From positions 1,414 through 65,413 of the forward strand of contig CAZUFC010000031.1 in NCBI GenBank assembly GCA_964619725.1: a stretch of DNA of 64,000 bases, in the 5' to 3' direction. The stretch comes from an uncultured bacterium. GTDB lineage: Bacteria; CSSED10-310; CAZUFC01. The position numbers and the translations under genes were made by a program. The notes under the pieces were generated by a model, which searched no databases, was not told the DNA's origin, and worked only from the letters and a program-made list of their open reading frames with translations. Shown here one piece after another: positions 1 to 64,000 of this stretch (within the stretch, counting starts at the first letter, position 1; every line of letters starts with the position of its first letter).

Positions 1-125
1 TGAGGACCTGTCGGACCTATGGGGCCCGTATCGCCTTGAGGACCTGTCGGACCTATGGGACCCGTGTCGCCCTTAGGGCCTGTCGGACCTATGGGGCCCG
101 TGTCGCCTTGAGGGCCTGTCGGACC
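1..125 (-). repeat. 36-nt tandem repeat encoding the collagen unit GPTGP[QK]GDTGPI (about 3.5 copies visible)
   Basis: Units start at 1, 37, 73 and 109. Differences are mostly synonymous. Confidence 0.9.
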
Positions 126-596
126 CGTCAGTCCTGTCGGGTCTCCTACCCATCGCCCGTTTGAATCGATCACTTCTCCGAATCCTGTTATGCTTACAGT
201 CTCCGGATGAATGTTTTGTCCGTAAACATCGCCTGCATTAAGCGCCTGTCCGGCGCTTGTAAGTTTCTGCCTGGGATATAAAGTCTCTCCATCCACTGTC
301 GTTTCGAGCCAGTACACGCCACTGAAATCAAAATCTATCGGATTAATCTCACCCAATTGGATGTTAAACAATCCCTCGACCACAGAGATTGCGGGCTGCG
401 CCTCACTCCATACGACGTTTCCGCCCAGGTCGGAATCATATATCGCAAAATCAAAATCAAATATACCTGAAAGTGAATTCCCGTCCGCATCGGTTAACTT
501 ACCTTGATAATTAATCATTTCAGGTATTTCACCTCGAACGGAATCAAACGTCGCCATCATGCATAAAATAACAGCTAAAATCATTTTACCTTTCAC
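1..596 (-). CDS. Secreted collagen-like fibre protein (5' part; continues beyond the left edge). Not in the ORF track.
   Basis: Read manually: RBS AGGAGGAGG, GTG at 596, [22 protein letters not shown] signal peptide, N-terminal domain [15 protein letters not shown]...WSE...GLFNIQLG...[17 protein letters not shown], then Gly-X-Y repeats GPTGP[QK]GDTGPI. No stop before position 1. Confidence 0.88.
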
Positions 597-917
597 TTCA
601 ACCTCCTCCTTTGTTTCATTTTTTACTCTGATTCCTTCTTAAATTATCCCCTTTCACTTGACTCCCGGAAAACGAGGGATTGCCTGTTATATCCCTCTTT
701 GTTTTTATACTGTTCCAGAAATTATTGTCAAAGCGCCCGATCGGTCAGAAATTCAAAAAAAGCGTCTTGAAGGCACGGTTGATCGTTCTGGTTTGATCCA
801 GCAGCGTATGAAATTTGACTCAACTTGCAATTCGCTCGTAAATTCACTAAAGTTTTTACGGGTTCTCACCGGGCAAGAGGCGGGAACGCTCCTGTATTTA
901 ATCACTGGAGGAAATCG

Positions 918-3857
918 ATGAGGAGTTTGGGGGCAATAATATTATTGATTTTGTGGACATCAGCGGGGTATTCGGGATCGGTGCACACGACATATTTATG
1001 GCACATGCATCAACCGATCTATTGGCCTGATGCGAGCCAGTGGGAAGCGGGGACGTATCAGAAGGCGTATGAATCAATTTATTGGAAGCAGAACGGAGGC
1101 AACGTTTATCCGGGTTCGTCCGGTTCTCACCCTTTCAATGATCTGGACCAGATATTCAGCAAAGACGATCGCATTGCGGATTATCAGTATTATCCGCGCA
1201 ATGCGCTGTCGGCGGTGTGGGATGTGCCGGATTGCGGGGCCCAGGTGAGTTTTGCGGCATCTCTCATTGAGAACATATCCTCTTTGTCCGAAGCCGGCTG
1301 GCACGGCGGCGCGTACGGCGGTGACTGGCGCTCAGATTACCGGGAAGCTGCATTATGGACCACATCAAACGGAAAGCCGCGTCTGGATTTAGTCGGAGTC
1401 GGCGCTCATCACGCCGTGAATCCGCTCATCGATCCGCTTGCCTTAAGGAAAGAAATTCAGGTACAAAAAGCGGCCCGCCAATGGTTGTGGCCGGATATTC
1501 CTGAGACGCACGGTTTTTTTCCTGCTGAGACCTGTTTCAGCGAGCGAATGATACCTGTGCTGGTTCAGGAGGGCTACGAGTGGGTATTCGTTCCTAACAT
1601 ACACATTTCCAGGGCCTGCACGGATTATCCTTTTGAAGCTATGGGCGACAATATTGATCCTCCGAATCCAGCCGATCAGATCAACGGCGCCGGCGGGGAA
1701 TATTTTGAACTGACTATTCCTCGCGGCGTAACGACCCGCAATGCGGTTCCCCTGGCTTACCGTCCGCACACCATACAGTATGTCGACCCTTACAGCGGTT
1801 TCATAAGCCGTATGATCGCGGTTCCGACGGCCCAGGGAATGAGCTGGAATGAAGGATACGGTCCGTACGGATTCGGTGAGATAGACCAGGTCGCGTGGGC
1901 TTCGACGCCTGAGAATCCTTTGTTGGTTGTTTTTGCGCATGACGGGGATAATGCCTATTCAGGCGGTTATTCCTATTACAATGAAAATGTGCCTAATTTC
2001 TGTCATCAGGCTCAGAATCTGGGTCATCATCCCACCACAGTCGATCAGTACCTGGCCGATAATCCGGTTGATCCGCAAGACGTAGTGCACGTCGAGGACG
2101 GCGGCTGGGTGAATGCGGACGGCGATTTCGGTTCTCCTCAATATATAAACTGGAACTGGCCCCTGGTCGATGCGTCCGGACAGTTCGATATTCCGGCAGG
2201 ATGGGCGGAAGACCAACGTAACTGGGCAGTCATAACTGCCGCTCACTCATTCGTCGAAACCGCCGAACAGATGGCCGGCCCCTCACGCGCTCATCAGATT
2301 TTCAGACCTCAGGATGGAGGGACAGACCTGGAAAAAGCCTGGCATTTTTATCTTTCCGCTCTGGAATCGGGTTATATGTATTACGGATCGAGCCTGGACA
2401 TGGAAGTAAAAGCGACCTTCGCCTGTAATCATGCGGTCTCCTACGCTCAGCAGTCGATGAATTCCGCTGACGACCCTGACGAAACGGGACCGGCGATATG
2501 GTTGCCGCAACGTTTGCCCTGGAATCCCGGCGGCATGGGTATGGGATCGTTGTGGAATTATGAATATATCTCGATGGACCGCGATTTTTACGTCTGGACT
2601 TTCGTGCACGATCCGAATGGAGTAACCGATGTAAAACTATACATAAGAGTGGACGACGACGGGGTTAATCCTTTGAACACCACCGTCAATGAAACTTTCG
2701 CCGGCGGGCTCGGAGTCGGAGATTGGATCGAAATGCCCATGAACTGGCGGGATTTCCCTGCAGAAGATATTTTTAATGATCCTGAAATCGATTTCTTCGT
2801 TTTACCCGATTATATCGCCGATGAATACTGGGTCCTGGTCGAAGGATATGAAAACGTGCTGCTGGATTATTTCGTAGAAGCGGAAGACAGCCTGGGCAAC
2901 ATCGACCGCTCACCCATTCAGCACGTCTATGTCGGCGATCAGAACAATCCTCAAACCGGCGTTTCCTGGGAACCTGAGAATCCGACATATATGGATGTGA
3001 TCACCATAACCGTCCATGATCCGGGACAGGGCGGATGGTTGCACTGGGGCGTCAACGCGGACGGAAATGACTGGGAAACGCCTCATACGGCATACTGGCC
3101 GCCCGGAACCGAACTGTTCCAGGGCGCCGGACCGGCAGTGGAGACCGAATTAGAAGGTCCCGATGAAAACGACGATTATTCAATCGAAATCGGACCTTTC
3201 AACGACCCCGTCCAGACCGTCGAAACGGTGGATTTCGTCATACATTTTTACGACGACACCTGGGACAACAATAACGACAATGATTATCACATTACCGTAT
3301 CGCCGTTTACACCAACGCCTTCCCCTACGCCTTCGCCTTCCCCTACGCCCACAATCTTTCCCACAAGAACGCCATATCCGACAAAAACAGACACCCCCAC
3401 GCCCGATCCATCCTCTTCTCCAACTCAGACAAATACTCCCTACCCCACAGCCACGCCTTCCCCGGCTCCCGGAGAAGCCGTCATATTCCTCAATCTCAAC
3501 AAATCCTGGTTCAAAGCAGAAGACAGACTCATACTTACCAGGACTATTGCGAATCCAAACCAGACGCCTGTTCCATGCTCACAGTGGATCGCCCTGGAAG
3601 TCCTCGGCTCCTTCTATTTCTATCCCTCCTGGACTACAACGCCTGAATCTGAATCCTTTACGCTTCCGCCCTTTTACGTCGATGCTGTGCAGGTCCTGAA
3701 CATTCTGCTGCCGGATGAAATCTCTCCCGGCGGTCCATACTTCTTTCACGCTCTCCTTACAGACAGCGAAACCGGGGCCGTCGTATCCAAACTTGACAGC
3801 GAGGTCTTCGGATTCTACCAGTCATTCTCTAACTCTCATCAATCTTTTCCGCAATGA
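918..3857 (+). CDS. Secreted GH57-like alpha-glucan hydrolase with putative starch-binding module, Pro/Thr linker and conserved C-terminal domain
   Basis: GGAGG RBS before ATG 918 (track ORF starts at 825); signal peptide; GH57-type motifs [16 protein letters not shown] (nucleophile Glu), AHDGDN (acid/base Asp); CBM-like LHWGVN...[12 protein letters not shown] linker. Confidence 0.8.
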
Positions 3858-3963
3858 TGACTGAATTCAAACCGCTTAAATTATACCCCTCTTTTTCGTC
3901 TCAACTTTAAATGTAATTTCATTCATCAAATCTCATCATCATCAATTCTTTAAAGGAGTAATC

Positions 3964-4530
3964 ATGTATAACAAATGGAAAAAGGAACCGATTGAATTGC
4001 CCTTCTCTGACCTTCCCCAAAATCTCTCCTCTATGGACGGGTTGTTTCCGGTTGAAGTAATGTTCGATCAGGACATCGGCAAAGAAATAACGCTTTTTCT
4101 CATCGATTCCACCCCCTTCGTCGATGAGCTGGCTGAATTGAATCCTTTCAATCTCATGATGAAATCGGGACTCGCCGAAACTTCCTACGGTCCTCTTCTC
4201 TATCACCTTTTCTATATTCCCGACCCTGAAACCCAGGATGAACTCTACGCCGCATACGACATCCATTCAAATCCGCTGGATGAGGAACATATTGAAATCT
4301 GGAAACGGCTGGCCGATCAGTCGCACCTGCATCTCATACTCGTCGGCACCGAACACAAAATAGTGCAGGTCTATGAATTCGAAAACCTCTTCGATGTGGA
4401 TGAAACCCTATCCCTCATTGAAACTCTTAAGGGAAAAAAAGACGATGTTTCTTTCGAAAAAGCTAAACAGGAATTTACCTCCCAATACGGCGTCCTGGAC
4501 CTTTTTAAACTGCCCGGCTTCTCTGAATGA
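3964..4530 (+). CDS. Hypothetical acidic cytoplasmic protein
   Basis: 188-aa ORF with AAGGAG RBS; no family recognised. Confidence 0.75.
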   Translation: MYNKWKKEPIELPFSDLPQNLSSMDGLFPVEVMFDQDIGKEITLFLIDSTPFVDELAELNPFNLMMKSGLAETSYGPLLYHLFYIPDPETQDELYAAYDIHSNPLDEEHIEIWKRLADQSHLHLILVGTEHKIVQVYEFENLFDVDETLSLIETLKGKKDDVSFEKAKQEFTSQYGVLDLFKLPGFSE

Positions 4531-4554
4531 AAAACCTGCTGCCCCCTGTCCGGG

Positions 4555-4621
4555 ATAGCTAGTGGCTGTCCAGCATTAAATTTTGAATCGAGATTCGAGT
4601 TTATGGACAGGCACTAGCTAT
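4555..4621. repeat. 18-bp inverted repeat / long hairpin (terminator or MITE-like remnant)
   Basis: ATAGCTAGTGGCTGTCCA (4555-4572) versus TGGACAGGCACTAGCTAT (4604-4621), 1 mismatch; inner GAATC-GA-GATTC stem. Confidence 0.7.
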
Positions 4622-5242
4622 TCAAAATTCTCCTGTTTTTATCGTCACGGATTTTATATTTTTTTTTGTCTCTTTTGTGAAATTAAAACGTTTATCTATA
4701 TAGAAGGGCGCTGCTGACAAGAGCGCTCTCCGGCAAAAGCTTTCCGACGGATTGATGGGAATGTTCCGTTCGGAACGCTTCATTGAAGCTTTAAAAAAGA
4801 TCAGCCTCAAGTCTCACTACAGGCTGACGAAATTAAGGAGAAGCCTGTTTACGGAACGTCTGAAATGGAATCGGCAGTAAACAGAAAAAAAACAAAATGG
4901 AACATTCGCCGTAATGTATTTAACAACGAAGGTTCAACAGGCGATTTTGAGGGACAAAAGTGAAACGTTTGTCAGGGCGTGTCGAAAATGGGGTGAATCG
5001 ACCGGATCAGGGGTTCTCAATGAAAACGATCCATAATCGTCCGATAAATGCTTCAAATCGCATAACGGCATTCGACGCCGGCCAAAACATCACAAAAATG
5101 CGAAAAACGAAGGATAAGACAACACATTCGGGAATCGGACAAAACTCGTTTACAGCGTTGTTGTAGCGGGCTTCTTTTTAACCTCATTCCTGACGGCGGC
5201 GGTCAGCAGGTATTAGCCATCCAGCCTCCGGCATCCGCCTTC

Positions 5243-5271
5243 TTGACTTTTATAAATCTGACTATTAAATT
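5243..5271 (+). promoter_or_regulatory. Putative sigma70 promoter for the glycosylation cluster
   Basis: TTGACT-17 nt-TAAATT just upstream of the 5290/5320 start. Confidence 0.4.
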
Positions 5272-5289
5272 GGCAGACCTGAATAATCC

Positions 5290-6570
5290 TTGGAACCGAC
5301 ATCACAAGGACGGAATAAGATGACTTATGAGCGGAAAATGAAAAGCTACGATTTAGACCTGGAATTCAATCGCGGACGCTTGACTTTTTACAGTGAGGAG
5401 AAGCGGTTAACGGGCGGAAGAGGTATGTTCTGTTACTTCAAATGTTTGGAAGGGATAAACTTTTCGACGGAAGCGGACTGGAAGATACTCGAATCCGAAG
5501 ATGACCGTTTTTTAGCGGAAGGCAGGCTGTTTTTTCTTCCTGGGACCCTGGAATGGAAGATAAGGAAATTAGTTCAAGGCGGATTCGATATATTCATTAA
5601 TTTGAGGCTGGAGGACAATATCCGAATCATCACGGCGGGCACAAATATTCAGATTGACCCGGGATATCACGGTTGGTCGTCAGGAGACTGGCGTGCGGCA
5701 TTTCCCGGTTTTGCTCCCTTTGAGCAGGAATTGTGGAGGGGTTTCCCGCCCAGGGATTATTTATCCGTGACTGCGCCAGGCTCAGGATTGCCCGATTTTC
5801 GTGTAACAGTAAATAAGAACAGTCCTTTGAAAGAGACGAGAACCTTGGTAATGTCTCCCCGGTCAAACTGCCGTACTTTCGATTTCATAAGGTTTGAGGG
5901 CGACAATAAACCGGTTGAAATCGCCGAGGGTCAATATCGGTTTTTCAGCGGCACAGTCAGGTTAAAGCAGGAGAATCCGGAACCTTTTTACTATCCACGG
6001 GACCTCTTCAGCCAGGGCCCTGTAGCGAAAATCATGGTCGTATCGAAAACCGATACGGATCATACGATGCATTTCATAGAGCGGTTCCGCAAAAGCATTC
6101 CAAAAATCTGGAAAGACGACCGTTTTCAGTTGCCGGAAGTGATATGCATTCTTCCTGCCAAGCAAATTGCCGAAGCGCGGGAACTGGAAAACGTGCATTT
6201 TGAACCGGAACCGTCTGATGTTTTTACCCTGAAAAGAAAACTGACGGCAAATTACGGAAAACAATCAATCGATTTTTTCGCTCAGACGACTGACCGCATA
6301 GATGATCGTTTCGGGCTTCGTTCCAATCTTCTTGCAGCGGTTCTGGGCGTCCGTTATAAAATGAAGTATGATCGCGCCGGATGCAATATGTTTCTGGCGA
6401 ATTCCCCGAAAACAATCATAATGCGCAAGTTGCAGAGAATTGAAAGCATTATGAAGCGCACGCTGGTAAAAATAGTCAAGATAATACAGTTTTTACTGGT
6501 GATATCAGTTTTTCCGTTTTTAGCGTTGTGGGAATTTTTCAAAACGAGAACAAGGGTCCGGAAGGGATAA
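5290..6570 (+). CDS. Hypothetical protein with a C-terminal membrane segment, first gene of the glycosylation cluster
   Basis: 426-aa ORF (alternative ATG at 5320); beta-rich N-terminal half; hydrophobic IIQFLLVISVFPFLALW near the C-terminus; 3 nt from the next gene. Confidence 0.7.
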   Translation: MEPTSQGRNKMTYERKMKSYDLDLEFNRGRLTFYSEEKRLTGGRGMFCYFKCLEGINFSTEADWKILESEDDRFLAEGRLFFLPGTLEWKIRKLVQGGFDIFINLRLEDNIRIITAGTNIQIDPGYHGWSSGDWRAAFPGFAPFEQELWRGFPPRDYLSVTAPGSGLPDFRVTVNKNSPLKETRTLVMSPRSNCRTFDFIRFEGDNKPVEIAEGQYRFFSGTVRLKQENPEPFYYPRDLFSQGPVAKIMVVSKTDTDHTMHFIERFRKSIPKIWKDDRFQLPEVICILPAKQIAEARELENVHFEPEPSDVFTLKRKLTANYGKQSIDFFAQTTDRIDDRFGLRSNLLAAVLGVRYKMKYDRAGCNMFLANSPKTIIMRKLQRIESIMKRTLVKIVKIIQFLLVISVFPFLALWEFFKTRTRVRKG

Positions 6571-6573
6571 GAG

Positions 6574-7956
6574 ATGAGGATATTTCTCGGAAACGCACCC
6601 TGGAGAAAAAAAGGCCGTATAGGAGTAAGGGCCGGTTCCCGGTGGCCTTTCACTTTAAAAGTCAATTACGGGACGGAAGTCTCTCATTACGTCACGTTTC
6701 CTTTTTTTCTTGCTTACTCAACGTCGGTTTTGAGGGAAGCCGGTCATGAGGCTATGCTCGTAGACGCCATCGCTGAAGGCAATGATATAGACCTTTTTCT
6801 TAAGAGGGCTGAGAATTTCGGACCGCGAATAATGGCGCTGGAGACCTCCACTCCCACGATCAATGTTGACCTTGAGATCGCCCGGAAGGCGAAACGCCTG
6901 CTGGGAAAAGATACCCTGATAGCCCTGGTGGGGCCTCATGTGAGCGTTATGAAAGGCCGTCTGCTCAATGAAGCGCCTTTTGTGGACTTCATTCTGATCG
7001 GCGAGTATGAAATGACGCTCAGAGAGCTGGCTGATACTCTGGAGAAGGGCGGCAAGCCTGATAAAATACTGGGAATCGTTTACCGTGATGAAACAGGCGC
7101 TGTCAGAGAGAATCCCAGGCGACCCGTCATCATGGACCTGGACTCGCTTCCCCGTCCGGCTTATGACCAGCTTCCCATGTATAATTACAACGATAATTTT
7201 TCGGTGATCGAATTTCCCAACGTCCAGATATGGACGAGTCGCGGCTGCCCGTACAACTGCATCTTCTGCATGTGGCCCGCCGTGATGTACGGCAATCATC
7301 GCTACCGGACCAGGGACCCGGTTAAAGTTGCGGATGAAATTGAATGGCTGATAAACAATTACGGATTCAAAGCGATCTATATCGACGACGATACTTTTAA
7401 CCTCGGTAAAAAGCGTCTGTTGAAGTTCTGCGATGAAATGATCAACCGGGAACTCAACGTCCAATGGGCGGCGATGGCTCGAGCCGATACCATGGATGAG
7501 GAAGTGATAGAGGCTATGGCGAAAGCCGGGCTGGTCGGGATAAAATATGGAGTCGAATCCGCTTCGCAGGAAATAATCGACAGGTCAGGCAAGCGTCTGA
7601 ACCTGGACAAGGTTGAAAAAACCATAGAAGCCACGAAACGTCTCGGAATCAAGGTTCACTTGACGTTCACTTTCGGCTTGCCCGGAGAAACAAAGGAAAC
7701 CATTAAAAAAACCATCGAATATTCAATGGATAAACAGGTTCACAGCGTACAATTTTCCATCGCCACGCCTTTCCCGGGAACAGAATTTTTCAAATATGCA
7801 AAAGAAAACGGGTATCTGCTTTCAGAAAACTGGGACGACTTTGACGGATTCCGCAACGCGGTCGTCAGAACTAAAGAATTGACGCCTGAAGATTTGCAGG
7901 AAGCCCTGGAAACCGCCGTATCAACCTGGTGGTCTAAAAGAGAATTATGGGTTTGA
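6574..7956 (+). CDS. B12-binding-domain radical SAM protein (HpnJ-like / class B type)
   Basis: N-terminal cobalamin-binding domain (VGPHVS, GEYE); SRGCPYNCIFC CxxxCxxC motif; YGVES; FGLPGET; TPFPGT. Confidence 0.92.
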   Translation: MRIFLGNAPWRKKGRIGVRAGSRWPFTLKVNYGTEVSHYVTFPFFLAYSTSVLREAGHEAMLVDAIAEGNDIDLFLKRAENFGPRIMALETSTPTINVDLEIARKAKRLLGKDTLIALVGPHVSVMKGRLLNEAPFVDFILIGEYEMTLRELADTLEKGGKPDKILGIVYRDETGAVRENPRRPVIMDLDSLPRPAYDQLPMYNYNDNFSVIEFPNVQIWTSRGCPYNCIFCMWPAVMYGNHRYRTRDPVKVADEIEWLINNYGFKAIYIDDDTFNLGKKRLLKFCDEMINRELNVQWAAMARADTMDEEVIEAMAKAGLVGIKYGVESASQEIIDRSGKRLNLDKVEKTIEATKRLGIKVHLTFTFGLPGETKETIKKTIEYSMDKQVHSVQFSIATPFPGTEFFKYAKENGYLLSENWDDFDGFRNAVVRTKELTPEDLQEALETAVSTWWSKRELWV

Positions 7957-7977
7957 TGCAGCCGGATACCCGGTCAA

Positions 7978-9252
7978 ATGGGGATTGAGCGAAAAATGAA
8001 ATTGGCGGTGGTCGATATGGCCTTTAACTGGCCTCCTCGCGGCGGAGCGACCGTCGACATTAAAGAAACGGCCTCCCGGCTGACCGGACATGGATATGAC
8101 GTGAAACTTTTCGTTCCCGCTGTCACAAGGAAAGGCAGGACCATTACCTACTGGGGCGACAGAAATCAAAGAATAGACGCGGACGCCCTGCAGTTCGATA
8201 TCGAAACCATTCCTGTTCCGCTTCGATACTATAATCCGCTTATCTTCGTCCCCAAATTGAAAAACAGCATCGAAAAATTCAATCCGGATCGCGTCCTCAT
8301 AGGAGACAGTTATCTCATCAAACCCTTCCTGGCATGGGGACTCAGAGAATTCCAATACACACTCCGTTTCTACTCCTACGAAACTCTTTGCTTCAATTAC
8401 AACCAGGGACTCCCCCGAAGAAAAATTCCCAAACGCTGCCATACGACTTCACTGCAATCCCCGTTGCGTTGCGCTTATTGCCTCTGGCGGGACGTTATGA
8501 TGCAGGATTACAAGGACCTTTTCCGGTTCGAATTTCTCGTTTCAGGCGCCTTCCTTCCCGGATACCGGAGATTATTCATTAAAACATTGCGTTCAGCGAA
8601 ATCGATCATCGTCTATAACGAATTGATCAAGAATATGTTGCAACCTTACAATGATAATATTTTCATTATACCGTCCGGAGTTGACCCGGAACGCTTCAAA
8701 CCGGTTGAACCGGATTCTTCTCCTGATCATTCGAAAGAAGATAAAGTCACAATTCTCATGTCAGGAAGAATAGACGATGCCGCCAAAGGCGGCCCGATAC
8801 TCATTGAAGCCTGTCGTAAACTCAGACGAAACAGAAATGATTTTCGCTTATTGCTCACTTCAAACTTTGAATTTCAAGAGGATTTTATTGAAACCACAGG
8901 ATGGGTGAATCAGGAAGAATTAATCGGCATACTGCAAAAGGCCGATATTGCGGCAGCGCCTTCCGTATGGAATGAAGCGCTGGGGATAAGCGTGATTGAG
9001 GCTATGTCCTGCGGCGTTCCCGTCGTTGCATCCGAACTTGCCGGACACTGCATTACCGTCATCGACAACGTCACGGGTCTTTTCTTCAAACCGGGCGATG
9101 CCGGTGATCTCGCCGAAAAACTGGACATGCTTATCGATGATCCTCAACTCAGAACCGACCTGGGCAAAGCAGCCAGAAAACGGGCCGTTAACGAATTCGC
9201 CTGGGAAAAAATCATTAAAAGACATTATATCGAAGGAGTTTTCAAAAATTAA
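7978..9252 (+). CDS. Glycosyltransferase family 4 (GT-B)
   Basis: PPRGGA, IPSGVD, GRIDDAAKG, PSVWNEALGISVIEAMSCGVPVVAS. Confidence 0.93.
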   Translation: MGIERKMKLAVVDMAFNWPPRGGATVDIKETASRLTGHGYDVKLFVPAVTRKGRTITYWGDRNQRIDADALQFDIETIPVPLRYYNPLIFVPKLKNSIEKFNPDRVLIGDSYLIKPFLAWGLREFQYTLRFYSYETLCFNYNQGLPRRKIPKRCHTTSLQSPLRCAYCLWRDVMMQDYKDLFRFEFLVSGAFLPGYRRLFIKTLRSAKSIIVYNELIKNMLQPYNDNIFIIPSGVDPERFKPVEPDSSPDHSKEDKVTILMSGRIDDAAKGGPILIEACRKLRRNRNDFRLLLTSNFEFQEDFIETTGWVNQEELIGILQKADIAAAPSVWNEALGISVIEAMSCGVPVVASELAGHCITVIDNVTGLFFKPGDAGDLAEKLDMLIDDPQLRTDLGKAARKRAVNEFAWEKIIKRHYIEGVFKN

Positions 9253-9296
9253 TCCGCCCTGCGAATCCAAAGACTGATCGTAAAGGAATTAAAACA

Positions 9297-10181
9297 ATGA
9301 AAAATAACGATAGCCCCCATGATAAACGCGTCACGGTTTATATTCCTGCTTACAATGTGGAACATTACCTGGAAAAATGCCTGGAAGGAGTCAAGAAACA
9401 GACATATACCCCTGAACGGATCGTGGTGGTAAATGACGGTTCAAAAGACCGCTCCGAAGAAATCGCCCGCGATATGGGCGCACAAGTCATCAATCACGAA
9501 AAGAATCTGGGGCTCTCCACAGCGCGTAATACGGCTTTCAGTACTATTGACTCCCCTTTTATCGCTACCCTTGACGCCGATTGCGTCCCGGAACCTGCCT
9601 GGCTCGAAATCCTTATGTCGGAATTCGATTCAGATACCGTCGCCGGAGCAGGAGGAAAACTCATCGAAAGAAATATCGAAAAAACAGCCGACCTGTGGCG
9701 TTCCAGACACATGAAACAGCACTGGGGCGACGATAAAATAACTTCGCCTATGCTGCTGTTCGGAAACAACAATGTCTATCGCCGCCAGGCCGTCCTGGAT
9801 GCCGGCAATTATCCCACTACTCCGGAATTCAGAACCAACAATGAAGATTTTTATATCAGCAGAAGACTCAGAGAACGCGGCATGATCCTGAAATACAACC
9901 CGGCGGCCGTCGTCTATCATTACAGAACAGATACCGTCATGTCGGTCTATCGGACCAACTGGAACTGGTTCATCCTCTCAAAAATCGCCCCCGATTCCGT
10001 CACTAACATGTTCAGAAAAATGAAAGACAATGTCTGGTGGAGCGTTCAATACATGAAAAACGACGTGGGCAAAAAAGACTGGAGACTTCTCCCAGTCAGC
10101 TTCGGATACGCTTTCAGTCAAACATTGTTCGACCTGAAATTCTACTTCTCACCGGAAGAAAGGAAAAGAGTCCCCCGCTGA
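9297..10181 (+). CDS. Glycosyltransferase family 2 (GT-A)
   Basis: IPAYN, VVNDGSKD, NLGLSTARN, LDAD (DxD), NED. Confidence 0.93.
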   Translation: MKNNDSPHDKRVTVYIPAYNVEHYLEKCLEGVKKQTYTPERIVVVNDGSKDRSEEIARDMGAQVINHEKNLGLSTARNTAFSTIDSPFIATLDADCVPEPAWLEILMSEFDSDTVAGAGGKLIERNIEKTADLWRSRHMKQHWGDDKITSPMLLFGNNNVYRRQAVLDAGNYPTTPEFRTNNEDFYISRRLRERGMILKYNPAAVVYHYRTDTVMSVYRTNWNWFILSKIAPDSVTNMFRKMKDNVWWSVQYMKNDVGKKDWRLLPVSFGYAFSQTLFDLKFYFSPEERKRVPR

Positions 10182-10261
10182 CGCAGATGAGGGGAAGGAC
10201 CGAAGTTTGGTTGGTTGGAAGAGGCGATGGTTGGATGGTTGATTGCGGTTGTAAATAGGGG

Positions 10262-10346
10262 TAGGGGTTCGAAATCGAAACAAAATGATGGCCTATTCTG
10301 TCGAATGGTAACCGCAATAGACCTATTTTAGATCAATGCCCGAATT
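10262..10346 (-). repeat. Dispersed intergenic element, copy A (conserved core, degenerate hexamer tail)
   Basis: Reverse complement reads ATTGATCTAAAAATAG...GGTTACCATTCGACAGAATAGGCCATCATTTTGTTTCGAT, matching the copies at 10710 and 34876. Confidence 0.75.
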
Positions 10347-10608
10347 TCCCAAGTTTGTTTCGATTACGATGTAGATTGAGATAACGACTTAAATCGAAGC
10401 AAAGCGCAGACAGACCGAACAAACACCGGATGAACCGGACGGCGAAAACGCTTAACCAGAAGCCGATGCTTCTTTCTCGCCGCCGGTTATCCATGACCGT
10501 CAGCCTGTTTATCTTTTGTCGTAATCAATGCTATCAGCATTACCCGAATGATCCAATTTTGAATCCTGACCCGCGTTCGCCCAAGAGAGCTTCGGCGCCG
10601 ATCCCAAA

Positions 10609-10651
10609 AGTCCCTTCTGTCCCTTAGGTCCCTTTGTCCCTTTGTCCCTTT
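10609..10651. repeat. Short tandem GTCCCTT(N) repeat, 5 units
   Basis: gtcccttct gtcccttag gtcccttt gtcccttt gtccctt. Confidence 0.75.
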
Positions 10652-10709
10652 CGAAGCTTAAAAAATTCCGGCGCTGATGATACCCGTGTTTCGAGGTTAC
10701 ATTTTTGCC

Positions 10710-10866
10710 ATTGATCAAAGATATTTCTTTTAAGGTTGCAATTCTTCCGAATATCCCGTCATTTTGTTTCGATGTCGATTGCGATACAGACCCCGATACC
10801 GACCCCGATTGCGATACCGATACCGACCCCGATACCGATTGCGACACCGATACCGACCCCGATTAC
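10710..10866 (+). repeat. Dispersed intergenic element, copy B: core plus 16 CGA-hexamers
   Basis: ATTGATCAAAG...TAAGGTTGCAATTCTTCCGAATATCCCGTCATTTTGTTT followed by hexamers CGATAC/CGACCC/CGATTG at 10770-10865. Confidence 0.85.
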
Positions 10867-11088
10867 AAAAACGGAATGTAGCCCGAATCAAAAAAACAGC
10901 ACAGAGTAGGTCAAATAGATTTTTCTGGGTGAGGCTCAGTCGTTGAAGGGGAGAAAAATACCCATATTCCGATGCGACCTGCTTGTCGCGAAGCATGGAC
11001 ATCGGCCTGTCGGGTTTGTTCCTCTTATGAAAACCCAATGCTTATGGGTTTTATATTTCTCCCCTCTTAAGCAGACCGAAAGCGACGT

Positions 11089-12837
11089 CTATACAACAAA
11101 CTCCTCGTATTTTCCTATTAATTTTTCTGACATTACAGCCGTGATCAATATTCCTTCTTCGTCAAATTTGCGTTCTATTATGTTCGCATTTCGATGGATT
11201 CTTTCCATTATTCCCGCTTGTGCATAGGGAATAAAAAACTGAGTCTTCTTTTTATCGCTCATCAGTTTGTCCCTGATCCCGTCGGCCAGCTCATCCATTC
11301 CCTGTCCAGTTACGGCAGATACGAATACCGCGTTCCGAGTTTCAACCTTCATCCATTCAAGTTCTTGTTCCGTCAATCGGTCTATTTTGTTCATCACCAG
11401 AATCCTGGGAATCTCATCCGCTTCTAATCTTACCAGAGTATCGTTTATCGTTTTCAGATGTTCATCTTTGGCCGGATCGGAAGAGTCCAGGAGCATGCAG
11501 ATTAAATCAGCATCAAGCGCTTCTTCCAGCGTTGAGTGAAAAGCTTCAATCAGATGATGAGGCAGGTTTCTTATGAATCCGACCGTATCGCTGAAGAGAA
11601 CTTCAAAATCGTTGGGCAGGATGCATTTTCTGGTTCTGGTTTCCAACGTGGTAAAAAGTTGATTTGCCGTTTTAACTTTTGCCCCCGAAAGATAATTCAA
11701 TAATGTGGACTTGCCGGCATTGGTATAACCAACCAATGCAATCCTGTTCACCTCCATCGATTTCCGGCGTTTCCTTCTCACTTTTCTCTGCGCCGATATC
11801 CTGGCCAGTTTATCCTCCAGGTCCTGTTTTCTCTTGTATATAAGCCGTCGCGCCATTTCCTGTGCGGTTTCTCCCGGTCCTCGCGTTCCTATGCCCGCTC
11901 CGGGACGGTCCAAAAACTTCTGATCCTTGATCATTTGCTGCAGATGCTGGTTGATCATGGCGATTTTAACCTGTAATCTCCCCTCCTCGCTCGCAGCGTG
12001 CTGAGCAAAAATATGCAGGATCAAATCCGTCCTGTCCATGACGGGAACGCCGACGATCTGTTTAAGGTTCCTCTTCTGGTTGTATTTGATATCCTCGCTC
12101 AGGATTACGCCGTCCAGGTTTTTATCCAGGATCATATTTCGCATTTCATGCGCCTTGCCTCTGCCGATAAAGAATCCCGGATCAGGTTTACTTCTTTTTT
12201 GCTGAACCAGTTCAACCGCCTCAAATCCGGCCGTTTCGCACAACAGGACCAGTTCCTCCAGGCCTGCGCCGCTGCCTTCAAATTCGCTGGAAGTCAGATG
12301 AACGCCCGCCAGCAGCGCTCTCTGGCGTTGCTTTTTTCCTGTTTGTCTTCTCTTTTCGGGAATGAGAGCTGATTCGATTTTATCCGCCAGCGGAAAAAAT
12401 TCCCGGCTGGTAAATTCGCCGGGGTCCAGATGGACAACTTTTTCACTTTCCGCAGATAACTTTCCATCCTCAACCTCCGGCAAAACCATAACGGCTTCAG
12501 AATTCGGCATAATGCCTATAAACATATCAAGCCGGTACCGGTGCAGCATTATTCTCTCTCTCCCTCTCGGAAAATCCTGTTTTCCCGGTAAAAAACGAAC
12601 GGCCCTTACTCCTGAAAGCTTCCAGGTCTTCTTGCGGGGGAAAATGCGTTCCGGCGGACTTTCATCGCCCTTCGTCATTTCAACGACAAAACCATGCCTG
12701 TCGATATAGTAAGTAACACTTTCTCTCAGTTCTTCCACATACCCGGAAACCCTTTTCCATTCCTCCAAACTGAAAATGAATTCTTTGGATAAACGTTTCC
12801 CTTTTATCTCGTTAAGAAAATTTATCTTCTCTTGCAT
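11089..12837 (-). CDS. hflX: GTPase HflX with N-terminal extension
   Basis: GIGTRGPGE; G1 VGYTNAGKSTLLN; LFTTLE; G3 SDTVGFI; G4 NKID. Confidence 0.95.
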   Translation of the reverse strand: MQEKINFLNEIKGKRLSKEFIFSLEEWKRVSGYVEELRESVTYYIDRHGFVVEMTKGDESPPERIFPRKKTWKLSGVRAVRFLPGKQDFPRGRERIMLHRYRLDMFIGIMPNSEAVMVLPEVEDGKLSAESEKVVHLDPGEFTSREFFPLADKIESALIPEKRRQTGKKQRQRALLAGVHLTSSEFEGSGAGLEELVLLCETAGFEAVELVQQKRSKPDPGFFIGRGKAHEMRNMILDKNLDGVILSEDIKYNQKRNLKQIVGVPVMDRTDLILHIFAQHAASEEGRLQVKIAMINQHLQQMIKDQKFLDRPGAGIGTRGPGETAQEMARRLIYKRKQDLEDKLARISAQRKVRRKRRKSMEVNRIALVGYTNAGKSTLLNYLSGAKVKTANQLFTTLETRTRKCILPNDFEVLFSDTVGFIRNLPHHLIEAFHSTLEEALDADLICMLLDSSDPAKDEHLKTINDTLVRLEADEIPRILVMNKIDRLTEQELEWMKVETRNAVFVSAVTGQGMDELADGIRDKLMSDKKKTQFFIPYAQAGIMERIHRNANIIERKFDEEGILITAVMSEKLIGKYEEFVV

Positions 12838-13015
12838 AATAGACTCCCTGTTCGTTGACGTTTACTTTTCCTCTCAATATGAATTCAGCCAATTAAACTT
12901 AGTTTCTGTCTTCCAAAGATCGATCTCCAACTAAGCCCTCAGTAATTCTCTTGTCATCGTTTCATCTCCTTTTGTAAATGTCCTGCAAAAGAGAGTACAA
13001 ACCTGTATCCCCATC

Positions 13016-13046
13016 CGGCAAAACCCGCTGAAGACGGCTTTTGCCG
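13016..13046. terminator. Hairpin, possible terminator or attenuator between the FG-GAP gene and hflX
   Basis: CGGCAAAA...TTTTGCCG 8-bp stem plus inner CCG/CGG; no clear U-tract. Confidence 0.35.
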
Positions 13047-13216
13047 AAGCTGTTTAACTCATTTTTTTCACGTGTGGATTGAAATAGAGAAAATTAAATA
13101 GAGAAAGGAACAGTTCGACTCATCCGTCGGGATCAGCAGATTGATATATTGATGATGATCACTTTCGTACCTCCTGGTCGAACCTCTTTTTATTTACAAT
13201 AAATCCGTCGCTGATG

Positions 13217-14872
13217 TCAAGTCTGTTTCCGTACGGCGTTCAAACGACTGAACAATACCAGAAAGAAACCGAAGATAATGAGCATCGTCAGGCGTCCCGA
13301 TCTTCCCATGGCCGGTATGTCCGGGATACCGGTCGGAGTGGGTTCATCATTGCTGTAATAAGCGTATGCCCTTCCCTCTTCGACGCGTTCGACATTATAC
13401 CCATAGGAACCCACGATAACGTCATCTTTGTCGTCGCCGTTCACGTCTCCTGCGCTGCTGAGATGCAAACCGAAATAGCTGTGAGTTTGTTCGCCGGTGA
13501 CGATCCAGGAGGGCGTATTCTGAAGTCCAGACTCGGCGCCCGTGAAAACGTAGGCCCTGCCGTCGTTTGTAAAATTTTGATCGTGGCCGTATGCGCCGAT
13601 GATAACGTCGTCGAAGCCGTCGCCGTCAACATCGCCTGCACCGTCCACGGCAAAACCGAAATAGGCGCTCGCCTGTCCGCCGTAATTTATCGAAGGTATG
13701 GTCCCTAAACCGGAGGATGACCCGTAGTAAACCAGCGTTCTTCCTTCATGCGCATATTCCTGGTCATAGCCCCAGACTCCAAGAATGACATCGGCGTAAC
13801 CGTCGTTATTCACATCGCCGGCTCCGGCTGCAGACCACCCCATGTGCGCCAGGGCCTGTTCGCCGTCTGCGATCCAATCCGGGGATGATGCCGGACCAGT
13901 CGCCGAACCATGATAAACGTAAGCGCGTCCTTCCCAGTAGCACTGGTTTTCATAATCCGGAGCTCCCACGATGATGTCGTCATAGCCGTCATCATTAACG
14001 TCGCCGGCGCCGCTAACGCACGTTCCGTAAAACGCTTCGGCCTGATCGCTCTCTGCTGACCAGCCGCCGGTCGCGCTTATCCCGGTCGCCGAACCGTAAT
14101 AGAGAAATGCTGCGCCCTCCCATTGCTCTCCGTTCGTATAAGTCCTGGCCCCGATTATTACATCGTCGAAACCGTCATTGTTGACGTCGCCCGCTGAAGA
14201 TACGCAAATGCCGAACTGACAGTCGATATGACTGCCCGTCAGTACGCAGCCGGCAGTTCCCGTCAAGCCGCCCGCTGAACCATGGTAAATAAACGCCCCG
14301 CCTCGATTCAAATAATTGTGGCTTCCCACTAAAACATCATCATACCCGTCACCATTTACATCGCCCGCCGAAGATACGGAATAACCGTAGCGGGCACGAA
14401 ATCCCGTCCCGGTTCCCGTCCATTCTGCCGCCTCGCTTAAACCGGAAACAGAACCATGATACAAAAATGCCTTACCGTCACGCTCCTCTCCCGTCGTGTA
14501 GTCCGGCGCCCCGACTATAACTTCGGAATAACCATCCCCGTTCACGTCACCCGCGCCGGCAACCCGAAAACCATACGCACAATCATACTGGTCACCTTCC
14601 CCAATCCAGGAAGGCTCGACAGGCAATCCCTTCCCCCTGTCGCTCCAACCAGGCCCGGAAATAACGGATTCGCCTGCAAATCCGGAAATCGCTAAATCTG
14701 ATGAACGCAATAACCCTCCTATTCCATATACGAGTTCATTGCCTGAAACATCCCTACAATTTTCATCGGAACATTGAATTTCAATGATCCATGAAAATAT
14801 TGCCATGAACGTAATTCCTGCCGAAATTAGAAAACCCCGCTGCAATTTCCCTTTAAAAATTAATGAATTCAT
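13217..14872 (-). CDS. FG-GAP (integrin-alpha) repeat beta-propeller protein with IPTL-CTERM-like sorting tail
   Basis: Seven AGDVNGDG[YF]xD[VI]IVGA repeats; C-terminal IPAMGRSG + hydrophobic helix + basic tail. Start is probably 14872 (track 14902). Confidence 0.9.
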   Translation of the reverse strand: MNSLIFKGKLQRGFLISAGITFMAIFSWIIEIQCSDENCRDVSGNELVYGIGGLLRSSDLAISGFAGESVISGPGWSDRGKGLPVEPSWIGEGDQYDCAYGFRVAGAGDVNGDGYSEVIVGAPDYTTGEERDGKAFLYHGSVSGLSEAAEWTGTGTGFRARYGYSVSSAGDVNGDGYDDVLVGSHNYLNRGGAFIYHGSAGGLTGTAGCVLTGSHIDCQFGICVSSAGDVNNDGFDDVIIGARTYTNGEQWEGAAFLYYGSATGISATGGWSAESDQAEAFYGTCVSGAGDVNDDGYDDIIVGAPDYENQCYWEGRAYVYHGSATGPASSPDWIADGEQALAHMGWSAAGAGDVNNDGYADVILGVWGYDQEYAHEGRTLVYYGSSSGLGTIPSINYGGQASAYFGFAVDGAGDVDGDGFDDVIIGAYGHDQNFTNDGRAYVFTGAESGLQNTPSWIVTGEQTHSYFGLHLSSAGDVNGDDKDDVIVGSYGYNVERVEEGRAYAYYSNDEPTPTGIPDIPAMGRSGRLTMLIIFGFFLVLFSRLNAVRKQT

Positions 14873-15301
14873 TATTTTACGCTTCCTCTCCTGTAAGATC
14901 ATTTCTGTTACTCATTATAAGAAAAACCAGCGGTTGATCAAGCGGATGCTGCATTTTAAGATGCACTTCAGACAAAAGTAACGATGACGCATCTGGATGC
15001 CGTATCACATGTTGGAAACATCAATTTGCGAATGCGAATGACTCTGACATTCTCGCAGATATTTTCATTTGACGGATTCCGATTTTTATCTTTTCTTCTT
15101 TACCAATTTCTCCTGTTTTCGCCCCCTGATAATTTTGTTCTTTGTCCTGATTGCCTGGTATTGATTTTTGCAATTTATTGTAATACTTTAAGATGATGGA
15201 TTGCAGCGACGACGTTGCTGTTCCGGTTTGATGAAGTTCTGTCGCACAATCCCGCTAATTCAGAATGTTTTAGAATTATTACTCTTTTAGTTTAAGTCAG
15301 C

Positions 15302-15997
15302 ATGGAAAATCATCAAAGCAGCCTGGTCGGCAAATATAAAATGACATTGCAGGAGATTGATCTGCGTGACCCTATCGAAGCGGCCCCTGTTTCTCACAGG
15401 GTTATCGCCCGTTTAATCGACAGCGTTATTTCGGCGATATTATTTCTGGTGACTTACCTTGTCATTGAACAAGTATGGACGGGTCTGATTTTTTCCGGAT
15501 TCTATCTGTTATTGCAGGATTGCCTCATAGTGAACAAGAGCATTGGAAAAATGTTAATGGGGATAAGAATTCTTTCCGTGCGGGTGAAAAAGAGAAATAC
15601 CGCCCTGATGTCTTTCCTCCGCAATCTGCCTCTGGTCGGCATACTTTTTGTCCTGGCTGACGTATGCATATATCTCATTGAAGGAAAACTCTGTTTTTTT
15701 CATGTTTCTTATAAGCCTTTTCTGGGCGGTCATATTGCTTCCCTTTTGCTTCTCTGGCTGGAAGCGGGGTTGCTGATTTTCGGGAAGAATCCCTTTCGAC
15801 TAGGAGACATCCTCGGCGGCACGGCAGTAGTTCCGGACGACAGGGACTACAAAGAGGATGAAGAGGACGAGGAAGATCAACAGGCAGATGCGTCAGGCAG
15901 AACGATGACGAACGATTTCCTCGAATTCAGGTCGAAACCTCCCGAACGCGCGCAACGTCTGTCCTCCCTGACCCGGATTTTTCATACAAAATCGTAG
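15302..15997 (+). CDS. RDD family membrane protein
   Basis: RVIARLIDS, SIGKMLMGIRI, RLGDILGGTAVV; several transmembrane helices. Confidence 0.88.
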   Translation: MENHQSSLVGKYKMTLQEIDLRDPIEAAPVSHRVIARLIDSVISAILFLVTYLVIEQVWTGLIFSGFYLLLQDCLIVNKSIGKMLMGIRILSVRVKKRNTALMSFLRNLPLVGILFVLADVCIYLIEGKLCFFHVSYKPFLGGHIASLLLLWLEAGLLIFGKNPFRLGDILGGTAVVPDDRDYKEDEEDEEDQQADASGRTMTNDFLEFRSKPPERAQRLSSLTRIFHTKS

Positions 15998-16174
15998 TCA
16001 GAGCGTTCAGATTCCCGCAGATTCAAGCATGGCGGACTGAAGGACTGCGGAAAAACAGCAGCGCTACGTTGAGCAAGGCCGCAGGGAGCAGCGCTTGAAG
16101 GTACGGGGATATGGACGCTCGTAACAGGTTTTGTATGAGAAATGCGGGCTAATGCTGCAGAGAGCGTTTATGCC

Positions 16175-16813
16175 TTATTCTAAAACAAGGATTTCCACTC
16201 TTCTGTTTTGTCGCCTGCCTTCTGCGGTAGAATTATCTGAGATCGGTTTCGTTTCGCCGTAACTGATCACCGACATCTGTCTTAAAGCGATCTTACCCAC
16301 GTCGTTGAGATACCGTCTCACGGCCTCGGCTCTTTTTAATCCCAGTTCGTAGTTATATTCCTCATCGCCTAAAGCGTCGGTGTGGCCCTGAATTTCCAGG
16401 TATGAGTGAGGATAATCATTGATCAATTTCAAAGCGAATTCTTCAATCGCCCTGGCGCAATCGCCTGAAACTTTCCATTCGCCGATTCCGAAATGACAGA
16501 TGTCGTCCGAAAGCGCCATCTGGTAAACCAACTGACCTTTTGCGATCTTACCGGCTTCTTCAGCTCGCGCCAGCGCATCCCTGGCCGTCTCAGATAATTC
16601 ATTTACTTTAGTTTCCTGCGTATCGATCTTATCGGAATTATCGCTTATCCTCGTTTCATTGGCCTCGATGCTTGTCTCCAAATCCGCAATTCTCTGGTCT
16701 CTTTTCGACATCTCATTATTGAAATGATGCTTCGAAACGCAAGAGCTCAATGTCGTCATGACTAGCGCCGATAAACATGCAGCAATGATTCTCACAGCAA
16801 AATGATTTTTCAT
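16175..16813 (-). CDS. OmpA-family peptidoglycan-binding lipoprotein with coiled coil
   Basis: Lipobox LSSC; coiled coil; IQGHTD...N..LG.KRA, SYGETKP, NRRVEI. AGGAG RBS before ATG 16813. Confidence 0.92.
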   Translation of the reverse strand: MKNHFAVRIIAACLSALVMTTLSSCVSKHHFNNEMSKRDQRIADLETSIEANETRISDNSDKIDTQETKVNELSETARDALARAEEAGKIAKGQLVYQMALSDDICHFGIGEWKVSGDCARAIEEFALKLINDYPHSYLEIQGHTDALGDEEYNYELGLKRAEAVRRYLNDVGKIALRQMSVISYGETKPISDNSTAEGRRQNRRVEILVLE

Positions 16814-16850
16814 CCGTTCTAACTCCTTTCGTCCTTTCGATCTCAATTCG

Positions 16851-17885
16851 TTAATTCTGACTTCTGATGTTATCAGATTGAAAAGAACCCGTCAAATAAC
16901 CTTTCTGCGAACGCACTCTGTATTTTCTTTTTTTCACCCTGACTTCAATTTCCCGGTAAATTTTGTCCGTGCCCATCATAGCGGAATTGAATCCGATGAT
17001 GTATTGCGAGCCCAGTTCTTTAAGAATAACATCACACGCCCTTTTCATTTCATGCGGTTCGCCGACCATAAAACATTTGCCCCCGGTAGCCGAGGCTATT
17101 TCTTTAAGCATCTCCCGGTTGATCAGATCGGGTTGATTGGGCGGAAGTTCCTCGCCGTAAATAGGATCGATTCCGATTGAATAAACCGGTATATTGATCC
17201 GTCTCGTCAGCAGCAGCGCTCTTTTCAATTCCAGATTGCTGGCATTGTCGATGCCGTCAGTGAAAAGTAGCACCGCTTTATGAACATGTTCGCCTTTTCT
17301 GGCGATTTCAGGCACTGCTGCGACCGCATCAAGCAGCGCCGTTTTACCATAAGCCTTGACGCCCTTCATGGACTCCTTCAGTTTCGTCTTGCTCTTTGTA
17401 AATAGCGAACCGACTTCCAGGCCCGCATCCGCAAACAGAAGCAACGCAGCTTCATCCTCTTCCTTAAGGTAATTTATCAGGATTGTAACCGCCTCTTTGG
17501 CATTGTCGAACTTGTCCAGTATCCTCATGCTGCCGCTGACGTCCAGAAGTATGACCAGACTCGTCGGAGCCTCATACGATTTAGTCACTTCCTTGATCTC
17601 CTGCGGTATTCCATCTCTGAGGACAATGAAATCATTCTTTGAAAGATCAGTAACGAATCTGCCTTTTTTATCGGTCACCGTCACGGTCACTCTCACGAAC
17701 TCGACCGAATACGAAAGATCATAATCAATATCCTGCGGAACATCTTGATTGCCTGATTCGGCGGATTTTTTTTCATTTTCTGCAGATGCGTATCGTTCCC
17801 CGAAAATATGACCGCAGCAGAGAAGCATAAGACAGATAAGGAGCATCCTGAATAACCGGCATTTTATCGATCTATTTCGCTTCAT
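16851..17885 (-). CDS. Secreted VWA-domain protein (acidobacterial VWFA-like)
   Basis: VTVTDKKGRFVTDL, MIDAS LLDVSGSM, TALLDA, FTDGID, TGG, QYIIGF. Confidence 0.9.
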   Translation of the reverse strand: MKRNRSIKCRLFRMLLICLMLLCCGHIFGERYASAENEKKSAESGNQDVPQDIDYDLSYSVEFVRVTVTVTDKKGRFVTDLSKNDFIVLRDGIPQEIKEVTKSYEAPTSLVILLDVSGSMRILDKFDNAKEAVTILINYLKEEDEAALLLFADAGLEVGSLFTKSKTKLKESMKGVKAYGKTALLDAVAAVPEIARKGEHVHKAVLLFTDGIDNASNLELKRALLLTRRINIPVYSIGIDPIYGEELPPNQPDLINREMLKEIASATGGKCFMVGEPHEMKRACDVILKELGSQYIIGFNSAMMGTDKIYREIEVRVKKRKYRVRSQKGYLTGSFQSDNIRSQN

Positions 17886-17886
17886 G

Positions 17887-20841
17887 TTATTGGCTGGCGT
17901 CCTCCGGAATTACGACGACGTTCAAAGACTTATATTTTTTATGCCAATTGACGGGAAATTTCAAACGAAAACCTTTCCGTGATCTGTAAATAAGATGGCG
18001 TTTTTCATAACCGTACCGGAATAATTTCCAGGTAATTTCCACGTCTTTTCGGCAGTATTCGGTCAGCAAATTCCATTTCGCTTCTCTGAACCATCTTATG
18101 GCGGCCAGTCCATCACCTGATTTTCTCGCGCCCAGAGTCTGTTCAGCCAGGTGGTCCAGGCTTAAGCGGTGTCCGAGTCTGTCAGCGACATCTTCCAGTA
18201 TATCGATGTTCCTTATCTTGTTTATCTTGTGCTTGCTGTATCCTTTAAGCACCGTGTAATCGAAACGCTTCTGATTGAATCCAATGATAACCTCGGCCTC
18301 TTCCAGCCGCTGAATCAAATCACGCGCCTGTTTTTCATAATAAATTTCGTAGCGTTTCTGTTCGACATCGTAAACGACGCCGACCGACAGTTTCATTTTC
18401 TTTATGTTGCTCCATCCGCCTACGTCGTCGGAACTGTTTTGAGTTTCCAGATCAAAGACCAGTATTCTGCCTTTCCGGGCTGAAGAAAGAGGCGGAGCTT
18501 CAGGTTCGGGTTGAGAGGGCAGGCGGGGCAGCGGAATCTTTTTTGGTACTGTTTTCTTTTTTGTTTTTTCAGGCCACCGGAAATTTTCATCCAGAAGAGC
18601 TGTAAGCAGAAGAACGGCGCCCTGCTTGTCCAGCGGTCTATTGCCGGCTCCGCAGCGGGGCGAAAAAATGCAGGATGGGCAACCTTCCGTGCATTCGCAT
18701 GATTCGATGGTATCCAGGGTTCTCTGCAGTAAGTCGCGGCCGAATGTTATGCCCTTTTCAGCTATTCCTATGCCTCCGGGGACGTAATCATAAATGAAAA
18801 CAGCGCCTGTTTTCGTCTGGGGATGAAAGGGGAACGATATGCCGCCGACGTCGAACCGGTCGCACATCGTAAAAAGCGGGTAAAGCGACAGAATAACATG
18901 TTCGCAGGCATGGATGGCGCCCATGAAATGATGGTCCTGGTCTTCGAGAAGCATGCGATATTTTTCGTCAAATTGAAACCACACGCCGGTGGTTTCAAAT
19001 ATCAAAGGCGGCAGATCCAGGTCGTGTCTGCCCAGTATATCTCCTCCATGAATTCTCTTCTTGACATAGGAATCGATGAGCTCCGTCACTTTTATTCGCC
19101 CGCGGTGCATGACGGTACGGCCGACCGAAGCCGATTCCAAATCGTCCAGTATTTCCGTTTCTTTCTGGTTTCTCGTCTGCGTGTACCAGGCTGCTTTGGT
19201 TCGCCGGACCAATATGCTCTTCTTGTTCAAATCCATGTCCAGCACGTGATATGTCTCTCCTCCATGCAGATACACGGCCCCTGGATGCCCCTCATGGAAA
19301 GCCCGCGTCCCTGACATCCTGCCGATGACGCGGTGCTCGGCGCCTTCTTCGACAATCGTAAAACTGTCCCCTGCCGATCGAATATCGACTTGTCGCTCAG
19401 GATGGTCCTTCACGGAATGCCATCTGAGTCTGTCGACTTCTGTGAGCAGCTTCCCAGATTCTTCCATTTCATTAACCAGCGCGGCCGTCTGTTTTCCGAA
19501 TATGTTCAATTCATCTTCTTCAATAGGAGCTTCAAAGGCCGCACACATCAATTGCTTTTCAGCGATGTACCTGTTCTCAGGATCGATGCCGGCTTTTTCA
19601 AAAGGCAATCCGAACAGGACGTCCGGATGCTTGACGAAATACTGGTCCAGAGCGTCCTGTCCCGCAATCATGAATACCAGAGGTTCCTTTCCCCGTCGCC
19701 CGACTCTTCCGCCTCTCTGTTGAGTGCTCACGATGGTGCCGGGATACCCTGAAAGAATGCAGACATCCAATCCCCCGACATCAATTCCCAGTTCAAGTGC
19801 GCTTGTGGAGACTACTCCTTTCAGCTTTCCCGAAAACAGCTTCCTCTCCGTTTCCCTTCGCTCCTCCGGAAGAAATCCCGCCCGGTATATTCCTATTTTA
19901 TCCTTTAACTCCTGGTCCTCTCCTGTCGACCAGGCATAGATCAACTCGGTTATCTTTCGAGCCTTCGTAAATACGATCGTTTTGAGGCCGGAATTCACGC
20001 AGACCCGTAGCAAACGTGATGCAACCGTCATGGAACTCAACTCCGGATTCAAAATGACGAAGTGCTTGCCGGGCGTCGGCGCTCCGGACTCCTTCACAAC
20101 CCGAGCCTCCCGATTCGTAAGACGATCAAAAAGCTCGCCGGGATTGGCTATGGTTGCTGATGCCGATATTATTGAAGGACGAACGCCGTAATGACGGGCA
20201 ATGCGCAGAAGCCTTCGGAGTATAAACGCCACATTGCTGCCGAATATCCCCCGATAGGTATGTATTTCATCAATGACGATGAATTTCAGATTCTGAAAAA
20301 ATTCCGACCAGGATTCATGGTAAGGCAGAAAAGAGCGATGCAGCATGTCGGGATTGCTTATGAGTATATTGGGCGTGTTGGACCTTATTTTTGTTCTTTT
20401 GTGCGAGGGAACATCACCGTCGTAAACAGCGACCAGCGATTCCGGCGTTCGGTCGAAATAAGAAGCCGCTCCTTGCAGCATTATCGACTGATCCTGACCT
20501 AAGGCTTTGAAGGGAAAAAGATACAATGCTTTCGACTGCGGATGGGTCAGAATGCTTTCCAATACAGGAATATTATAGATCAGGCTTTTCCCGCTGGCTG
20601 TCGGAGTCGCCGCCAAAACGTCGTAACCCGACCTGATCAAATCGATGCATGCAGCCTGATGGGAGTATAAGTTCGTTATGCCGGCATCCACTAACCATTT
20701 CGTTGTCCTTTCATCTAAAGGTTCAGCAGGTTCTCCGACCTTTGCTTCTGCAGGCGGAGTATACTCGTGATGCACCCACATGTCTTTATATGTTCGATCA
20801 GATTTCAGATTCTCAAGAAATTGAATTATACGAGGGTCCAT
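17887..20841 (-). CDS. DEAH-box helicase with DUF1998 (MrfA/SftH/Hrq1-like) fused to a C-terminal RNase H-like (YprB/MrfB-like) exonuclease
   Basis: TPTASGKS, DEIH, SAT, ALELGIDVG, QRGGRVGR; Zn motif CECTEGCPSC; C-terminal FDLETQ...GFNQKRFD...YCRKDV. Start is probably 20841 (track 20877). Confidence 0.92.
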   Translation of the reverse strand: MDPRIIQFLENLKSDRTYKDMWVHHEYTPPAEAKVGEPAEPLDERTTKWLVDAGITNLYSHQAACIDLIRSGYDVLAATPTASGKSLIYNIPVLESILTHPQSKALYLFPFKALGQDQSIMLQGAASYFDRTPESLVAVYDGDVPSHKRTKIRSNTPNILISNPDMLHRSFLPYHESWSEFFQNLKFIVIDEIHTYRGIFGSNVAFILRRLLRIARHYGVRPSIISASATIANPGELFDRLTNREARVVKESGAPTPGKHFVILNPELSSMTVASRLLRVCVNSGLKTIVFTKARKITELIYAWSTGEDQELKDKIGIYRAGFLPEERRETERKLFSGKLKGVVSTSALELGIDVGGLDVCILSGYPGTIVSTQQRGGRVGRRGKEPLVFMIAGQDALDQYFVKHPDVLFGLPFEKAGIDPENRYIAEKQLMCAAFEAPIEEDELNIFGKQTAALVNEMEESGKLLTEVDRLRWHSVKDHPERQVDIRSAGDSFTIVEEGAEHRVIGRMSGTRAFHEGHPGAVYLHGGETYHVLDMDLNKKSILVRRTKAAWYTQTRNQKETEILDDLESASVGRTVMHRGRIKVTELIDSYVKKRIHGGDILGRHDLDLPPLIFETTGVWFQFDEKYRMLLEDQDHHFMGAIHACEHVILSLYPLFTMCDRFDVGGISFPFHPQTKTGAVFIYDYVPGGIGIAEKGITFGRDLLQRTLDTIESCECTEGCPSCIFSPRCGAGNRPLDKQGAVLLLTALLDENFRWPEKTKKKTVPKKIPLPRLPSQPEPEAPPLSSARKGRILVFDLETQNSSDDVGGWSNIKKMKLSVGVVYDVEQKRYEIYYEKQARDLIQRLEEAEVIIGFNQKRFDYTVLKGYSKHKINKIRNIDILEDVADRLGHRLSLDHLAEQTLGARKSGDGLAAIRWFREAKWNLLTEYCRKDVEITWKLFRYGYEKRHLIYRSRKGFRLKFPVNWHKKYKSLNVVVIPEDASQ

Positions 20842-21061
20842 ATTGTCCTTTCGGCCTAGTTCCGCCGGAGCAATCATAACGAATCACAGTTTTTGATTCA
20901 AGATGAATTAATTTCACGAAATTTGATTATTTTTTCGCAATCTGGTATCTCAAAGAAGGGTAGGACGACTTAAGCTTAAAATTTTTTTAAACGGCAACGG
21001 CCCCAGGATCAACGTTTGAAAAAAAATCAAATTTCCGAAACAGGCCGGGAGGATAAAAAAA

Positions 21062-24000
21062 ATGAATTCCCGATTGACGACAATTTTCCTGCTTGCATTG
21101 TTTTTTTCGATTTCCACTCAATCGCTTATTGCTGCTGAATGGATATCTCTGATTGAGAGCTCTTCGCCCGGTGATATGCCGGTTGTAAGAGTAACAAATT
21201 CAGACGAGGGAGAAACTTTGTTCAGCGTAACCATACCGGGATTGTGGTTGGAGGAAGTGGAAAGAGAAGGAGAGACATTCACGAAATTATCAATACCCGG
21301 AGAGGGAAATTTACGCAATATCGGAGAACCTGAGCTTCCAGTTCTGGGTCGCATGGCGGCGGTACCCGATGCCGGTAGACTTCATATGCAATTCGAAGTT
21401 GGCGGCAGGAGCGTGATAGAGGATATTCGCATCGTACCGGCCCTGAAAAGAGACCGTTCGGAAGAAGGCTCGTTCAAGTTGAACCCAGATATTTATTCAT
21501 CGTCAGAAATGTATCCGGCGGATGCGGCGGCGATGGACCGTCCGTCCATATTGCGCGATTATCGATATGTCAGGGTCGAGCTTCATCCTTGTCGTTATGT
21601 TCCAGCGGAAAATAAAGTAATAATTTCATCGTCGTTCGATGTTCGTCTTGAATATACCGATTCTGAAGGCGTGAATCCTCAAATCGACGGCGACGAACCC
21701 GTGAGCGTGACATTCAGTCGATTATATGAGCGCTGCTTTATTAATTATTCTTTTTTGCCCGACCGGGAGAAGGATGCGACAGAACCGTTACTGATAATCT
21801 GCTATGATGACTTTACCGACGAGATGTCGCCCATTGTCGAATGGAAGAAAAAGCGAGGATTGCCGACGACACTGACTCCTTTGTCGCAGGTGGGTGATTC
21901 GGCAGCAGACATCAAGAGCTATATCCAGCAGGCTTATGACGAATGGACTCCGAAACCGGTTTATGTATGGCTGATCGGGGACGGCGACGAAATACCGACG
22001 AATTACGGCATTGAAGGGTGCGCTTCGGACTACATGTATACGACTCTGGAAGGTTCGGACATTGATCCGGACATACTGATCGGCCGTTTGCCGGCTCAAA
22101 GCGGTTCAGAAGTCAGCGATCAGGTCAGCAAATTTTTCATGCATGAATCTTCGCCTCATGCTGACGACGATGCTGCGATGTATAGAAAGGCGACGGGAGT
22201 ATCGTCCAGCTCAGGCTGGCCTGTGAATGATGACGATCGTTTGAATAATATACGTGACAGTTGGCTGTCCTACGGCCTGGAATCGGTTGATAAATTTTAC
22301 AACAGCAATGGAACGGCAACGCCCTCTCACATCCTGACTGCCCTGGATGAAGGGCGTTTCTGGATAACTTACATGGGTCACGGTGACGGTACCGGATGGA
22401 CTAACACGAATCCCAAATTTTCCAATTCGCATATCGATCAATTGAATAACGAGGACCGTTTTTGTTTCGTGGTCGACATTGCCTGCGACAACGGAGCTTT
22501 TACAGGTTACGGCGACTGTTTCGGCGAACGCTGGCTTAAGGCGGGAACAGTTGAAGAACCCAAGGGCGCGGTCGGATGCTATTCTTCATCCACGGGGACC
22601 GCGTGGGATGAATCCGGTGAGTTAGGTGAAGGCATGACTTATGCCTGCACGGACGAAAACATGTTCTGCTGGGGAAGCTCGGCATTGGGCGCCATGTTGT
22701 ATTTAAAGGGGCAGATGGGTTCTGGAAGCAACGTTTTGGAAGTTTTCCAGCAGTTTATACTGTTCGGCGATCCATCCATATATATCTATGCCGGTAATCT
22801 GATCGAACCGGTGGTCGCTCATGATCCTTTTATACCCCTGGGTTCGCATGAATTCACGGTCAGCGTGACGGACGGTTCCGAACCTGTCGCCGGCGCAGCG
22901 GTATGCGCCTGGCTGGAAGACGAATTTTACGCGGTCGAGGAAACGGATGCATCCGGAACAGCCGTATTACAAGTCGATTCGAACAATTACGGTGATGCCT
23001 TTTTAACGGTCACAGGCAATAATATCAGGCCTTATCAGGAAATCGTACCAGTCATGATACCCAGTTGCGGGATCGTTACGTTCGACAAATCGACATATAA
23101 CTGTTCGGATGACCTTGAAATAAGGGTTTGGGACACTGATTTAAATTCTAATCCTGCTTTTCCCGATACGGGCACAGCCGATATATGCAGCGACTCCGAA
23201 CCTGTTCCGGAAACGATAACTCTAACTGAAACCGGGCCGAATACCAGTGAGTTCCTCGGAACGATAACTCTGTCTGAAACTCAGAGCGGTCCGGGATACC
23301 TGCTTACGTCAGACGGAGAAACCATCACCGGACATTATCACGACGAAAACTGCGAAGGCGAACCGCACGAAGTTTACACAGACTCTTCGACGGATTGTAT
23401 CGCTCCCTCGATTTTTAACGTTTCATCATCCGAAGTGACCGTGACGGGAGCCGTCGTTTCCTGGCAGACGGACGAAACTTCCGACAGCCTCGTATATTAC
23501 GGGTCGAGCTTTCCGTTGACCATGACCTCTTACGATCCGGCATTAACGACTGACCATACGATTACGCTGGAAGGACTGGAAGAATGCACGGTTTATTATT
23601 TTTACGTCGTTTCTGAAGACCAGGCCGGCAACATCGCCCTGGACGATAACGGCGGCGATTACTATGATTTCGTTACACTGAACATCGACATTCACTTCAG
23701 CGACGACGTCGAATCAGGTCCGGGGGATTGGAGCGCAACAGGATTATGGCATATTGTAGGACCTGATAGCGATTGCTCTGAATATCACTCGGAAAATCAT
23801 AGCTGGTACTACGGAGAAGAAGATTCTTGCACCTATGATACCGGAGGAACCACACAGGGATGTCTGACGACCCCGCCCATCGATTTGACCGAGGCGACCG
23901 CCGCCAATCTGACCGTATGGCACTGGCTGCAAACTGAAAATATGCAGGGTTACGATACGGGCGTCATTCAAATAAAGAAAAATTCACAGGGCAGCTTTAC

Positions 24001-24811
24001 GACTCTCGGTTCCTATATTTCGACAGGAGGTTCCTGGCAGGAACTCGAATTCGACGTCTCCCCTTACGTAGGAGATACTGTGACCCTCAGATTCTGCTTC
24101 GACAGTGATGACGCGTATTATAACGACTACAGAGGATGGTATATCGATGACGTTCTCCTCGCCGTCGAATCCGAATGCATCCCGGATACTCCTACCCCCT
24201 ACGATACGCCCACTCCGACTTCCTCGCCTACCCAATCTCCTACCGCAACACCCACCCTTTCCCCCACGAACACAGCAACTCCTACACTCTATCCGACGTT
24301 ATCACCCACTTTAACTCCAACGCCAACACCGACTTTCACGATCCCCCACACTTCTACTCCCACCAGAACACCAACGCCTACTTCAACTCCGACACAGGAT
24401 ATTACACCTACTCCTACCTTTTACCCCTCAATTACTCCCACAGCTTACTACACTCACGTTCCTCAGGATATCTCAATTAAACTGCTCTTGAACCAGGAAA
24501 TGTTCCATGCCGGCGACCAGTTTATTCTCGATTGCCGTATCACTAATAATACCGAAAACTCGCACACCTTGAACCGGTTCATCCTGCTGGACGTTTATCA
24601 GAATTACTGGTTCTACGATGACTGGACCCAGGAAATGGACTGGACCGTCGAAGAAATTCCCGCCTACTTCGACGAAACGGACAACATCCTGATTTTCGTA
24701 TGGCCGGCAAACGCAGGCGTCGCTTATGACCTTAAATTCTGGGCGGCGCTTATCGATGATGACTGGAACATTATCGGGGAGGTGGATTCCAAGTCCTTCG
24801 GATATGAATAA
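21062..24811 (+). CDS. Gingipain-like peptidase C25 (propeptide, catalytic, Ig/FN3-like, adhesin-like jelly roll, PT linker, conserved C-terminal domain)
   Basis: Signal peptide; propeptide GEPELP; catalytic YMGHG and DIACDNG (His-Cys dyad as in RgpB); LFGDPS. Confidence 0.92.
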   Translation: MNSRLTTIFLLALFFSISTQSLIAAEWISLIESSSPGDMPVVRVTNSDEGETLFSVTIPGLWLEEVEREGETFTKLSIPGEGNLRNIGEPELPVLGRMAAVPDAGRLHMQFEVGGRSVIEDIRIVPALKRDRSEEGSFKLNPDIYSSSEMYPADAAAMDRPSILRDYRYVRVELHPCRYVPAENKVIISSSFDVRLEYTDSEGVNPQIDGDEPVSVTFSRLYERCFINYSFLPDREKDATEPLLIICYDDFTDEMSPIVEWKKKRGLPTTLTPLSQVGDSAADIKSYIQQAYDEWTPKPVYVWLIGDGDEIPTNYGIEGCASDYMYTTLEGSDIDPDILIGRLPAQSGSEVSDQVSKFFMHESSPHADDDAAMYRKATGVSSSSGWPVNDDDRLNNIRDSWLSYGLESVDKFYNSNGTATPSHILTALDEGRFWITYMGHGDGTGWTNTNPKFSNSHIDQLNNEDRFCFVVDIACDNGAFTGYGDCFGERWLKAGTVEEPKGAVGCYSSSTGTAWDESGELGEGMTYACTDENMFCWGSSALGAMLYLKGQMGSGSNVLEVFQQFILFGDPSIYIYAGNLIEPVVAHDPFIPLGSHEFTVSVTDGSEPVAGAAVCAWLEDEFYAVEETDASGTAVLQVDSNNYGDAFLTVTGNNIRPYQEIVPVMIPSCGIVTFDKSTYNCSDDLEIRVWDTDLNSNPAFPDTGTADICSDSEPVPETITLTETGPNTSEFLGTITLSETQSGPGYLLTSDGETITGHYHDENCEGEPHEVYTDSSTDCIAPSIFNVSSSEVTVTGAVVSWQTDETSDSLVYYGSSFPLTMTSYDPALTTDHTITLEGLEECTVYYFYVVSEDQAGNIALDDNGGDYYDFVTLNIDIHFSDDVESGPGDWSATGLWHIVGPDSDCSEYHSENHSWYYGEEDSCTYDTGGTTQGCLTTPPIDLTEATAANLTVWHWLQTENMQGYDTGVIQIKKNSQGSFTTLGSYISTGGSWQELEFDVSPYVGDTVTLRFCFDSDDAYYNDYRGWYIDDVLLAVESECIPDTPTPYDTPTPTSSPTQSPTATPTLSPTNTATPTLYPTLSPTLTPTPTPTFTIPHTSTPTRTPTPTSTPTQDITPTPTFYPSITPTAYYTHVPQDISIKLLLNQEMFHAGDQFILDCRITNNTENSHTLNRFILLDVYQNYWFYDDWTQEMDWTVEEIPAYFDETDNILIFVWPANAGVAYDLKFWAALIDDDWNIIGEVDSKSFGYE

Positions 24812-24962
24812 TCATATTATTTTTTTTGAATTACTTCGTAATAAATTTGATTGTAAGTTGTATATCTGTTAATTGATAAGCGAGTAATCGCGGACCGACT
24901 TCTGTCTTGCGTTTATTTCTTCACAGTTTTAAAACCGGAATTTCAAAGGAGGAAAAAGTTAA

Positions 24963-27900
24963 ATGAGACTGCTTCAAGGCTTTGTCATAATTTTGTGCGT
25001 CGGAAGCCTTTTTTTGCCGGCATCTGCAGATGCAGGACGCTGGATTTCACTGACAGACGGAGCGGAACCGGGCAGTCCGCCGACCGTCACAGTTATTTCA
25101 TCTGATGAATCTGAAACAGTTCTTTCAGTCGAAGCGACCGGATTCTGGGTTGACGACGTCGAAATGAACGGTGAAATATTTCAGAAAATCAGTTTTCCTG
25201 ATGAGGGTTATATGAGGAACCTGGGCGAACCTGAGCTGCCTGTAATCGGCCGCATGGTAGTCGTGCCTGACCTCAAGGGCATTTCCATGGATACTGCGGT
25301 GAGTGGAGAAACGGTTCTGGAGGGATATCGCATCAATCCTGCTCAAAAGAAATACCGTTCTTCGATCCCGGTCGAATTCAAATTCAACCGTGAGGTATAT
25401 TCTTCATCGAAGCCGTATCCGTCGCAGGCAGCGTCAAAGGGACGTCCGTCCATCATGAGGGATTACCGGTTCGTACGGGTAGAATTTCATCCTGTTCGTT
25501 ATATTGGTTCTGAGGAAAAGCTCATCGTCAACAACGAGATAACTGTGACTCTGCGTTATGAGGGACCGGCCCAGATCAATCCGCATTATCAGGAAGCAGG
25601 CGAGAGCATCAGTCCGACATTTGCAGTATTATATAAAGAATATTTCATTAATTATAATTATCTGCCAGAGCGCGAAAAAGACGCGGCAGAACCTTTGCTG
25701 ATAATATGCTACGATGAATTTGCGACTGAGATGGATGAGATCGTACAGTGGAAAACCAGGCGTGGTTTGCCGGTTACTTTAACCCTGTTGTCGGACATAG
25801 GAACATCAGCAGACGATATTCAGGATTACCTGCAGGAAGCCTACGACACCTGGAGTCCCAAACCTGTATATGTATGGCTGATAGGCGACGGCGGCGAGAT
25901 ACCGACGAATTACGGTATAGGAGGCTGTGCGTCTGATTATATGTATACGACCCTGGAAGGCTCTGACATAGACCCTGACGTTTTCATCGGGCGTTTATCC
26001 GCGCAAACGGGGACCGAAGTCGCAAACCAGACGACGAAGTTCATCACGCATGAATCGACGCCTCAGACAGGCGAAGAAGCGGCCATGTATCTGAATGCGA
26101 CTGGCGTATCTTCGAGCGACGGTTATCCTGTAAACGACGACACGAGACTGGATCGTATAAAAGACAGTTGGATCGACTATGGAATAGATTCTGTAGACCG
26201 TCTTTACATCAGCAACGGACAGGCTACTCCGGCGAACATCATTGATGTGCTGGACGAAGGACGTTTCTGGATAACGTATATGGGTCACGGAGACAGAACA
26301 GGCTGGACCAGCACCAATCCCAAGTTCTCCAACTCCCACATCGATCAGTTGAACAACGAGGCTCGTTCATGCTTCGTGGTAGATATAGCCTGTCAAAACG
26401 GCGCTTTCGTCTCGGGCAGCGACTGCTTCGGCGAACACTGGCTAAAGGTTGGCACGGCGGCTGAGCCTAAAGGGGCCGTGGGTTGTTATTCCTCCTCGAC
26501 CAATACGGCCTGGGATGAATCGGGCGAACTTGGCGAAGGCATAACCTATGCCTATACGGAAGAAGATATGACGACGTATGGCGCTGCTGCGATGGGGGCC
26601 ATGCTTTACCTGGAGGAACAGATGGGTTCGGGCAGCAACGTGGAGGAAGTTTTTCAGCAGTTCGTACTGTTCGGCGATCCTTCCATTCACGTTTATGCAG
26701 GAGAACTGATCGACCCCGTGGTGACGCATGATCCTTTCATACCGCTTGGTTCGGTGGATTTTCAGGTCACGGTGACTGACGGTTCCAATCCGATTGAAGG
26801 AGCTGTCGTCAGCGCGTGGTTGCCGGGCGAATTTTACGAAGTCGAATTGACGGACGCTTCCGGCGTGGCAGTGTTATCCCTGGAATCCTCCATCTACGGC
26901 GATGCCTTCTTAACGGTCACGGGCAACAATATTAGACCTCATGAAGAAATAGTGCCCGTAATGATTCCGAGTTGCGGCATAGTGACTTTCAACCAGGCTA
27001 AATATCACTGCTCCGCAGAGCTTGAATTACGCGTTTGGGATACTGATCTTAATACGGACCCTGGCGTTGTCGATACGGCAGAGGCCGACATATCGAGCGA
27101 TTCAGAACCTGCGCCCGAAATTATCAATTTGACGGAAACGGGTGCGGATACCAATGAGTTTCTGGGAACGATCATGCTTTCGGAAACGGAAAGCGGACCC
27201 GGTTATCTCCTGGTTTCCCATGAAGACGTTATAATCGCTCATTATTACGATGAAGATTGCGAAGGAGAGCCCGTCGACGTTTATGAAACGGCTGAGGCTG
27301 ATTGTGAGGGACCCACTATAAGCGGCGTTTCTTTCTTCAATGTTACGGACACCCAGGCAATCATCACCTGGACGACCGATGAAGCATCAGACAGCGCGGT
27401 CTATTACGGTTTCGATACTCCGCCGACAGAATCGGTCGCGCTGAGCGAATCGGTTACTGAACATGTCGTTCTGCTGGAAGGGCTGGATAATTGTTCGAAA
27501 TACTATTTCTATGTGACTTCAACAGACGGATCGGGGAATACGGCGATTGACGATAACTCGGGCGAGTATTTCTATTTCAATACATTAGGACATTTTGTCC
27601 TTCTGGAGGAGATGATGGATGCCGATCCCGGCTGGACCGTATCCGGCGGAGATTGGGAATTCGGCCAGCCCACGGGCCAGGGAGGTTCTTACGGCGATCC
27701 TGACCCGACGTCAGGTTACACGGGAGACAATGTATACGGGTACAATCTCAATGGCGATTACACAAACAGCATGCCTGCCTATCATCTGACCACGCCGCCT
27801 CTGGATTGTTCCATGGCATCGGGCACGACTCTTACCTTTTACCGGTGGCTGGGGGTTGAACAACCGACTTATGATCATGCTGTCTTATCGGTATCCAACG

Positions 27901-30107
27901 ACGGAACTAACTGGGACGAATATTTCCATAACGAAGGGACCATTTCGGACGGAGACTGGGTTGAATGCACCTATGACATTTCCGCTTCTGCAGACGGACA
28001 ATCGACGGTTTACATTCGCTGGAGCATTGGTCCGACAGATTCAGGCTGGACCTATTGCGGATGGAACATCGATGATGTTGAGGTCTCATATCTGGCGCCT
28101 TGCAACGTCCCGATCCTGACCCACGACAGCCATACGATCAATGATCAAGCCGGCAACGCCAACGGCGAACCCAATCCCGGCGAATGCATCGTCTCCGAAA
28201 TTACCCTTTATAATAATTCCGGCATAGACGCGACGAACATCTCCGCGACCGTTTCGGAAACCAGCGAATACGTGAGCGTTACCAACCCGGATATCACTTT
28301 TCCCGATATATCCGCCCACGAATACGGCTCATCCATTGGTCCCCATCTGGCCTGGGATATCGACTCATCAGCGCCCGACGGCGCCATCGTACAGTTCTCC
28401 ATTTCCTGGACAAGCGATGAGGGGTCCGGTAATACGGCCTTCTCAGCGACCATCATGAAACCGATACTCAATTACACGAACCACACCATCGACGATTGCA
28501 CGGGCGATAACGACGGCATCGCCGATCCGGGAGAAAGCATCGTATTGCCTGTGCTCCTGACTAATTCTGGTCACGGAATCGCCATGAACGTGGCCGGGAC
28601 TCTTAGCACGAGCTCCGAACATATCGTCATGGTCGACGATGCCGGCGCCTGGAACGACATTCCCGGTGAAGAATCAGGATGGAGCATCGATGATTTCGGT
28701 TTCGAAGTAAGTCCGGATGCGCCATTGGGAGAAATGGTTGAAGCGACTTTACAGGTTTATGGCGACGGATTCCTTAACACTTTTAATTTCACATTCGGAA
28801 TAGGAGCTCTGCCGGTTTTGGTGATAGACGATGACTCTGGCGATCACGCCGCCGTTTTTACCGACGTTCTGGCGAACAACGGTTATCTCGTGACGGAAGA
28901 GACGCCCGCCGGGACTGACCCTGGCGAATGGCCCGCTTATACTTTCATCGTGTGGAGTTCCGGAGACAGCAGCGAACCCGTGTCTCAATCCGCGTGGTGC
29001 GATAATCTGGAATCATACGTTGCCGACGGCGGTAAATTGCTGATCGAAGGCGGCGAGATAGCCTATGATTTCTATTGGAGCGACCCCGATTTTCTGGAGA
29101 ACGTATGCCATGTATCAGACTGGAACGGAGACAGTTCCGGCGATCTCGAACTGGCCGCTGCAGATCATCCGATCGCATTCTCTCCCTATGAACTTCCTTC
29201 CACAATTCAACACGCTTACTCGAGCTATTATGATGAAGACGCCTGTGATGCCGCTTCAGATGCTGAAATCGTCTTCGGATGGTCTTCGGCAAGCGGCGGT
29301 GGTCTTATAGTCTACGATGACGATACTGATCCGGGTAACGGAGGACAAATTGCTTTCTACTCCTATTCCATAGGAAACGTTGAAATTGATCTGCAGGACA
29401 AGATGATCGTCAATACTGCAGCCTGGCTGGCAGGCGGCGGCGGCGCCCTTCCCACTCCCACTCCTTCCTTCACACATGGTCCTCCTACATACACGCCTAG
29501 TTATACTCCGACCTACTCACCCACTTCCGTGCCTCCCACAAATACTCCCACTTTCACGCCCACCTCTTCTCCCACTGATATCCCGCCGACTTACACGCCG
29601 ACTGAAACGCCCACCGAAGTCCCGCCTACCTGGACGCCGACATCCACGCCGACCGGCATCCCTACCGATATCCCGACTCAAATACCCACTTACATCGTGA
29701 CGGAAACGCCTACAGCAGTCCTGACAGGCACTCCTTCTTTCATTCCCTCGCCCACACCCAACAGCATCAATATCCAGGTAATTCTTAACCTGAATACCTT
29801 CAGGCCCCAGGACGACTTCATCCTGGAATGCCGTATCGTCAATCCCGGTCCATTCCTGGAGCTCAACGAATTCATTATTCTGGAAGTCTACGGCAGTTAC
29901 TGGTTCTATGACGACTGGACACAGAATTTCGACTACGTTCCGATCGAAATCCCCGCTTACTCAGATGAAACTGAATCCATCCTTCAGTTCGTCTGGCCCG
30001 AAGGAGCAGGAACAGCCGACGGCCTGAAATTCTATGCAGCCCTGCTGGATAACGCTTTCAACCTGGTCACCGACATCGACGTCATAACCTGGGGGTTCGA
30101 AGAATAA
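24963..30107 (+). CDS. Gingipain-like peptidase C25, tandem paralogue with extra domains
   Basis: Same propeptide and catalytic motifs (YMGHG, DIACQNG, LFGDPS); extra NGEPNPGE / DGIADPGE domains and a VLVIDDD domain; PT linker; conserved C-terminal domain. Confidence 0.92.
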   Translation: MRLLQGFVIILCVGSLFLPASADAGRWISLTDGAEPGSPPTVTVISSDESETVLSVEATGFWVDDVEMNGEIFQKISFPDEGYMRNLGEPELPVIGRMVVVPDLKGISMDTAVSGETVLEGYRINPAQKKYRSSIPVEFKFNREVYSSSKPYPSQAASKGRPSIMRDYRFVRVEFHPVRYIGSEEKLIVNNEITVTLRYEGPAQINPHYQEAGESISPTFAVLYKEYFINYNYLPEREKDAAEPLLIICYDEFATEMDEIVQWKTRRGLPVTLTLLSDIGTSADDIQDYLQEAYDTWSPKPVYVWLIGDGGEIPTNYGIGGCASDYMYTTLEGSDIDPDVFIGRLSAQTGTEVANQTTKFITHESTPQTGEEAAMYLNATGVSSSDGYPVNDDTRLDRIKDSWIDYGIDSVDRLYISNGQATPANIIDVLDEGRFWITYMGHGDRTGWTSTNPKFSNSHIDQLNNEARSCFVVDIACQNGAFVSGSDCFGEHWLKVGTAAEPKGAVGCYSSSTNTAWDESGELGEGITYAYTEEDMTTYGAAAMGAMLYLEEQMGSGSNVEEVFQQFVLFGDPSIHVYAGELIDPVVTHDPFIPLGSVDFQVTVTDGSNPIEGAVVSAWLPGEFYEVELTDASGVAVLSLESSIYGDAFLTVTGNNIRPHEEIVPVMIPSCGIVTFNQAKYHCSAELELRVWDTDLNTDPGVVDTAEADISSDSEPAPEIINLTETGADTNEFLGTIMLSETESGPGYLLVSHEDVIIAHYYDEDCEGEPVDVYETAEADCEGPTISGVSFFNVTDTQAIITWTTDEASDSAVYYGFDTPPTESVALSESVTEHVVLLEGLDNCSKYYFYVTSTDGSGNTAIDDNSGEYFYFNTLGHFVLLEEMMDADPGWTVSGGDWEFGQPTGQGGSYGDPDPTSGYTGDNVYGYNLNGDYTNSMPAYHLTTPPLDCSMASGTTLTFYRWLGVEQPTYDHAVLSVSNDGTNWDEYFHNEGTISDGDWVECTYDISASADGQSTVYIRWSIGPTDSGWTYCGWNIDDVEVSYLAPCNVPILTHDSHTINDQAGNANGEPNPGECIVSEITLYNNSGIDATNISATVSETSEYVSVTNPDITFPDISAHEYGSSIGPHLAWDIDSSAPDGAIVQFSISWTSDEGSGNTAFSATIMKPILNYTNHTIDDCTGDNDGIADPGESIVLPVLLTNSGHGIAMNVAGTLSTSSEHIVMVDDAGAWNDIPGEESGWSIDDFGFEVSPDAPLGEMVEATLQVYGDGFLNTFNFTFGIGALPVLVIDDDSGDHAAVFTDVLANNGYLVTEETPAGTDPGEWPAYTFIVWSSGDSSEPVSQSAWCDNLESYVADGGKLLIEGGEIAYDFYWSDPDFLENVCHVSDWNGDSSGDLELAAADHPIAFSPYELPSTIQHAYSSYYDEDACDAASDAEIVFGWSSASGGGLIVYDDDTDPGNGGQIAFYSYSIGNVEIDLQDKMIVNTAAWLAGGGGALPTPTPSFTHGPPTYTPSYTPTYSPTSVPPTNTPTFTPTSSPTDIPPTYTPTETPTEVPPTWTPTSTPTGIPTDIPTQIPTYIVTETPTAVLTGTPSFIPSPTPNSINIQVILNLNTFRPQDDFILECRIVNPGPFLELNEFIILEVYGSYWFYDDWTQNFDYVPIEIPAYSDETESILQFVWPEGAGTADGLKFYAALLDNAFNLVTDIDVITWGFEE

Positions 30108-30430
30108 GCATCTCGAATGGCCGGCCCAAGCCGGCAGAGCCGAAAACCTGGACTTCAACGGAGCCGCATTTCATCACGAAACATTCAACCTTATCGGACA
30201 CATCCGCGATATGATATCTGACTATTACACACACGTGACACAAGATTTCAATTGGGTCTGTTCTTATATTAGATTTACGATTGCGTTGAATATACCGACT
30301 CCGATTCCCGACTGAGACTGTGTGGGATCAAAAATAATGGACTGCCTGAATCAGACTTGCAAATAACGCGCACAGGCAAAGTCCCGGAATATAGCCGAAA
30401 ACGCCTAAAAACCCTCGACGTAATTAAGGC

Positions 30431-30469
30431 AAAGTCCCCCCGCTTGCGGGGGGATATAGGGGGGGCTTT
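30431..30469. repeat. C-tract/G-tract palindromic REP-like element
   Basis: TCCCCCCGC-TT-GCGGGGGGA followed by TATAGGGGGGG. Confidence 0.6.
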
Positions 30470-30861
30470 CAATGAAGTCACAGTTTTATATATTTTTGTT
30501 CTGATGAACAAGTTTTATAACTCCTTGTATTTGAAGTGTAAAATGAAAATCATTCGTCTATTATGTTAAGCGTGTGTAAAAGTGAGATAAGATGGGGCTA
30601 TTTTTGACAGCAATAAACGGGGGCTGAAAAAACAGAGGATACATTTTTTTTAAACTACTGAGTGATATTGCGGATGAAACATCCTGTATGAATCAGCAGC
30701 TAATCGGGAGCAGGATCGATTGAATTTTTTTTCGATCGCCGTAGCATTGCGAATGAAATATCTTGTCTGATGCGACTGTTAATCGGGGTCGGTATCAGGA
30801 TCGAGTTATCAGAGGTTTGCAGAACCGCATAAGCGTGATCGATATCATTACGCGTCCTGGA

Positions 30862-30884
30862 AAGCGGCAGGATGCCGCTTCTAC
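30862..30884 (-). repeat. GTAG-type REP sequence
   Basis: Minus strand GTAG + AAGCGGCA-TCC-TGCCGCTT palindrome. Confidence 0.65.
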
Positions 30885-30982
30885 ATTCTTTCGTTCTCTT
30901 AAGCTTCTTTCCGATAATGTTTTTTTTTCGTTTTTATAAAAAGTATTCCGCAGAAACCGCCATCCGCCATCCCCCATCCGGC

Positions 30983-32935
30983 TCAGTTCACGTAACCCAA
31001 AGCCTCCAATTGCTTGTTTATCTGAGGCGTTAGAATCCCTTCTTCCACTTTACGATTTGCTGCTGTTCGATAAACTTTTTTCTGCCACTCCCTTAGCTTA
31101 CGGTCCAGTTTTTCTGCCGCTGATTTTTCTCTGTAAATCAGATTGACTTTTTCTTCCGGGTCTTTGGCCAGATCGTACAATTCGCGTTTTATGACCCTGC
31201 AGCGGTATTTATTAATGAAATCGTCCGAAGTCCAGAAAGTTGCCAGGTTTTCAACGGCGGCATCGAAGAGAATCCATCTTTCGTCAACGTCATGAACCAG
31301 TTTATACTGACTGTTGGTTACGGAATGCGTCTGGTATCCGTTCCGGTATGAACCTATGCTGTAATGACAGGAGCGCATTTCATATTCCCCGTTCCCGCTG
31401 AGAAAAGGTGCGAAGCTTTGCCCCTGTAATTCCGAGCTCTGCTTTATATTTAAAATGTCGCATATCGTCGGCACAGCATCGACTAAACTTACCGGTCTGT
31501 CGATTCTTTGTTCTCCGGGCGCTTCCGGATGTACCCAAATAAGAGGAACTCTGACCGTCGGTTCATAACAGTGATCACCGTGAGCGAAATAATATTCATG
31601 TTCTCCCATACTTTCGCCATGGTCTGAGGTAAAAACGACGACAGAATTAACCCATAAGCGATGCTCGTTCAGGGCTGTGAACAAATCGCCCAAACTGTCG
31701 TCGACGTGTTTTATTTCGGCATCGTATTGCGCAACATAATAGTCGATATCCTGCGAATCGTCAATCAGAGCGGTTTTGATTATGCTGCCCTGGGGGTCTG
31801 AGCCTATGGGAATTTTTCTTGAACCGTGAATGTCTGAATAAGGATCGCTTGTGTAGAGGCTCTTGTATTCCGGGGGCACGATATAGGGCGTGTGAGGGTC
31901 CATGTAGTGAATCCAGAGAAAAAACCTTCTATCCTTTATTTTTTTCAATAACTTAAACACTTCCCTGTTGACCAGGCGGGACTCTTCAACCTCATCTTCC
32001 GGTATTCTGTTCCCCGCCATTTTAAAATAATCGAAACCCTGGTGAAAATTGAAATTCGGTCCTATTACCGTATTCGCAACTACAGCAGCCGTGTAGTAAC
32101 CTTCCGTCGACAGTTTTTCCGCCAGCGTTTCGTTGAAATGCTGCAAACGGTCGCCGTTATTGAAGACCTGATGACCGGGGGGATACTTTCCCGTCAGCAG
32201 CGTCGCAACGCTCGGCGAAGTATTGCTTCTCTGCGCAATGCATCTCTCGAATAATATTCCCCTTTCCGCCAGACGCTGCATATTGGGAGAGGTCTCTCTG
32301 ACATACCCGTACGGGACGGTATGGTCTGCCCTCAGGGTATCGACGGTAATCAGTATCATATTATAATCATGGTTTTTAAACGTATTTTCAGTCTCCTGAA
32401 TCGTAGAAGAAACAAGTGCGTCGGGCCTGGCTGCAGACGCAGCGTTCAAGCGCACGGCATATAAAGCCGGTCCTGAAAAAGCGACGACTGAGAACAATGG
32501 TATTGCATAGCGGGAATTAACTATCCGGGTTCGGGATAAAAAATAAGCCGCTGCCGTAAATATGACGCTCAAAAACACTGCGCCGGCGGCCGTTATCTTT
32601 ACCGACAAAGCCGGTTCCTCCGTCCACGAACATAATAATGAAACCTGATAAAAACGGAAGAACAGTATGATAAACCAGCCTGTACCTATTCCTGCAGACA
32701 GCGCCGTTCTGGATTCCTTCCATATTGATGCCGCAACGGTTCCGGCAATGCCCGGCAATAAAACATATACAATGCCGCAAACCGCAGCATAGAACAAAAG
32801 AAACCGCCCCTGGTCCGGAAACGGCAGATCATTGTAAAACATACCGACGACAGCGGCCTCAACCATACTTGCCGAAAAACCCATAGCGACTGCAATATTA
32901 AACGTATATGCCGGCCGGTTTTTCCAGTTCTTCAT
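30983..32935 (-). CDS. Membrane-anchored sulfatase-like (alkaline phosphatase superfamily) hydrolase/transferase
   Basis: About 5 N-terminal TM helices; LITVDTLRADH, NTSPSVATLLTG, HYMDPHTPY, TSDHGE, ELYDL, LEALGY. Start is probably 32935 (track 33076). Confidence 0.88.
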   Translation of the reverse strand: MKNWKNRPAYTFNIAVAMGFSASMVEAAVVGMFYNDLPFPDQGRFLLFYAAVCGIVYVLLPGIAGTVAASIWKESRTALSAGIGTGWFIILFFRFYQVSLLCSWTEEPALSVKITAAGAVFLSVIFTAAAYFLSRTRIVNSRYAIPLFSVVAFSGPALYAVRLNAASAARPDALVSSTIQETENTFKNHDYNMILITVDTLRADHTVPYGYVRETSPNMQRLAERGILFERCIAQRSNTSPSVATLLTGKYPPGHQVFNNGDRLQHFNETLAEKLSTEGYYTAAVVANTVIGPNFNFHQGFDYFKMAGNRIPEDEVEESRLVNREVFKLLKKIKDRRFFLWIHYMDPHTPYIVPPEYKSLYTSDPYSDIHGSRKIPIGSDPQGSIIKTALIDDSQDIDYYVAQYDAEIKHVDDSLGDLFTALNEHRLWVNSVVVFTSDHGESMGEHEYYFAHGDHCYEPTVRVPLIWVHPEAPGEQRIDRPVSLVDAVPTICDILNIKQSSELQGQSFAPFLSGNGEYEMRSCHYSIGSYRNGYQTHSVTNSQYKLVHDVDERWILFDAAVENLATFWTSDDFINKYRCRVIKRELYDLAKDPEEKVNLIYREKSAAEKLDRKLREWQKKVYRTAANRKVEEGILTPQINKQLEALGYVN

Positions 32936-33258
32936 GCCTTGCGAATCTCCATTTTTAGCGTAAAAATGAGCCATACGACTTCGTGAGAACAGAAAGCGCA
33001 ATGGTCTCCGATGTTTTTTCGGATTCATCAATGCCTCCCAAAGCGATAAAAATATGTAATTTTCATGAAAAAACAAGAACCCCTGGTTCCTTGAACCGAC
33101 AGACGTTCAAGGCCTGAATCAATGATAAAAAAGCATGCCGGTAATGTCAATCCTGAAATAATACTCGCTTTTTTCCCGTTTTTATTTTAATATCAGGCGC
33201 TGTTCCGGGCATTGCGCCTGTTTACCCGGAAATCCCGTGAATTAACCTTACAGGAGGT

Positions 33259-34755
33259 ATGATGAAGAGAAGATGCAGCGGCATATTGCAGCACATATCC
33301 TCGCTCCCGTCGCCCTTCGGAATCGGCGATTTAGGACGTGGAGCTTATCGTTTTGCGGATTTTTTGTATGAAACGAACCAGAGCGTCTGGCAGGTCCTGC
33401 CGCTGACGCCGACGGAGGGCTTTTATCATCACAGCCCTTACCACAGCACCTCTTCTCTGGCTTGCAATACTCTTTTCATCAGTCCGGAGTTATTGTCACA
33501 GGAGGGATTGCTTTCGCAGTCCGACCTGGAAACGGCGGGCGAAGATCATCCGGAAAAGACGAACTATGCCGGAGTCGTTGATGTGAAAACGAGGATGTTT
33601 GACCGCGCTTATCACGAATTCAAAAAGATATCCGATGCCCGGTTTGAAGCGTTCAACGAAGACAATGCGGAATGGTTGGACGATTACGCCTTATTCTGTT
33701 CATTGAAGAAGCATTTCGGAGGCAAAGCCTGGTTTGATTGGCCCGGTGATATCCGCAACAGGGATCAAGCCGCTTTGAACTCATACCGGAAGAAACTTTC
33801 AGACGAGATCGGCAGAGAAAAATTCCTTCAGTATATGTTCTGGAAACAGTGGAAAAATTTAAAAACCTATTGCAACGAAAAAGGCATTCATATAATCGGA
33901 GATTTACCGATCTACGTGGACCATGACAGCGTAGACGTATGGACAGAACCTCAATTTTTCAAATTGGATGAAAATAAACATCCTTATGTTGTATCAGGAG
34001 TGCCCCCGGATTATTTCAGCTCCACCGGACAACTCTGGGGCAATCCCGTATATGATTGGGAGAGCCTCAGGAAGGACGATTACGGATGGTGGGTGAAACG
34101 CATGAAGCGCAATCTGGCTCTCTGCGACTTTGTTCGGATCGATCATTTTCGCGGTCTCGTCGCCTACTGGGAAGTTCCCGCAGGCGAACAGACCGCTGTT
34201 AACGGTAAATGGATCAAAGCGCCGGTTTACGATTTTTTCAACCGCCTGATGAAGGTCTTTCCCAATATGCCGGTTATTGCAGAGGACCTGGGCACCATAA
34301 CGCCCGACGTGAAACTCGTCATGAGACATTTTGAGCTGCCCGGCATGAAAGTCCTTCTCTTCGCATTCGGCGCGGATGATCCTCATCACCCCTATCTGCC
34401 CCACAACTATAAAGAAAACTTCGTCGTTTATACCGGCACTCACGACAACAATACCATTAAAGGTTGGTATGACAACGAAGCAGGCGATCAGGAAAAAAAG
34501 CGCCTGCTTGATTACATCGGATGTCATTTCGATCGGAAACAGCTTCACTGGGAACTAATACGCCTGGCCATGCGTTCAGTAGCGCACACTGCCGTCTTTC
34601 CCCTGCAGGATGTTCTCGGCCTTGGTCAGGAATGCAGAATGAACAAGCCCGGCACCGCGGACGATAACTGGATATGGCGCATGAAAAAGGATGCCGTCAC
34701 CCCCGAAGCAAAAGAACGTCTCAGGGAAATGACCTGGAAATATGGTCGTGCCTGA
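33259..34755 (+). CDS. malQ: 4-alpha-glucanotransferase (amylomaltase, GH77)
   Basis: SGILQHISSLPS, WQVLPL, GVPPDYFSSTGQLWGNP, RIDHFRG, IAEDLG, YTGTHDNNT. Confidence 0.97.
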   Translation: MMKRRCSGILQHISSLPSPFGIGDLGRGAYRFADFLYETNQSVWQVLPLTPTEGFYHHSPYHSTSSLACNTLFISPELLSQEGLLSQSDLETAGEDHPEKTNYAGVVDVKTRMFDRAYHEFKKISDARFEAFNEDNAEWLDDYALFCSLKKHFGGKAWFDWPGDIRNRDQAALNSYRKKLSDEIGREKFLQYMFWKQWKNLKTYCNEKGIHIIGDLPIYVDHDSVDVWTEPQFFKLDENKHPYVVSGVPPDYFSSTGQLWGNPVYDWESLRKDDYGWWVKRMKRNLALCDFVRIDHFRGLVAYWEVPAGEQTAVNGKWIKAPVYDFFNRLMKVFPNMPVIAEDLGTITPDVKLVMRHFELPGMKVLLFAFGADDPHHPYLPHNYKENFVVYTGTHDNNTIKGWYDNEAGDQEKKRLLDYIGCHFDRKQLHWELIRLAMRSVAHTAVFPLQDVLGLGQECRMNKPGTADDNWIWRMKKDAVTPEAKERLREMTWKYGRA

Positions 34756-34875
34756 GGCATCATTCCTTAAGGGTTAAACACATCAGTCTCCATCAAAGGA
34801 TACCGTGCCGGCATTCAGTCGCTGCTTTTTCTATACCGAATCTCCGATTGCCACGCCGATAATGAAAATTTCGGT

Positions 34876-35245
34876 ATTGATCAAAAAATAGTGGTTTAAG
34901 GTTACAATTCGAAAGAATACCTCATCATTTTGTTTCGATCCCGATTGCGATTGCGATACCGACCCCGATTACTGATGAGAGTATTTGACGAGTTCAAGCC
35001 TGTATTGAATTTATGAATTATTTATCCTTGCCCTTTTAATTCATTTATCCGCAATTCTAAATCGGTATCGGGGTCGGTATCGGTATCGGGGTCGGTATCG
35101 GTATCGGGGTCGAAAAATTATAAACGTTGTATTTGATTACCACCCCGGCAGATTGCTTCACCTTCAGCTATCAACAGCCTGTTTTTCGCCGAAATTTATT
35201 GATTTTTGTCTCGATTGCGATTGCGACCCCGACCCCGATTACTGA
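34876..35245. repeat. Dispersed intergenic element copy C (core plus 6 hexamers), followed by an inverted 9-hexamer array (35059-35112) and a 5-hexamer array (35212-35241)
   Basis: ATTGATCAAAAAATAG...TAAGGTTACAATTCGAAAGAATACCTCATCATTTTGTTTCGAT; arrays in +,-,+ orientation. Confidence 0.85.
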
Positions 35246-35383
35246 AACAAACTGTAAAAAGTTATGGAAGAGGTGTAACCCCGGTTCGATCTGTCCCCAA
35301 ATTTCTATACACATATTGAAAAATAATGCCTGAAATTTACATATTGGACGGGAACCGTCAGAAGACTACTCGATGGTAAAGTC

Positions 35384-36112
35384 TCACCGCTCGCTTGTAT
35401 ACGTGGCCTCTATTTCTTTATGACCTTCATTGAACATGACGTATTCCGACCACCAATTTTCGCCGGGCCGCCACGTCTGCCTTATTTTCAACTGTTCCTC
35501 TCCTGACTTTTCAAGCACAGCCTCCACGGTTTGCTCTTCATCACGACCTTCGCCTCTGCTCAAGATAAGGTCGAAACCGTTTTCCGCGCTTTTTCGTTGA
35601 ACCCTATCCGCTTCAATAGCAGGCAGTATTTCAACGGGAAAACCGTAAGGCGGATTAACGATGAGGGAGACATCATCCCAGTGCATTACCGATGGATTGC
35701 CCAGATTCTGACCGGCTGTCCTCTGAATTTCCAGGATTGTTCCGGTTTCTTCTGATACCAGCACGCTCCAGCGTTGCTCACGTACCCCTGCCGGAGCTTC
35801 CTGACCCGGTTCGAATGTTATTCTCCGGCACTGCTTATTATTCACTGTTTCGACATCGCCGGCCGAAACGGTCATTTCGTAGGAAGCCAGAATACGCGGT
35901 TCGTGTTTTGATGCTTCTGCAGCTTTCTCATGAAAATCTATAACCCAGTCTCTGGAATATAAATCGACGGCCAGGGTCCACGAATCGCCTTCATTCCAAT
36001 TTCTGTATTCCAATGCAGCGCTGCCGGCGTTCGTTTTCAGATTATCCGCAGCCTGTCCGAACAGGACGGCTGGATTCATCAACATTACCATTATTATAAT
36101 CAATTTTTTCAT
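35384..36112 (-). CDS. Secreted hypothetical beta-rich protein
   Basis: Signal peptide MKKLIIIMVMLMNPAVLFG; AGGGGG RBS; immediately follows the upstream gene (track start 36130). Confidence 0.75.
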   Translation of the reverse strand: MKKLIIIMVMLMNPAVLFGQAADNLKTNAGSAALEYRNWNEGDSWTLAVDLYSRDWVIDFHEKAAEASKHEPRILASYEMTVSAGDVETVNNKQCRRITFEPGQEAPAGVREQRWSVLVSEETGTILEIQRTAGQNLGNPSVMHWDDVSLIVNPPYGFPVEILPAIEADRVQRKSAENGFDLILSRGEGRDEEQTVEAVLEKSGEEQLKIRQTWRPGENWWSEYVMFNEGHKEIEATYTSER

Positions 36113-36129
36113 CAGATGTTCCCCCTGCA

Positions 36130-37665
36130 TTAATTAGCCGTATCGATGGAACGGACGTTGCCTTCGGTGACATGAGGGTTATTGCCTCCCCAATTGGCAT
36201 CCGTCACTCGCAACATGTTCGAAGGAGCGAAATTGGCATGTCCTGCAACGCTTATCCAGTCGTTCTCGCTGGAGCTTTGACTCACTTCGCCGTTCGACTG
36301 ATATTCAACGATGTAGGTATATGTCATTGACCGGTCGTCCGTGTCGTCTGTGGGCGGCGTATGGTCCTGGTTGGCGTCCACGTCGTTTTCAATGCGGACG
36401 ATTTTTTCATCGTCGCCGGGCGCTTCCTCATACTGAGCTTCAAATCGCCAGACGGCGTGGTTCCAGACTTCGCCGGGGTCGGAACCTTCGCTGCGGAGGT
36501 TGGACTGCAGAGAGACCTGCGACCCCTTTATATATTGTTCGAGCATGCGATGGAAATTTCCGACATACGAATCCGTCGAATCGCTGCCGGAAGTGGGCGG
36601 TCCTGCGGGGCATCCCCCCATATAATCGGGAACGGTGTAAATGCCGGTGGTTTCACCCATCTCAGCCCACAGCCCTTCCAGTTCATCGTTGTTCATTCCC
36701 GAACTGCCGGTGGGCGAAGGCTGGTCCAGCAGAACGGATGCCATGGCTCCGCCCAGGCAGTGACCTTCCCAGCCGTATAGACCCTGGCCGTTTTGAGCCT
36801 CCCAGTCTCTCGCAGTTGTCCCGAAAACAGCGTCATACTTGGACAGCGGACCGGGCACGTCAAACAAGTTAATCATGGTATGGCTGCGATCGTCGCCTCC
36901 CGGAACGGATTGCATTATGCCGTCATTACCGCAGCGGATGATGTCGCCGCCGCCGGCCGGACTTCCGGGAGGAACCACCTGAACGTCGTCCCCCGCCGCC
37001 GTCGTATCCGCAACTCCGTTGCCCCCGTCGTTGATGTAGTCCCCTTTCGTCGCCCACCAGTAAAAATTGAACGGCCGGGGAGACGCCGAACCCTCCTGCT
37101 TGAATTCGCTGGAAATCGACACCAGACTCTCTGAGGGCGTTTTTATATAATACCACCCCGGCTTATTCTCCGGCACCGTATACTGACAGGGCGATCCCGA
37201 TGCCACTATGTTGGAATCGTAATCTCCCTTGAATATCGACTTCACTTTGTTTCTGTCCAAATCCGATCCGTCCGAATAGAATAACTGCAAGGAACTGCCG
37301 CTCAACTTCAACTCGCCGCCCCATTTCGTCGGTACATAAACCTTGCCGATCACATACTTCGACAAACTCGCGCTCTTGCCTAACGGCACCTTCTTCGTGT
37401 CAATCAATGCCGCATCAATCTCTTTGCTCGTCGCCAGAAAATCCGCCACAAGCGCCGGCCCTTCATCACCGGGCGCCCCTTCAAAACTCCTGCTTTCATT
37501 TTCCTCCCCAATAGAAAATTCCCTCGACTCCTCAAATAAATTCTCCGCATGCCTTAGCGAATCCTCGTATCTCTGCTCGACCGCACATGCTCCACTAAGC
37601 ATAAATTGATTCATGAATCCGAAAACTATAAAAACCGCCATTCCTTCAATTAACATTTTCCGCAT
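36130..37665 (-). CDS. Secreted transglutaminase-elicitor (GP42-like) family cysteine enzyme
   Basis: Signal peptide; ordered motifs PFNFYWW, GPLSKYD, WEGHCLGGAMASVLLDQP, ELEGLWAE, NFHRML, EVWNHAVW. Confidence 0.7.
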   Translation of the reverse strand: MRKMLIEGMAVFIVFGFMNQFMLSGACAVEQRYEDSLRHAENLFEESREFSIGEENESRSFEGAPGDEGPALVADFLATSKEIDAALIDTKKVPLGKSASLSKYVIGKVYVPTKWGGELKLSGSSLQLFYSDGSDLDRNKVKSIFKGDYDSNIVASGSPCQYTVPENKPGWYYIKTPSESLVSISSEFKQEGSASPRPFNFYWWATKGDYINDGGNGVADTTAAGDDVQVVPPGSPAGGGDIIRCGNDGIMQSVPGGDDRSHTMINLFDVPGPLSKYDAVFGTTARDWEAQNGQGLYGWEGHCLGGAMASVLLDQPSPTGSSGMNNDELEGLWAEMGETTGIYTVPDYMGGCPAGPPTSGSDSTDSYVGNFHRMLEQYIKGSQVSLQSNLRSEGSDPGEVWNHAVWRFEAQYEEAPGDDEKIVRIENDVDANQDHTPPTDDTDDRSMTYTYIVEYQSNGEVSQSSSENDWISVAGHANFAPSNMLRVTDANWGGNNPHVTEGNVRSIDTAN

Positions 37666-37984
37666 AATTTTTTTCTCCTCTTCCGGAACGGGTTGTCGCT
37701 TGTCGATATTATTACACGAGTTAAATTCATCAAGTCAACCCTAATCAGCGCCTGTCCGCAAAATCTTTCAGCAAATAAAATGTAATGCGGGAAATGATTT
37801 GTGCGTTACTGAACGAAAGATGATCCTGGCCGGAATCTTGTCAGCCGACTCATTCGTCCTTTGCCGCCCAAAACCGAATGGCTGTGATGATCGTATGAAA
37901 AAGCGAATCGACTTTAAAACCTATTGAGCGGAAAAGAATTTAATCATTTGAAAAAAATTAAAACAAAAAGTTTACATCTTTATC

Positions 37985-38014
37985 TTGACAAACTGATCGC
38001 TAACAAGCTAATTT
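37985..38014 (+). promoter_or_regulatory. Putative sigma70 promoter of the giant-protein operon
   Basis: Perfect TTGACA-18 nt-TAATTT, with an AT-rich UP-like region upstream. Confidence 0.45.
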
Positions 38015-38332
38015 CCTTTGTAGTGATTAAACCAAGATGAATCAAGGGAAGGACTTTTGAATTAATTTTATTGCTGCAGGAAACGACAGGCATCTTTTTG
38101 ATCCAGAGGTGATGGTCCTTCAAACGTTCAAAGGTTTTTGACGAACGCTTTTCATAGCGAACTCAGCGAATTTTGAAGGAGGAAGAAATTCGTTGTCTGG
38201 CAAACCAGCGATCAATAGATTTATTTCATTAAATTTTTCCCTCTCGCCGGAAGTCCATTTCAACAAAATGCAAAAAGGGGACTGAGAATTTTCAGCAGGG
38301 ACTTTCTGTTGCAGAGCATAAGGAGATAAGGG

Positions 38333-41300
38333 ATGAAGAAGTCGGGAATTATTGTGTGTTTATTATTGACGATATCCATTATTTTTCTGACGGGTTATGC
38401 GGTCGTCGGACAGGGATTGAGCGAAAAAGCAAAGCATATTAAAAAAACAACAGTGTGCGCGGAATTATGTCCGTTGGGCTCTAAAAATATTGAGACAAAG
38501 AAGGGCGCCGGACCTGACAAGGGCAATCAGTGGGAACAGGAGGAGACGTCCGGGTCCATTCCGGTGTATCGTCACGCAGGTGCGGCATATGACGGCAAGC
38601 AGTATTATTTCAATGGATTGGACAAGGACAATGCATTGATGAATCTGACTCAGAGTTATGACCCTGCAATCAGTTCGTGGGATACGGGATTGGCGGCATC
38701 GCCGACTGCAGTTTATGGAGCTTGTGCGTTTGAAATTAATGGACAGATATATTTAATCGGCGGTTTCACGAGCACGAGCGGCGACTGGGCGGCTACTGAT
38801 GCGGTTCAGATATATGATCCTTTGGGCGACTCCTGGAGTTCAGGCGCTTCCATGCCCGTAGTACGGGGCGGCATATCGGGCGGAAAGGCCGGCGGCAAGA
38901 TTTACATCGCAGGCGGCAGCGGTTCAGTCTCCTATCCGACGGATACGCCGACGTATGAGTATGATCCTTTGACCGACACCTGGACGGTGATGACGGCCTG
39001 TCCCAGGGGAAGCACGGGGCTCTTTTTCGGAGGCGGAACAGGATTGGGCGACAAGGTTTATGCAGGCGGCGATTATCGGGGTTATAATACCTTTTATGAA
39101 TTTGATCCGTCGCAGAACACCTGGAACAATTTGTCGGCATTTCCCGCGGACCTGGGGAAACATTCTCCCTGCCTCGTTGCATCAGAAACGGAGAACGTCT
39201 TATACGCATTCGGCGGCTCATTTTCTTACTGGGGCGCTTTTTCGGATAAGACGTACACTTATAATCCTTCAGAGGACACCTGGAATTCGTTCAAATTTGA
39301 CCTGAAAGACGGCTGCTGCGGTCATGCCGGCAGTTTATCGGGAAACAAATTGTATACATTCAGCGGAGCTCAAGGTTTTTACGCGTTGTTGCCTCCGCCG
39401 CATGAATCGATTCAGATTCTGTTTGAGGGATTGAATATATTTCCTGCATTGAGCCGTTCCGGGGCTTTTCCCGGAGAAACCGCTTCGCATACGATAGAGA
39501 TCATCAATGAAACGGGAGCGGACGACAGTTTTGATTTGACTTATGCGGGTAATGCCTGGGTAGTAGAGGGGCCGGACAATACGGGACTGATAGCCGACGG
39601 CGCTAAGTTGGAAATCGAGATATCTGTATCGGCGCCGGCTTCGGCTCTGCCCTTTTCAGACAGCGATTCAGCAACCATAACTGCGGCAGGAGTCGGTGAC
39701 CCATCCAAGACTGATACTGGCGAGTTGGAGACGTGGACGGCGCCGATGTGGCGGATGAAGCCGCCGATGGTTGAACCGGGTCGTTATCGTGCGGCATCGG
39801 CTGCCTGGGGAGATTCAATGTATCTCTTAGGAGGATTTGATGAAAACGGTTGGGAAATAAGTGACGTAGACCGTTACGATTATTTAAGCGAGACCTGGAC
39901 TGAATTGCCTCCGATGAGTAATGCCCGCGCCAATTTCGATGCGGCAGCGTTGAACGGCCGAATCTGGATCGCGGGCGGTCAGTACAACTGGAGTTATCAG
40001 AACAGGTTTGAATATTATGACATAGCGACCGATTCCTGGAATACGCAACCTTCCAACATGCCATATGCCGCTTCGGGTCTCGGTATGGGCGCCTTCGGCA
40101 CAAAGATTTACGTCATTGGAGGCGAAACCGATGCAGGGGAATCAGCGAGTTTATTCGAGTATGATATAAATTCCGACACGTGGACTCAATTGTCTGACAT
40201 GCCGGGGGGACCTCGGTCATATATTGCGGCGACGACGGTAGGCGACAAATTGTATGTCGTCGGCGGATGGGATGCGATGACGAGGGCAGAGGCGTATGAC
40301 ATTTCAAGTTCGACATGGGAGTCCTTACCCGGTATGCACGTGGGGCGGCAATCTCCGGGATTAAGTTCCAAAAACGATGATCTTTTGATCGTATTCGGCG
40401 GAGGCGACGGTTGGACGCCGCTGGGCGATACCGAATATTACGATATTGACGCAGCGACATGGACTCATATGGAAATGAGCGAAATGCGTGCGGGCAGGAT
40501 CAGTCCCAGCGATTGTCATATCGGGGATGCTATTTATGCTGCGGGAGGTTCGATAGGTGATGACGGAACGCGAATGTTCGAAATATTGCCCATAGGTTCT
40601 GACGATACGCCGACGCCGACGGCCACGACCGAACCCTGGATAACCCCCAGCATAACGCCGACTCCTTTCGCATCGCCCACACCCGAAGCGACATTCACTC
40701 CGTTTTCACAAACAGTCTTGCTGGTTGATCAGGACGATGACAGTCCAGATGTCGAAATTTATTATACAGAGACCCTCGATTATCTTGGCGTAAGTTACGA
40801 CGAGTGGGATGTAGACCTTCAGAGCAATCCTTCTTTGAACGATTTGCTGCCTTATCCCATAGTCATATGGTTTAGCGGGGACCAGTATTGGGGTCCTAAT
40901 TCCGATAATGAAACCGTTTTGTCACAATACCTGGACAGCGGCGGCAATTTATTCCTGGTCAGTGAAGATTACCTTTACAGTTCAGGATTGACCTCGTTCA
41001 TTTCCGATTATCTCCACGTTGCAGACTATGAAGATGATGTGGTAGAGATGGATGTGGTCGGAGCCGACGGCGACGTCATCGGAAACGGTCTGGGGCCTTA
41101 TTATTTGGAATCGCCGTCGGGATTCAGCACTATATGGGACGATTATATTTATCCTGATGCCGATCCGGGAACATCAGCGCCGTTCCATTACATTTCATCC
41201 GGCATCGATAACTGCGTAAGTTATTCCGGGATTTATAAGTCAGTCTTTTTCGTCTGGCCGATCGAAGCGTTAAGCGAACTGGATGACAGGGCTGATGTGA

Positions 41301-44300
41301 TGAGCGCCGTATTGAACTTTTTATCCGGGGAGGCTGCGGACTATATAACCTTAATACCCGGTGAAGTGACTGGAAAAGGTTGCATCGGCGAGACGAAAGA
41401 GTATGTTTTTAAGCTGACCAATATGGCGGAAGAATCGCATACCTTTGATATAACGATAGACAGCGTATGGCCTGCTGCGGGACCGCTCGCCGTTGGTCCT
41501 GTTGGAGCGGCCGAATACAATTATTTAATGGTTGAAGTAACTGTCCCGACTACTGCAACCGAAGGCGATACCGATACGATTACGATTACGGCCGAGTCTC
41601 AAGCCAACCCTGAACTGACGGATTCAGCCGTAATAGAAATGGAAGCGGACAATGAATACTGGCTTAAAATTTCAAGAAGCAGTTTAAAGCGCGTCGATCA
41701 CGCCGTGGTTGCCTGTAACGATAAAATCTACGTGTTCGGCGGCTACGAAGATTCTATGGGCCGCATAATGACCACAGAGATGTATGATCCGTCGACGGGA
41801 ACCTGGACGATCAAGAGCGCCGTTCCTTCGCCGGGACTGGAATGGAGATCGGACGGCAAAGCCATAGACGGCCTGATATACATTCCCGGGGAAACCGTCT
41901 CTCAAAATATGTATATATACGATACCATTCAGGATACCTGGACAGTCAGTGCGCTGGACGGGGCGACCGTGACGCGGGGATACGAAACAGCCGTAATAGA
42001 CGGAAAACTCTATAAAATGGGCGGAACAACAGGCTCCTCCGTCATAGCCGAAACCTCTGCCTATGATCCCTCTTTAGACACCTGGGAGACGAAAGCTTCC
42101 ATGCTGACGGAAAGAAAACATTTCATGAGCTGGAAATATGACGGAAAAATTTACGTCGCCGGAGGATTGGACGATGCTGATACTCCGTTATTATCCACGG
42201 AGTTTTACGATCCCTCGCTGGATACATGGACTCAGGATGCAGGTTTTTTTGCTTCTCTTCCTTACGCATGTTCAGGAGCGGCAGATGCGCTTCATAACGA
42301 CAAGATGTGGCTGGCAGGAGGTTTGATCGACGGCATCGATCCCTCGGATGCAACGACTCAGACCTTATATTATGATCCAGTATCTAATACGTGGCTGACC
42401 GGTCCGGAATATCCTGAAGCGACTTTCCGGCACGACATGGAGAGCACGAGCATGGGTATTGTTTCGGTCAGCGGCTGGAATGCGGATGGGGCGGACTATT
42501 CGGGTCTTGATGATTCGTACAGATTGAATGTATGCGCTGCGCCCAGCGTGATTGCGGTCTACCCTGAAGACGGAGCGATCGACGTGGACCTGAACACATT
42601 GATATTCATAGACTTTTCAGAGTCTATGGATGAATCTTCATTACTGGCGGCCGGAGCCGTTGCCGTATCAGGACCCGGCGGCGATTACACGGGCGGACTG
42701 GAATACGTGGAGTCCTGGAAACGTCTGATTTTCACAGTTGACGGAGCCTTTGGTTCCGGTGAACTTATAACAGTCACGGTTGATGCGGCGGTTACCGACC
42801 TGGACGGAATTGCCATGGATCAGGATTTCTCATTCAGCTTCACTGTCGGAACCTCCACTGACGATACGGCCCCTGCCCCCGTCACAGGACTTAACGCAAC
42901 CGATACGCCCGACGATCAGGGTAAAAGCATTGACCTGTCGTGGGATGCGAGTGCAGCCCCTGATCTGGCGTTTTATAAACTATATCGGGATACAAGTGAT
43001 ATGACCGATGTTACGGGACTTGATCCGATTGCAGAACTGTTTGTCACGGAATATACGGACACGGACATTCAAAACAACCTTGATTACTATTATGCCGTCA
43101 CTGCCGTCGATTATTCCGGAAATGAAAATACTTCCGTGACTTCAGCGGGACCCGTTCAGGCCGTCAATGATCTTATACCTGCAGCTCCCGATAATGTGAC
43201 CGCTGCACTGACTGATGAAACGGAAATCAAAGTCGAATGGGACCCTGTTAATGAACCTGACATTTCAGGATATCGCATTCACTGGGGAACGACTTCACCG
43301 ATCTTTATGGGCGAGTCGGAACACACTTACGGCGATCTGGACGAAATTCATGATCTGGGAACATGCGCTGTTCAAAACATCTATGTCTACGCATATTCAG
43401 GAGACAACGACACCCTGTATGCCCTGGTGGAAGGATACGACCCCGGCAGTCAGCTCTGGGATCAGCTTTATTCCGGAACAGGAGGAACAAGAATATTACT
43501 GGATGCCCCTTTAAGTCCCGCGGTCTATACAAAAATCAGAATCGTCCTGGATGATACTGAAAATAACGATACGATCTATTATGAATATGAATTCCAGACT
43601 GATTGCGGCGACTTTGAATTTACGGAGGACGTCGGCAATGTCGATGAGTATGTTTTCTCAGGTTTATCGGAATGCACGAATTACTATTTTGTAGTAACGG
43701 CGCTGGATGACGGCGGCAATGAAAGCGTCTATTCCAATGTCGACTCCGTCAGCACGGGACAAAGCGGCGCTCCGGCAATTCCAGCGGACATTCAAGCGAC
43801 CGGCGGCGAATTGATGGTCACCCTGGACTGGACGGCCAATACGGAATGCGATCTGGCGGGATACAACATATACCGCGCTTCTCAAAGCGGAGGCGATTAT
43901 ACTTTAATTGAAAACCTTTATGAGGGCGTCCAATATGAAGATTCTCCTTTACCCGGAGGACAACCGCTGTTTTACGTCATCACTGCCCAGGACGTCCTGG
44001 GCAACGAGAGCGCTTATTCCGTTGAAGTCAGCGCCGAACCTGTCGACAGCACTCCGCCGCTCGCGCCCGGAGGATTACAAGGGCGATTCAGAGACGCCGC
44101 AGTCTATCTCGAATGGGATGAATGCCTGGAAGACGACCTGGCCGGTTACAAAATATATTACGACATCTCTCCGGGAACATACGGTTCAAGTGTGGATGTA
44201 GGCGATACCACTGAATATGAATTGCAGGGCCTGACCAATGACGTTACTTACTACATCTGCGTCAGTTCTTATGATGCTTTCCTGAATGAGGGCGATAAGT

Positions 44301-47300
44301 CCTCCGAAATTCAATGCGTTCCTCAGGAAATGAAGTCCATTCTTCTGGTAGAAGATGATCTCGGCTCATATCGGTACGGTCATGTTTTCAATGATTCACT
44401 GAATGATCTGGGTTATGAACATAACTGGTGGCAGGTCCAGCTTCAGGGATATGTATGGCCTGACTATTACGACATGGAAGATTATGACGTCGTGATATGG
44501 ACGACCGGAGACGATACTTCCAGCACTCTGACCGATGAAGAGCAGATGAATCTGGCCGCTTTTCTGGACAATGGCGGGCATCTTTTCCTTTCAGGACAAA
44601 GAGTCGTAAGCAACATAGGATTAAACTGGTTCGTCCGGAATTTCCTGCATGTGACGGCTTTCGGGACTTATCAGTCGTATACCGTTACGGGTGAAGCCGG
44701 CGACGTCATTGGCGACGGTCTCGATCTTTCCCTGAGTTATCCCTACGGTTTCTGGAATTACGCCAACAGAATCGATCCCGATGAATATGCCGCTGTGGTC
44801 TTCAACAACGAATCCTCCTTCGCTACCGGCATCCGTTATCCTGCTTCAGGTACCGGAAATTACCGGGTCGTGCACCTGGCATTTCCTTTTGAGGCTGTTT
44901 CCGACAGTGATCCTGACCCGGATAATCGCAACTCGCTTATGAACCGGATAATGAACTGGTTGCTGTCTCCTGAAGTTATTCTCACGGACCCGGAAGACGG
45001 TGAAACCGATGTGGCGTTAAACCGGAACATTTCTGTTTTGTTCAGCGAAGAAATGGATGAAACGACAATGACGGACGCTACCGTACTGCTGGAAGGCTCT
45101 TTAAGCGGATCAATCAATAAAACTCTGCAATATATCGACGGTGCGGCCTCGCTGTGGATATGGCCGGAAAATGATTTCCAGGCTGGTGAAACCGTTACGG
45201 TTACATTGACGGACGATATACTCGATCCTTCGGGTATTCCTCTGGGCGGCGAATACATCTTCAGCTTCACCGCCGGCGATCAGACGGACGACGAAGCTCC
45301 GCAGCCCGTAACTGGACTGGTCGCACAGGATGCCCCCGACGATCAGGGCGGCAGAATTTCCCTGGACTGGGACGACAACGCGGAAACCGACCTGGCCTTC
45401 TACAATATCTATCGCGACACGGTTTCTTTCAGCGACGTTTCTTCCATGCTCCCCATAGCGAGTTCCCTGGAGTCTGCCTATATTGATGATGAAGCTTCTC
45501 TGGGAGTCGAGTTCTACTATGCGGCGACTGCAACGGACAACGCCGGCAACGAAGACACTGCGGTAGTTTCAGTAGGACCGGCGGAATCCATCGACAACAT
45601 TATTCCTCCAGCCCCTGAAAATTTCTCGGCTGAACTTTCTGACGATACATCTGCGCAAATGTCCTGGGATGCTTGCGATGAACCGGACGTCGTAGGTTAT
45701 CGCGTGCACTGGGGAACATTCTCTCCAGTCTTGTCAGGAGAATCCAATCATACTTACGGAGACCTGGACGACACCTATGATCTGGGATCATGCGCTGTTC
45801 AGAACATCTACCTTTATGTCTACTCATCAGATAACGATACGCTGTATGCCCAGGTCGAGGGATACGATCCCGTCGGAATGCAATGGGTCGGCATATATTC
45901 CGGGACGGGAGGCAGCAGGACCGTTCTTGACGGAGACATTGACCCGGTGCTTTACACCAAGATACGGGTATTCCTGAATGATACGGAACATAATGATGAA
46001 ATTTATTACAATTATGTGTTCCAGACCGCCTGCGATCAATTCGAATTCAGCTCATACGTCGGAAATGTAACGGAATATGAGCTGATCGGCCTGAACGAAT
46101 GCACTTTATACTATTTCGGAGTAACCTCCGTGGATGACGGCGGCAACGACAGCTTTTACGCGGACATCCAATCGCTCGACACCGGAATTCCGGGAGCGCC
46201 AGTCGTTCCTTCAGGCGTTCAGGCGCTCAGCGGAGAACTCATGGTGGCTCTTACCTGGACAGCCAATACCGAGTGCGATCTGGCCGGATACAATATATAT
46301 CGCAGCGACCAAAGCGGCGGTCCTTATGAGTTGATTGAGGAGCTTTACCAGGGAACGAATTATGAAGATTCGCCATTGCCGGGCGGACAGAATTTCTACT
46401 ACGTCATAACCGCAGAAGATCATTTGGAGCAGGAAAGCGGATATTCCGCCGAAGTTAATGCTGAACCTTCCGATACGACGCCGCCTGCTGTTCCTTCCGG
46501 GTTGAATGCTGTGTTCGGCGACGGAACAGTGCAGCTTTCCTGGACCGCCAACACCGAGGAAGACCTGGCTGGTTATAAAGTGTATTATGATGTTACGCCG
46601 GAAACTTACGGAAACGAAATCGACGTGGGAGACGTCACAGAGCATGAAATAAGCGGACTGGACAATGACGTCGTTTATTATTTCTCGGTTACGGCTTACG
46701 ACACATTCGCCAATGAAAGCGCCCCCTGCGCTGAGGTGCAATGTATTCCACAGGCGCTGGAACGCATTCTGCTCGTAGACGACGATGTGGGCAGTTACCA
46801 GAACGGAGCTGTATTCACGGATTCGCTGGATGATCTCAGCTACGAGTATAATCTGTGGAAAGCCTCGTTGCAGGGAGGCATAACGCCTGCTGCAGATTTC
46901 CTTAATCAGTACGACCTGGTTATATGGACGACCGGAGATGATTACAATAACACATTGACCGCGAACGATCAGAGCAATCTCAGCGCCTACCTGGACCAGG
47001 GCGGTTTCCTGTTCCTCTGCAGTCAACGTCTGACGGAAACGCTGGGCATCAATACCTTTGTTCAGAATTACCTGCACGGCGTGTCATGCGACTACACTCA
47101 GTCCTACACGCTGACGGGCGAAACGGGAGACCTGATCGGCGACGGTCTCAATCTCCCCTTAAGCTATCCGACAGGATATGCGCATGCAGCGAATAAAATC
47201 GAACCGGATGCTGAAGCAGCGACCATTCTCCGAAACAGCGAATCGGAACCTGCGGCCATCCGGTATCCGGCCGCCGGAGCTTCTGATTATCGAGTCGTCT

Positions 47301-50300
47301 TTTTCGCCTTCCCCTTCGAAGCCGTCTCTGACGCCGATCCTGATCCCGACAACCGTAATTCAGTCATGACCCGCGTCATGAACTGGCTGCTTTCCCCGCA
47401 GATATTGGACACGAATCCTGACGACGGCGCGGTGGACGTTCCTCTTAATCAGGCCATTTATGTAAAATTCAGCGAAGAAATGGACGAATCGACGGTAACG
47501 GAAACATCTGTGACTGTCGTCGGCGACATTACGGGACAATTTGATTTGACGTTCGAATACCGTGCCGGCGAAGAATCCTTATGGATATGGCCTGATGCGG
47601 ATTATCAGACGGGAGAACTCATTACCGTAACCTTAACCGTAGACTTGATGGACCTGTCCGGAATACCGATGGGTTCTGAATATACATTCAGCTTTACTGC
47701 AGGCGATGCCGCAGATACGCAGGCCCCTGCAGCAGTTACAGGATTGACCGCAGAAGACAAACCGGACGATCAGGGTGGAGTGATTTCGATGGCCTGGGAT
47801 GCCGGCGGCGAACCGGACCTGGCCTACTACAACATTTATCGTGAAGAGTCGGATTTCAGCGACGTCTCGACACTGACGCCGTTGACCACCACAGTCGCCA
47901 CGGCATACGAAGACGCTGACGCTCCTATTAGAATCGATTTTTATTACGCTGCCACAGCGGTTGATGCTTCAGGAAACGAGGATACTGCCGTCACGACCGT
48001 CGGACCTGTCCATTCCATCGATAATCTGCCGCCCGTAGCGCCTGTCGGACTGATGCCGCTCGGATACTACGCCCATACGTCACCGAACACCTATGGAAAT
48101 TACGACGATCAATACGATTTCCAGGGCAACCTGGTCCAGTACCTTTATCTTTACGTCTATTCCGGCGACAATGACACTCTCTCTGCATCCGTTCAGGGAT
48201 ACAATGTCGGAGCCGATGAATGGCAGACGGTATACAGCGGCTATGGAGGCACTAGGGTGGCCTGGAACGGCGGCTTTATGCCGGCTCTTTACGACAAAAT
48301 AAGAATTCAGTTGAACGATACGGAAGATAACGACATTATCCGGTATTCCTTCAAAATAACGACCATGCAGCCTTCCGATTCAATCGAGCTGGCCTGGGAA
48401 GCCAATACCGAACCTGATCTGGCCGGCTACAAGGTCTATTACGGGACGGAGACAGGCGTTTACACTGATGAAATTGATGTCGGAGACGTCATTCGCACAT
48501 TCGCCTCCGATCTTGACGAATGCGTCGATTACTACCTCGCCGTAACAGCTTACGACGAGTCACTAAATGAAAGCGGCTATTCGGCGGAAACGACTACCCA
48601 GACAAGCCAGACGAATGCTCCGGCGACTCCGGCCGGACTTTCCGGCGATGCCGGAGACGGACAAATAACCTTATCCTGGGATGCCAACCCGGAATGCGAT
48701 ATCGACGGTTATAATGTATATCGCAGTCTTACGAGCGGCACAGGATATACGCGCCAGAAGACGATCTATGACGGGACGAGTTACATTGACGGCGGCCTGG
48801 ATAACTATACTTACTACTATTACGTTATCTCGGCTGTAGACCGTGAAGGTCATGAAACATCCTTCTCGGATGAAATTTCGATCCGTCCCGTTGATATGAC
48901 TCCGCCGGCCGCTCCCACAGGACTCTATCTTGAACCTGACGAAACCTCATTATCAGTCAGTTGGAATGCCAACACAGAACCGGACCTGGCAGGTTACTAC
49001 CTGAAATACGGCACGGAATCAGGCGTTTACACGGAACAAATCAACGTCGGAAACATCACATCGCATACAGTATCCGGACTGACGAACGGACAGAGGTACT
49101 ATGCTGTCGTTTCAGCTTATGACCTCGAAATGAACGAAAGCGCTCATTCCGCGGAACGGTCCGCTGTTCCCGACATACTGAAGCCGATACTCCTGGTCGA
49201 CGACGATCAGCACGGCAACTATGATGCTTCACCCTACTTCATCGCCAGTCTTGATGCCAAAGGTTTCGATTATAATGTCTGGAATGAGGCTCAACAGGGC
49301 GGAGCGCCTGATGCCGCTTATCTTACTCAGTATTCTGAAGTTATATGGAGTCTCGGCAATGATTATCAGGTTACGTTAAGCGCTGAGGAACAGAACAGCA
49401 TATCCGCTTTCCTGGATGCAGGCGGCAATCTTTTACTGTCCGGACAGTACTTGCTGACGGATATTGGATTGACCGATTTCGTTACGGACTATCTGCACAT
49501 TACTGCCTATAACAGTTGGGTGCAATCAGCCGTAGTTACGGGAGTCACCGACGATCCGATCGGCGACGGGCTTAATCTTAACATGAACTATCACTACGGC
49601 TATCATGACGATGCGAATGAAATCACCGGAGATGCTGAAACTGCCGACGTATTCCTGAATGGAAGCGGGAATCCCTGTGGAATCAGGTATCCGGACACCG
49701 GCGTTTCAACTTACCGTGCGGTCTGCCTGGCTTTTCCGCTCGATGCCGTTGCTTCAGGCGATCCCGCGCCCAACAACCAGGCTGAAGTCCTCGAACGCAT
49801 ACTGAACTGGCTGATGGCGCCTTTGGTCCTCAGCTCAAATCCTGAAGACGGAGCGACCGATGTGGACCGGACAGCCAATGTCTATGTTACTTTCAACAAG
49901 GACATGAATCCTTCAACGATAAATGCCGGCAGTTTTATGCTTACCGGTTCCGTATCCGGTTCGATTGCGGGTGAATATTCATACCTCGAAGAATTGAAGA
50001 CCGCGGAATTTGCTCCCGCAGTATCCTTTGAAACAGGCGAACAGGTCGACCTCCTCCTTACTGTTGATATTCAGGACGTGCACGGTACGGCGCTGGCCGG
50101 CGAGCATACATTCTCCTTTACTGTCGGAAGCGCGGAAGATACGGAAGCTCCGCCCATGATCACAGGATTGACCGCTGCGGATACGCCCGATGATGACGGC
50201 GGTTCCATCGATCTCAATTGGGATGCATCAGCGGCGACCGACCTGGCTTATTACAGGGTTTACAGAAATATCTACCCCATTGGAAGCGTCGCCAGCCTCA

Positions 50301-52750
50301 CCCCCATTATGATCGTCGACGAAACCTCAACACAGGATAGAACCTGCACAGACGGCGTGAACTATTACTACGCCGTCACAGCCGTCGATCAAAGCGGCAA
50401 TGAAGAAACTTCCGTTACCGACTACGGACCCGTCAGCTCAAAAGAAAACATCCCGCCTTCTCAACCTCACTCCGTCTATGCTTTCGGCGGTTACGAATCC
50501 TTCACTGTCACCTGGGCGGAGAATCCTGAATCTGATCTGGCAGGCTACAAGGTCTATTACGGTGTTGAATCGGGCGTCTACGATGAAACGGTGGACGCCG
50601 GCGACCAAAATTCCGCTGAAATTACCGGGTTGGACTCATGCACCTTGTACTATGCCGTCGTTACAGCTTACGACGACTCTGAAAACGAAAGCATTCCTTC
50701 CGGCGAAGTCAGCGCTTATACCATTATCCCCGGTCCTCCCGGCGCTCCGGAATGGCTGACCGCAGAAGCCGACGATAATGACGTCACACTCGAATGGGCC
50801 CCTTCACCTGAATGCGACGTCGCAGGTTATAACGTCTATAGAAAGACCGGGCCTTCCGGTAATTTCGTTAAAATACTGTCATTAATAACGGAGACGACTT
50901 GCGTGGACGAAAACCGCAACTATGGCACGACCTACTACTATCGAATTAAAGCCCAGGATCATTCGCTTCAGGAAAGTCCTTATTCGCCCGAAGCCTCGGT
51001 AACCCCGGAGAACACCGAACCGCCCGCTCCGCCTCAAGGCATCTGGCTGGAACCGGGATTCTCTACGATTGAAGTTAACTGGACGGCCAACACAGAGCCT
51101 GACATGATGGGCTACAAGGTGTATTACAAACCCGCCGGCGGCGTCTATGGACCTCCCGTCGTTATGGGCTTGACCACCTCCTACACTATCGGCGGTCTAA
51201 CGGAATGCGCCACCTACTACGTGACTGTAACAGCCTACGACACCGCATTGAATGAAAGCGCACAACCCGCAGCCGTTGAAGGCATAACCAGTTATCCCGG
51301 CTCCCCGGCTGCTCCTGCAGGCTTGACGGGCGTTCCGGGCGACACTTACGTCGACCTGGAATGGGATCACAACACCGAATGCGACATTATGGGGTATAAT
51401 CTCTATCGCAGCCTGACCAGCGGTTCCAATTACATTAAAATCCTGGATGAGACTACCGACACGTCACATCGCGATTCCGGACTCACAAATAATACCTCAT
51501 ACTATTACGTAGTCAGCGCTGTAGACAGACCCGGCAATGAAAGCGATTATTCCGATGAAATTGAAGCGGTTCCGACGCCTGAAACGGTACCGCCCGACCC
51601 TGTAACGGGTTTATCCACTGTCAGAGGCGACACCTATGTGGACCTCTCCTGGGACCAGAGCGGCGCCGGCGATTTCGACGAATACCGCATCTATCAGCAT
51701 TCGGCTCAATTCAGCGACATTAACGAAGCGACGCAGATAGGCGTCAATACGGAACTCGCTGATACGGATTTCCGTGCCGTGGGATTGACCAACGGTACGG
51801 TTTACTGGTTTGCCGTAACCGCAGTAGATTACAACGACAATGAAGACCCCGCTGTCGTCAGCGTCAGCGCTACGCCTGAAGACATTCACATGCCGACTGC
51901 TCTATCAGGTTTCATCGGCATACCCGGCTTCGAACAGGTCGATTTGCAATGGAACGAAAACACGGATTATGATTTCGATCACTACGCCTTGTACCAGGAT
52001 ACTTCTCCTATAACTGAAATCGGCGGTCTGACGCCCATAGCTGAAATTACGGAACAAAGCGCTGACAGTCACCTGGTGGAAGGACTTACGAACGAGCTCC
52101 AGTATTACTTCGCGGGAGTGGTCGTAGACAAAAACGGCAATGTGAGCGCACCGGCGACATGCGACGCTGTTCCCAGATCGCCCATACCCATCATTACGAT
52201 TCCTACCGATTCGGGTAACCCCATAACTGTAACGACTGAACCGGTTACTATAGGAGGTACCGGGCCGCCGGATGCCATGATCGAGGTTTACAGAGGAGGC
52301 GACCTCCAGGGCGAAACAGGTCCTGTCGGTACCCAGGGGACCTGGGCCCTGCCGGACGTACCTCTGATAGTCGGAACAAATACAATTACGGCCAGATCGG
52401 TCATACAGGGATCGCCCAGCAGTCCCTCTGAAGCCGTCTCAATCACCTACGATCCGATTCCGCCAGCCGTAACCAACCTGCAAGCTTTTGCAGGAGATAC
52501 CCTAATCACGCTGACCTGGAACGCTGTTCCCGACGCGGACATCGCCGGGTACAGAATATACCGCAGTACAGGCAGTCAACCCTTGAATTACTCACTGGTC
52601 ACAGAAACCTACTTTATCGACGGAGGGTTAACCAACGGCAGGGGGTACGCCTATCACGTTACTGCCGTGGATAACGGAGGCAATGAAAGCGAAACCTGGC
52701 CGGAGGTCTCTGCCGCGCCTGCAGCAGGCTCACAGTGGGGAGGGAATTAA
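38333..52750 (+). CDS. Giant secreted surface protein (4805 aa): three Kelch propellers, LLVDDD alpha/beta domains, Big_5-type Ig and many FN3 domains
   Basis: Signal peptide; Kelch GG...YD...W repeats (~38540-39420, 39750-40590, 41660-42520); P.DGA.DV..N..I.V.FSE.MD Ig domains; DLAGY.[IV]Y...YY.VTA.D...NES FN3 repeats. Confidence 0.93.
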   Translation: MKKSGIIVCLLLTISIIFLTGYAVVGQGLSEKAKHIKKTTVCAELCPLGSKNIETKKGAGPDKGNQWEQEETSGSIPVYRHAGAAYDGKQYYFNGLDKDNALMNLTQSYDPAISSWDTGLAASPTAVYGACAFEINGQIYLIGGFTSTSGDWAATDAVQIYDPLGDSWSSGASMPVVRGGISGGKAGGKIYIAGGSGSVSYPTDTPTYEYDPLTDTWTVMTACPRGSTGLFFGGGTGLGDKVYAGGDYRGYNTFYEFDPSQNTWNNLSAFPADLGKHSPCLVASETENVLYAFGGSFSYWGAFSDKTYTYNPSEDTWNSFKFDLKDGCCGHAGSLSGNKLYTFSGAQGFYALLPPPHESIQILFEGLNIFPALSRSGAFPGETASHTIEIINETGADDSFDLTYAGNAWVVEGPDNTGLIADGAKLEIEISVSAPASALPFSDSDSATITAAGVGDPSKTDTGELETWTAPMWRMKPPMVEPGRYRAASAAWGDSMYLLGGFDENGWEISDVDRYDYLSETWTELPPMSNARANFDAAALNGRIWIAGGQYNWSYQNRFEYYDIATDSWNTQPSNMPYAASGLGMGAFGTKIYVIGGETDAGESASLFEYDINSDTWTQLSDMPGGPRSYIAATTVGDKLYVVGGWDAMTRAEAYDISSSTWESLPGMHVGRQSPGLSSKNDDLLIVFGGGDGWTPLGDTEYYDIDAATWTHMEMSEMRAGRISPSDCHIGDAIYAAGGSIGDDGTRMFEILPIGSDDTPTPTATTEPWITPSITPTPFASPTPEATFTPFSQTVLLVDQDDDSPDVEIYYTETLDYLGVSYDEWDVDLQSNPSLNDLLPYPIVIWFSGDQYWGPNSDNETVLSQYLDSGGNLFLVSEDYLYSSGLTSFISDYLHVADYEDDVVEMDVVGADGDVIGNGLGPYYLESPSGFSTIWDDYIYPDADPGTSAPFHYISSGIDNCVSYSGIYKSVFFVWPIEALSELDDRADVMSAVLNFLSGEAADYITLIPGEVTGKGCIGETKEYVFKLTNMAEESHTFDITIDSVWPAAGPLAVGPVGAAEYNYLMVEVTVPTTATEGDTDTITITAESQANPELTDSAVIEMEADNEYWLKISRSSLKRVDHAVVACNDKIYVFGGYEDSMGRIMTTEMYDPSTGTWTIKSAVPSPGLEWRSDGKAIDGLIYIPGETVSQNMYIYDTIQDTWTVSALDGATVTRGYETAVIDGKLYKMGGTTGSSVIAETSAYDPSLDTWETKASMLTERKHFMSWKYDGKIYVAGGLDDADTPLLSTEFYDPSLDTWTQDAGFFASLPYACSGAADALHNDKMWLAGGLIDGIDPSDATTQTLYYDPVSNTWLTGPEYPEATFRHDMESTSMGIVSVSGWNADGADYSGLDDSYRLNVCAAPSVIAVYPEDGAIDVDLNTLIFIDFSESMDESSLLAAGAVAVSGPGGDYTGGLEYVESWKRLIFTVDGAFGSGELITVTVDAAVTDLDGIAMDQDFSFSFTVGTSTDDTAPAPVTGLNATDTPDDQGKSIDLSWDASAAPDLAFYKLYRDTSDMTDVTGLDPIAELFVTEYTDTDIQNNLDYYYAVTAVDYSGNENTSVTSAGPVQAVNDLIPAAPDNVTAALTDETEIKVEWDPVNEPDISGYRIHWGTTSPIFMGESEHTYGDLDEIHDLGTCAVQNIYVYAYSGDNDTLYALVEGYDPGSQLWDQLYSGTGGTRILLDAPLSPAVYTKIRIVLDDTENNDTIYYEYEFQTDCGDFEFTEDVGNVDEYVFSGLSECTNYYFVVTALDDGGNESVYSNVDSVSTGQSGAPAIPADIQATGGELMVTLDWTANTECDLAGYNIYRASQSGGDYTLIENLYEGVQYEDSPLPGGQPLFYVITAQDVLGNESAYSVEVSAEPVDSTPPLAPGGLQGRFRDAAVYLEWDECLEDDLAGYKIYYDISPGTYGSSVDVGDTTEYELQGLTNDVTYYICVSSYDAFLNEGDKSSEIQCVPQEMKSILLVEDDLGSYRYGHVFNDSLNDLGYEHNWWQVQLQGYVWPDYYDMEDYDVVIWTTGDDTSSTLTDEEQMNLAAFLDNGGHLFLSGQRVVSNIGLNWFVRNFLHVTAFGTYQSYTVTGEAGDVIGDGLDLSLSYPYGFWNYANRIDPDEYAAVVFNNESSFATGIRYPASGTGNYRVVHLAFPFEAVSDSDPDPDNRNSLMNRIMNWLLSPEVILTDPEDGETDVALNRNISVLFSEEMDETTMTDATVLLEGSLSGSINKTLQYIDGAASLWIWPENDFQAGETVTVTLTDDILDPSGIPLGGEYIFSFTAGDQTDDEAPQPVTGLVAQDAPDDQGGRISLDWDDNAETDLAFYNIYRDTVSFSDVSSMLPIASSLESAYIDDEASLGVEFYYAATATDNAGNEDTAVVSVGPAESIDNIIPPAPENFSAELSDDTSAQMSWDACDEPDVVGYRVHWGTFSPVLSGESNHTYGDLDDTYDLGSCAVQNIYLYVYSSDNDTLYAQVEGYDPVGMQWVGIYSGTGGSRTVLDGDIDPVLYTKIRVFLNDTEHNDEIYYNYVFQTACDQFEFSSYVGNVTEYELIGLNECTLYYFGVTSVDDGGNDSFYADIQSLDTGIPGAPVVPSGVQALSGELMVALTWTANTECDLAGYNIYRSDQSGGPYELIEELYQGTNYEDSPLPGGQNFYYVITAEDHLEQESGYSAEVNAEPSDTTPPAVPSGLNAVFGDGTVQLSWTANTEEDLAGYKVYYDVTPETYGNEIDVGDVTEHEISGLDNDVVYYFSVTAYDTFANESAPCAEVQCIPQALERILLVDDDVGSYQNGAVFTDSLDDLSYEYNLWKASLQGGITPAADFLNQYDLVIWTTGDDYNNTLTANDQSNLSAYLDQGGFLFLCSQRLTETLGINTFVQNYLHGVSCDYTQSYTLTGETGDLIGDGLNLPLSYPTGYAHAANKIEPDAEAATILRNSESEPAAIRYPAAGASDYRVVFFAFPFEAVSDADPDPDNRNSVMTRVMNWLLSPQILDTNPDDGAVDVPLNQAIYVKFSEEMDESTVTETSVTVVGDITGQFDLTFEYRAGEESLWIWPDADYQTGELITVTLTVDLMDLSGIPMGSEYTFSFTAGDAADTQAPAAVTGLTAEDKPDDQGGVISMAWDAGGEPDLAYYNIYREESDFSDVSTLTPLTTTVATAYEDADAPIRIDFYYAATAVDASGNEDTAVTTVGPVHSIDNLPPVAPVGLMPLGYYAHTSPNTYGNYDDQYDFQGNLVQYLYLYVYSGDNDTLSASVQGYNVGADEWQTVYSGYGGTRVAWNGGFMPALYDKIRIQLNDTEDNDIIRYSFKITTMQPSDSIELAWEANTEPDLAGYKVYYGTETGVYTDEIDVGDVIRTFASDLDECVDYYLAVTAYDESLNESGYSAETTTQTSQTNAPATPAGLSGDAGDGQITLSWDANPECDIDGYNVYRSLTSGTGYTRQKTIYDGTSYIDGGLDNYTYYYYVISAVDREGHETSFSDEISIRPVDMTPPAAPTGLYLEPDETSLSVSWNANTEPDLAGYYLKYGTESGVYTEQINVGNITSHTVSGLTNGQRYYAVVSAYDLEMNESAHSAERSAVPDILKPILLVDDDQHGNYDASPYFIASLDAKGFDYNVWNEAQQGGAPDAAYLTQYSEVIWSLGNDYQVTLSAEEQNSISAFLDAGGNLLLSGQYLLTDIGLTDFVTDYLHITAYNSWVQSAVVTGVTDDPIGDGLNLNMNYHYGYHDDANEITGDAETADVFLNGSGNPCGIRYPDTGVSTYRAVCLAFPLDAVASGDPAPNNQAEVLERILNWLMAPLVLSSNPEDGATDVDRTANVYVTFNKDMNPSTINAGSFMLTGSVSGSIAGEYSYLEELKTAEFAPAVSFETGEQVDLLLTVDIQDVHGTALAGEHTFSFTVGSAEDTEAPPMITGLTAADTPDDDGGSIDLNWDASAATDLAYYRVYRNIYPIGSVASLTPIMIVDETSTQDRTCTDGVNYYYAVTAVDQSGNEETSVTDYGPVSSKENIPPSQPHSVYAFGGYESFTVTWAENPESDLAGYKVYYGVESGVYDETVDAGDQNSAEITGLDSCTLYYAVVTAYDDSENESIPSGEVSAYTIIPGPPGAPEWLTAEADDNDVTLEWAPSPECDVAGYNVYRKTGPSGNFVKILSLITETTCVDENRNYGTTYYYRIKAQDHSLQESPYSPEASVTPENTEPPAPPQGIWLEPGFSTIEVNWTANTEPDMMGYKVYYKPAGGVYGPPVVMGLTTSYTIGGLTECATYYVTVTAYDTALNESAQPAAVEGITSYPGSPAAPAGLTGVPGDTYVDLEWDHNTECDIMGYNLYRSLTSGSNYIKILDETTDTSHRDSGLTNNTSYYYVVSAVDRPGNESDYSDEIEAVPTPETVPPDPVTGLSTVRGDTYVDLSWDQSGAGDFDEYRIYQHSAQFSDINEATQIGVNTELADTDFRAVGLTNGTVYWFAVTAVDYNDNEDPAVVSVSATPEDIHMPTALSGFIGIPGFEQVDLQWNENTDYDFDHYALYQDTSPITEIGGLTPIAEITEQSADSHLVEGLTNELQYYFAGVVVDKNGNVSAPATCDAVPRSPIPIITIPTDSGNPITVTTEPVTIGGTGPPDAMIEVYRGGDLQGETGPVGTQGTWALPDVPLIVGTNTITARSVIQGSPSSPSEAVSITYDPIPPAVTNLQAFAGDTLITLTWNAVPDADIAGYRIYRSTGSQPLNYSLVTETYFIDGGLTNGRGYAYHVTAVDNGGNESETWPEVSAAPAAGSQWGGN

Positions 52751-52752
52751 TC

Positions 52753-55700
52753 ATGAAAAGAAATACAATACTGACCATAATAGCAGCAATAGCAAGCGTA
52801 CTCGTTATGACTTCCCATCCCGCATTTTCCGCCGATTATCAGGCGCCCCAGGAAAATGCCGTATTTACATTCACAATCAATAACGTTGGAGAACTGGATT
52901 TACCCGTCACCAGCCTGAACGCTTCTCAGGTCAATTCATTGTCCGTAAGCGTCAGCGTGAACTCTGTCGATCCGTCGTCCGCGACTATTCCGCCGCACGG
53001 CTCTCAGAATTTCACGGTAAAATTCAACATCGGGTGCCCGCCAGAAGGCAGCGACCAGGTGGAAACAGGTAAATTCAAGTTTACCGTCAACGTGAATGAT
53101 GCTGAGGGCCCGTTCTGGGTCGACGGCTGCGATTTTGAGGTTGCCGGTTGCGAAGAACTGGAAGAGGAATTCACGGTCAAGATCAAAATGACCGAATGCG
53201 AAAAATGCGAAAATTTCCAGATTCGGCAGAAAACGCCGGAAGAAATAGGTTTGTGCAATGAGTGCGTTGACGGACATATCGTTCCTAAACCCGTGGACGA
53301 CAACAACGAGTGCACGACTGATTATTGCGATCCTTCGACGGGTATTGTACACCATGATCCCATCAGTTGCCCGCCGGATGATGAATGCACCGATTGGGAA
53401 TGCGATCCCGGTTCAGGTTGCTATGCGATCCATGATCCAGAATGCGATAATTTCGATCCATTGTTTCTTCATACGAACACACGGGAAGCCCCGCCTTATA
53501 CGGATACGGCGAAATATTTCTCACCTTTCCTCCAGGACGCTGTTCGCCCCTATGCCTTTATTGACTTTACGCTTCATGTGGATACGTCGATCGACGTGAT
53601 CGTTTTGGATGCAAATTACCAGGAGATCGCGCATCCGCTGGAAAACTTGAGTCTTGAAGCGGGCGATCACCAGGTATACTGGGACGGCCGTAATGATCAG
53701 GGCGATCCCATGCCCGCGGGTTCTTACACTCTCATCGTCAGGGATTCGGAGATAACAGGGTGGAAATACGTCGAACAGGTCATTGTTTTAGATAACGACA
53801 TGCCTGAAGCCAAAGTATTAGGCGTCTACGCGGAAGATACCGACGGAGACGGCGAATTTGAGACGGTCATAAAAGGCACTGCAGCGGATACGAATATAAG
53901 GTATTACATTATTCAACTGGACATCGACACTGTGCCTTTCACAAATTTCGACTGGTATGAAAGTAAAGTGGACGCGGTTCTCGGCGTCATCGATCAGGAA
54001 CCGCCCACTGACGAACCTCTGACGATCACTCTTCTGGTTATGGACAAAGCCTGGAACGTTTCTGAGATGCAGATCACCGCCGATGCTTCGGATACCTTCC
54101 CCGATTCGCTGGAAATTCAGATCGTCGATTTCAGCATCACGCAGGAAGTCGGCGGACTCAATACCATGACCTTCCCGGACGATCCCAACATCTGGGTGGA
54201 TGACTCATTGCCTCAAAGTGCGGTCGATCCGATGGGCAACTGGTCCTGGAACGATACCGTCAAATGGAGCGGCGCATACTCTCATACGCATGGCGGAGGA
54301 GCAGGCAAAAATTACCATTACTTCATTCACTCCTCAGAATACCTGACGCCCAGCCACGGATGGGGAATCGACCTGAACACCAATATAATCCAGTATGTCT
54401 TCCTGCCTTCGACGAATGTGCCCCAACAGATACTGGTACAGTTTTACACCGGAACCGGAAACGGCGAACATCGCGCTTACTGGGGCTCCCCGCTCATGGA
54501 TATGGGCGGCGTCGCCGGCACGGCATCATACATGCACATGGGCAGCATGCCGATTCATGGACATTGGGTGCGATTGAAAATTCCTGCTGCGGATATCGGA
54601 CTCGTCGGCACACAAATCAAGGGCATGCTCTTCGCCACATACGGCGGGAAAGCTTATTGGGACATTACCACAACATCATCAGACCTTTATGAACCCTCAG
54701 AATCAAGCTGGTCAGTCGTCTATCCCGGAGACGACAACACAACGCCCGTTTTCCTCAAGTTCCATACCAACCTTCCAGCCAACATCAGTCTGGGCATCGA
54801 GGACTCAGACTATAACATCGTCCGTCACCTGGTGGACGATGAATATCTGCTGAACGGTTTCCATGAAGTGGAGTGGGACAACAACGATGATTGGGGGACC
54901 GTCGTCAACAACGGACAGTTCGCTTATCAGTTCAGCACGCCCGACAGCCCCATCGATTGCGATACTTCGGATTACTATTCCATAATCTACAGCGATACGA
55001 CCGCTCCGAATTTTACTCCCGGAGCGGTCGCCGTAGACTCGTCAGACTTCATATGGGTCGCCGACACCTTCAACGGTCTCATCATAAAACTCAACTCAGA
55101 AGGCAGCGCGGTCGATCAGATACCTTTCACTGATGAAATAGGGGGCATGACGACCGATGACTCCGATAATCTTTACCTGACCAACCTGACGACCCATTCG
55201 CTGGTTAAATACGATTCGGACGGCAACCAGCTTTTCGATCTGGGCGCAGCGGAACTCACCGAACCGGCGGACGTCTGCTTTGCCGAAGACGGACTTTTAT
55301 ACATCGCCGACCAGGGCAACGAAGCGGTTCACGTCTTCTCCACCGATGGAGTTTCTCAGGATGTAATCACTCCCTTGTTCCCGGGCGACGACCAGATGAT
55401 CAGCGGCATAGCCGTTGACTCCGACGGAACCATTTTTATCAGCGACGCCCTTAATCACGTAATCGAGATGTTTGACTCCGACGGCGCCTACGTTAAAACG
55501 CTGGGACAACCCGGAGATACGCTGGGCGAGCTCAATCAGCCCGGAGACCTGCAACTCGATCCGAACGGAAACATCTTTGTCGTCGATACCGGAAACGAAA
55601 GACTGCAGAAATTCGACAGGAACGCCTTCTATCTCTCTGCGGTCGAAAGCGTTGAAGAACAATACGACTTCACTTTACCGCTGGATATAGCCCTTAACAG

Positions 55701-58700
55701 CGAAGGGCACATGCTCATCGCTGATGCGGACGAAGGTAAACTCCTTCGTTACAATGTCGCCAGGCAGAACTTCGAGATGGAACGCATCATCGCTTATATC
55801 CTGGTTCCCTGGCCTGATATGCTGGTCGCCGGCTGGCTGAATGTACTGGGGACCGCTTCCGCTCGTAATTTCTGGAAATATTCCCTGGATTACGGCTTCG
55901 GAGAAGAACCCGAAGAATGGGTGAACGTCGTGACGTCCACCAACGAAAAGGATAATGAATACTCCTTCTCCGGCCACCACGATCACAACTCTCTGGGTAC
56001 CATCGAACCACAGGGAGGTTGGAGTCCTCACGCCCTGGGAACGATGATCGTGCGACTGACGGTTGACAGTTACGACGGCCTGACGGCCGAATATAAAGTC
56101 AGAATTTACTGGAGCGGACTGCTGACTTGCCGCAGCGGAGGCACTATCTCCAGCACGGATTACAAGGTATTTCTGACGGTTCCGGCCGGTTCCATGAACT
56201 GTTCGGGCTGGCTGTTCTGCATACAGCCGACGGATCAGGAACGGTTCTACGATCCTGTTTTAACGCCTGTTGGCGATTACTACGAATTTTTACCTCCCTG
56301 GTCCACGTTCAGCATACCGGCTACGTTGAAGATGCATTACACGGATGATGACCGTGATCTGGACAATGACGGAACTCCCGACGTCAGCGAGTCCGATCTG
56401 GCGATTTACGAGTGGCAGCCGCTCGATCAGGAATGGACGTATCTCGGCGGAACGGTTAATGCTGATGAGGATTATGTTTCAGTTCAGATAGACCGGTTAA
56501 CGCGTTACGAATCTTTCTACATGATTGCAGCGGATACTAGCGATGTTCTACCGCCTTACATTTACCAGCCTGAATCGCCGACAGGGCGGCGTTTGATAGC
56601 TGTTCAGGGCGAATCGGAACCCTGCAGCTCCGTCGAACTGCAAGTCAATGGGGAATCGGCCGGTCTGGTCGAAGCCGATTGCGACCTGGGAGCATTCGTC
56701 AGGAATTATGTCGAACTCATCCCCGGCGAGAACACTTTACGCGGTAAAACGCACAGCATCAGAGGAGACATAAGCGGCTGGTCGCCGACATTATCCGTTG
56801 TTTACAACCCGGAAACGCCAGTTTCCGTTTACTCACTCGAATTCATGGTTTCCGATTACACTGTTCCTTTGACCGAAGCGGTGAATACCGGCGACACGCT
56901 CTACCTGCAACTGGTAGGCAGCGACAATGATGCGGAGGAAATCGGTGAAATTTACATCAATCTGTCGTCGAGTTATGTCGATCCGGACGGCTTCCTGGTT
57001 CCTCTGACGGAAACGGCGGCATCTTCCGGAATTTATCGGGGTAAGGCGGAGATACAGGAGCAGAGTTCTCCGGCAACGCTGACTATCGGAGCGGCACAGG
57101 CAGGAGAAATCCTTACTGCGGTATCCGAGGATGATCCGTTGATCAGCGATCAGGTTTCCATGGCTGATGACGGTCCGCCGGAAGCCCCCGTTATAGACTC
57201 CGACAGCCATCCTTCGCTCGTTCAGGCATACTTCGAACAATCGACTGCCGGCGTTTATCCCTACGGCTCAGCAGGCGCAGCACTCCTCAGAGACGGCTCC
57301 ACAGCCAATTCCGGCAACTACTCCCTCAAAGCGGTCAATGACATCCAGAATGGAGATATGGCGATTTTACTGGCCGAAGAATTTGATGCTGCCGAAAATC
57401 CCATCGTCAGTTTCGCATACAAAATCAATGAAGGCGTCAAGGTCAACATCATCGCGTTGGTTGACGGCAAGTGGTATGAGATAGTCATGACGGACGATCC
57501 TATGGAAGTCGAATTTCTGGGTGAAATAATTTACCAGACGATCGGCGATCTGAACGTCATCGACGACGGTGAATGGCATGAGACTGAATTCAACCTTTAT
57601 TCCATGCTGAAAAACGTGTTGACCGACGTTCCGCAAATCACTGTCGAAGCCTTGATCATAGCGGAATGGGATCAGGTCACCTGGGGAGTAGTAGGACCTG
57701 GCGGAAACAATCCGACCGGCGCTTACTATCACCTGGACGACCTGTACATCGGCGCTCCCGGGAACAGCAATTATCCCAGCTTTAACTGGACCGTCGCTGA
57801 TGACTCCAGCGGAATAGCGGGTTTCAGCTACTCGCTTACCGATATACCCGACGACATACCGGACGAGGTATCGGAAGGCCTGGAAAATTCGACATCTTTT
57901 GAATGGAACGTACCCGAAGGCACGCTCTATTTCCATTGCCGTGCGCTTGACGGCGCCGGCAACTGGGGCGATCCCGGTCATTACCGCATATCCGTCGACC
58001 GTTCGGGACCCATAGCGGATTCTCCTGTCCCGGGAGACGGCGAATCTTCTTCATCGCTTGAAATACAGCTTCACATCACCGATTCCGGCGGAAGCGGCGT
58101 TGATGTGGAAACAATAGAAATCCAGATCGAAGGCGAGTCTTACGACATCTCCTGCGGAGGTTTGAGTTTCGATCCTGTTCAGGAAATCATGACGCTGAAA
58201 TTATGGATGATCGAACCTTCACCGCCGCCTATCGAAGATCAGCAGGAAGTGGAAGTCGTTCTGACGGTCGCCGATGATCTGGCCGGAAATCCGCTGCAGT
58301 CGCCCTTCTCCTGGACCTGGACAGCAGACTTCTCCGCTCTGGCCGAGGGCGACCTGGTTCTCCTTTCCTCTCTCGGCGGCATTACCCCGACCTGGAGTCC
58401 CACCGGCGACTACATCGCTTTCGTCTCCGAACGCGACGGAAAGCAGGAAATATACGTCATGGAATCGGATGACTATACCGAACAGGGCGCCACAACGGTC
58501 CGGCTTACTGACTCACCTGATGAAAGCATCAGCAAACAGCCGGCCTGGTCGCCCGTCGATGATCGTATAGCATTCGCTTCCAACCGCGACGGCTCCAGCG
58601 ACATATGGGTAATCAACGCTGACGGAACCGGTCTCCAGAAACTGACCCTTGATGATCCGGAAAACCTGTTCAACGATACGCATCCGACCTGGAACCCTGA

Positions 58701-61700
58701 CGGGAACAGCATTGCATTCAATCGCGACGACGCCTTGTGTGTCATTAACAGCGACGGCTCCAATCCCGCTATACTGCTCAGCGACGGCATATACAATCAT
58801 CTCGAACCCTCCTGGTCTGCAGACGGCGCGGCAGTCGCCTACACGAGGTCTCTCTACACCGACAGAATCAGGATATTTAATCTCAGTAATGCACAGGATG
58901 CACTGCTGGCTGACGTGGCCCCCGCACGCTCCTCTGCCTGGTCGCTCGACAGCGAAAATGTTCTCTTTACCTTCGAAAACGCTATCTGGAACGCCTCCCT
59001 CGACGGCAGCTCCACCGAAAAACTCATCGAAAATTACTCCTGGCAGGATGCTCATCCCGCCTGGGGACCCCAAGGCAACGTCATGGCCTTCCAGAGCACC
59101 CGTAACGGAGTATGGAACATCTGGCTGATGACCGTGCTCGAGGTGACCGGAGTGGCTGCCGATCCGTCTGTTTTCTCTCCTAACGACGACGGCGAATATG
59201 ATTTCACCGAAATCGTCTATACTCCTTCCATCGATAACGTCACGGTTACTCTCAGAATCTATAACGACGACGACACTCTCGTCAGAACCATTGTAGACGA
59301 CGAAACCAGAAACGGCGGCGAAAACAGAGAAAACTGGGACGGCAGAAACGATTACGGGCAATTGCTGCCCTCAGGCGTTTATACGTTTACTCTTGACATA
59401 ATCAGCGCTTCAGGGCAAAGCGAAGTGCATGAAGCCGGCCAGGTCCTCCTGGATGTCGGAGCTCCGGAAACCGTGGCGGAATTCAACGGCGGCCATTATC
59501 CCGAAGGCGGCATCGATTATATTGCAGCCGGTACATCCGTATCGCTGCAGGCTCAGGATACATTATCCGATGTCGATGTTACCTTCTGGAGTACAGACGG
59601 CGGAACGGAATGGCATGAATATGCGAGCTCACTGCAATTCCCTGCCCCCGGCGCCGTATCTATGGCATACTACTCCATCGATACCGTAGCCAACGTCGAA
59701 AACGAGCATCAGAAAAACCTCTATGTCGATAACGCTCCTCCCTTGACCGAGCTTGAAACGAGCGAAGAACTCTATTCTGACGGAACCAATAATTACGCTC
59801 AATCAGACGTCACTTTCTCCCTGTCTGCAGACGACGGCGACGGTTGCGGCGTTGCAGGCATCTTTTACACCCTGGACGGCGGCGATCAGGCTGAGTATTC
59901 AACACCGCTGCAGTTTACCGGCGAAGGAGTGCATCAGCTTTCATACTACTCACAGGACAATGTGGATAATGCCGAACTCCCGACATCCCTGTCGGTCATC
60001 ATAGACGATACGCCTCCTGAACTGGGGTATCAGTTCGTCGGAGAACATTTCTTCAACGGCGTCATCGACTTCATCACAACCTCTACGGAAGTCCACCTGA
60101 CGGCAAATGATGCCTCCAGCGGCTCGGATTACATCGAATACAGCATTAACGGCGGCGACTGGTATGAGTATATCGACCCGCTGACTTTCGGAACCGAGGG
60201 CGCTTACACGATCGATTATCACGCCTATGATAACGTCGGAAACCTCAGCGCAGACGAAACCATCGAACTGGAAGCCGCTGCGGAAATTCCTACCACACGG
60301 ATCATTCCCGATCCTCCGCTTTACGTAAAAGAGGACGTCAATTACGCTCCTCTGTCCTGCATATTTACAATTGAAACATCTGCAGAACATGTGGAAATCA
60401 ACATCGACGGCGGCGGATTTGAGACGTATACGGGACCGTTCACTCTTTCGGGCGAAGGCGAACACAGCATCGAATTCAAGGGCGTAACGGGCGGTATGGA
60501 CGAACCGGCATCCACATTGGTGGTGACCGTTGATGATACTCCGCCTGCTTCGCTCCTCGATCTTGATCTTCCCACCTACTCCTCCGATCCGACATACATT
60601 ACTCCCGAAAACGATATCTCCATCAGCGCTGAGGATACTCTGTCCGGCGTCGATGCAATTGAGTATTCCCTGACAGGACCTGAAAACTGGACGCCTTATC
60701 TGTTTGCCTTCTCCATCGTCAACGAAGGAGCCGTTACCCTGTATTATCGATCTTCCGACAATGTGGGCAATGTCGAAACAGCTCAATCCATCGACCTGTT
60801 CGTGGACGGCATTCCGCCTTCAGTCGATCCCATTCAGCCGAGCGGCGAGCTGTTCGTCCATCAGGATCAGAACTATGCAACGCCCGATCTGACTTACAGC
60901 CTTTCGGGAACCGATGAACAATCCGGATTGGATTACCTGGAATATAGCGTCAATACAGGCAATTACATCGAATATACCGGACCCTTCTCACTGGGAACAG
61001 GATTGAAAAACGTCGAATACCGCGGCGTGGACAATCTCGGCAACACATCAGAGCCACTTTTATTCACGGTATATGTCGACGGGGCAGCGCCGGATTCCAC
61101 TCTGGTCGTCGGTAATCCTCATTACGGCGACGATCCGATCTACATCGTTTCCAACACCTTCCTGGCGATCAGCGCTGATGACGGTTCCGGAAGCGGCGTA
61201 GCGCACTCCTATTACAAGATAGATGGAGCGCCCGAATTCACCGAATTTACCTGGCCGTTCCATCTCTCAGGCGATGAACTGCATACGGTTGAGTTCTATT
61301 CAATCGATAATCTGGATAACACGGAAACGGTCAAGAGCGAGAATCTAGTCATTGATGAAACTCCGCCCACACTGTCGACTGAGGTCACGCCGCCCTTCTC
61401 CGGCGATGATCTTGTATACGTCAACACCGGCTCGACAATAATAATCAATGCCCAGGATGACGATTCAGGAGTGGACGTCATTGAATACAAATTCGGCTCC
61501 GCTTCCTTCGAGGAATACGAAGGACCGTTAAGTCTCTCCTCACCAGGATTGAAGACGCTCTACTTCAGGGCCAGGGATCACCTTCAGAACAGGAGCGAAA
61601 CGGATTCCGTCCGGCTTTACCTGGATATCGAACCGCCTGAGACGGACATTACCGCTGTCGGCGACCTGGTGACCGACGGTATCCATTTCTATGCTCTGAC

Positions 61701-64000
61701 CACTACCGAATTCGAGGTTACGGCTGAAGATGCTGCGTCAGGCGCAGCGGAAATTCAAGTCAACATCGACGGCCAGGGTTATGAAACCTATACGGGTCCC
61801 GTCTCTTTCTCCACTCTTGGTACGCACACCATCGCTCACAAAGCTGTGGACAACGTGGGCAACTGGGGCGAAGAAGTTATCTTTACGGTTGAAATAACCG
61901 ATGAGCTTCCAAGCGTCTGCCTTACGGCTATCGGATACGTCTACCAGAATGCAGGCGGTGATCGCTGGGCGCCTTCCTCCACGCTCTACGTTCTGATCGA
62001 CACCGGATATCAGATACTTGACGAAATCGTCTACAAGGTGGACGGCGGTGACTTCGAAACTTACTCCGCTCCCATTAACCTCTCCTCCGAAGGATTACAT
62101 TCCATCGAATTCGCCGGCGTCGTCGAAGGTTCACAATTGCCTTCCACTATCTATGAAATCACAGTGGACGATACCCCGCCTGTAACGAACCTGGAACTGG
62201 GCGAACCGACCTACCAACCCGGCGCCGTCACATACGTCAGCGCCGATACCCTGTTCACCCTCACACCCACAGACTCCAGCTCAGGAACATCTTTCACCAG
62301 ATACAGCCTTAACGGCGGAACTTCTTACTATCTCTACAACAATCCGTTTACGCTGGAAGGGCATTCCGACGGACTCAAGCAGTTCAGGTTCTATTCCGAA
62401 GACAACGTCAAAAACAAGGAAACCGAAAACAGCATGAGCATTCGTCTCGATAGTACGCCGCCGGTCGCCAACCTGGTACCCAGCGGGGTCCTGGTTGAAT
62501 TTGAAGGCGAATACTACGCTCCCCTGGAATACACCTACAGCCTTACCGCTTCGGATGCCGCAAGCGGACTGGACTACATCGAAGTCAATGTCGACGGACT
62601 GGGGTATGCGGTTTATTCGGCCCCCGTCGGCTTCACCACAATGGGACTGCATGAAATCAGATACAAAGCCTGCGACATACTGGGCAACTTCAGCGAAGAA
62701 GCCCTTTTCGAGGTCCATGTTGCTGATGCCGACCTGGTAAGCAAGATCGTCCCGACAATGCAGCCGGTTATGGTCGAAGATACCCGGGTCTTCCCCTCTA
62801 CCGTCAAATTCAGCCTGGAACTGGACAGCGGAAACGAAGCCTTCCTCGAAAGACTCGAATACCGGATCGATTCCGGCAATTACACCACCTACTTCACACC
62901 CTTCTCCGTCACAGAAGAAGGCGCTCACACCGTCACTTACAGGGCACTGGACGTCTTCGGAGGCATTGAAGACGCCAATACCTACTATTTCGTTATCGAC
63001 GATACCCCGCCTTTACTCTCCGACGCACACGCCGCTCCCGACCCGTTTACTCCCGACAGCGAATTCAACGTCGGCGTCGACGATACAGCAACCTTCCAGA
63101 TGAATGCCGTCGACGATCTGTTCGACAGCCTCCTGTTCACTGTAGAAATTCAAAATCAGGAAGCTGTGACGGTGCGCACCCTAGCCGAATCTCTGGAATA
63201 CGATGAAGGTATAATTTCCTTCGTCTGGGACGGCAGAGACGATCAGGACGAAACTCTGCCCGAAGGTCTCTACACATTCCTGGCCACTGTATCCGATCCT
63301 GTCGGCAATGAAGACGTTATTACCGCAGACGTCAATCTGATCAAATTCGTCCTCACTGCTCAAATTACAGACGAAGCGGAAACCCAGTCAGCCCCTGACA
63401 TAGACGGAAACCGCATTGTGTGGGAAGACTACCGTGACGGACAATACGACATCTATCTGTGGGACGGCCTCTCGGAAAACCGTCTCAACATGCAGCTCGA
63501 CGATCAGAAGTCGCCCGCGGTAAGCGGCGACCTGGTAGTTTGGGAAGATTACCGCACCGGTAATGCCGAAATATTCCTGCATGACCTGGCGACGCAATCG
63601 ACCATCAATATAACCAACAACGCCGGCGAACAGAAGAATCCCGCAGTTTCCGGCTGGACCGTAGTCTGGGAAGACGATAGAAACGGCGATTGGGACATCT
63701 ACTCCTACGATTACATGACAGGCTCTACCGTAATGGCCGCAGGCGGCGCAGGCGATCAGCGTTACCCGGCAGTCTGGAACGGAAATCTCGTATGGTGCGA
63801 TGATTCCTCAGGCGATTGGGAAGTCTATTACAGGAACCTCTTCGACCAGGAAGCCCCTGCAGCGCTGAACATCTCGGCAGATGCCGCCGACCAGCTTTCA
63901 CCCGATATATTCGGCGATTTCATCGTATGGGAAGACCACAGGAGCGGCAATGCCGACATTTACCTCTACGACCTGGCTTCACAGCAGTCCTCCGTCCTTT
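52753..64000 (+). CDS. Second giant secreted protein (at least 3749 aa, truncated at the right edge): Cys-rich repeats, FlgD-Ig, NHL propeller, ZU5-like, PD40 propeller, ~13 OmpL47-like Ig repeats, Methanosarcina-type propeller repeats. Not in the ORF track.
   Basis: ATG 2 nt after the previous stop; MKRNTILTIIAAIASVLVMTSHPAFSA signal peptide. Spot-checked codons are in frame to 64000, and an internal stop would have produced a track entry. Motifs WDGRND.G...P.G.Y, PTWSPTGDYIAFVSERDG, VWEDYR.G..DIYLYD. Confidence 0.92.
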   Translation, partial: MKRNTILTIIAAIASVLVMTSHPAFSADYQAPQENAVFTFTINNVGELDLPVTSLNASQVNSLSVSVSVNSVDPSSATIPPHGSQNFTVKFNIGCPPEGSDQVETGKFKFTVNVNDAEGPFWVDGCDFEVAGCEELEEEFTVKIKMTECEKCENFQIRQKTPEEIGLCNECVDGHIVPKPVDDNNECTTDYCDPSTGIVHHDPISCPPDDECTDWECDPGSGCYAIHDPECDNFDPLFLHTNTREAPPYTDTAKYFSPFLQDAVRPYAFIDFTLHVDTSIDVIVLDANYQEIAHPLENLSLEAGDHQVYWDGRNDQGDPMPAGSYTLIVRDSEITGWKYVEQVIVLDNDMPEAKVLGVYAEDTDGDGEFETVIKGTAADTNIRYYIIQLDIDTVPFTNFDWYESKVDAVLGVIDQEPPTDEPLTITLLVMDKAWNVSEMQITADASDTFPDSLEIQIVDFSITQEVGGLNTMTFPDDPNIWVDDSLPQSAVDPMGNWSWNDTVKWSGAYSHTHGGGAGKNYHYFIHSSEYLTPSHGWGIDLNTNIIQYVFLPSTNVPQQILVQFYTGTGNGEHRAYWGSPLMDMGGVAGTASYMHMGSMPIHGHWVRLKIPAADIGLVGTQIKGMLFATYGGKAYWDITTTSSDLYEPSESSWSVVYPGDDNTTPVFLKFHTNLPANISLGIEDSDYNIVRHLVDDEYLLNGFHEVEWDNNDDWGTVVNNGQFAYQFSTPDSPIDCDTSDYYSIIYSDTTAPNFTPGAVAVDSSDFIWVADTFNGLIIKLNSEGSAVDQIPFTDEIGGMTTDDSDNLYLTNLTTHSLVKYDSDGNQLFDLGAAELTEPADVCFAEDGLLYIADQGNEAVHVFSTDGVSQDVITPLFPGDDQMISGIAVDSDGTIFISDALNHVIEMFDSDGAYVKTLGQPGDTLGELNQPGDLQLDPNGNIFVVDTGNERLQKFDRNAFYLSAVESVEEQYDFTLPLDIALNSEGHMLIADADEGKLLRYNVARQNFEMERIIAYILVPWPDMLVAGWLNVLGTASARNFWKYSLDYGFGEEPEEWVNVVTSTNEKDNEYSFSGHHDHNSLGTIEPQGGWSPHALGTMIVRLTVDSYDGLTAEYKVRIYWSGLLTCRSGGTISSTDYKVFLTVPAGSMNCSGWLFCIQPTDQERFYDPVLTPVGDYYEFLPPWSTFSIPATLKMHYTDDDRDLDNDGTPDVSESDLAIYEWQPLDQEWTYLGGTVNADEDYVSVQIDRLTRYESFYMIAADTSDVLPPYIYQPESPTGRRLIAVQGESEPCSSVELQVNGESAGLVEADCDLGAFVRNYVELIPGENTLRGKTHSIRGDISGWSPTLSVVYNPETPVSVYSLEFMVSDYTVPLTEAVNTGDTLYLQLVGSDNDAEEIGEIYINLSSSYVDPDGFLVPLTETAASSGIYRGKAEIQEQSSPATLTIGAAQAGEILTAVSEDDPLISDQVSMADDGPPEAPVIDSDSHPSLVQAYFEQSTAGVYPYGSAGAALLRDGSTANSGNYSLKAVNDIQNGDMAILLAEEFDAAENPIVSFAYKINEGVKVNIIALVDGKWYEIVMTDDPMEVEFLGEIIYQTIGDLNVIDDGEWHETEFNLYSMLKNVLTDVPQITVEALIIAEWDQVTWGVVGPGGNNPTGAYYHLDDLYIGAPGNSNYPSFNWTVADDSSGIAGFSYSLTDIPDDIPDEVSEGLENSTSFEWNVPEGTLYFHCRALDGAGNWGDPGHYRISVDRSGPIADSPVPGDGESSSSLEIQLHITDSGGSGVDVETIEIQIEGESYDISCGGLSFDPVQEIMTLKLWMIEPSPPPIEDQQEVEVVLTVADDLAGNPLQSPFSWTWTADFSALAEGDLVLLSSLGGITPTWSPTGDYIAFVSERDGKQEIYVMESDDYTEQGATTVRLTDSPDESISKQPAWSPVDDRIAFASNRDGSSDIWVINADGTGLQKLTLDDPENLFNDTHPTWNPDGNSIAFNRDDALCVINSDGSNPAILLSDGIYNHLEPSWSADGAAVAYTRSLYTDRIRIFNLSNAQDALLADVAPARSSAWSLDSENVLFTFENAIWNASLDGSSTEKLIENYSWQDAHPAWGPQGNVMAFQSTRNGVWNIWLMTVLEVTGVAADPSVFSPNDDGEYDFTEIVYTPSIDNVTVTLRIYNDDDTLVRTIVDDETRNGGENRENWDGRNDYGQLLPSGVYTFTLDIISASGQSEVHEAGQVLLDVGAPETVAEFNGGHYPEGGIDYIAAGTSVSLQAQDTLSDVDVTFWSTDGGTEWHEYASSLQFPAPGAVSMAYYSIDTVANVENEHQKNLYVDNAPPLTELETSEELYSDGTNNYAQSDVTFSLSADDGDGCGVAGIFYTLDGGDQAEYSTPLQFTGEGVHQLSYYSQDNVDNAELPTSLSVIIDDTPPELGYQFVGEHFFNGVIDFITTSTEVHLTANDASSGSDYIEYSINGGDWYEYIDPLTFGTEGAYTIDYHAYDNVGNLSADETIELEAAAEIPTTRIIPDPPLYVKEDVNYAPLSCIFTIETSAEHVEINIDGGGFETYTGPFTLSGEGEHSIEFKGVTGGMDEPASTLVVTVDDTPPASLLDLDLPTYSSDPTYITPENDISISAEDTLSGVDAIEYSLTGPENWTPYLFAFSIVNEGAVTLYYRSSDNVGNVETAQSIDLFVDGIPPSVDPIQPSGELFVHQDQNYATPDLTYSLSGTDEQSGLDYLEYSVNTGNYIEYTGPFSLGTGLKNVEYRGVDNLGNTSEPLLFTVYVDGAAPDSTLVVGNPHYGDDPIYIVSNTFLAISADDGSGSGVAHSYYKIDGAPEFTEFTWPFHLSGDELHTVEFYSIDNLDNTETVKSENLVIDETPPTLSTEVTPPFSGDDLVYVNTGSTIIINAQDDDSGVDVIEYKFGSASFEEYEGPLSLSSPGLKTLYFRARDHLQNRSETDSVRLYLDIEPPETDITAVGDLVTDGIHFYALTTTEFEVTAEDAASGAAEIQVNIDGQGYETYTGPVSFSTLGTHTIAHKAVDNVGNWGEEVIFTVEITDELPSVCLTAIGYVYQNAGGDRWAPSSTLYVLIDTGYQILDEIVYKVDGGDFETYSAPINLSSEGLHSIEFAGVVEGSQLPSTIYEITVDDTPPVTNLELGEPTYQPGAVTYVSADTLFTLTPTDSSSGTSFTRYSLNGGTSYYLYNNPFTLEGHSDGLKQFRFYSEDNVKNKETENSMSIRLDSTPPVANLVPSGVLVEFEGEYYAPLEYTYSLTASDAASGLDYIEVNVDGLGYAVYSAPVGFTTMGLHEIRYKACDILGNFSEEALFEVHVADADLVSKIVPTMQPVMVEDTRVFPSTVKFSLELDSGNEAFLERLEYRIDSGNYTTYFTPFSVTEEGAHTVTYRALDVFGGIEDANTYYFVIDDTPPLLSDAHAAPDPFTPDSEFNVGVDDTATFQMNAVDDLFDSLLFTVEIQNQEAVTVRTLAESLEYDEGIISFVWDGRDDQDETLPEGLYTFLATVSDPVGNEDVITADVNLIKFVLTAQITDEAETQSAPDIDGNRIVWEDYRDGQYDIYLWDGLSENRLNMQLDDQKSPAVSGDLVVWEDYRTGNAEIFLHDLATQSTINITNNAGEQKNPAVSGWTVVWEDDRNGDWDIYSYDYMTGSTVMAAGGAGDQRYPAVWNGNLVWCDDSSGDWEVYYRNLFDQEAPAALNISADAADQLSPDIFGDFIVWEDHRSGNADIYLYDLASQQSSVL

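Follow-up and report, generated by a model that had tools for sequence, protein, structure and literature searches.

A previously undescribed domain of about 115 residues ends numerous secreted proteins of the rare, uncultured candidate phylum CSSED10-310, where it probably serves as a lineage-specific C-terminal sorting and surface-retention tag. Confined to a single clade and present there at high dosage, the domain interchanges with sorting tails of a known type. The final location of the enzymes that carry it, on the cell or outside, is most likely set by this domain.

Three tails in one window and their fold

Three copies of the domain stand in the window, the 64,000-nucleotide stretch of DNA analysed here. 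The proteins that carry them, and their parts, are as follows:

825..3857, plus strand: open reading frame, open from TTG 825, with a likely start at ATG 918
918..3857, plus strand: GH57-like / alpha-glucan-related secreted protein, 979 aa (P0156), with signal peptide, passenger, Pro/Thr linker and C-terminal domain
3294..3473, plus strand: Pro/Thr/Ser-rich linker of the GH57-like protein, 60 aa
3474..3821, plus strand: C-terminal domain (predicted beta-sandwich), copy 1, HMM envelope; 12 extra residues, then the stop at 3855-3857
21062..24811, plus strand: first C25 (gingipain-family) peptidase, 1249 aa, with signal peptide, C25 propeptide, accessory domains, linker and C-terminal domain
24170..24463, plus strand: Pro/Thr-rich linker of the first C25 peptidase, 98 aa
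24464..24808, plus strand: C-terminal domain (predicted beta-sandwich), copy 2, HMM envelope; reaches the last residue
24963..30107, plus strand: second C25 peptidase, 1714 aa, with propeptide, near-cut-off choice-of-anchor J match, linker and C-terminal domain
29445..29759, plus strand: Pro/Thr-rich linker of the second C25 peptidase, about 105 aa, its start counted by eye from the translation
29760..30104, plus strand: C-terminal domain (predicted beta-sandwich), copy 3, HMM envelope; the sequence used for the AlphaFold2 model

All three proteins have an N-terminal signal-peptide-like segment and a Pro/Thr linker ahead of the terminal domain, the layout that the original prediction had described, and the HMM envelopes fall within a few bases of the tail coordinates first given. 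In BLASTP comparisons the two C25 tails are identical at 58 of 113 positions (51%, E 1e-39) and the GH57-like tail matches a C25 tail at 32 of 111 (29%, E 4e-12), while an alignment of the last ~115 residues of all three holds 25 invariant columns. The tails are thus homologous and common to unrelated secreted proteins, as had been proposed. The first C25 peptidase matches Pfam Peptidase_C25 (E 9.8e-54) and Propeptide_C25 (E 8.9e-19), and the choice_anch_J match of the second reaches 29.1 bits against an NCBIfam cut-off of 30. For the protein originally called a GH57 enzyme, the terminal domain is confirmed but the label is a borderline one: the Pfam Glyco_hydro_57 match reaches 20.8 bits, below the cut-off of 21.2, the only Pfam family above its cut-off is Ig_N_CWD1 (E 2.5e-11), a PDB sequence search gave no match, and the 12 residues beyond the domain set its end apart. 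Giant multi-domain surface-protein ORFs with Kelch, fn3, Big_5, FlgD_ig, NHL and PD40 domains adjoin the tagged genes in the window.

An alignment of 32 members recovers and sharpens the motif blocks noted earlier: L22, W53, P80 and F91 are invariant, and D18, F20, N28, L41, L75, F77 and W79 are conserved in at least 90% of the sequences. AlphaFold2 models copy 3 as an eight-strand Ig-like beta-sandwich (pLDDT 97.8), so that the domain is very confidently predicted to be an autonomous fold. By our reading of alignment and model together, the conserved residues alternate along the strands as in a hydrophobic core, and no obvious conserved ligand site is therefore visible from the sequence.

The domain has no Pfam or NCBIfam model. 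Among NCBIfam families the three window tails match none at E ≤ 10, and neither the type-B T9SS CTD (TIGR04131) nor PF13585 or PF13860 is found in them. The 32 tails are likewise negative in Pfam, where a scan at E ≤ 1 gave no match to Por_Secre_tail, CHU_C, FlgD_ig, CARDB, dockerin or cohesin. FlgD_ig and CHU_C are matched inside the giant ORF at 52735-63999 of the window, which indicates that those models work on this genome. Structure comparison returns generic similarity, with 599 chains at Z ≥ 5 and 30 at Z ≥ 8 in VIA-align and only 6-17% identity between the domain and its structural neighbours. The best neighbours listed are the N-domain of dextranase 5axg (Z 10.7) and CITase 3wnk (Z 10.0); further ones include Ig-like domains of GH2 enzymes (Z 8-9.6), RbmA (Z 9.2), the Wzt carbohydrate-binding domain (Z 8.4) and CARDB 3idu (Z 8.3), and the porphyran-binding CBM 8wae is matched by Foldseek (E 5.9e-4, TM 0.50). 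The T9SS CTD is absent among the matches listed by Foldseek and VIA-align. The expectation that the domain has no TM helix and is not a T9SS CTD by sequence agrees with these negative profile searches and with a model that is a soluble beta-sandwich, and neither the fold prediction nor Foldseek ties the domain to a characterised family. Look-alikes in the ESM Atlas fall in unnamed clusters only (best 0.92). A profile search of PDB sequences brought up only weak matches to the YWTD repeats of LRP2 and LRP6 (best E 7.4e-5), which seems a motif-level coincidence because the domain model is a beta-sandwich. Prediction of a two-copy complex gave no answer (score 0.00) and bears on self-association neither way. 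The accessible portions of the literature on CSSED10-310/Getofiota and on C-terminal sorting (PMC8248873, PMC11382960, PMC13248872) contain no mention of the domain.

Copy number, position and distribution

We ran an iterated HMM search over the six-frame ORFs of the genome from which the window derives (G000, 9.2 Mb) and found 224 ORFs with the domain. It ends 0-2 residues before the stop in 203 of them (~91%) and within 20 residues in 216, and it is present as a single copy in 223, the remaining ORF having two. By crude gene calling, the tagged genes number about 216 of about 6394 (~3%). The same position is seen in a large protein library, where in 147 of the 150 best matches the domain lies at most four residues from the protein end. 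The C-terminal position is not absolute, as two ORFs carry the domain directly after the signal peptide and two or three carry it internally; such copies would suit a binding module no less than a tag.

The tagged proteins have the marks of export. A signal-peptide-like start is found in 152 of 186 domain ORFs of at least 400 aa versus 881 of 2377 control ORFs (37%), as called by a crude heuristic of our own in its stricter version, the looser one having passed 59% of controls. The 40 residues upstream of the domain are at least 40% Pro+Thr in 116 of 208 cases, compared with 1.4% of 1000 control windows. A lipobox is equally frequent in domain proteins (9/152) and in other ORFs with a signal peptide (53/881), so that nothing points to the domain as a substitute for lipoprotein anchoring. 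Passengers are diverse: 77 domain proteins contain 44 Pfam families, among them M14, BNR, PAD_porph, M6, beta-helix, LTD, GH15, S8, C1, Endonuclease_1 and PEBP, and some passengers partially match families that NCBI names myxosortase-, rhombosortase- or T9SS-dependent, as well as choice-of-anchor D and J. The extreme C-terminal position, the single copy and the passenger range together form the pattern of a sorting or anchoring tag, as originally proposed. Genome-wide matches are indeed many and enriched on signal-peptide proteins, but they are not always C-terminal, as the few N-terminal and internal copies show.

In a library of 1.84 billion proteins, 2517 cluster representatives carry the domain, 1901 of them at E ≤ 1e-10. 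Taken with the 224 ORFs of the one genome, these numbers exclude chance similarity. The few library members with a name belong to CSSED10-310, and it is on these and on the library counts that the range outside the phylum rests. Within the phylum, the domain occurs in 11 of 14 species genomes, with 56 to at least 150 copies each, and is absent from three, in line with the lineage specificity first suggested. With no characterised family matched and with matches that are numerous, C-terminal and enriched on signal-peptide proteins, the proposal of a new module stands. A tag without a database model is thus carried by some 3% of genes, including most large secreted proteases, glycosidases, nucleases and adhesins. 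A profile for it would improve secretome annotation in an uncultured phylum of anoxic sediments and digesters, and would also define the extracellular degradative repertoire of that phylum.

Exchange with membrane-anchor tails

Of the 20 ORFs with a C25 domain in the window genome, 12 have the new domain at their end, whereas the C-terminus of four consists of [IV]P[A/V]x, a TM helix and a basic tail. Homologues in genomes of the same phylum make the exchange visible. In G012, a genome without the domain, VP[TA]L, a TM helix and a basic tail replace linker and domain on four C25 homologues and on an M14 orthologue that is 51% identical over 1005 aligned residues. These C25 and M14 homologues share a 'GGQIxF...W' region, after which the tails are exchanged, and one of the G012 tails exceeds the IPTL-CTERM cut-off (24.9 versus 20.5 bits). 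A homologue in G011 combines a Pro/Thr linker with VPAIT, a TM helix and an Arg-rich tail. The domain takes the same place as tails of the IPTL-CTERM/PEP-CTERM type (TIGR04174, TIGR02595) on C25 and M14 orthologues and paralogues, also after Pro/Thr-rich segments.

The two kinds of ending are mutually exclusive per protein. By a regular-expression count, 78 ORFs of the window genome have an IPTL-CTERM-like motif, TM helix and basic tail, and 290 have a C-terminal TM helix with a basic tail of any kind; none of the 78 carries the domain and none of the 290 belongs to the domain set. The two tags are not distributed in a complementary way at the genome level, because the 78 TM-type tails stand beside the domain in a single genome, so that the tags coexist rather than replace each other. 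For counts across genomes, the IPTL-CTERM model and a profile built from the four G012 tails proved too weak, with few matches per genome, and PEP-CTERM (TIGR02595) matched in none of the 14 genomes at E ≤ 0.001, nor in control genomes. Unlike these tails, the domain is a soluble folded unit of 115 aa with neither TM helix nor basic tail, and it cannot be an intramembrane sortase-type substrate in the same way. Both the length of the Pro/Thr stalks and the alternation with TM-type tails speak for an anchor that is kept rather than for an export signal that is cut off. The split of 11 genomes with and three without the domain, together with orthologues that bear an IPTL-CTERM-like tail instead, amounts to a comparative design for finding the partner.

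Export route, partner candidates and competing explanations

A retained tag could work as follows. The proteins start with a Sec signal peptide, as seen in their sequences, and would be exported by it; passage through the outer membrane would then use a general pathway. The T2SS may be the simplest such pathway, as all genomes of the phylum have its secretin. The Ig-like beta-sandwich in which the long Pro/Thr stalk terminates would stay on the mature protein and tether the enzyme or adhesin to some constituent of the cell envelope or matrix. In doing so it would perform the job that IPTL-CTERM-like motifs with a TM helix and basic tail perform on orthologues and paralogues. The T2SS secretin GspD is above its cut-off in 14 of 14 genomes and thus equally in the three without the domain, so there is no specific link to the T2SS.

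The domain might instead be a cleavable export signal for a dedicated machine of outer-membrane translocation and attachment, a functional analogue of the T9SS CTD without the T9SS. We consider this rather unlikely, and the same doubt applies to the idea that the domain is the address label of a new outer-membrane secretion and attachment system specific to CSSED10-310; such a system would be a second, independent invention of folded C-terminal cargo sorting, without T9SS core parts. The cargo does resemble that of the T9SS, with signal peptides, diverse hydrolases including C25 and PAD_porph, a terminal Ig-like beta-sandwich and hundreds of copies per genome, and known T9SS parts are not found. 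Our check of the core covered SprA, GldM, PorV, GldK and PorU. SprA gave no candidates in 14 of 14 genomes and GldM none, both in searches run without a positive control genome; PorV reached at best 17.5 bits against a cut-off of 250, and the GldK matches mainly cover the FGE-sulfatase part and score at most 91.8 bits against 350. The window genome encodes two PorU-like C25 proteins, C69 (1096 aa) and C70 (1088 aa), which score 230 bits against NF033707 (cut-off 420) over a stretch that includes the PorU N-terminal region. PorU-like genes, however, turned up in just 8 of the 14 genomes; two of the three genomes without the domain have them, whereas five of the six family-f3 genomes, with 56-85 domain copies, do not. 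As their distribution does not follow the domain, we rejected the PorU-like peptidase as an obligate processing partner. A cleaved signal also agrees poorly with the long Pro/Thr stalks, which make little sense if the domain is removed, with orthologues that carry membrane-anchor-type tails instead, and with the N-terminal or internal copies, and no candidate translocon was found. If a dedicated machine does exist, its genes should be among those that the 11 genomes with the domain share and the three others lack.

That the domain is a T9SS CTD that has diverged very far and works with a divergent T9SS is close to refuted. Like the type-A CTD (TIGR04183/Por_Secre_tail) of Bacteroidota and the FCB group, the domain lies at the very C-terminus of Sec-type proteins and recurs in tens to hundreds of copies per genome, on hydrolases and adhesins that are unrelated to each other, gingipain-family C25 and PPAD-family (PAD_porph) cargo included; its predicted Ig-like beta-sandwich would suit a CTD, and the window genome also has PorU-like proteins. 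Profile similarity is lacking all the same: when hhalign compares the 32 tails with nine genuine type-A CTDs of G009 and G006, the probability is 0.1%, and TIGR04183 has no match in 12 of 14 genomes, the window genome included, with ten matches in G009 and one in G006. The Pfam scan for Por_Secre_tail, CHU_C and FlgD_ig was negative, as were the searches for SprA, GldM and PorV in the phylum. About 115 aa in eight strands also exceed the 72-position type-A model, and unlike the CTD the domain usually follows a long Pro/Thr stalk.

We also regard it as unlikely that the domain is a ligand-binding module, CBM-like or matrix-binding, that targets particles, polysaccharide or biofilm matrix rather than the cell's own surface. 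Its closest structural neighbours are indeed Ig-like accessory domains of glycosidases, CARDB-like domains and binding or scaffold proteins (dextranase, porphyran CBM, Wzt, RbmA), Pro/Thr linkers are typical of CBM-enzyme junctions, and the few N-terminal and internal copies would suit such a role. Those fold matches are generic, though, and the resemblance stays at the level of the fold, with no Pfam match to a CBM in the 32 tails and no meaningful PDB sequence match. The domain keeps its terminal, single-copy position far more strictly than CBMs do, few of its passengers are carbohydrate-active, most being of other kinds (peptidases, nuclease, PEBP, deiminase, Kelch, BNR), and it is TM-type sorting tails, not CBMs, with which it exchanges. 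Docking into a multi-receptor scaffold, as of dockerin into cohesin in the cellulosome, would explain a single terminal copy linked by Pro/Thr segments to many different hydrolases, and giant multi-domain surface proteins do adjoin the tagged genes in the window. We give this very little credence: the dockerin fold is unlike an all-beta fold such as the one modelled here, the 32 tails match neither dockerin nor cohesin in Pfam, and no protein with repeated receptors was found, the adjacent giant ORFs being built of ordinary domains.

The preferred reading of a retained sorting and surface-retention tag does not depend on a dedicated system, and the data divide the original proposal accordingly. 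A shared, lineage-specific module with a tag-like pattern is upheld, whereas a secretion system devoted to it finds no support, given that the PorU-like and collagen-like families do not co-occur with the domain and that the T2SS is in all 14 genomes. Should the partner prove to be a new translocon or attachment enzyme, it would define a pathway of protein sorting new to diderm bacteria; should the domain be no more than an anchor that binds the envelope, it would offer a new and practically useful module for surface display. Among the PorU-like, T9SS-core, T2SS and neighbour-family candidates, we found no partner, receptor or processing enzyme. For the last of these, we clustered 876 neighbour genes of the window genome into 168 families, of which a single one was conspicuous: in a secreted family with collagen repeats, 13 of 32 members lie near tagged genes, versus a background of 14% (uncorrected p 2e-4). 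This family was rejected as a partner because its N-domain does not co-occur with the domain across the 14 genomes: eight have no match, G009, G011, G012 and G013 have one to four each, and G000 and G003 have 74 and 77.

The tagged proteins of the window and the fold of the domain

Three proteins of the window carry the domain and are here called tagged:

825..3857, + strand: GH57-like protein ORF, signal-peptide-like start from ATG 918
21062..24811, + strand: first C25 peptidase ORF, Pfam Peptidase_C25 and Propeptide_C25
24963..30107, + strand: second C25 peptidase ORF, 1714 aa, Pfam Peptidase_C25 and Propeptide_C25

The original prediction gave these proteins a signal peptide, a Pro/Thr linker and a homologous terminal domain, and each element was recovered. 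A signal-peptide-like N-terminal segment occurs in all three (in the first from ATG 918), the linkers span 60, 98 and about 105 residues, and the last ~115 residues are homologous between the two C25 tails (51% identity, E 1e-39) as well as between the GH57-like and a C25 tail (29% identity, E 4e-12). Both C25 ORFs match Peptidase_C25 (E 1e-53 to 1e-54) and Propeptide_C25 (E 1e-19 to 1e-22) in Pfam; the 1714-aa protein also scores 29.1 bits against the choice-of-anchor J model of NCBIfam (cut-off 30). The label GH57 is plausible but not established: the Glyco_hydro_57 match in Pfam is marginal, at 20.8 bits with a cut-off of 21.2, the one other Pfam match is to an alpha-glucan Ig-like domain, and PDB sequences gave no match to this protein.

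Neither Pfam nor NCBIfam has a model of the domain. The three tails retrieved no NCBIfam family (release 20) at E<=10, and no Pfam family (2025 copy, E<=1) was matched by more than one of 32 aligned tails, the best value being 0.011. Nor did we find a description of the domain in the literature searched. AlphaFold2 on the 32-sequence alignment yielded a confident eight-stranded model (pLDDT 97.8, pTM 0.87), and the top matches listed by fold searches, Foldseek included, were generic Ig-like sandwiches only: dextranase (Z 10.7) and CITase (Z 10.0) N-domains, GH2 Ig-like domains, complement MG domains, transglutaminase C-domains, RbmA and CARDB, with 30 chains at Z>=8 and 599 at Z>=5. Such a fold is widespread and gives no specific pointer to function. 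The signature of the 32 tails begins LxLN..F..GD.F.L, with an N closing the second strand, continues through (I/V)ILDVYG.YWF(Y/W)P.W, IL.F.WP and G(I/L).FWAA, and ends aromatic-G/S-aromatic-(E/P); conserved residues alternate along the strands, which we read as hydrophobic-core-like. The 'LDVYG.YWF..W' stretch (profile positions 32-95) weakly matches the YWTD beta-propeller repeats of LRP2/LRP6 (best E 7.4e-5), a relation we take as motif coincidence because the predicted fold is a beta-sandwich.

Copy number, position and passengers

The window spans positions 1414-65413 of contig C31, and its own genome (9.17 Mb, 344 contigs, 90.9% complete, 6.5% contaminated) contains many copies, and the three-tail profile already scored at least 150 matches among 248 candidates. 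Iterating hmmsearch over its 53,820 six-frame ORFs of >=60 aa raised the number of ORFs with the domain from 216 to 224 and then 228; under a crude greedy gene call, 216 of 6394 genes are tagged. Position statistics refer to the second-round set of 224 ORFs. In 203 of them the domain ends 0-2 residues from the stop codon, and 3-5 (n=7), 6-10 (n=2), 11-20 (n=4), 21-50 (n=4) or >100 residues (n=4) away in the others. The proposed terminal position therefore holds for most ORFs, but not always, as a few copies are N-terminal or internal; a single ORF of the 224 has two. Tagged ORFs measure <200 aa (n=14), 200-500 aa (n=44), 500-1000 aa (n=118) or >=1000 aa (n=48). The ORFs with atypical position are real proteins (own-genome contigs):

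C153:3829-6570, - strand: domain right behind the signal peptide, then further domains including FGE-sulfatase
C40:22837-25440, - strand: domain right behind the signal peptide, then further domains
C179:522-2942, + strand: internal domain between two FGE-sulfatase domains
C104:5774-8029, - strand: internal domain followed by 130 more residues
C112:3106-6579, + strand: two domain copies; the protein is built from repeated modules

Tagged proteins are enriched in export features. A signal-peptide-like start was scored for 152/186 tagged vs 881/2377 untagged own-genome ORFs of >=400 aa, or for 110/186 vs 549/2377 when only the first start codon was allowed; our home-made rule is crude and otherwise admits the first four start codons, so these counts indicate enrichment, not proof. 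At least 40% Pro+Thr in the 40 residues upstream of the domain was seen in 116 of 208 tagged ORFs vs 1.4% of 1000 random windows. The passengers are diverse. Among the 150 best matches in the protein library, 86 proteins have 300-1100 aa, and 77 of these, scanned against Pfam, yielded hits to 44 distinct families (E<=1e-5): M14 (6), BNR_2 (4), PAD_porph (2), M6 (2), beta-helix, LTD, GH15, S8, C1, Endonuclease_1, PEBP, Kelch and others. Partial NCBIfam matches comprise 'myxosortase-dependent M36' (5), 'rhombosortase-dependent M36' (2), 'T9SS-dependent M6-like' (2) and choice-of-anchor D (1), and the NCBI record of one tagged member bears the name choice-of-anchor J. Such families accompany known C-terminal sorting signals in other phyla.

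Among 1.84 billion cluster representatives, HMMER matched 2517 proteins at E<=1e-3; of these, 1901 reach <=1e-10 and 54 reach <=1e-30. In 147 of the best 150 the match ends within 4 residues of the protein end (exceptions P0061, P0088 and P0143). The few named members are called 'candidate division CSSED10-310 bacterium' or 'bacterium'. CSSED10-310 is an NCBI phylum, for which a passage in PMC11382960 gives the placeholder name 'Candidatus Getofiota' and genomes of 2.57-9.2 Mb. The domain occurs in 11 of 14 species genomes of this phylum, with at least 150 copies each in G000 (the own genome), G001 and G002 and 56-103 in the other eight. Profile searches found no copies in G011, G012 and G013, which represent three separate families.

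Exchange with a membrane-anchor-type tail and the reading of the domain

The most informative result is that the domain is exchanged for another terminal tail. We compiled 23 own-genome C25 rows, merged two second pieces and dropped a 4489-aa ORF that matches only the PorU C-terminal region. Of the resulting 20 ORFs, 12 terminate in the domain, 4 in [IV]P[A/V]x followed by a hydrophobic helix and basic residues, 3 PorU-like ones (on C69, C70 and C72) in a shared 'LWPxLNV'-type tail, and 1 otherwise. In G012, which has no domain, four C25 homologues terminate in VP(T/V)L, a TM helix and a basic tail; one scores 24.9 bits against IPTL-CTERM, above the cut-off of 20.5, and the others match only the exosortase-substrate model 'midcut_by_XrtH', below cut-off. 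The own-genome M14 peptidase P0153 (contig C5) and its orthologue in G012 share 51% identity along 1005 residues and the same passenger end '...NGGQ.VF...W(L)S'. Beyond this point P0153 continues with a ~120-aa Pro/Thr linker and the domain, and its orthologue with 'VPAL' plus TM and a stop. A further G012 paralogue ends in 'VPTLS', TM and a basic tail, and a G011 homologue in a Pro/Thr linker, 'VPAIT', TM and an Arg-rich tail. By regex count, 78 own-genome ORFs of >=300 aa have [IV]P[ATV][LMF]-TM-basic tails, and none has the domain. The same passengers thus choose between two terminal modules, of which the TM-type tail belongs to a recognised class of surface-sorting signal. This tail is a second C-terminal tag common in the phylum, often behind Pro/Thr-rich segments (examples at C1:116473-121089, C232, C11 and C39, and at G012/G011 loci L056-L059, L070, L071 and L073).

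Earlier sorting tags were recognised by a strictly terminal position, one copy per protein, very many copies per genome, passengers unrelated to each other, confinement to a clade and interchange with a known tag. Since the domain shows this pattern, we lean towards reading it as a lineage-specific tag for sorting and surface retention; whatever we say of localisation, binding and processing of tagged proteins is likewise inferred. The mature protein would keep the domain as its anchor. It could instead be a cleaved signal for a putative translocon, but this is unlikely: the Pro/Thr stalks are long, membrane-anchor-type tails can take its place, and a few copies sit N-terminally or internally, all of which argue for a retained anchor rather than a removed export signal. 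A general CBM-like binding module, for which a porphyran CBM among the fold neighbours (Foldseek E 5.9e-4, TM 0.50) could be cited, is marginally less probable again on so generic a fold. Docking onto a scaffold would be a distinctly improbable role.

Least probable of all is a divergent T9SS CTD. That CTD is itself a folded C-terminal cargo tag, but the domain is unrelated to it in sequence: 32 tails compared profile to profile with 9 true CTDs of G009/G006 gave a probability of 0.1%. The type-A CTD model found nothing in 12 of the 14 genomes but did match in the other two, with 10 tails in G009 and a single one in G006 (loci L061-L069), by which the search evidently works. Both genomes are fragmented, G009 being 69% complete with 520 contigs; our guess is that these CTDs may lie on mis-binned contigs from another phylum. 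SprA had no candidates in the 14 genomes and GldM was not found; as both searches ran without a positive control, their absence is likely, not proven. PorV reached 17.5 bits (cut-off 250), and GldK gave partial matches, mostly to its FGE-sulfatase part (best 91.8 bits, cut-off 350). We rate the domain a probable folded C-terminal cargo tag that shows no sequence relation to the CTD of the T9SS and comes from a phylum where no T9SS was detected. Only the discovery of a dedicated machine would make it categorically new.

Export route and candidate partners

The T2SS secretin GspD scores above the curated threshold in each of the 14 genomes, and a five-genome note on the phylum (PMC8248873) predicts that the cells are Gram-negative and have type IV pili; a general outer-membrane route therefore exists with and without the domain. 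Two candidate partners were rejected because their distribution does not follow the domain:

138-581 (ORF 3..596), - strand, window: collagen-repeat family member
C69:23988-27275 (L031:9989-13276): PorU-like C25 protein, 1096 aa
C70:1692-4955 (L032): PorU-like C25 protein, 1088 aa

The secreted collagen-repeat (G-X-Y) family, with a conserved ~150-aa N-domain, was the sole outlier in neighbour enrichment around own-genome tagged genes (13 of 32 clustered members within three genes). It has 74 matches in G000, 77 in G003 and 1-4 each in G009, G011, G012 and G013, whereas eight genomes have no match. The C69 and C70 proteins resemble PorU beyond the C25 domain (230 bits, model positions 63-736, cut-off 420). 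As an obligate partner this family fails: it turned up in just 8 of the 14 genomes, is missing from five of the six genomes of family f3, which have 56-85 domain copies, and is present in G012 and G013, both without the domain. The C69 and C70 proteins are encoded in a genome where SprA, PorV, GldM and type-A CTDs were not found.

None of the other genes in the 64-kb window suggests a sorting machine. They encode glycosyltransferases, a B12-radical-SAM enzyme, HflX, FG-GAP and VWA proteins, a DEAD/MrfA-type helicase, a sulfatase, a GH77 enzyme and two giant adhesin-like ORFs:

38333-52750, + strand: giant ORF, 4805 aa; Kelch, fn3, Big_5, DUF4998
52735-63999, + strand: giant ORF, >=3755 aa in the window, running off its end; NHL, PD40, internal FlgD_ig and CHU_C-like

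The second is a 4489-aa open frame on the contig; the two overlap by 16 bases and may form one surface-adhesin locus. Unrelated to the domain, at 16851-20877 (- strand) the VWA protein adjoins the 995-aa DEAD-box helicase, which carries an MrfA Zn-binding domain as well as an RNase H-like/3'-5' exonuclease C-terminus.

Follow-up and report, generated by a model that had tools for sequence, protein, structure and literature searches.

The 64-kb stretch of DNA analysed here (the window) contains three copies of a short repeat, distributed over two intergenic regions. Both regions lie between convergent long ORFs, as the flanking ORF pairs confirm (Table 1). All three copies are located where a preliminary description of the window had placed them. 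The ATTC-N4-GAAT motif with the loops GACA, TTCC, and GAAA, and the run of CGA hexamers following each copy, are likewise present as claimed there. The copies share the 15-mer TCATTTTGTTTCGAT, which occurs exactly three times in the window and gains no additional match when up to two mismatches are allowed. The 15-mer has on average 0.32 matches in shuffled windows, and three matches are reached in 0 of 100 shuffles. Neither region has a transposase nearby, as described before, but a matching IS1-family element is found on another contig of the genome, designated C100.

Table 1. Flanking ORFs and repeat features of the two intergenic regions in the window, and the related element on contig C100.
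Feature	Position	Strand	Basis or remark
First region, left ORF, glycosyltransferase family 2	9297-10181	+	
Copy 1, MITE head only (profile positions 1-76)	10265-10340	-	nhmmer E=6.6e-15
Copy 1, 15-mer	10274-10288	-	
Copy 1, terminal repeat	10328-10340		1 mismatch
Putative older-copy fragment (head end and a few hexamers)	10341-10395	+	by eye against the family consensus; no nhmmer hit of its own
Putative fragment like the first ~37 bp of the head (GGCGCTGATG...GGTTACA...)	10671-10706	+	by eye
Copy 2, head, ~15-unit hexamer array, and start of a degraded, internally deleted tail	10707-10879	+	nhmmer, terminal repeat
Copy 2, terminal repeat	10707-10719		
Copy 2, nhmmer hit (profile 3-96)	10709-10802		E=4.9e-20
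Copy 2, 15-mer	10759-10773	+	
Copy 2, tandem-repeat rows	10782-10864		
Copy 2, weaker nhmmer hit (profile 64-113)	10830-10879		E=2.6e-4
First region, right ORF, HflX-type GTPase	11089-12837	-	
Second region, left ORF, 4-alpha-glucanotransferase	33259-34755	+	
Copy 3, left target-site duplication AAAATTTC	34865-34872	+	7/8 bases equal to right flank
Copy 3, complete 425-bp element	34873-35297	+	nhmmer head and tail, sequence
Copy 3, head	34873-34939	+	sequence
Copy 3, nhmmer head hit	34873-34975		E=4e-24
Copy 3, 15-mer	34925-34939	+	
Copy 3, first hexamers	34940-34975	+	sequence
Copy 3, insert, 228 bp	34976-35203	+	unique in genome, self hit only
Copy 3, reverse-strand hexamer run in insert	35061-35112		
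Copy 3, nhmmer tail hit	35204-35297		E=7.7e-25
Copy 3, second hexamers	from ~35212	+	sequence
Copy 3, tail	ends 35297	+	nhmmer
Copy 3, right target-site duplication CAAATTTC	35298-35305	+	sequence
Second region, right ORF, no Pfam family	35384-36130	-	
2.4-kb IS1-family element, same head and array-plus-tail around an intact 275-aa DDE transposase	C100:81-2482		

The head of copy 1 continues into a decayed hexamer run that, by reading of the sequence, extends to ~10230, and no recognisable tail follows. The outer end of copy 1 directly abuts a second head fragment on the opposite strand, which suggests that copy 1 inserted into an older copy. The left end of copy 2 is set by its terminal repeat, and a partial head sits directly upstream. 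Similar junctions of a partial head with a full element appear, by eye, in the listed flanks of other loci. Copy 3 is complete, with an insert between two runs of hexamers. In contigs derived from other copies, the head is joined to the tail with 254-282 bp skipped relative to copy 3. No RNA run is listed as containing the locus; in two DNA sequencing runs from one study, the contigs covering it stop inside the element, and the apparent joints belong to other copies.

The full unit measures ~155 bp. Its head takes up 64 bp and its tail 58 bp, and the two are separated by a (CGAYNN)n hexamer array that varies in length; the ~75 bp first taken for the whole element correspond to the head. The modal length is 143-167 bp. 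The ends are inverted repeats, GGCATTGATCAAA and GGGACTGATCAAA, each followed by GGTTACA, and the two 13-mers are inverted copies that differ at two positions. They begin with GGCATTG and GGGACTG, and the end form can be written as GGnnnTGATCAAA. Terminal 13-mers with no more than one mismatch number 1110 in the genome, against 9 when the genome is reversed as a control. The same ~35-bp ends are carried by no fewer than six other non-coding families in this genome. By eye, no start codon is conserved across the copies, and a small peptide gene in the element was dropped on that ground. Integron attC sites, whose core motifs do not fit, and a sigma-70 promoter in the element ends, whose spacing is wrong, were also dropped by eye.

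The genome, from a microbial-mat bacterium, is represented by an assembly of 9.17 Mb in 344 contigs that is 90.9% complete with 6.5% contamination. The repeat is far more abundant than the preliminary description had recognised: an nhmmer profile gives 829 hits, comprising 295 full-length copies, 492 heads, and 552 tails. The hits cover 91,550 bp, or 1.0% of the genome, and are spread over 236 of the 344 contigs. The family has about 500 copies, which are intergenic and in many cases truncated. Among head-tail pairs within 260 bp, 64 of 381 possess identical 8-bp flanks and 45 more differ by one base, with none in an offset-8 control. A second pairing method finds no more than one mismatch between the 8-bp flanks of 85 of 286 pairs, again with none in the control. 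The 8-bp target duplications are AT-rich in the middle and the insertion sites are AT-rich, about NAAATTTN. The mean identity to the consensus is 86%, the median nearest-neighbour identity of the 295 full copies is 0.88, and only 16 of them are at least 97% identical to a neighbour. Most copies are old, and they may be decaying neutrally.

The hexamer array is the variable part of the unit. The head-to-tail spacings of the 235 tail-bearing copies, out of 337, peak at 19, 25, 31, 37, 43, and 49 bp, with 27, 41, 40, 25, 12, and 13 copies, respectively, and array length changes in 6-bp steps. Arrays of at least four units are found in or beside a MITE hit in 408 of 452 cases, and a control gives 2 arrays. 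The main hexamer types are CGATAC (640), CGACCC (550), CGATCC (353), and CGATTG (352), in which the CGA is constant and the remaining three positions vary. Element families beyond this one that share its ends display perfect duplications without possessing arrays, so the arrays are unnecessary for movement.

Searches of other genomes and of metagenomes did not recover the MITE family. Among 40 other genomes, only the hexamer part was matched, in three. Within 14 genomes of the phylum, the window's own genome contains 299 end matches, compared with 0-2 in each of the others. With records of the same genome left out, a 20-base pattern recovers three stretches in genome contigs and four in metagenome contigs. 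One of the former, in a Desulfobacterales MAG, combines the 15-mer with hexamers and is free of MITE ends. The other two stretches and all four metagenomic ones are chance-like.

The C100 element contains two ORFs in addition to its transposase, a PIN-like ORF and a 137-aa ORF without a family, and its hexamer array separates the end of the element from the start of the transposase. The head is 95-98% identical over positions 1-59 to the best 13 MITE heads among the matches listed, and the similarity ends there. Three MITEs with perfect duplications (C6:33862, C248:4723, and C46:23283) align with C100 over its left 59-60 bp and then over approximately the 80-125 bp at its right end. The C100 interior and the transposase gene are both single-copy in the assembly. 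The MITE is likely the C100 element minus a 2.2-kb interior. A match of the core to an IS end had been put forward as grounds for setting the repeat aside; such a match is present in C100, but it accounts for the element, as a MITE, and is no reason to dismiss it. No inverted repeats other than the MITE ends bracket the C100 transposase. By a hand estimate from genome counts, the probability that a given gene has by chance a tail at most 200 bp and a head at most 1.4 kb away, both correctly oriented, is ~2e-4. The C100 element displays no target duplication of its own, with AATTTTCA and CATTTTTC at its flanks.

The best NCBIfam match of the 275-aa protein is the IS1 family transposase model (E=7e-14), at 52 bits against a cut-off of 100. 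The protein scores 18.3 bits against Pfam DDE_Tnp_IS1 (cut-off 24.1) and matches the IS1595 model weakly (E=1.1e-6, 28.7 bits, cut-off 75). The sole curated cut-off that it passes, narrowly, is that of DDE_Tnp_IS240 (28.2 vs 27). A search of the genome itself with PF03400, the Pfam IS1 model, returned nothing. A homologue search with the protein gave at least 8000 scored candidates, all of them relatives. The best 120 of the 8000, the self hit aside, are 56-65% identical and mostly of similar length; homologues in this range belong to PF03400, and many are named 'IS1 family transposase'. Residues D66, D138, and E202, along with the residues of an N-terminal helix-turn-helix, do not vary among 11 aligned sequences, and the C100 protein has them all. 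By motif reading, the three residues constitute a putative catalytic triad.

IS1-family elements generally have GGnnnTG ends and generate duplications of 8-9 bp. The MITE ends fit the pattern GG-NNN-TG...CAAAAA, and the MITE copies have 8-bp duplications. An IS1-family element printed in an excerpt of PMC6382973 likewise combines 8-bp duplications with the ends GGTGGTGTTTCAAAAAG..., beginning GGTGGTG. Comparable terminal repeats are absent from three of three plasmid homologues of the transposase examined (~44% identity), which gives no independent support for the use of such ends by this transposase clade. The arrangement on C100 suggests that this element is the likely master copy and its transposase the likely driver. 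An intact driver is not required to explain the present family, because most copies are old.

The element is a MITE and not a structured RNA, because it combines inverted-repeat ends, 8-bp duplications, and a high copy number with no covariation, no strand bias, and no Rfam match. Of the possibilities raised in the preliminary description, the non-autonomous mobile element is borne out by the first three of these properties, and a protein-binding site holds solely in the trivial sense that a transposase is expected to bind the ends. A family of small structured RNAs, or of RNA or DNA hairpins under selection as terminators, mRNA stabilisers, or sRNAs, would make the palindromic shape itself functional. 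The consensus does fold as RNA into one long hairpin with the array at its tip (MFE -36.3 kcal/mol), and the intergenic location of the copies would suit such a role. Convergent gaps, the setting of both window regions, are also ~1.8-fold enriched (75 of 234 classifiable full copies vs 832 of 4742 background gaps, by crude ORF-based gene calls), which genome-wide is a tendency and not a rule. However, at each of the 48 predicted pairs the bases pair as often as independence would predict, and double changes occur at chance. The ATTC/GAAT arms, initially taken as invariant, are intact in only 153 of the 295 full copies, with no compensation at the four arm pairs. Where the neighbouring genes are arranged in tandem, 58 copies share their strand and 54 do not. 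A search of the window against Rfam yields 0 hits at the gathering threshold, and two canonical copies searched at E up to 1 give only a snoRNA match (E=0.34). Given also the many truncated copies and the target duplications, which show how the copies arose, a selected RNA or hairpin is scarcely credible. Recruitment of the array, or of the whole unit, as a host-protein binding platform or a length-variable switch near genes, besides its transposon role, is very improbable. The constancy of the CGA, the few types allowed at the other positions, the hypervariable array length, and the array next to the C100 transposase could all be read as signs of function. Yet the arrays are essentially confined to this MITE family, and families with the same ends move without them. 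Neither a positional nor a strand preference towards genes is observed, no candidate binding protein was identified, and a promoter scan upstream of the C100 transposase found no promoter-like site. A bolder reading, also improbable though less so, holds that the array is more than a passenger, that the ~450 arrays are length-variable switches by hundreds of host genes, and that one IS1-type enzyme mobilises at least half a dozen unrelated cargos via the shared ~35-bp end module. If so, slippage in the C100 array could set transposase expression or end recognition.

Movement of the MITE by a different transposase, unassembled or extinct and perhaps of the IS1595, ISL3, or IS256 type, all of which likewise give 8-bp duplications, with the C100 arrangement being secondary, is unlikely but carries some weight. 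The C100 gene would then be an unrelated IS1-like gene situated between two MITE halves or inside one copy. The absence of a target duplication at C100, the single copy and sub-threshold family scores of its transposase, the plasmid homologues without such ends, and the age of most copies are all compatible with another driver. In addition, the assembly is incomplete and its contigs are broken by repeats, and 8-bp duplications and GG ends also fit IS1595/Merlin (excerpts of PMC8101967). Nevertheless, the similarity between C100 and the MITE subfamily ends exactly at the deletion junctions, no other inverted repeat surrounds the transposase, and chance flanking is improbable by the estimate above. 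Searches of the 90.9% complete genome for other transposases gave no DDE_Tnp_IS1595 match among seven scored candidates and no MULE match. ISL3, IS256, and IS66 are each represented by a single truncated or stop-containing remnant, an IS4-like transposase by one intact gene without these ends, and rve by 4 matches. The ISL3 remnant, on contig C18 and 280 bp from a MITE, was dropped since it shares no ends with it. Of 30 inverted end pairs 500-4000 bp apart that were inspected, none encloses a transposase. Two pairs more than 1 kb apart with near-identical flanks contain a 607-aa secreted-looking ORF and no transposase (C220:121-2971) and ordinary ORFs (C82:30601-36314). Clustering of 487 ORFs of at least 200 aa beside element ends gave, by eye, host proteins (PT-rich secreted proteins, a sulfatase, a radical SAM enzyme, and kinases) and no transposases. 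Mobilisation as a REP/BIME-like or TIRtron-like repeat by a Y1 (RAYT/IS200-type) tyrosine transposase is extremely improbable. The genome does contain nine Y1_Tnp matches, and the element is palindromic and intergenic. But the link to a RAYT gene suggested for inspection is not consistent: a MITE hit lies within 1 kb of only two of the nine Y1 genes; for the others it is 9.5-45 kb away on their contig, except on contig C269, which has none. The 8-bp target duplications also speak against this type of enzyme; HUH Y1 transposases are not known to make any.

The element is most probably an IS1-type MITE of ~155 bp in about 500 copies, with the C100 transposase as its likely driver. A DDE transposase supplied in trans would bind the ~35-bp terminal modules and insert the element at AT-rich sites with an 8-bp stagger between its cuts, and the 8-bp duplication would arise when the resulting gaps are repaired. 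The transposase probably originates from the 2.4-kb C100 element, the MITE being C100 with its interior deleted. The hexamer array would be a slippage-prone passenger microsatellite that changes length in steps of one unit.

As selfish DNA the MITE is ordinary, apart from the unusual six-base repeat built into it, and the known workings of such elements are unchanged by this finding. For annotation, ~1% of a 9.2-Mb genome and many contig breaks are attributable to one repeat, which gene callers and RNA-motif hunters will keep running into if it is left unmasked. For biology, the family offers a clean example of an IS1-family element that probably gave rise to a very large MITE family, of several unrelated MITE families with one end module, and of a microsatellite spread through a genome by a transposon.

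Copy numbers of prokaryotic MITEs in excerpts of PMC10969869 extend from tens up to 711, the figure for ERIC in Photorhabdus luminescens, placing the present family near the top of the printed bacterial figures. Like the Correia, ERIC, Chunjie, and QMITE elements described there, it is small and non-coding, carries terminal inverted repeats and direct target repeats, and occurs as many full and truncated intergenic copies. It differs from them in its unrelated sequence, the 8-bp AT-rich duplications, the internal hexamer microsatellite, and the at least six further families that share its ~35-bp ends in one genome. BrickBuilt of Porphyromonas gingivalis, according to excerpts of PMC4596501, is similarly composed of a leader, an internal tandem repeat, and a tail with small inverted-repeat ends, and is always intergenic and species-restricted. 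BrickBuilt contains a 23-nt minisatellite and has 19 copies, whereas the MITE has a 6-nt unit, about 500 copies, and a candidate master IS. Promoter activity has been demonstrated for BrickBuilt (PMC4596501, same excerpts).

The IS1 family, exemplified by the ISAba3-like ends of Tn6645 in the excerpt of PMC6382973, shares with C100 a ~275-aa DDE transposase with an N-terminal helix-turn-helix, and shares with the MITE 8-bp target duplications and ends of the GG-NNN-TG...CAAAAA type. C100 departs from this family in its protein scores under the curated cut-offs, its passenger ORFs, its near-end hexamer array, and the lack of its own target duplication. The IS1595 family and eukaryotic Merlin elements also have duplications of 8 bp (8-9 bp) and ends starting with GG in the excerpts of PMC8101967, but no DDE_Tnp_IS1595 domain was found in the 90.9% complete genome and the C100 protein matches the IS1595 model weakly. 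In the same excerpts, some Merlin families possess 6-bp tandem repeats near an end.

The ~75-bp element of the preliminary description is real but forms only part of a longer, far more abundant unit. Its copies at 10262-10346, 10710-10773, and 34876-34939 were confirmed by reading the sequence, as were the CGA-phased hexamers directly after each copy and the convergent long ORFs on both sides of each of the two host regions. The window contains three exact matches to the 15-mer TCATTTTGTTTCGAT and none beyond these at up to two mismatches; shuffled sequences contained a mean of 0.32 matches, and none of 100 shuffles reached three. At up to two mismatches, the 15-mer has 479 matches in the genome, most preceded by the same upstream sequence as judged by eye, and a second conserved module, the tail, lies downstream of the hexamers in 235 of 337 head-bearing copies. 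The full unit, referred to as the MITE, is sequentially composed of a 64-bp head, a (CGAYNN)n hexamer array, and a 58-bp tail. Its ends are inverted repeats (GGCATTGATCAAA / GGGACTGATCAAA), with GGTTACA a few bases inwards of each. A 155-position profile made from copies with perfect flanks gave 829 matches (295 full-length, 188 head-only, 245 tail-only, and 80 internal) in the window's genome, which has 9.17 Mb in 344 contigs, 47% G+C, 90.9% completeness, and 6.5% contamination. The matches, totalling 492 heads and 552 tails, lie on 236 of the 344 contigs and together cover 91,550 bp (1.0% of the genome).

The repeat is a transposon with the defining structural features of a MITE. Identical 8-bp flanks abut the ends in 64 of 381 head-tail pairs spaced by at most 260 bp, and another 45 pairs differ by one base; a control comparison shifted by 8 bp gave no pair. 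The duplicated octamers have an AT-rich middle, roughly NAAATTTN. Independent pairing by the 13-mer ends found flanks with at most one mismatch in 85 of 286 pairs, versus 0 in the control. The inverted-repeat ends, 8-bp duplications, and high copy number bear out the mobile-element reading put forward from the window alone.

The first host region in the window lies between genes for a family-2 glycosyltransferase and an HflX-type GTPase, and the second between a 4-alpha-glucanotransferase gene and a 248-aa ORF. Fragments of older MITE copies (10341-10395 and 10671-10706, assigned by eye) abut copies 1 and 2, and two other dispersed repeats lie between these copies as well. This intergenic gap is a graveyard of repeats. 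A repeat at 10420-10492 has 65-98-bp matches of ~77-88% identity on about 20 other contigs, and an GTCCCTTT octamer microsatellite of five units spans 10602-10651, with similar octamer runs at many genome loci. The array of copy 3 is interrupted by a 228-bp insert found nowhere else in the genome. In two microbial-mat DNA runs, contigs end at the copy 3 element, and contigs of other copies connect head and tail but lack the insert.

Coordinates of MITE copies, associated ORFs, and other repeats (C, contigs of the window's genome)
Feature	Location	Strand	Description
Copy 1	10265-10340	-	head and decayed array, without tail
Copy 2	10707-10879		head, ~15 hexamers, degraded tail
Copy 3	head at 34873, tail ends 35297		complete element; flanks AAAATTTC / CAAATTTC
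248-aa ORF	window 35384-36130	-	adjoins copy 3; without Pfam family at E up to 0.001
C100 ORF 1			275 aa; transposase, IS1 family model best match
C100 ORF 2	C100:701-1114	-	137 aa; no family
C100 ORF 3	C100:207-539	-	110 aa; PIN-like, 23.1 bits, just under cut-off
Elements with MITE ends (examples)	C18:65975-66220, C101:28541-28786, C21:70828-71089, C241:267-448, C136:8301-8696		unrelated interiors
Y1_Tnp matches	C12:95588, C35:6577, C22:70175, C22:72554, C27:20686, C5:25002, C1:26917, C198:9673, C269:3898
CGACAA/CGATCA repeat	C42:11809, C42:17746, C88:20080, C94:12695, C154:406, C195:2461, C29:5423, C109:7792

A small structured RNA had also been proposed for the element. Folded as RNA, the MITE consensus does form a single long hairpin, capped by the array (-36.3 kcal/mol). 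At all 48 of 48 pairs, however, the paired fraction among the 295 full copies equals the expectation for independent columns, and double changes occur at chance level. The ATTC/GAAT arms, described as invariant from the window copies, are all intact in just 153 of the 295 and show no compensation. No part of the head is less conserved than the four bases of the supposed loop (GACA 97, TTCC 55, TACA 26, GAAA 16). Rfam searches returned no match for the window and no credible match for two canonical copies. The structured-RNA reading is rejected on these covariation and Rfam results; a hairpin is expected of inverted ends, and there is no sign of its maintenance. By crude ORF-based gene calls, the full copies lie in 112 tandem, 75 convergent, and 47 divergent contexts, inside called ORFs (22), and at contig edges (39). 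Copies fall in convergent gaps ~1.8 times as often as the proportion of such gaps would predict, and in tandem contexts 58 copies run along the gene direction and 54 against it.

The hexamer array varies in length by whole units, the head-tail spacing rising in six-bp steps (19, 25, 31, 37, 43, 49 bp and beyond). Arrays of at least four CGAYNN units number 452 in the genome versus 2 in a reversed control, and 408 of the 452 lie in or beside a MITE match; the most frequent units are CGATAC, CGACCC, CGATCC, and CGATTG. A stricter pattern finds 275 arrays in this genome versus 0-1 in each of the phylum's 13 other genomes. Array-less families with MITE ends also show perfect duplications, and thus the array is not needed for movement. 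We read it as a slipping passenger microsatellite. Single short CGAYNN arrays occur in a few other genomes (stretches L005-L007, from genomes G002, G008, and G003), forming an inverted pair in G003 and G008. A Desulfobacterales MAG contig (L017, 398-448) carries an array after the 15-mer TCATTTTGTTTCGAT, without MITE ends. In a further repeat family, at eight or more loci, a CGACAA/CGATCA hexamer run follows its own inverted complement (GTTGTCGTTGTCGG...).

Transposase-family searches of the genome gave mostly nothing or single remnants; a weak match to DDE_Tnp_IS240 on contig C100 pointed to a 2.4-kb candidate, C100:81-2482. Its left end is a MITE head that, over positions 1-59, has 95-98% identity to the 13 best matches listed among MITE heads; beyond position 59 the similarity ends. 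At the right end, hexamers are followed by a tail that ends at 2482. The 2.2-kb interior occurs once in the assembly and contains three ORFs, all on the strand starting from the tail end. The 275-aa protein matches the NCBIfam IS1 family transposase model best (E=7e-14, 52 bits, below the cut-off of 100), and scores 28.2 bits with DDE_Tnp_IS240 and 18.3 bits with DDE_Tnp_IS1 in Pfam. Every one of the 8000 candidates scored is a relative; the best 120 of them are 56-65% identical (self aside) and mostly of similar length, and many are named IS1 family transposase. D66, D138, E202, and the helix-turn-helix residues, invariant in an 11-sequence alignment, are retained. The two passenger ORFs, one PIN-like (110 aa) and one without family (137 aa), may constitute a toxin-antitoxin pair carried by an IS.

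Three MITEs with perfect duplications (C6:33862, C248:4723, C46:23283) correspond to the left 59-60 bp of C100 plus roughly its right-hand 80-125 bp. Judged by sequence, the MITE corresponds to the C100 element with the interior removed. No other inverted repeats were found bracketing the transposase gene, which is single-copy in the assembly. IS1 elements generally have GGnnnTG ends and 8-9-bp duplications. One published IS1-family element has ends GGTGGTGTTTCAAAAAGTATGCTG and 8-bp duplications (PMC6382973), and the MITE follows this pattern. Against C100 as the master, its flanks carry no target duplication (AATTTTCA vs CATTTTTC), and no MITE-like ends surround three plasmid homologues of ~44% identity. 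C100:81-2482 is nevertheless likely the master copy of the MITE family. Nine Y1_Tnp (IS200/RAYT-type) matches, most with 209-287-aa open frames, are also present in the genome; a link to the MITE was rejected, only two of the nine lying within 1 kb of a copy.

At up to one mismatch, the genome contains 1110 matches to the 13-mer ends, versus 9 in the control. Clustering of the sequence just inside them yields one cluster of 656, the hexamer family, and more than ten smaller clusters of 8-38 ends each. Pairing by these ends includes elements alike in the ends alone, such as a 246-bp family (C18:65975, C101:28541) and single elements of 262, 182, and 396 bp. Several non-coding families are therefore served by a single end module. 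At least six other non-coding families have ~35-bp ends and perfect 8-bp duplications as in the hexamer MITE, with unrelated interiors. At C220:121-2971, a 607-aa secreted-looking ORF, perhaps a gene trapped between two MITE ends, is enclosed by a MITE head and a MITE tail whose flanks are near-identical (CTGACTTA / CAGACTTA).

Most of the MITE family is old and decaying. Full copies average 86% identity to the consensus and 79% to one another; nearest-neighbour identity has a median of 88%, and a neighbour of at least 97% identity exists for only 16 of 295. Distribution was searched by exact pattern or BLAST on samples, with the window's own records excluded. Forty other genomes gave hexamer-only matches, in three of them, and MITE end matches number 299 in the window's genome versus 0-2 in each of the phylum's 13 others. 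Among 185,579 species genomes, a 20-base pattern matched three stretches, and in JGI metagenomes four, none with MITE ends. Among the genomes and metagenomes searched, the family was not found outside the window's genome.

A text search of the literature, in which sequences are not searchable, found no description of this element. The MITE is a real feature of a kind already in print, namely bacterial MITEs with internal tandem repeats. One of these, BrickBuilt of P. gingivalis, has 19 copies and a unit of 23 nt (PMC4596501), whereas the unit here is 6 nt. The copy number is high, yet inside the range published for bacteria (Correia >120, ERIC up to 711; PMC10969869). This MITE stands apart by its sequence family, an IS1-type candidate parent that carries passenger genes, the end module common to several families, and the scale of microsatellite spread. 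A separate 36-bp tandem repeat (3.5 copies, 91% matches) occupies positions 1-125, at the window's very start.
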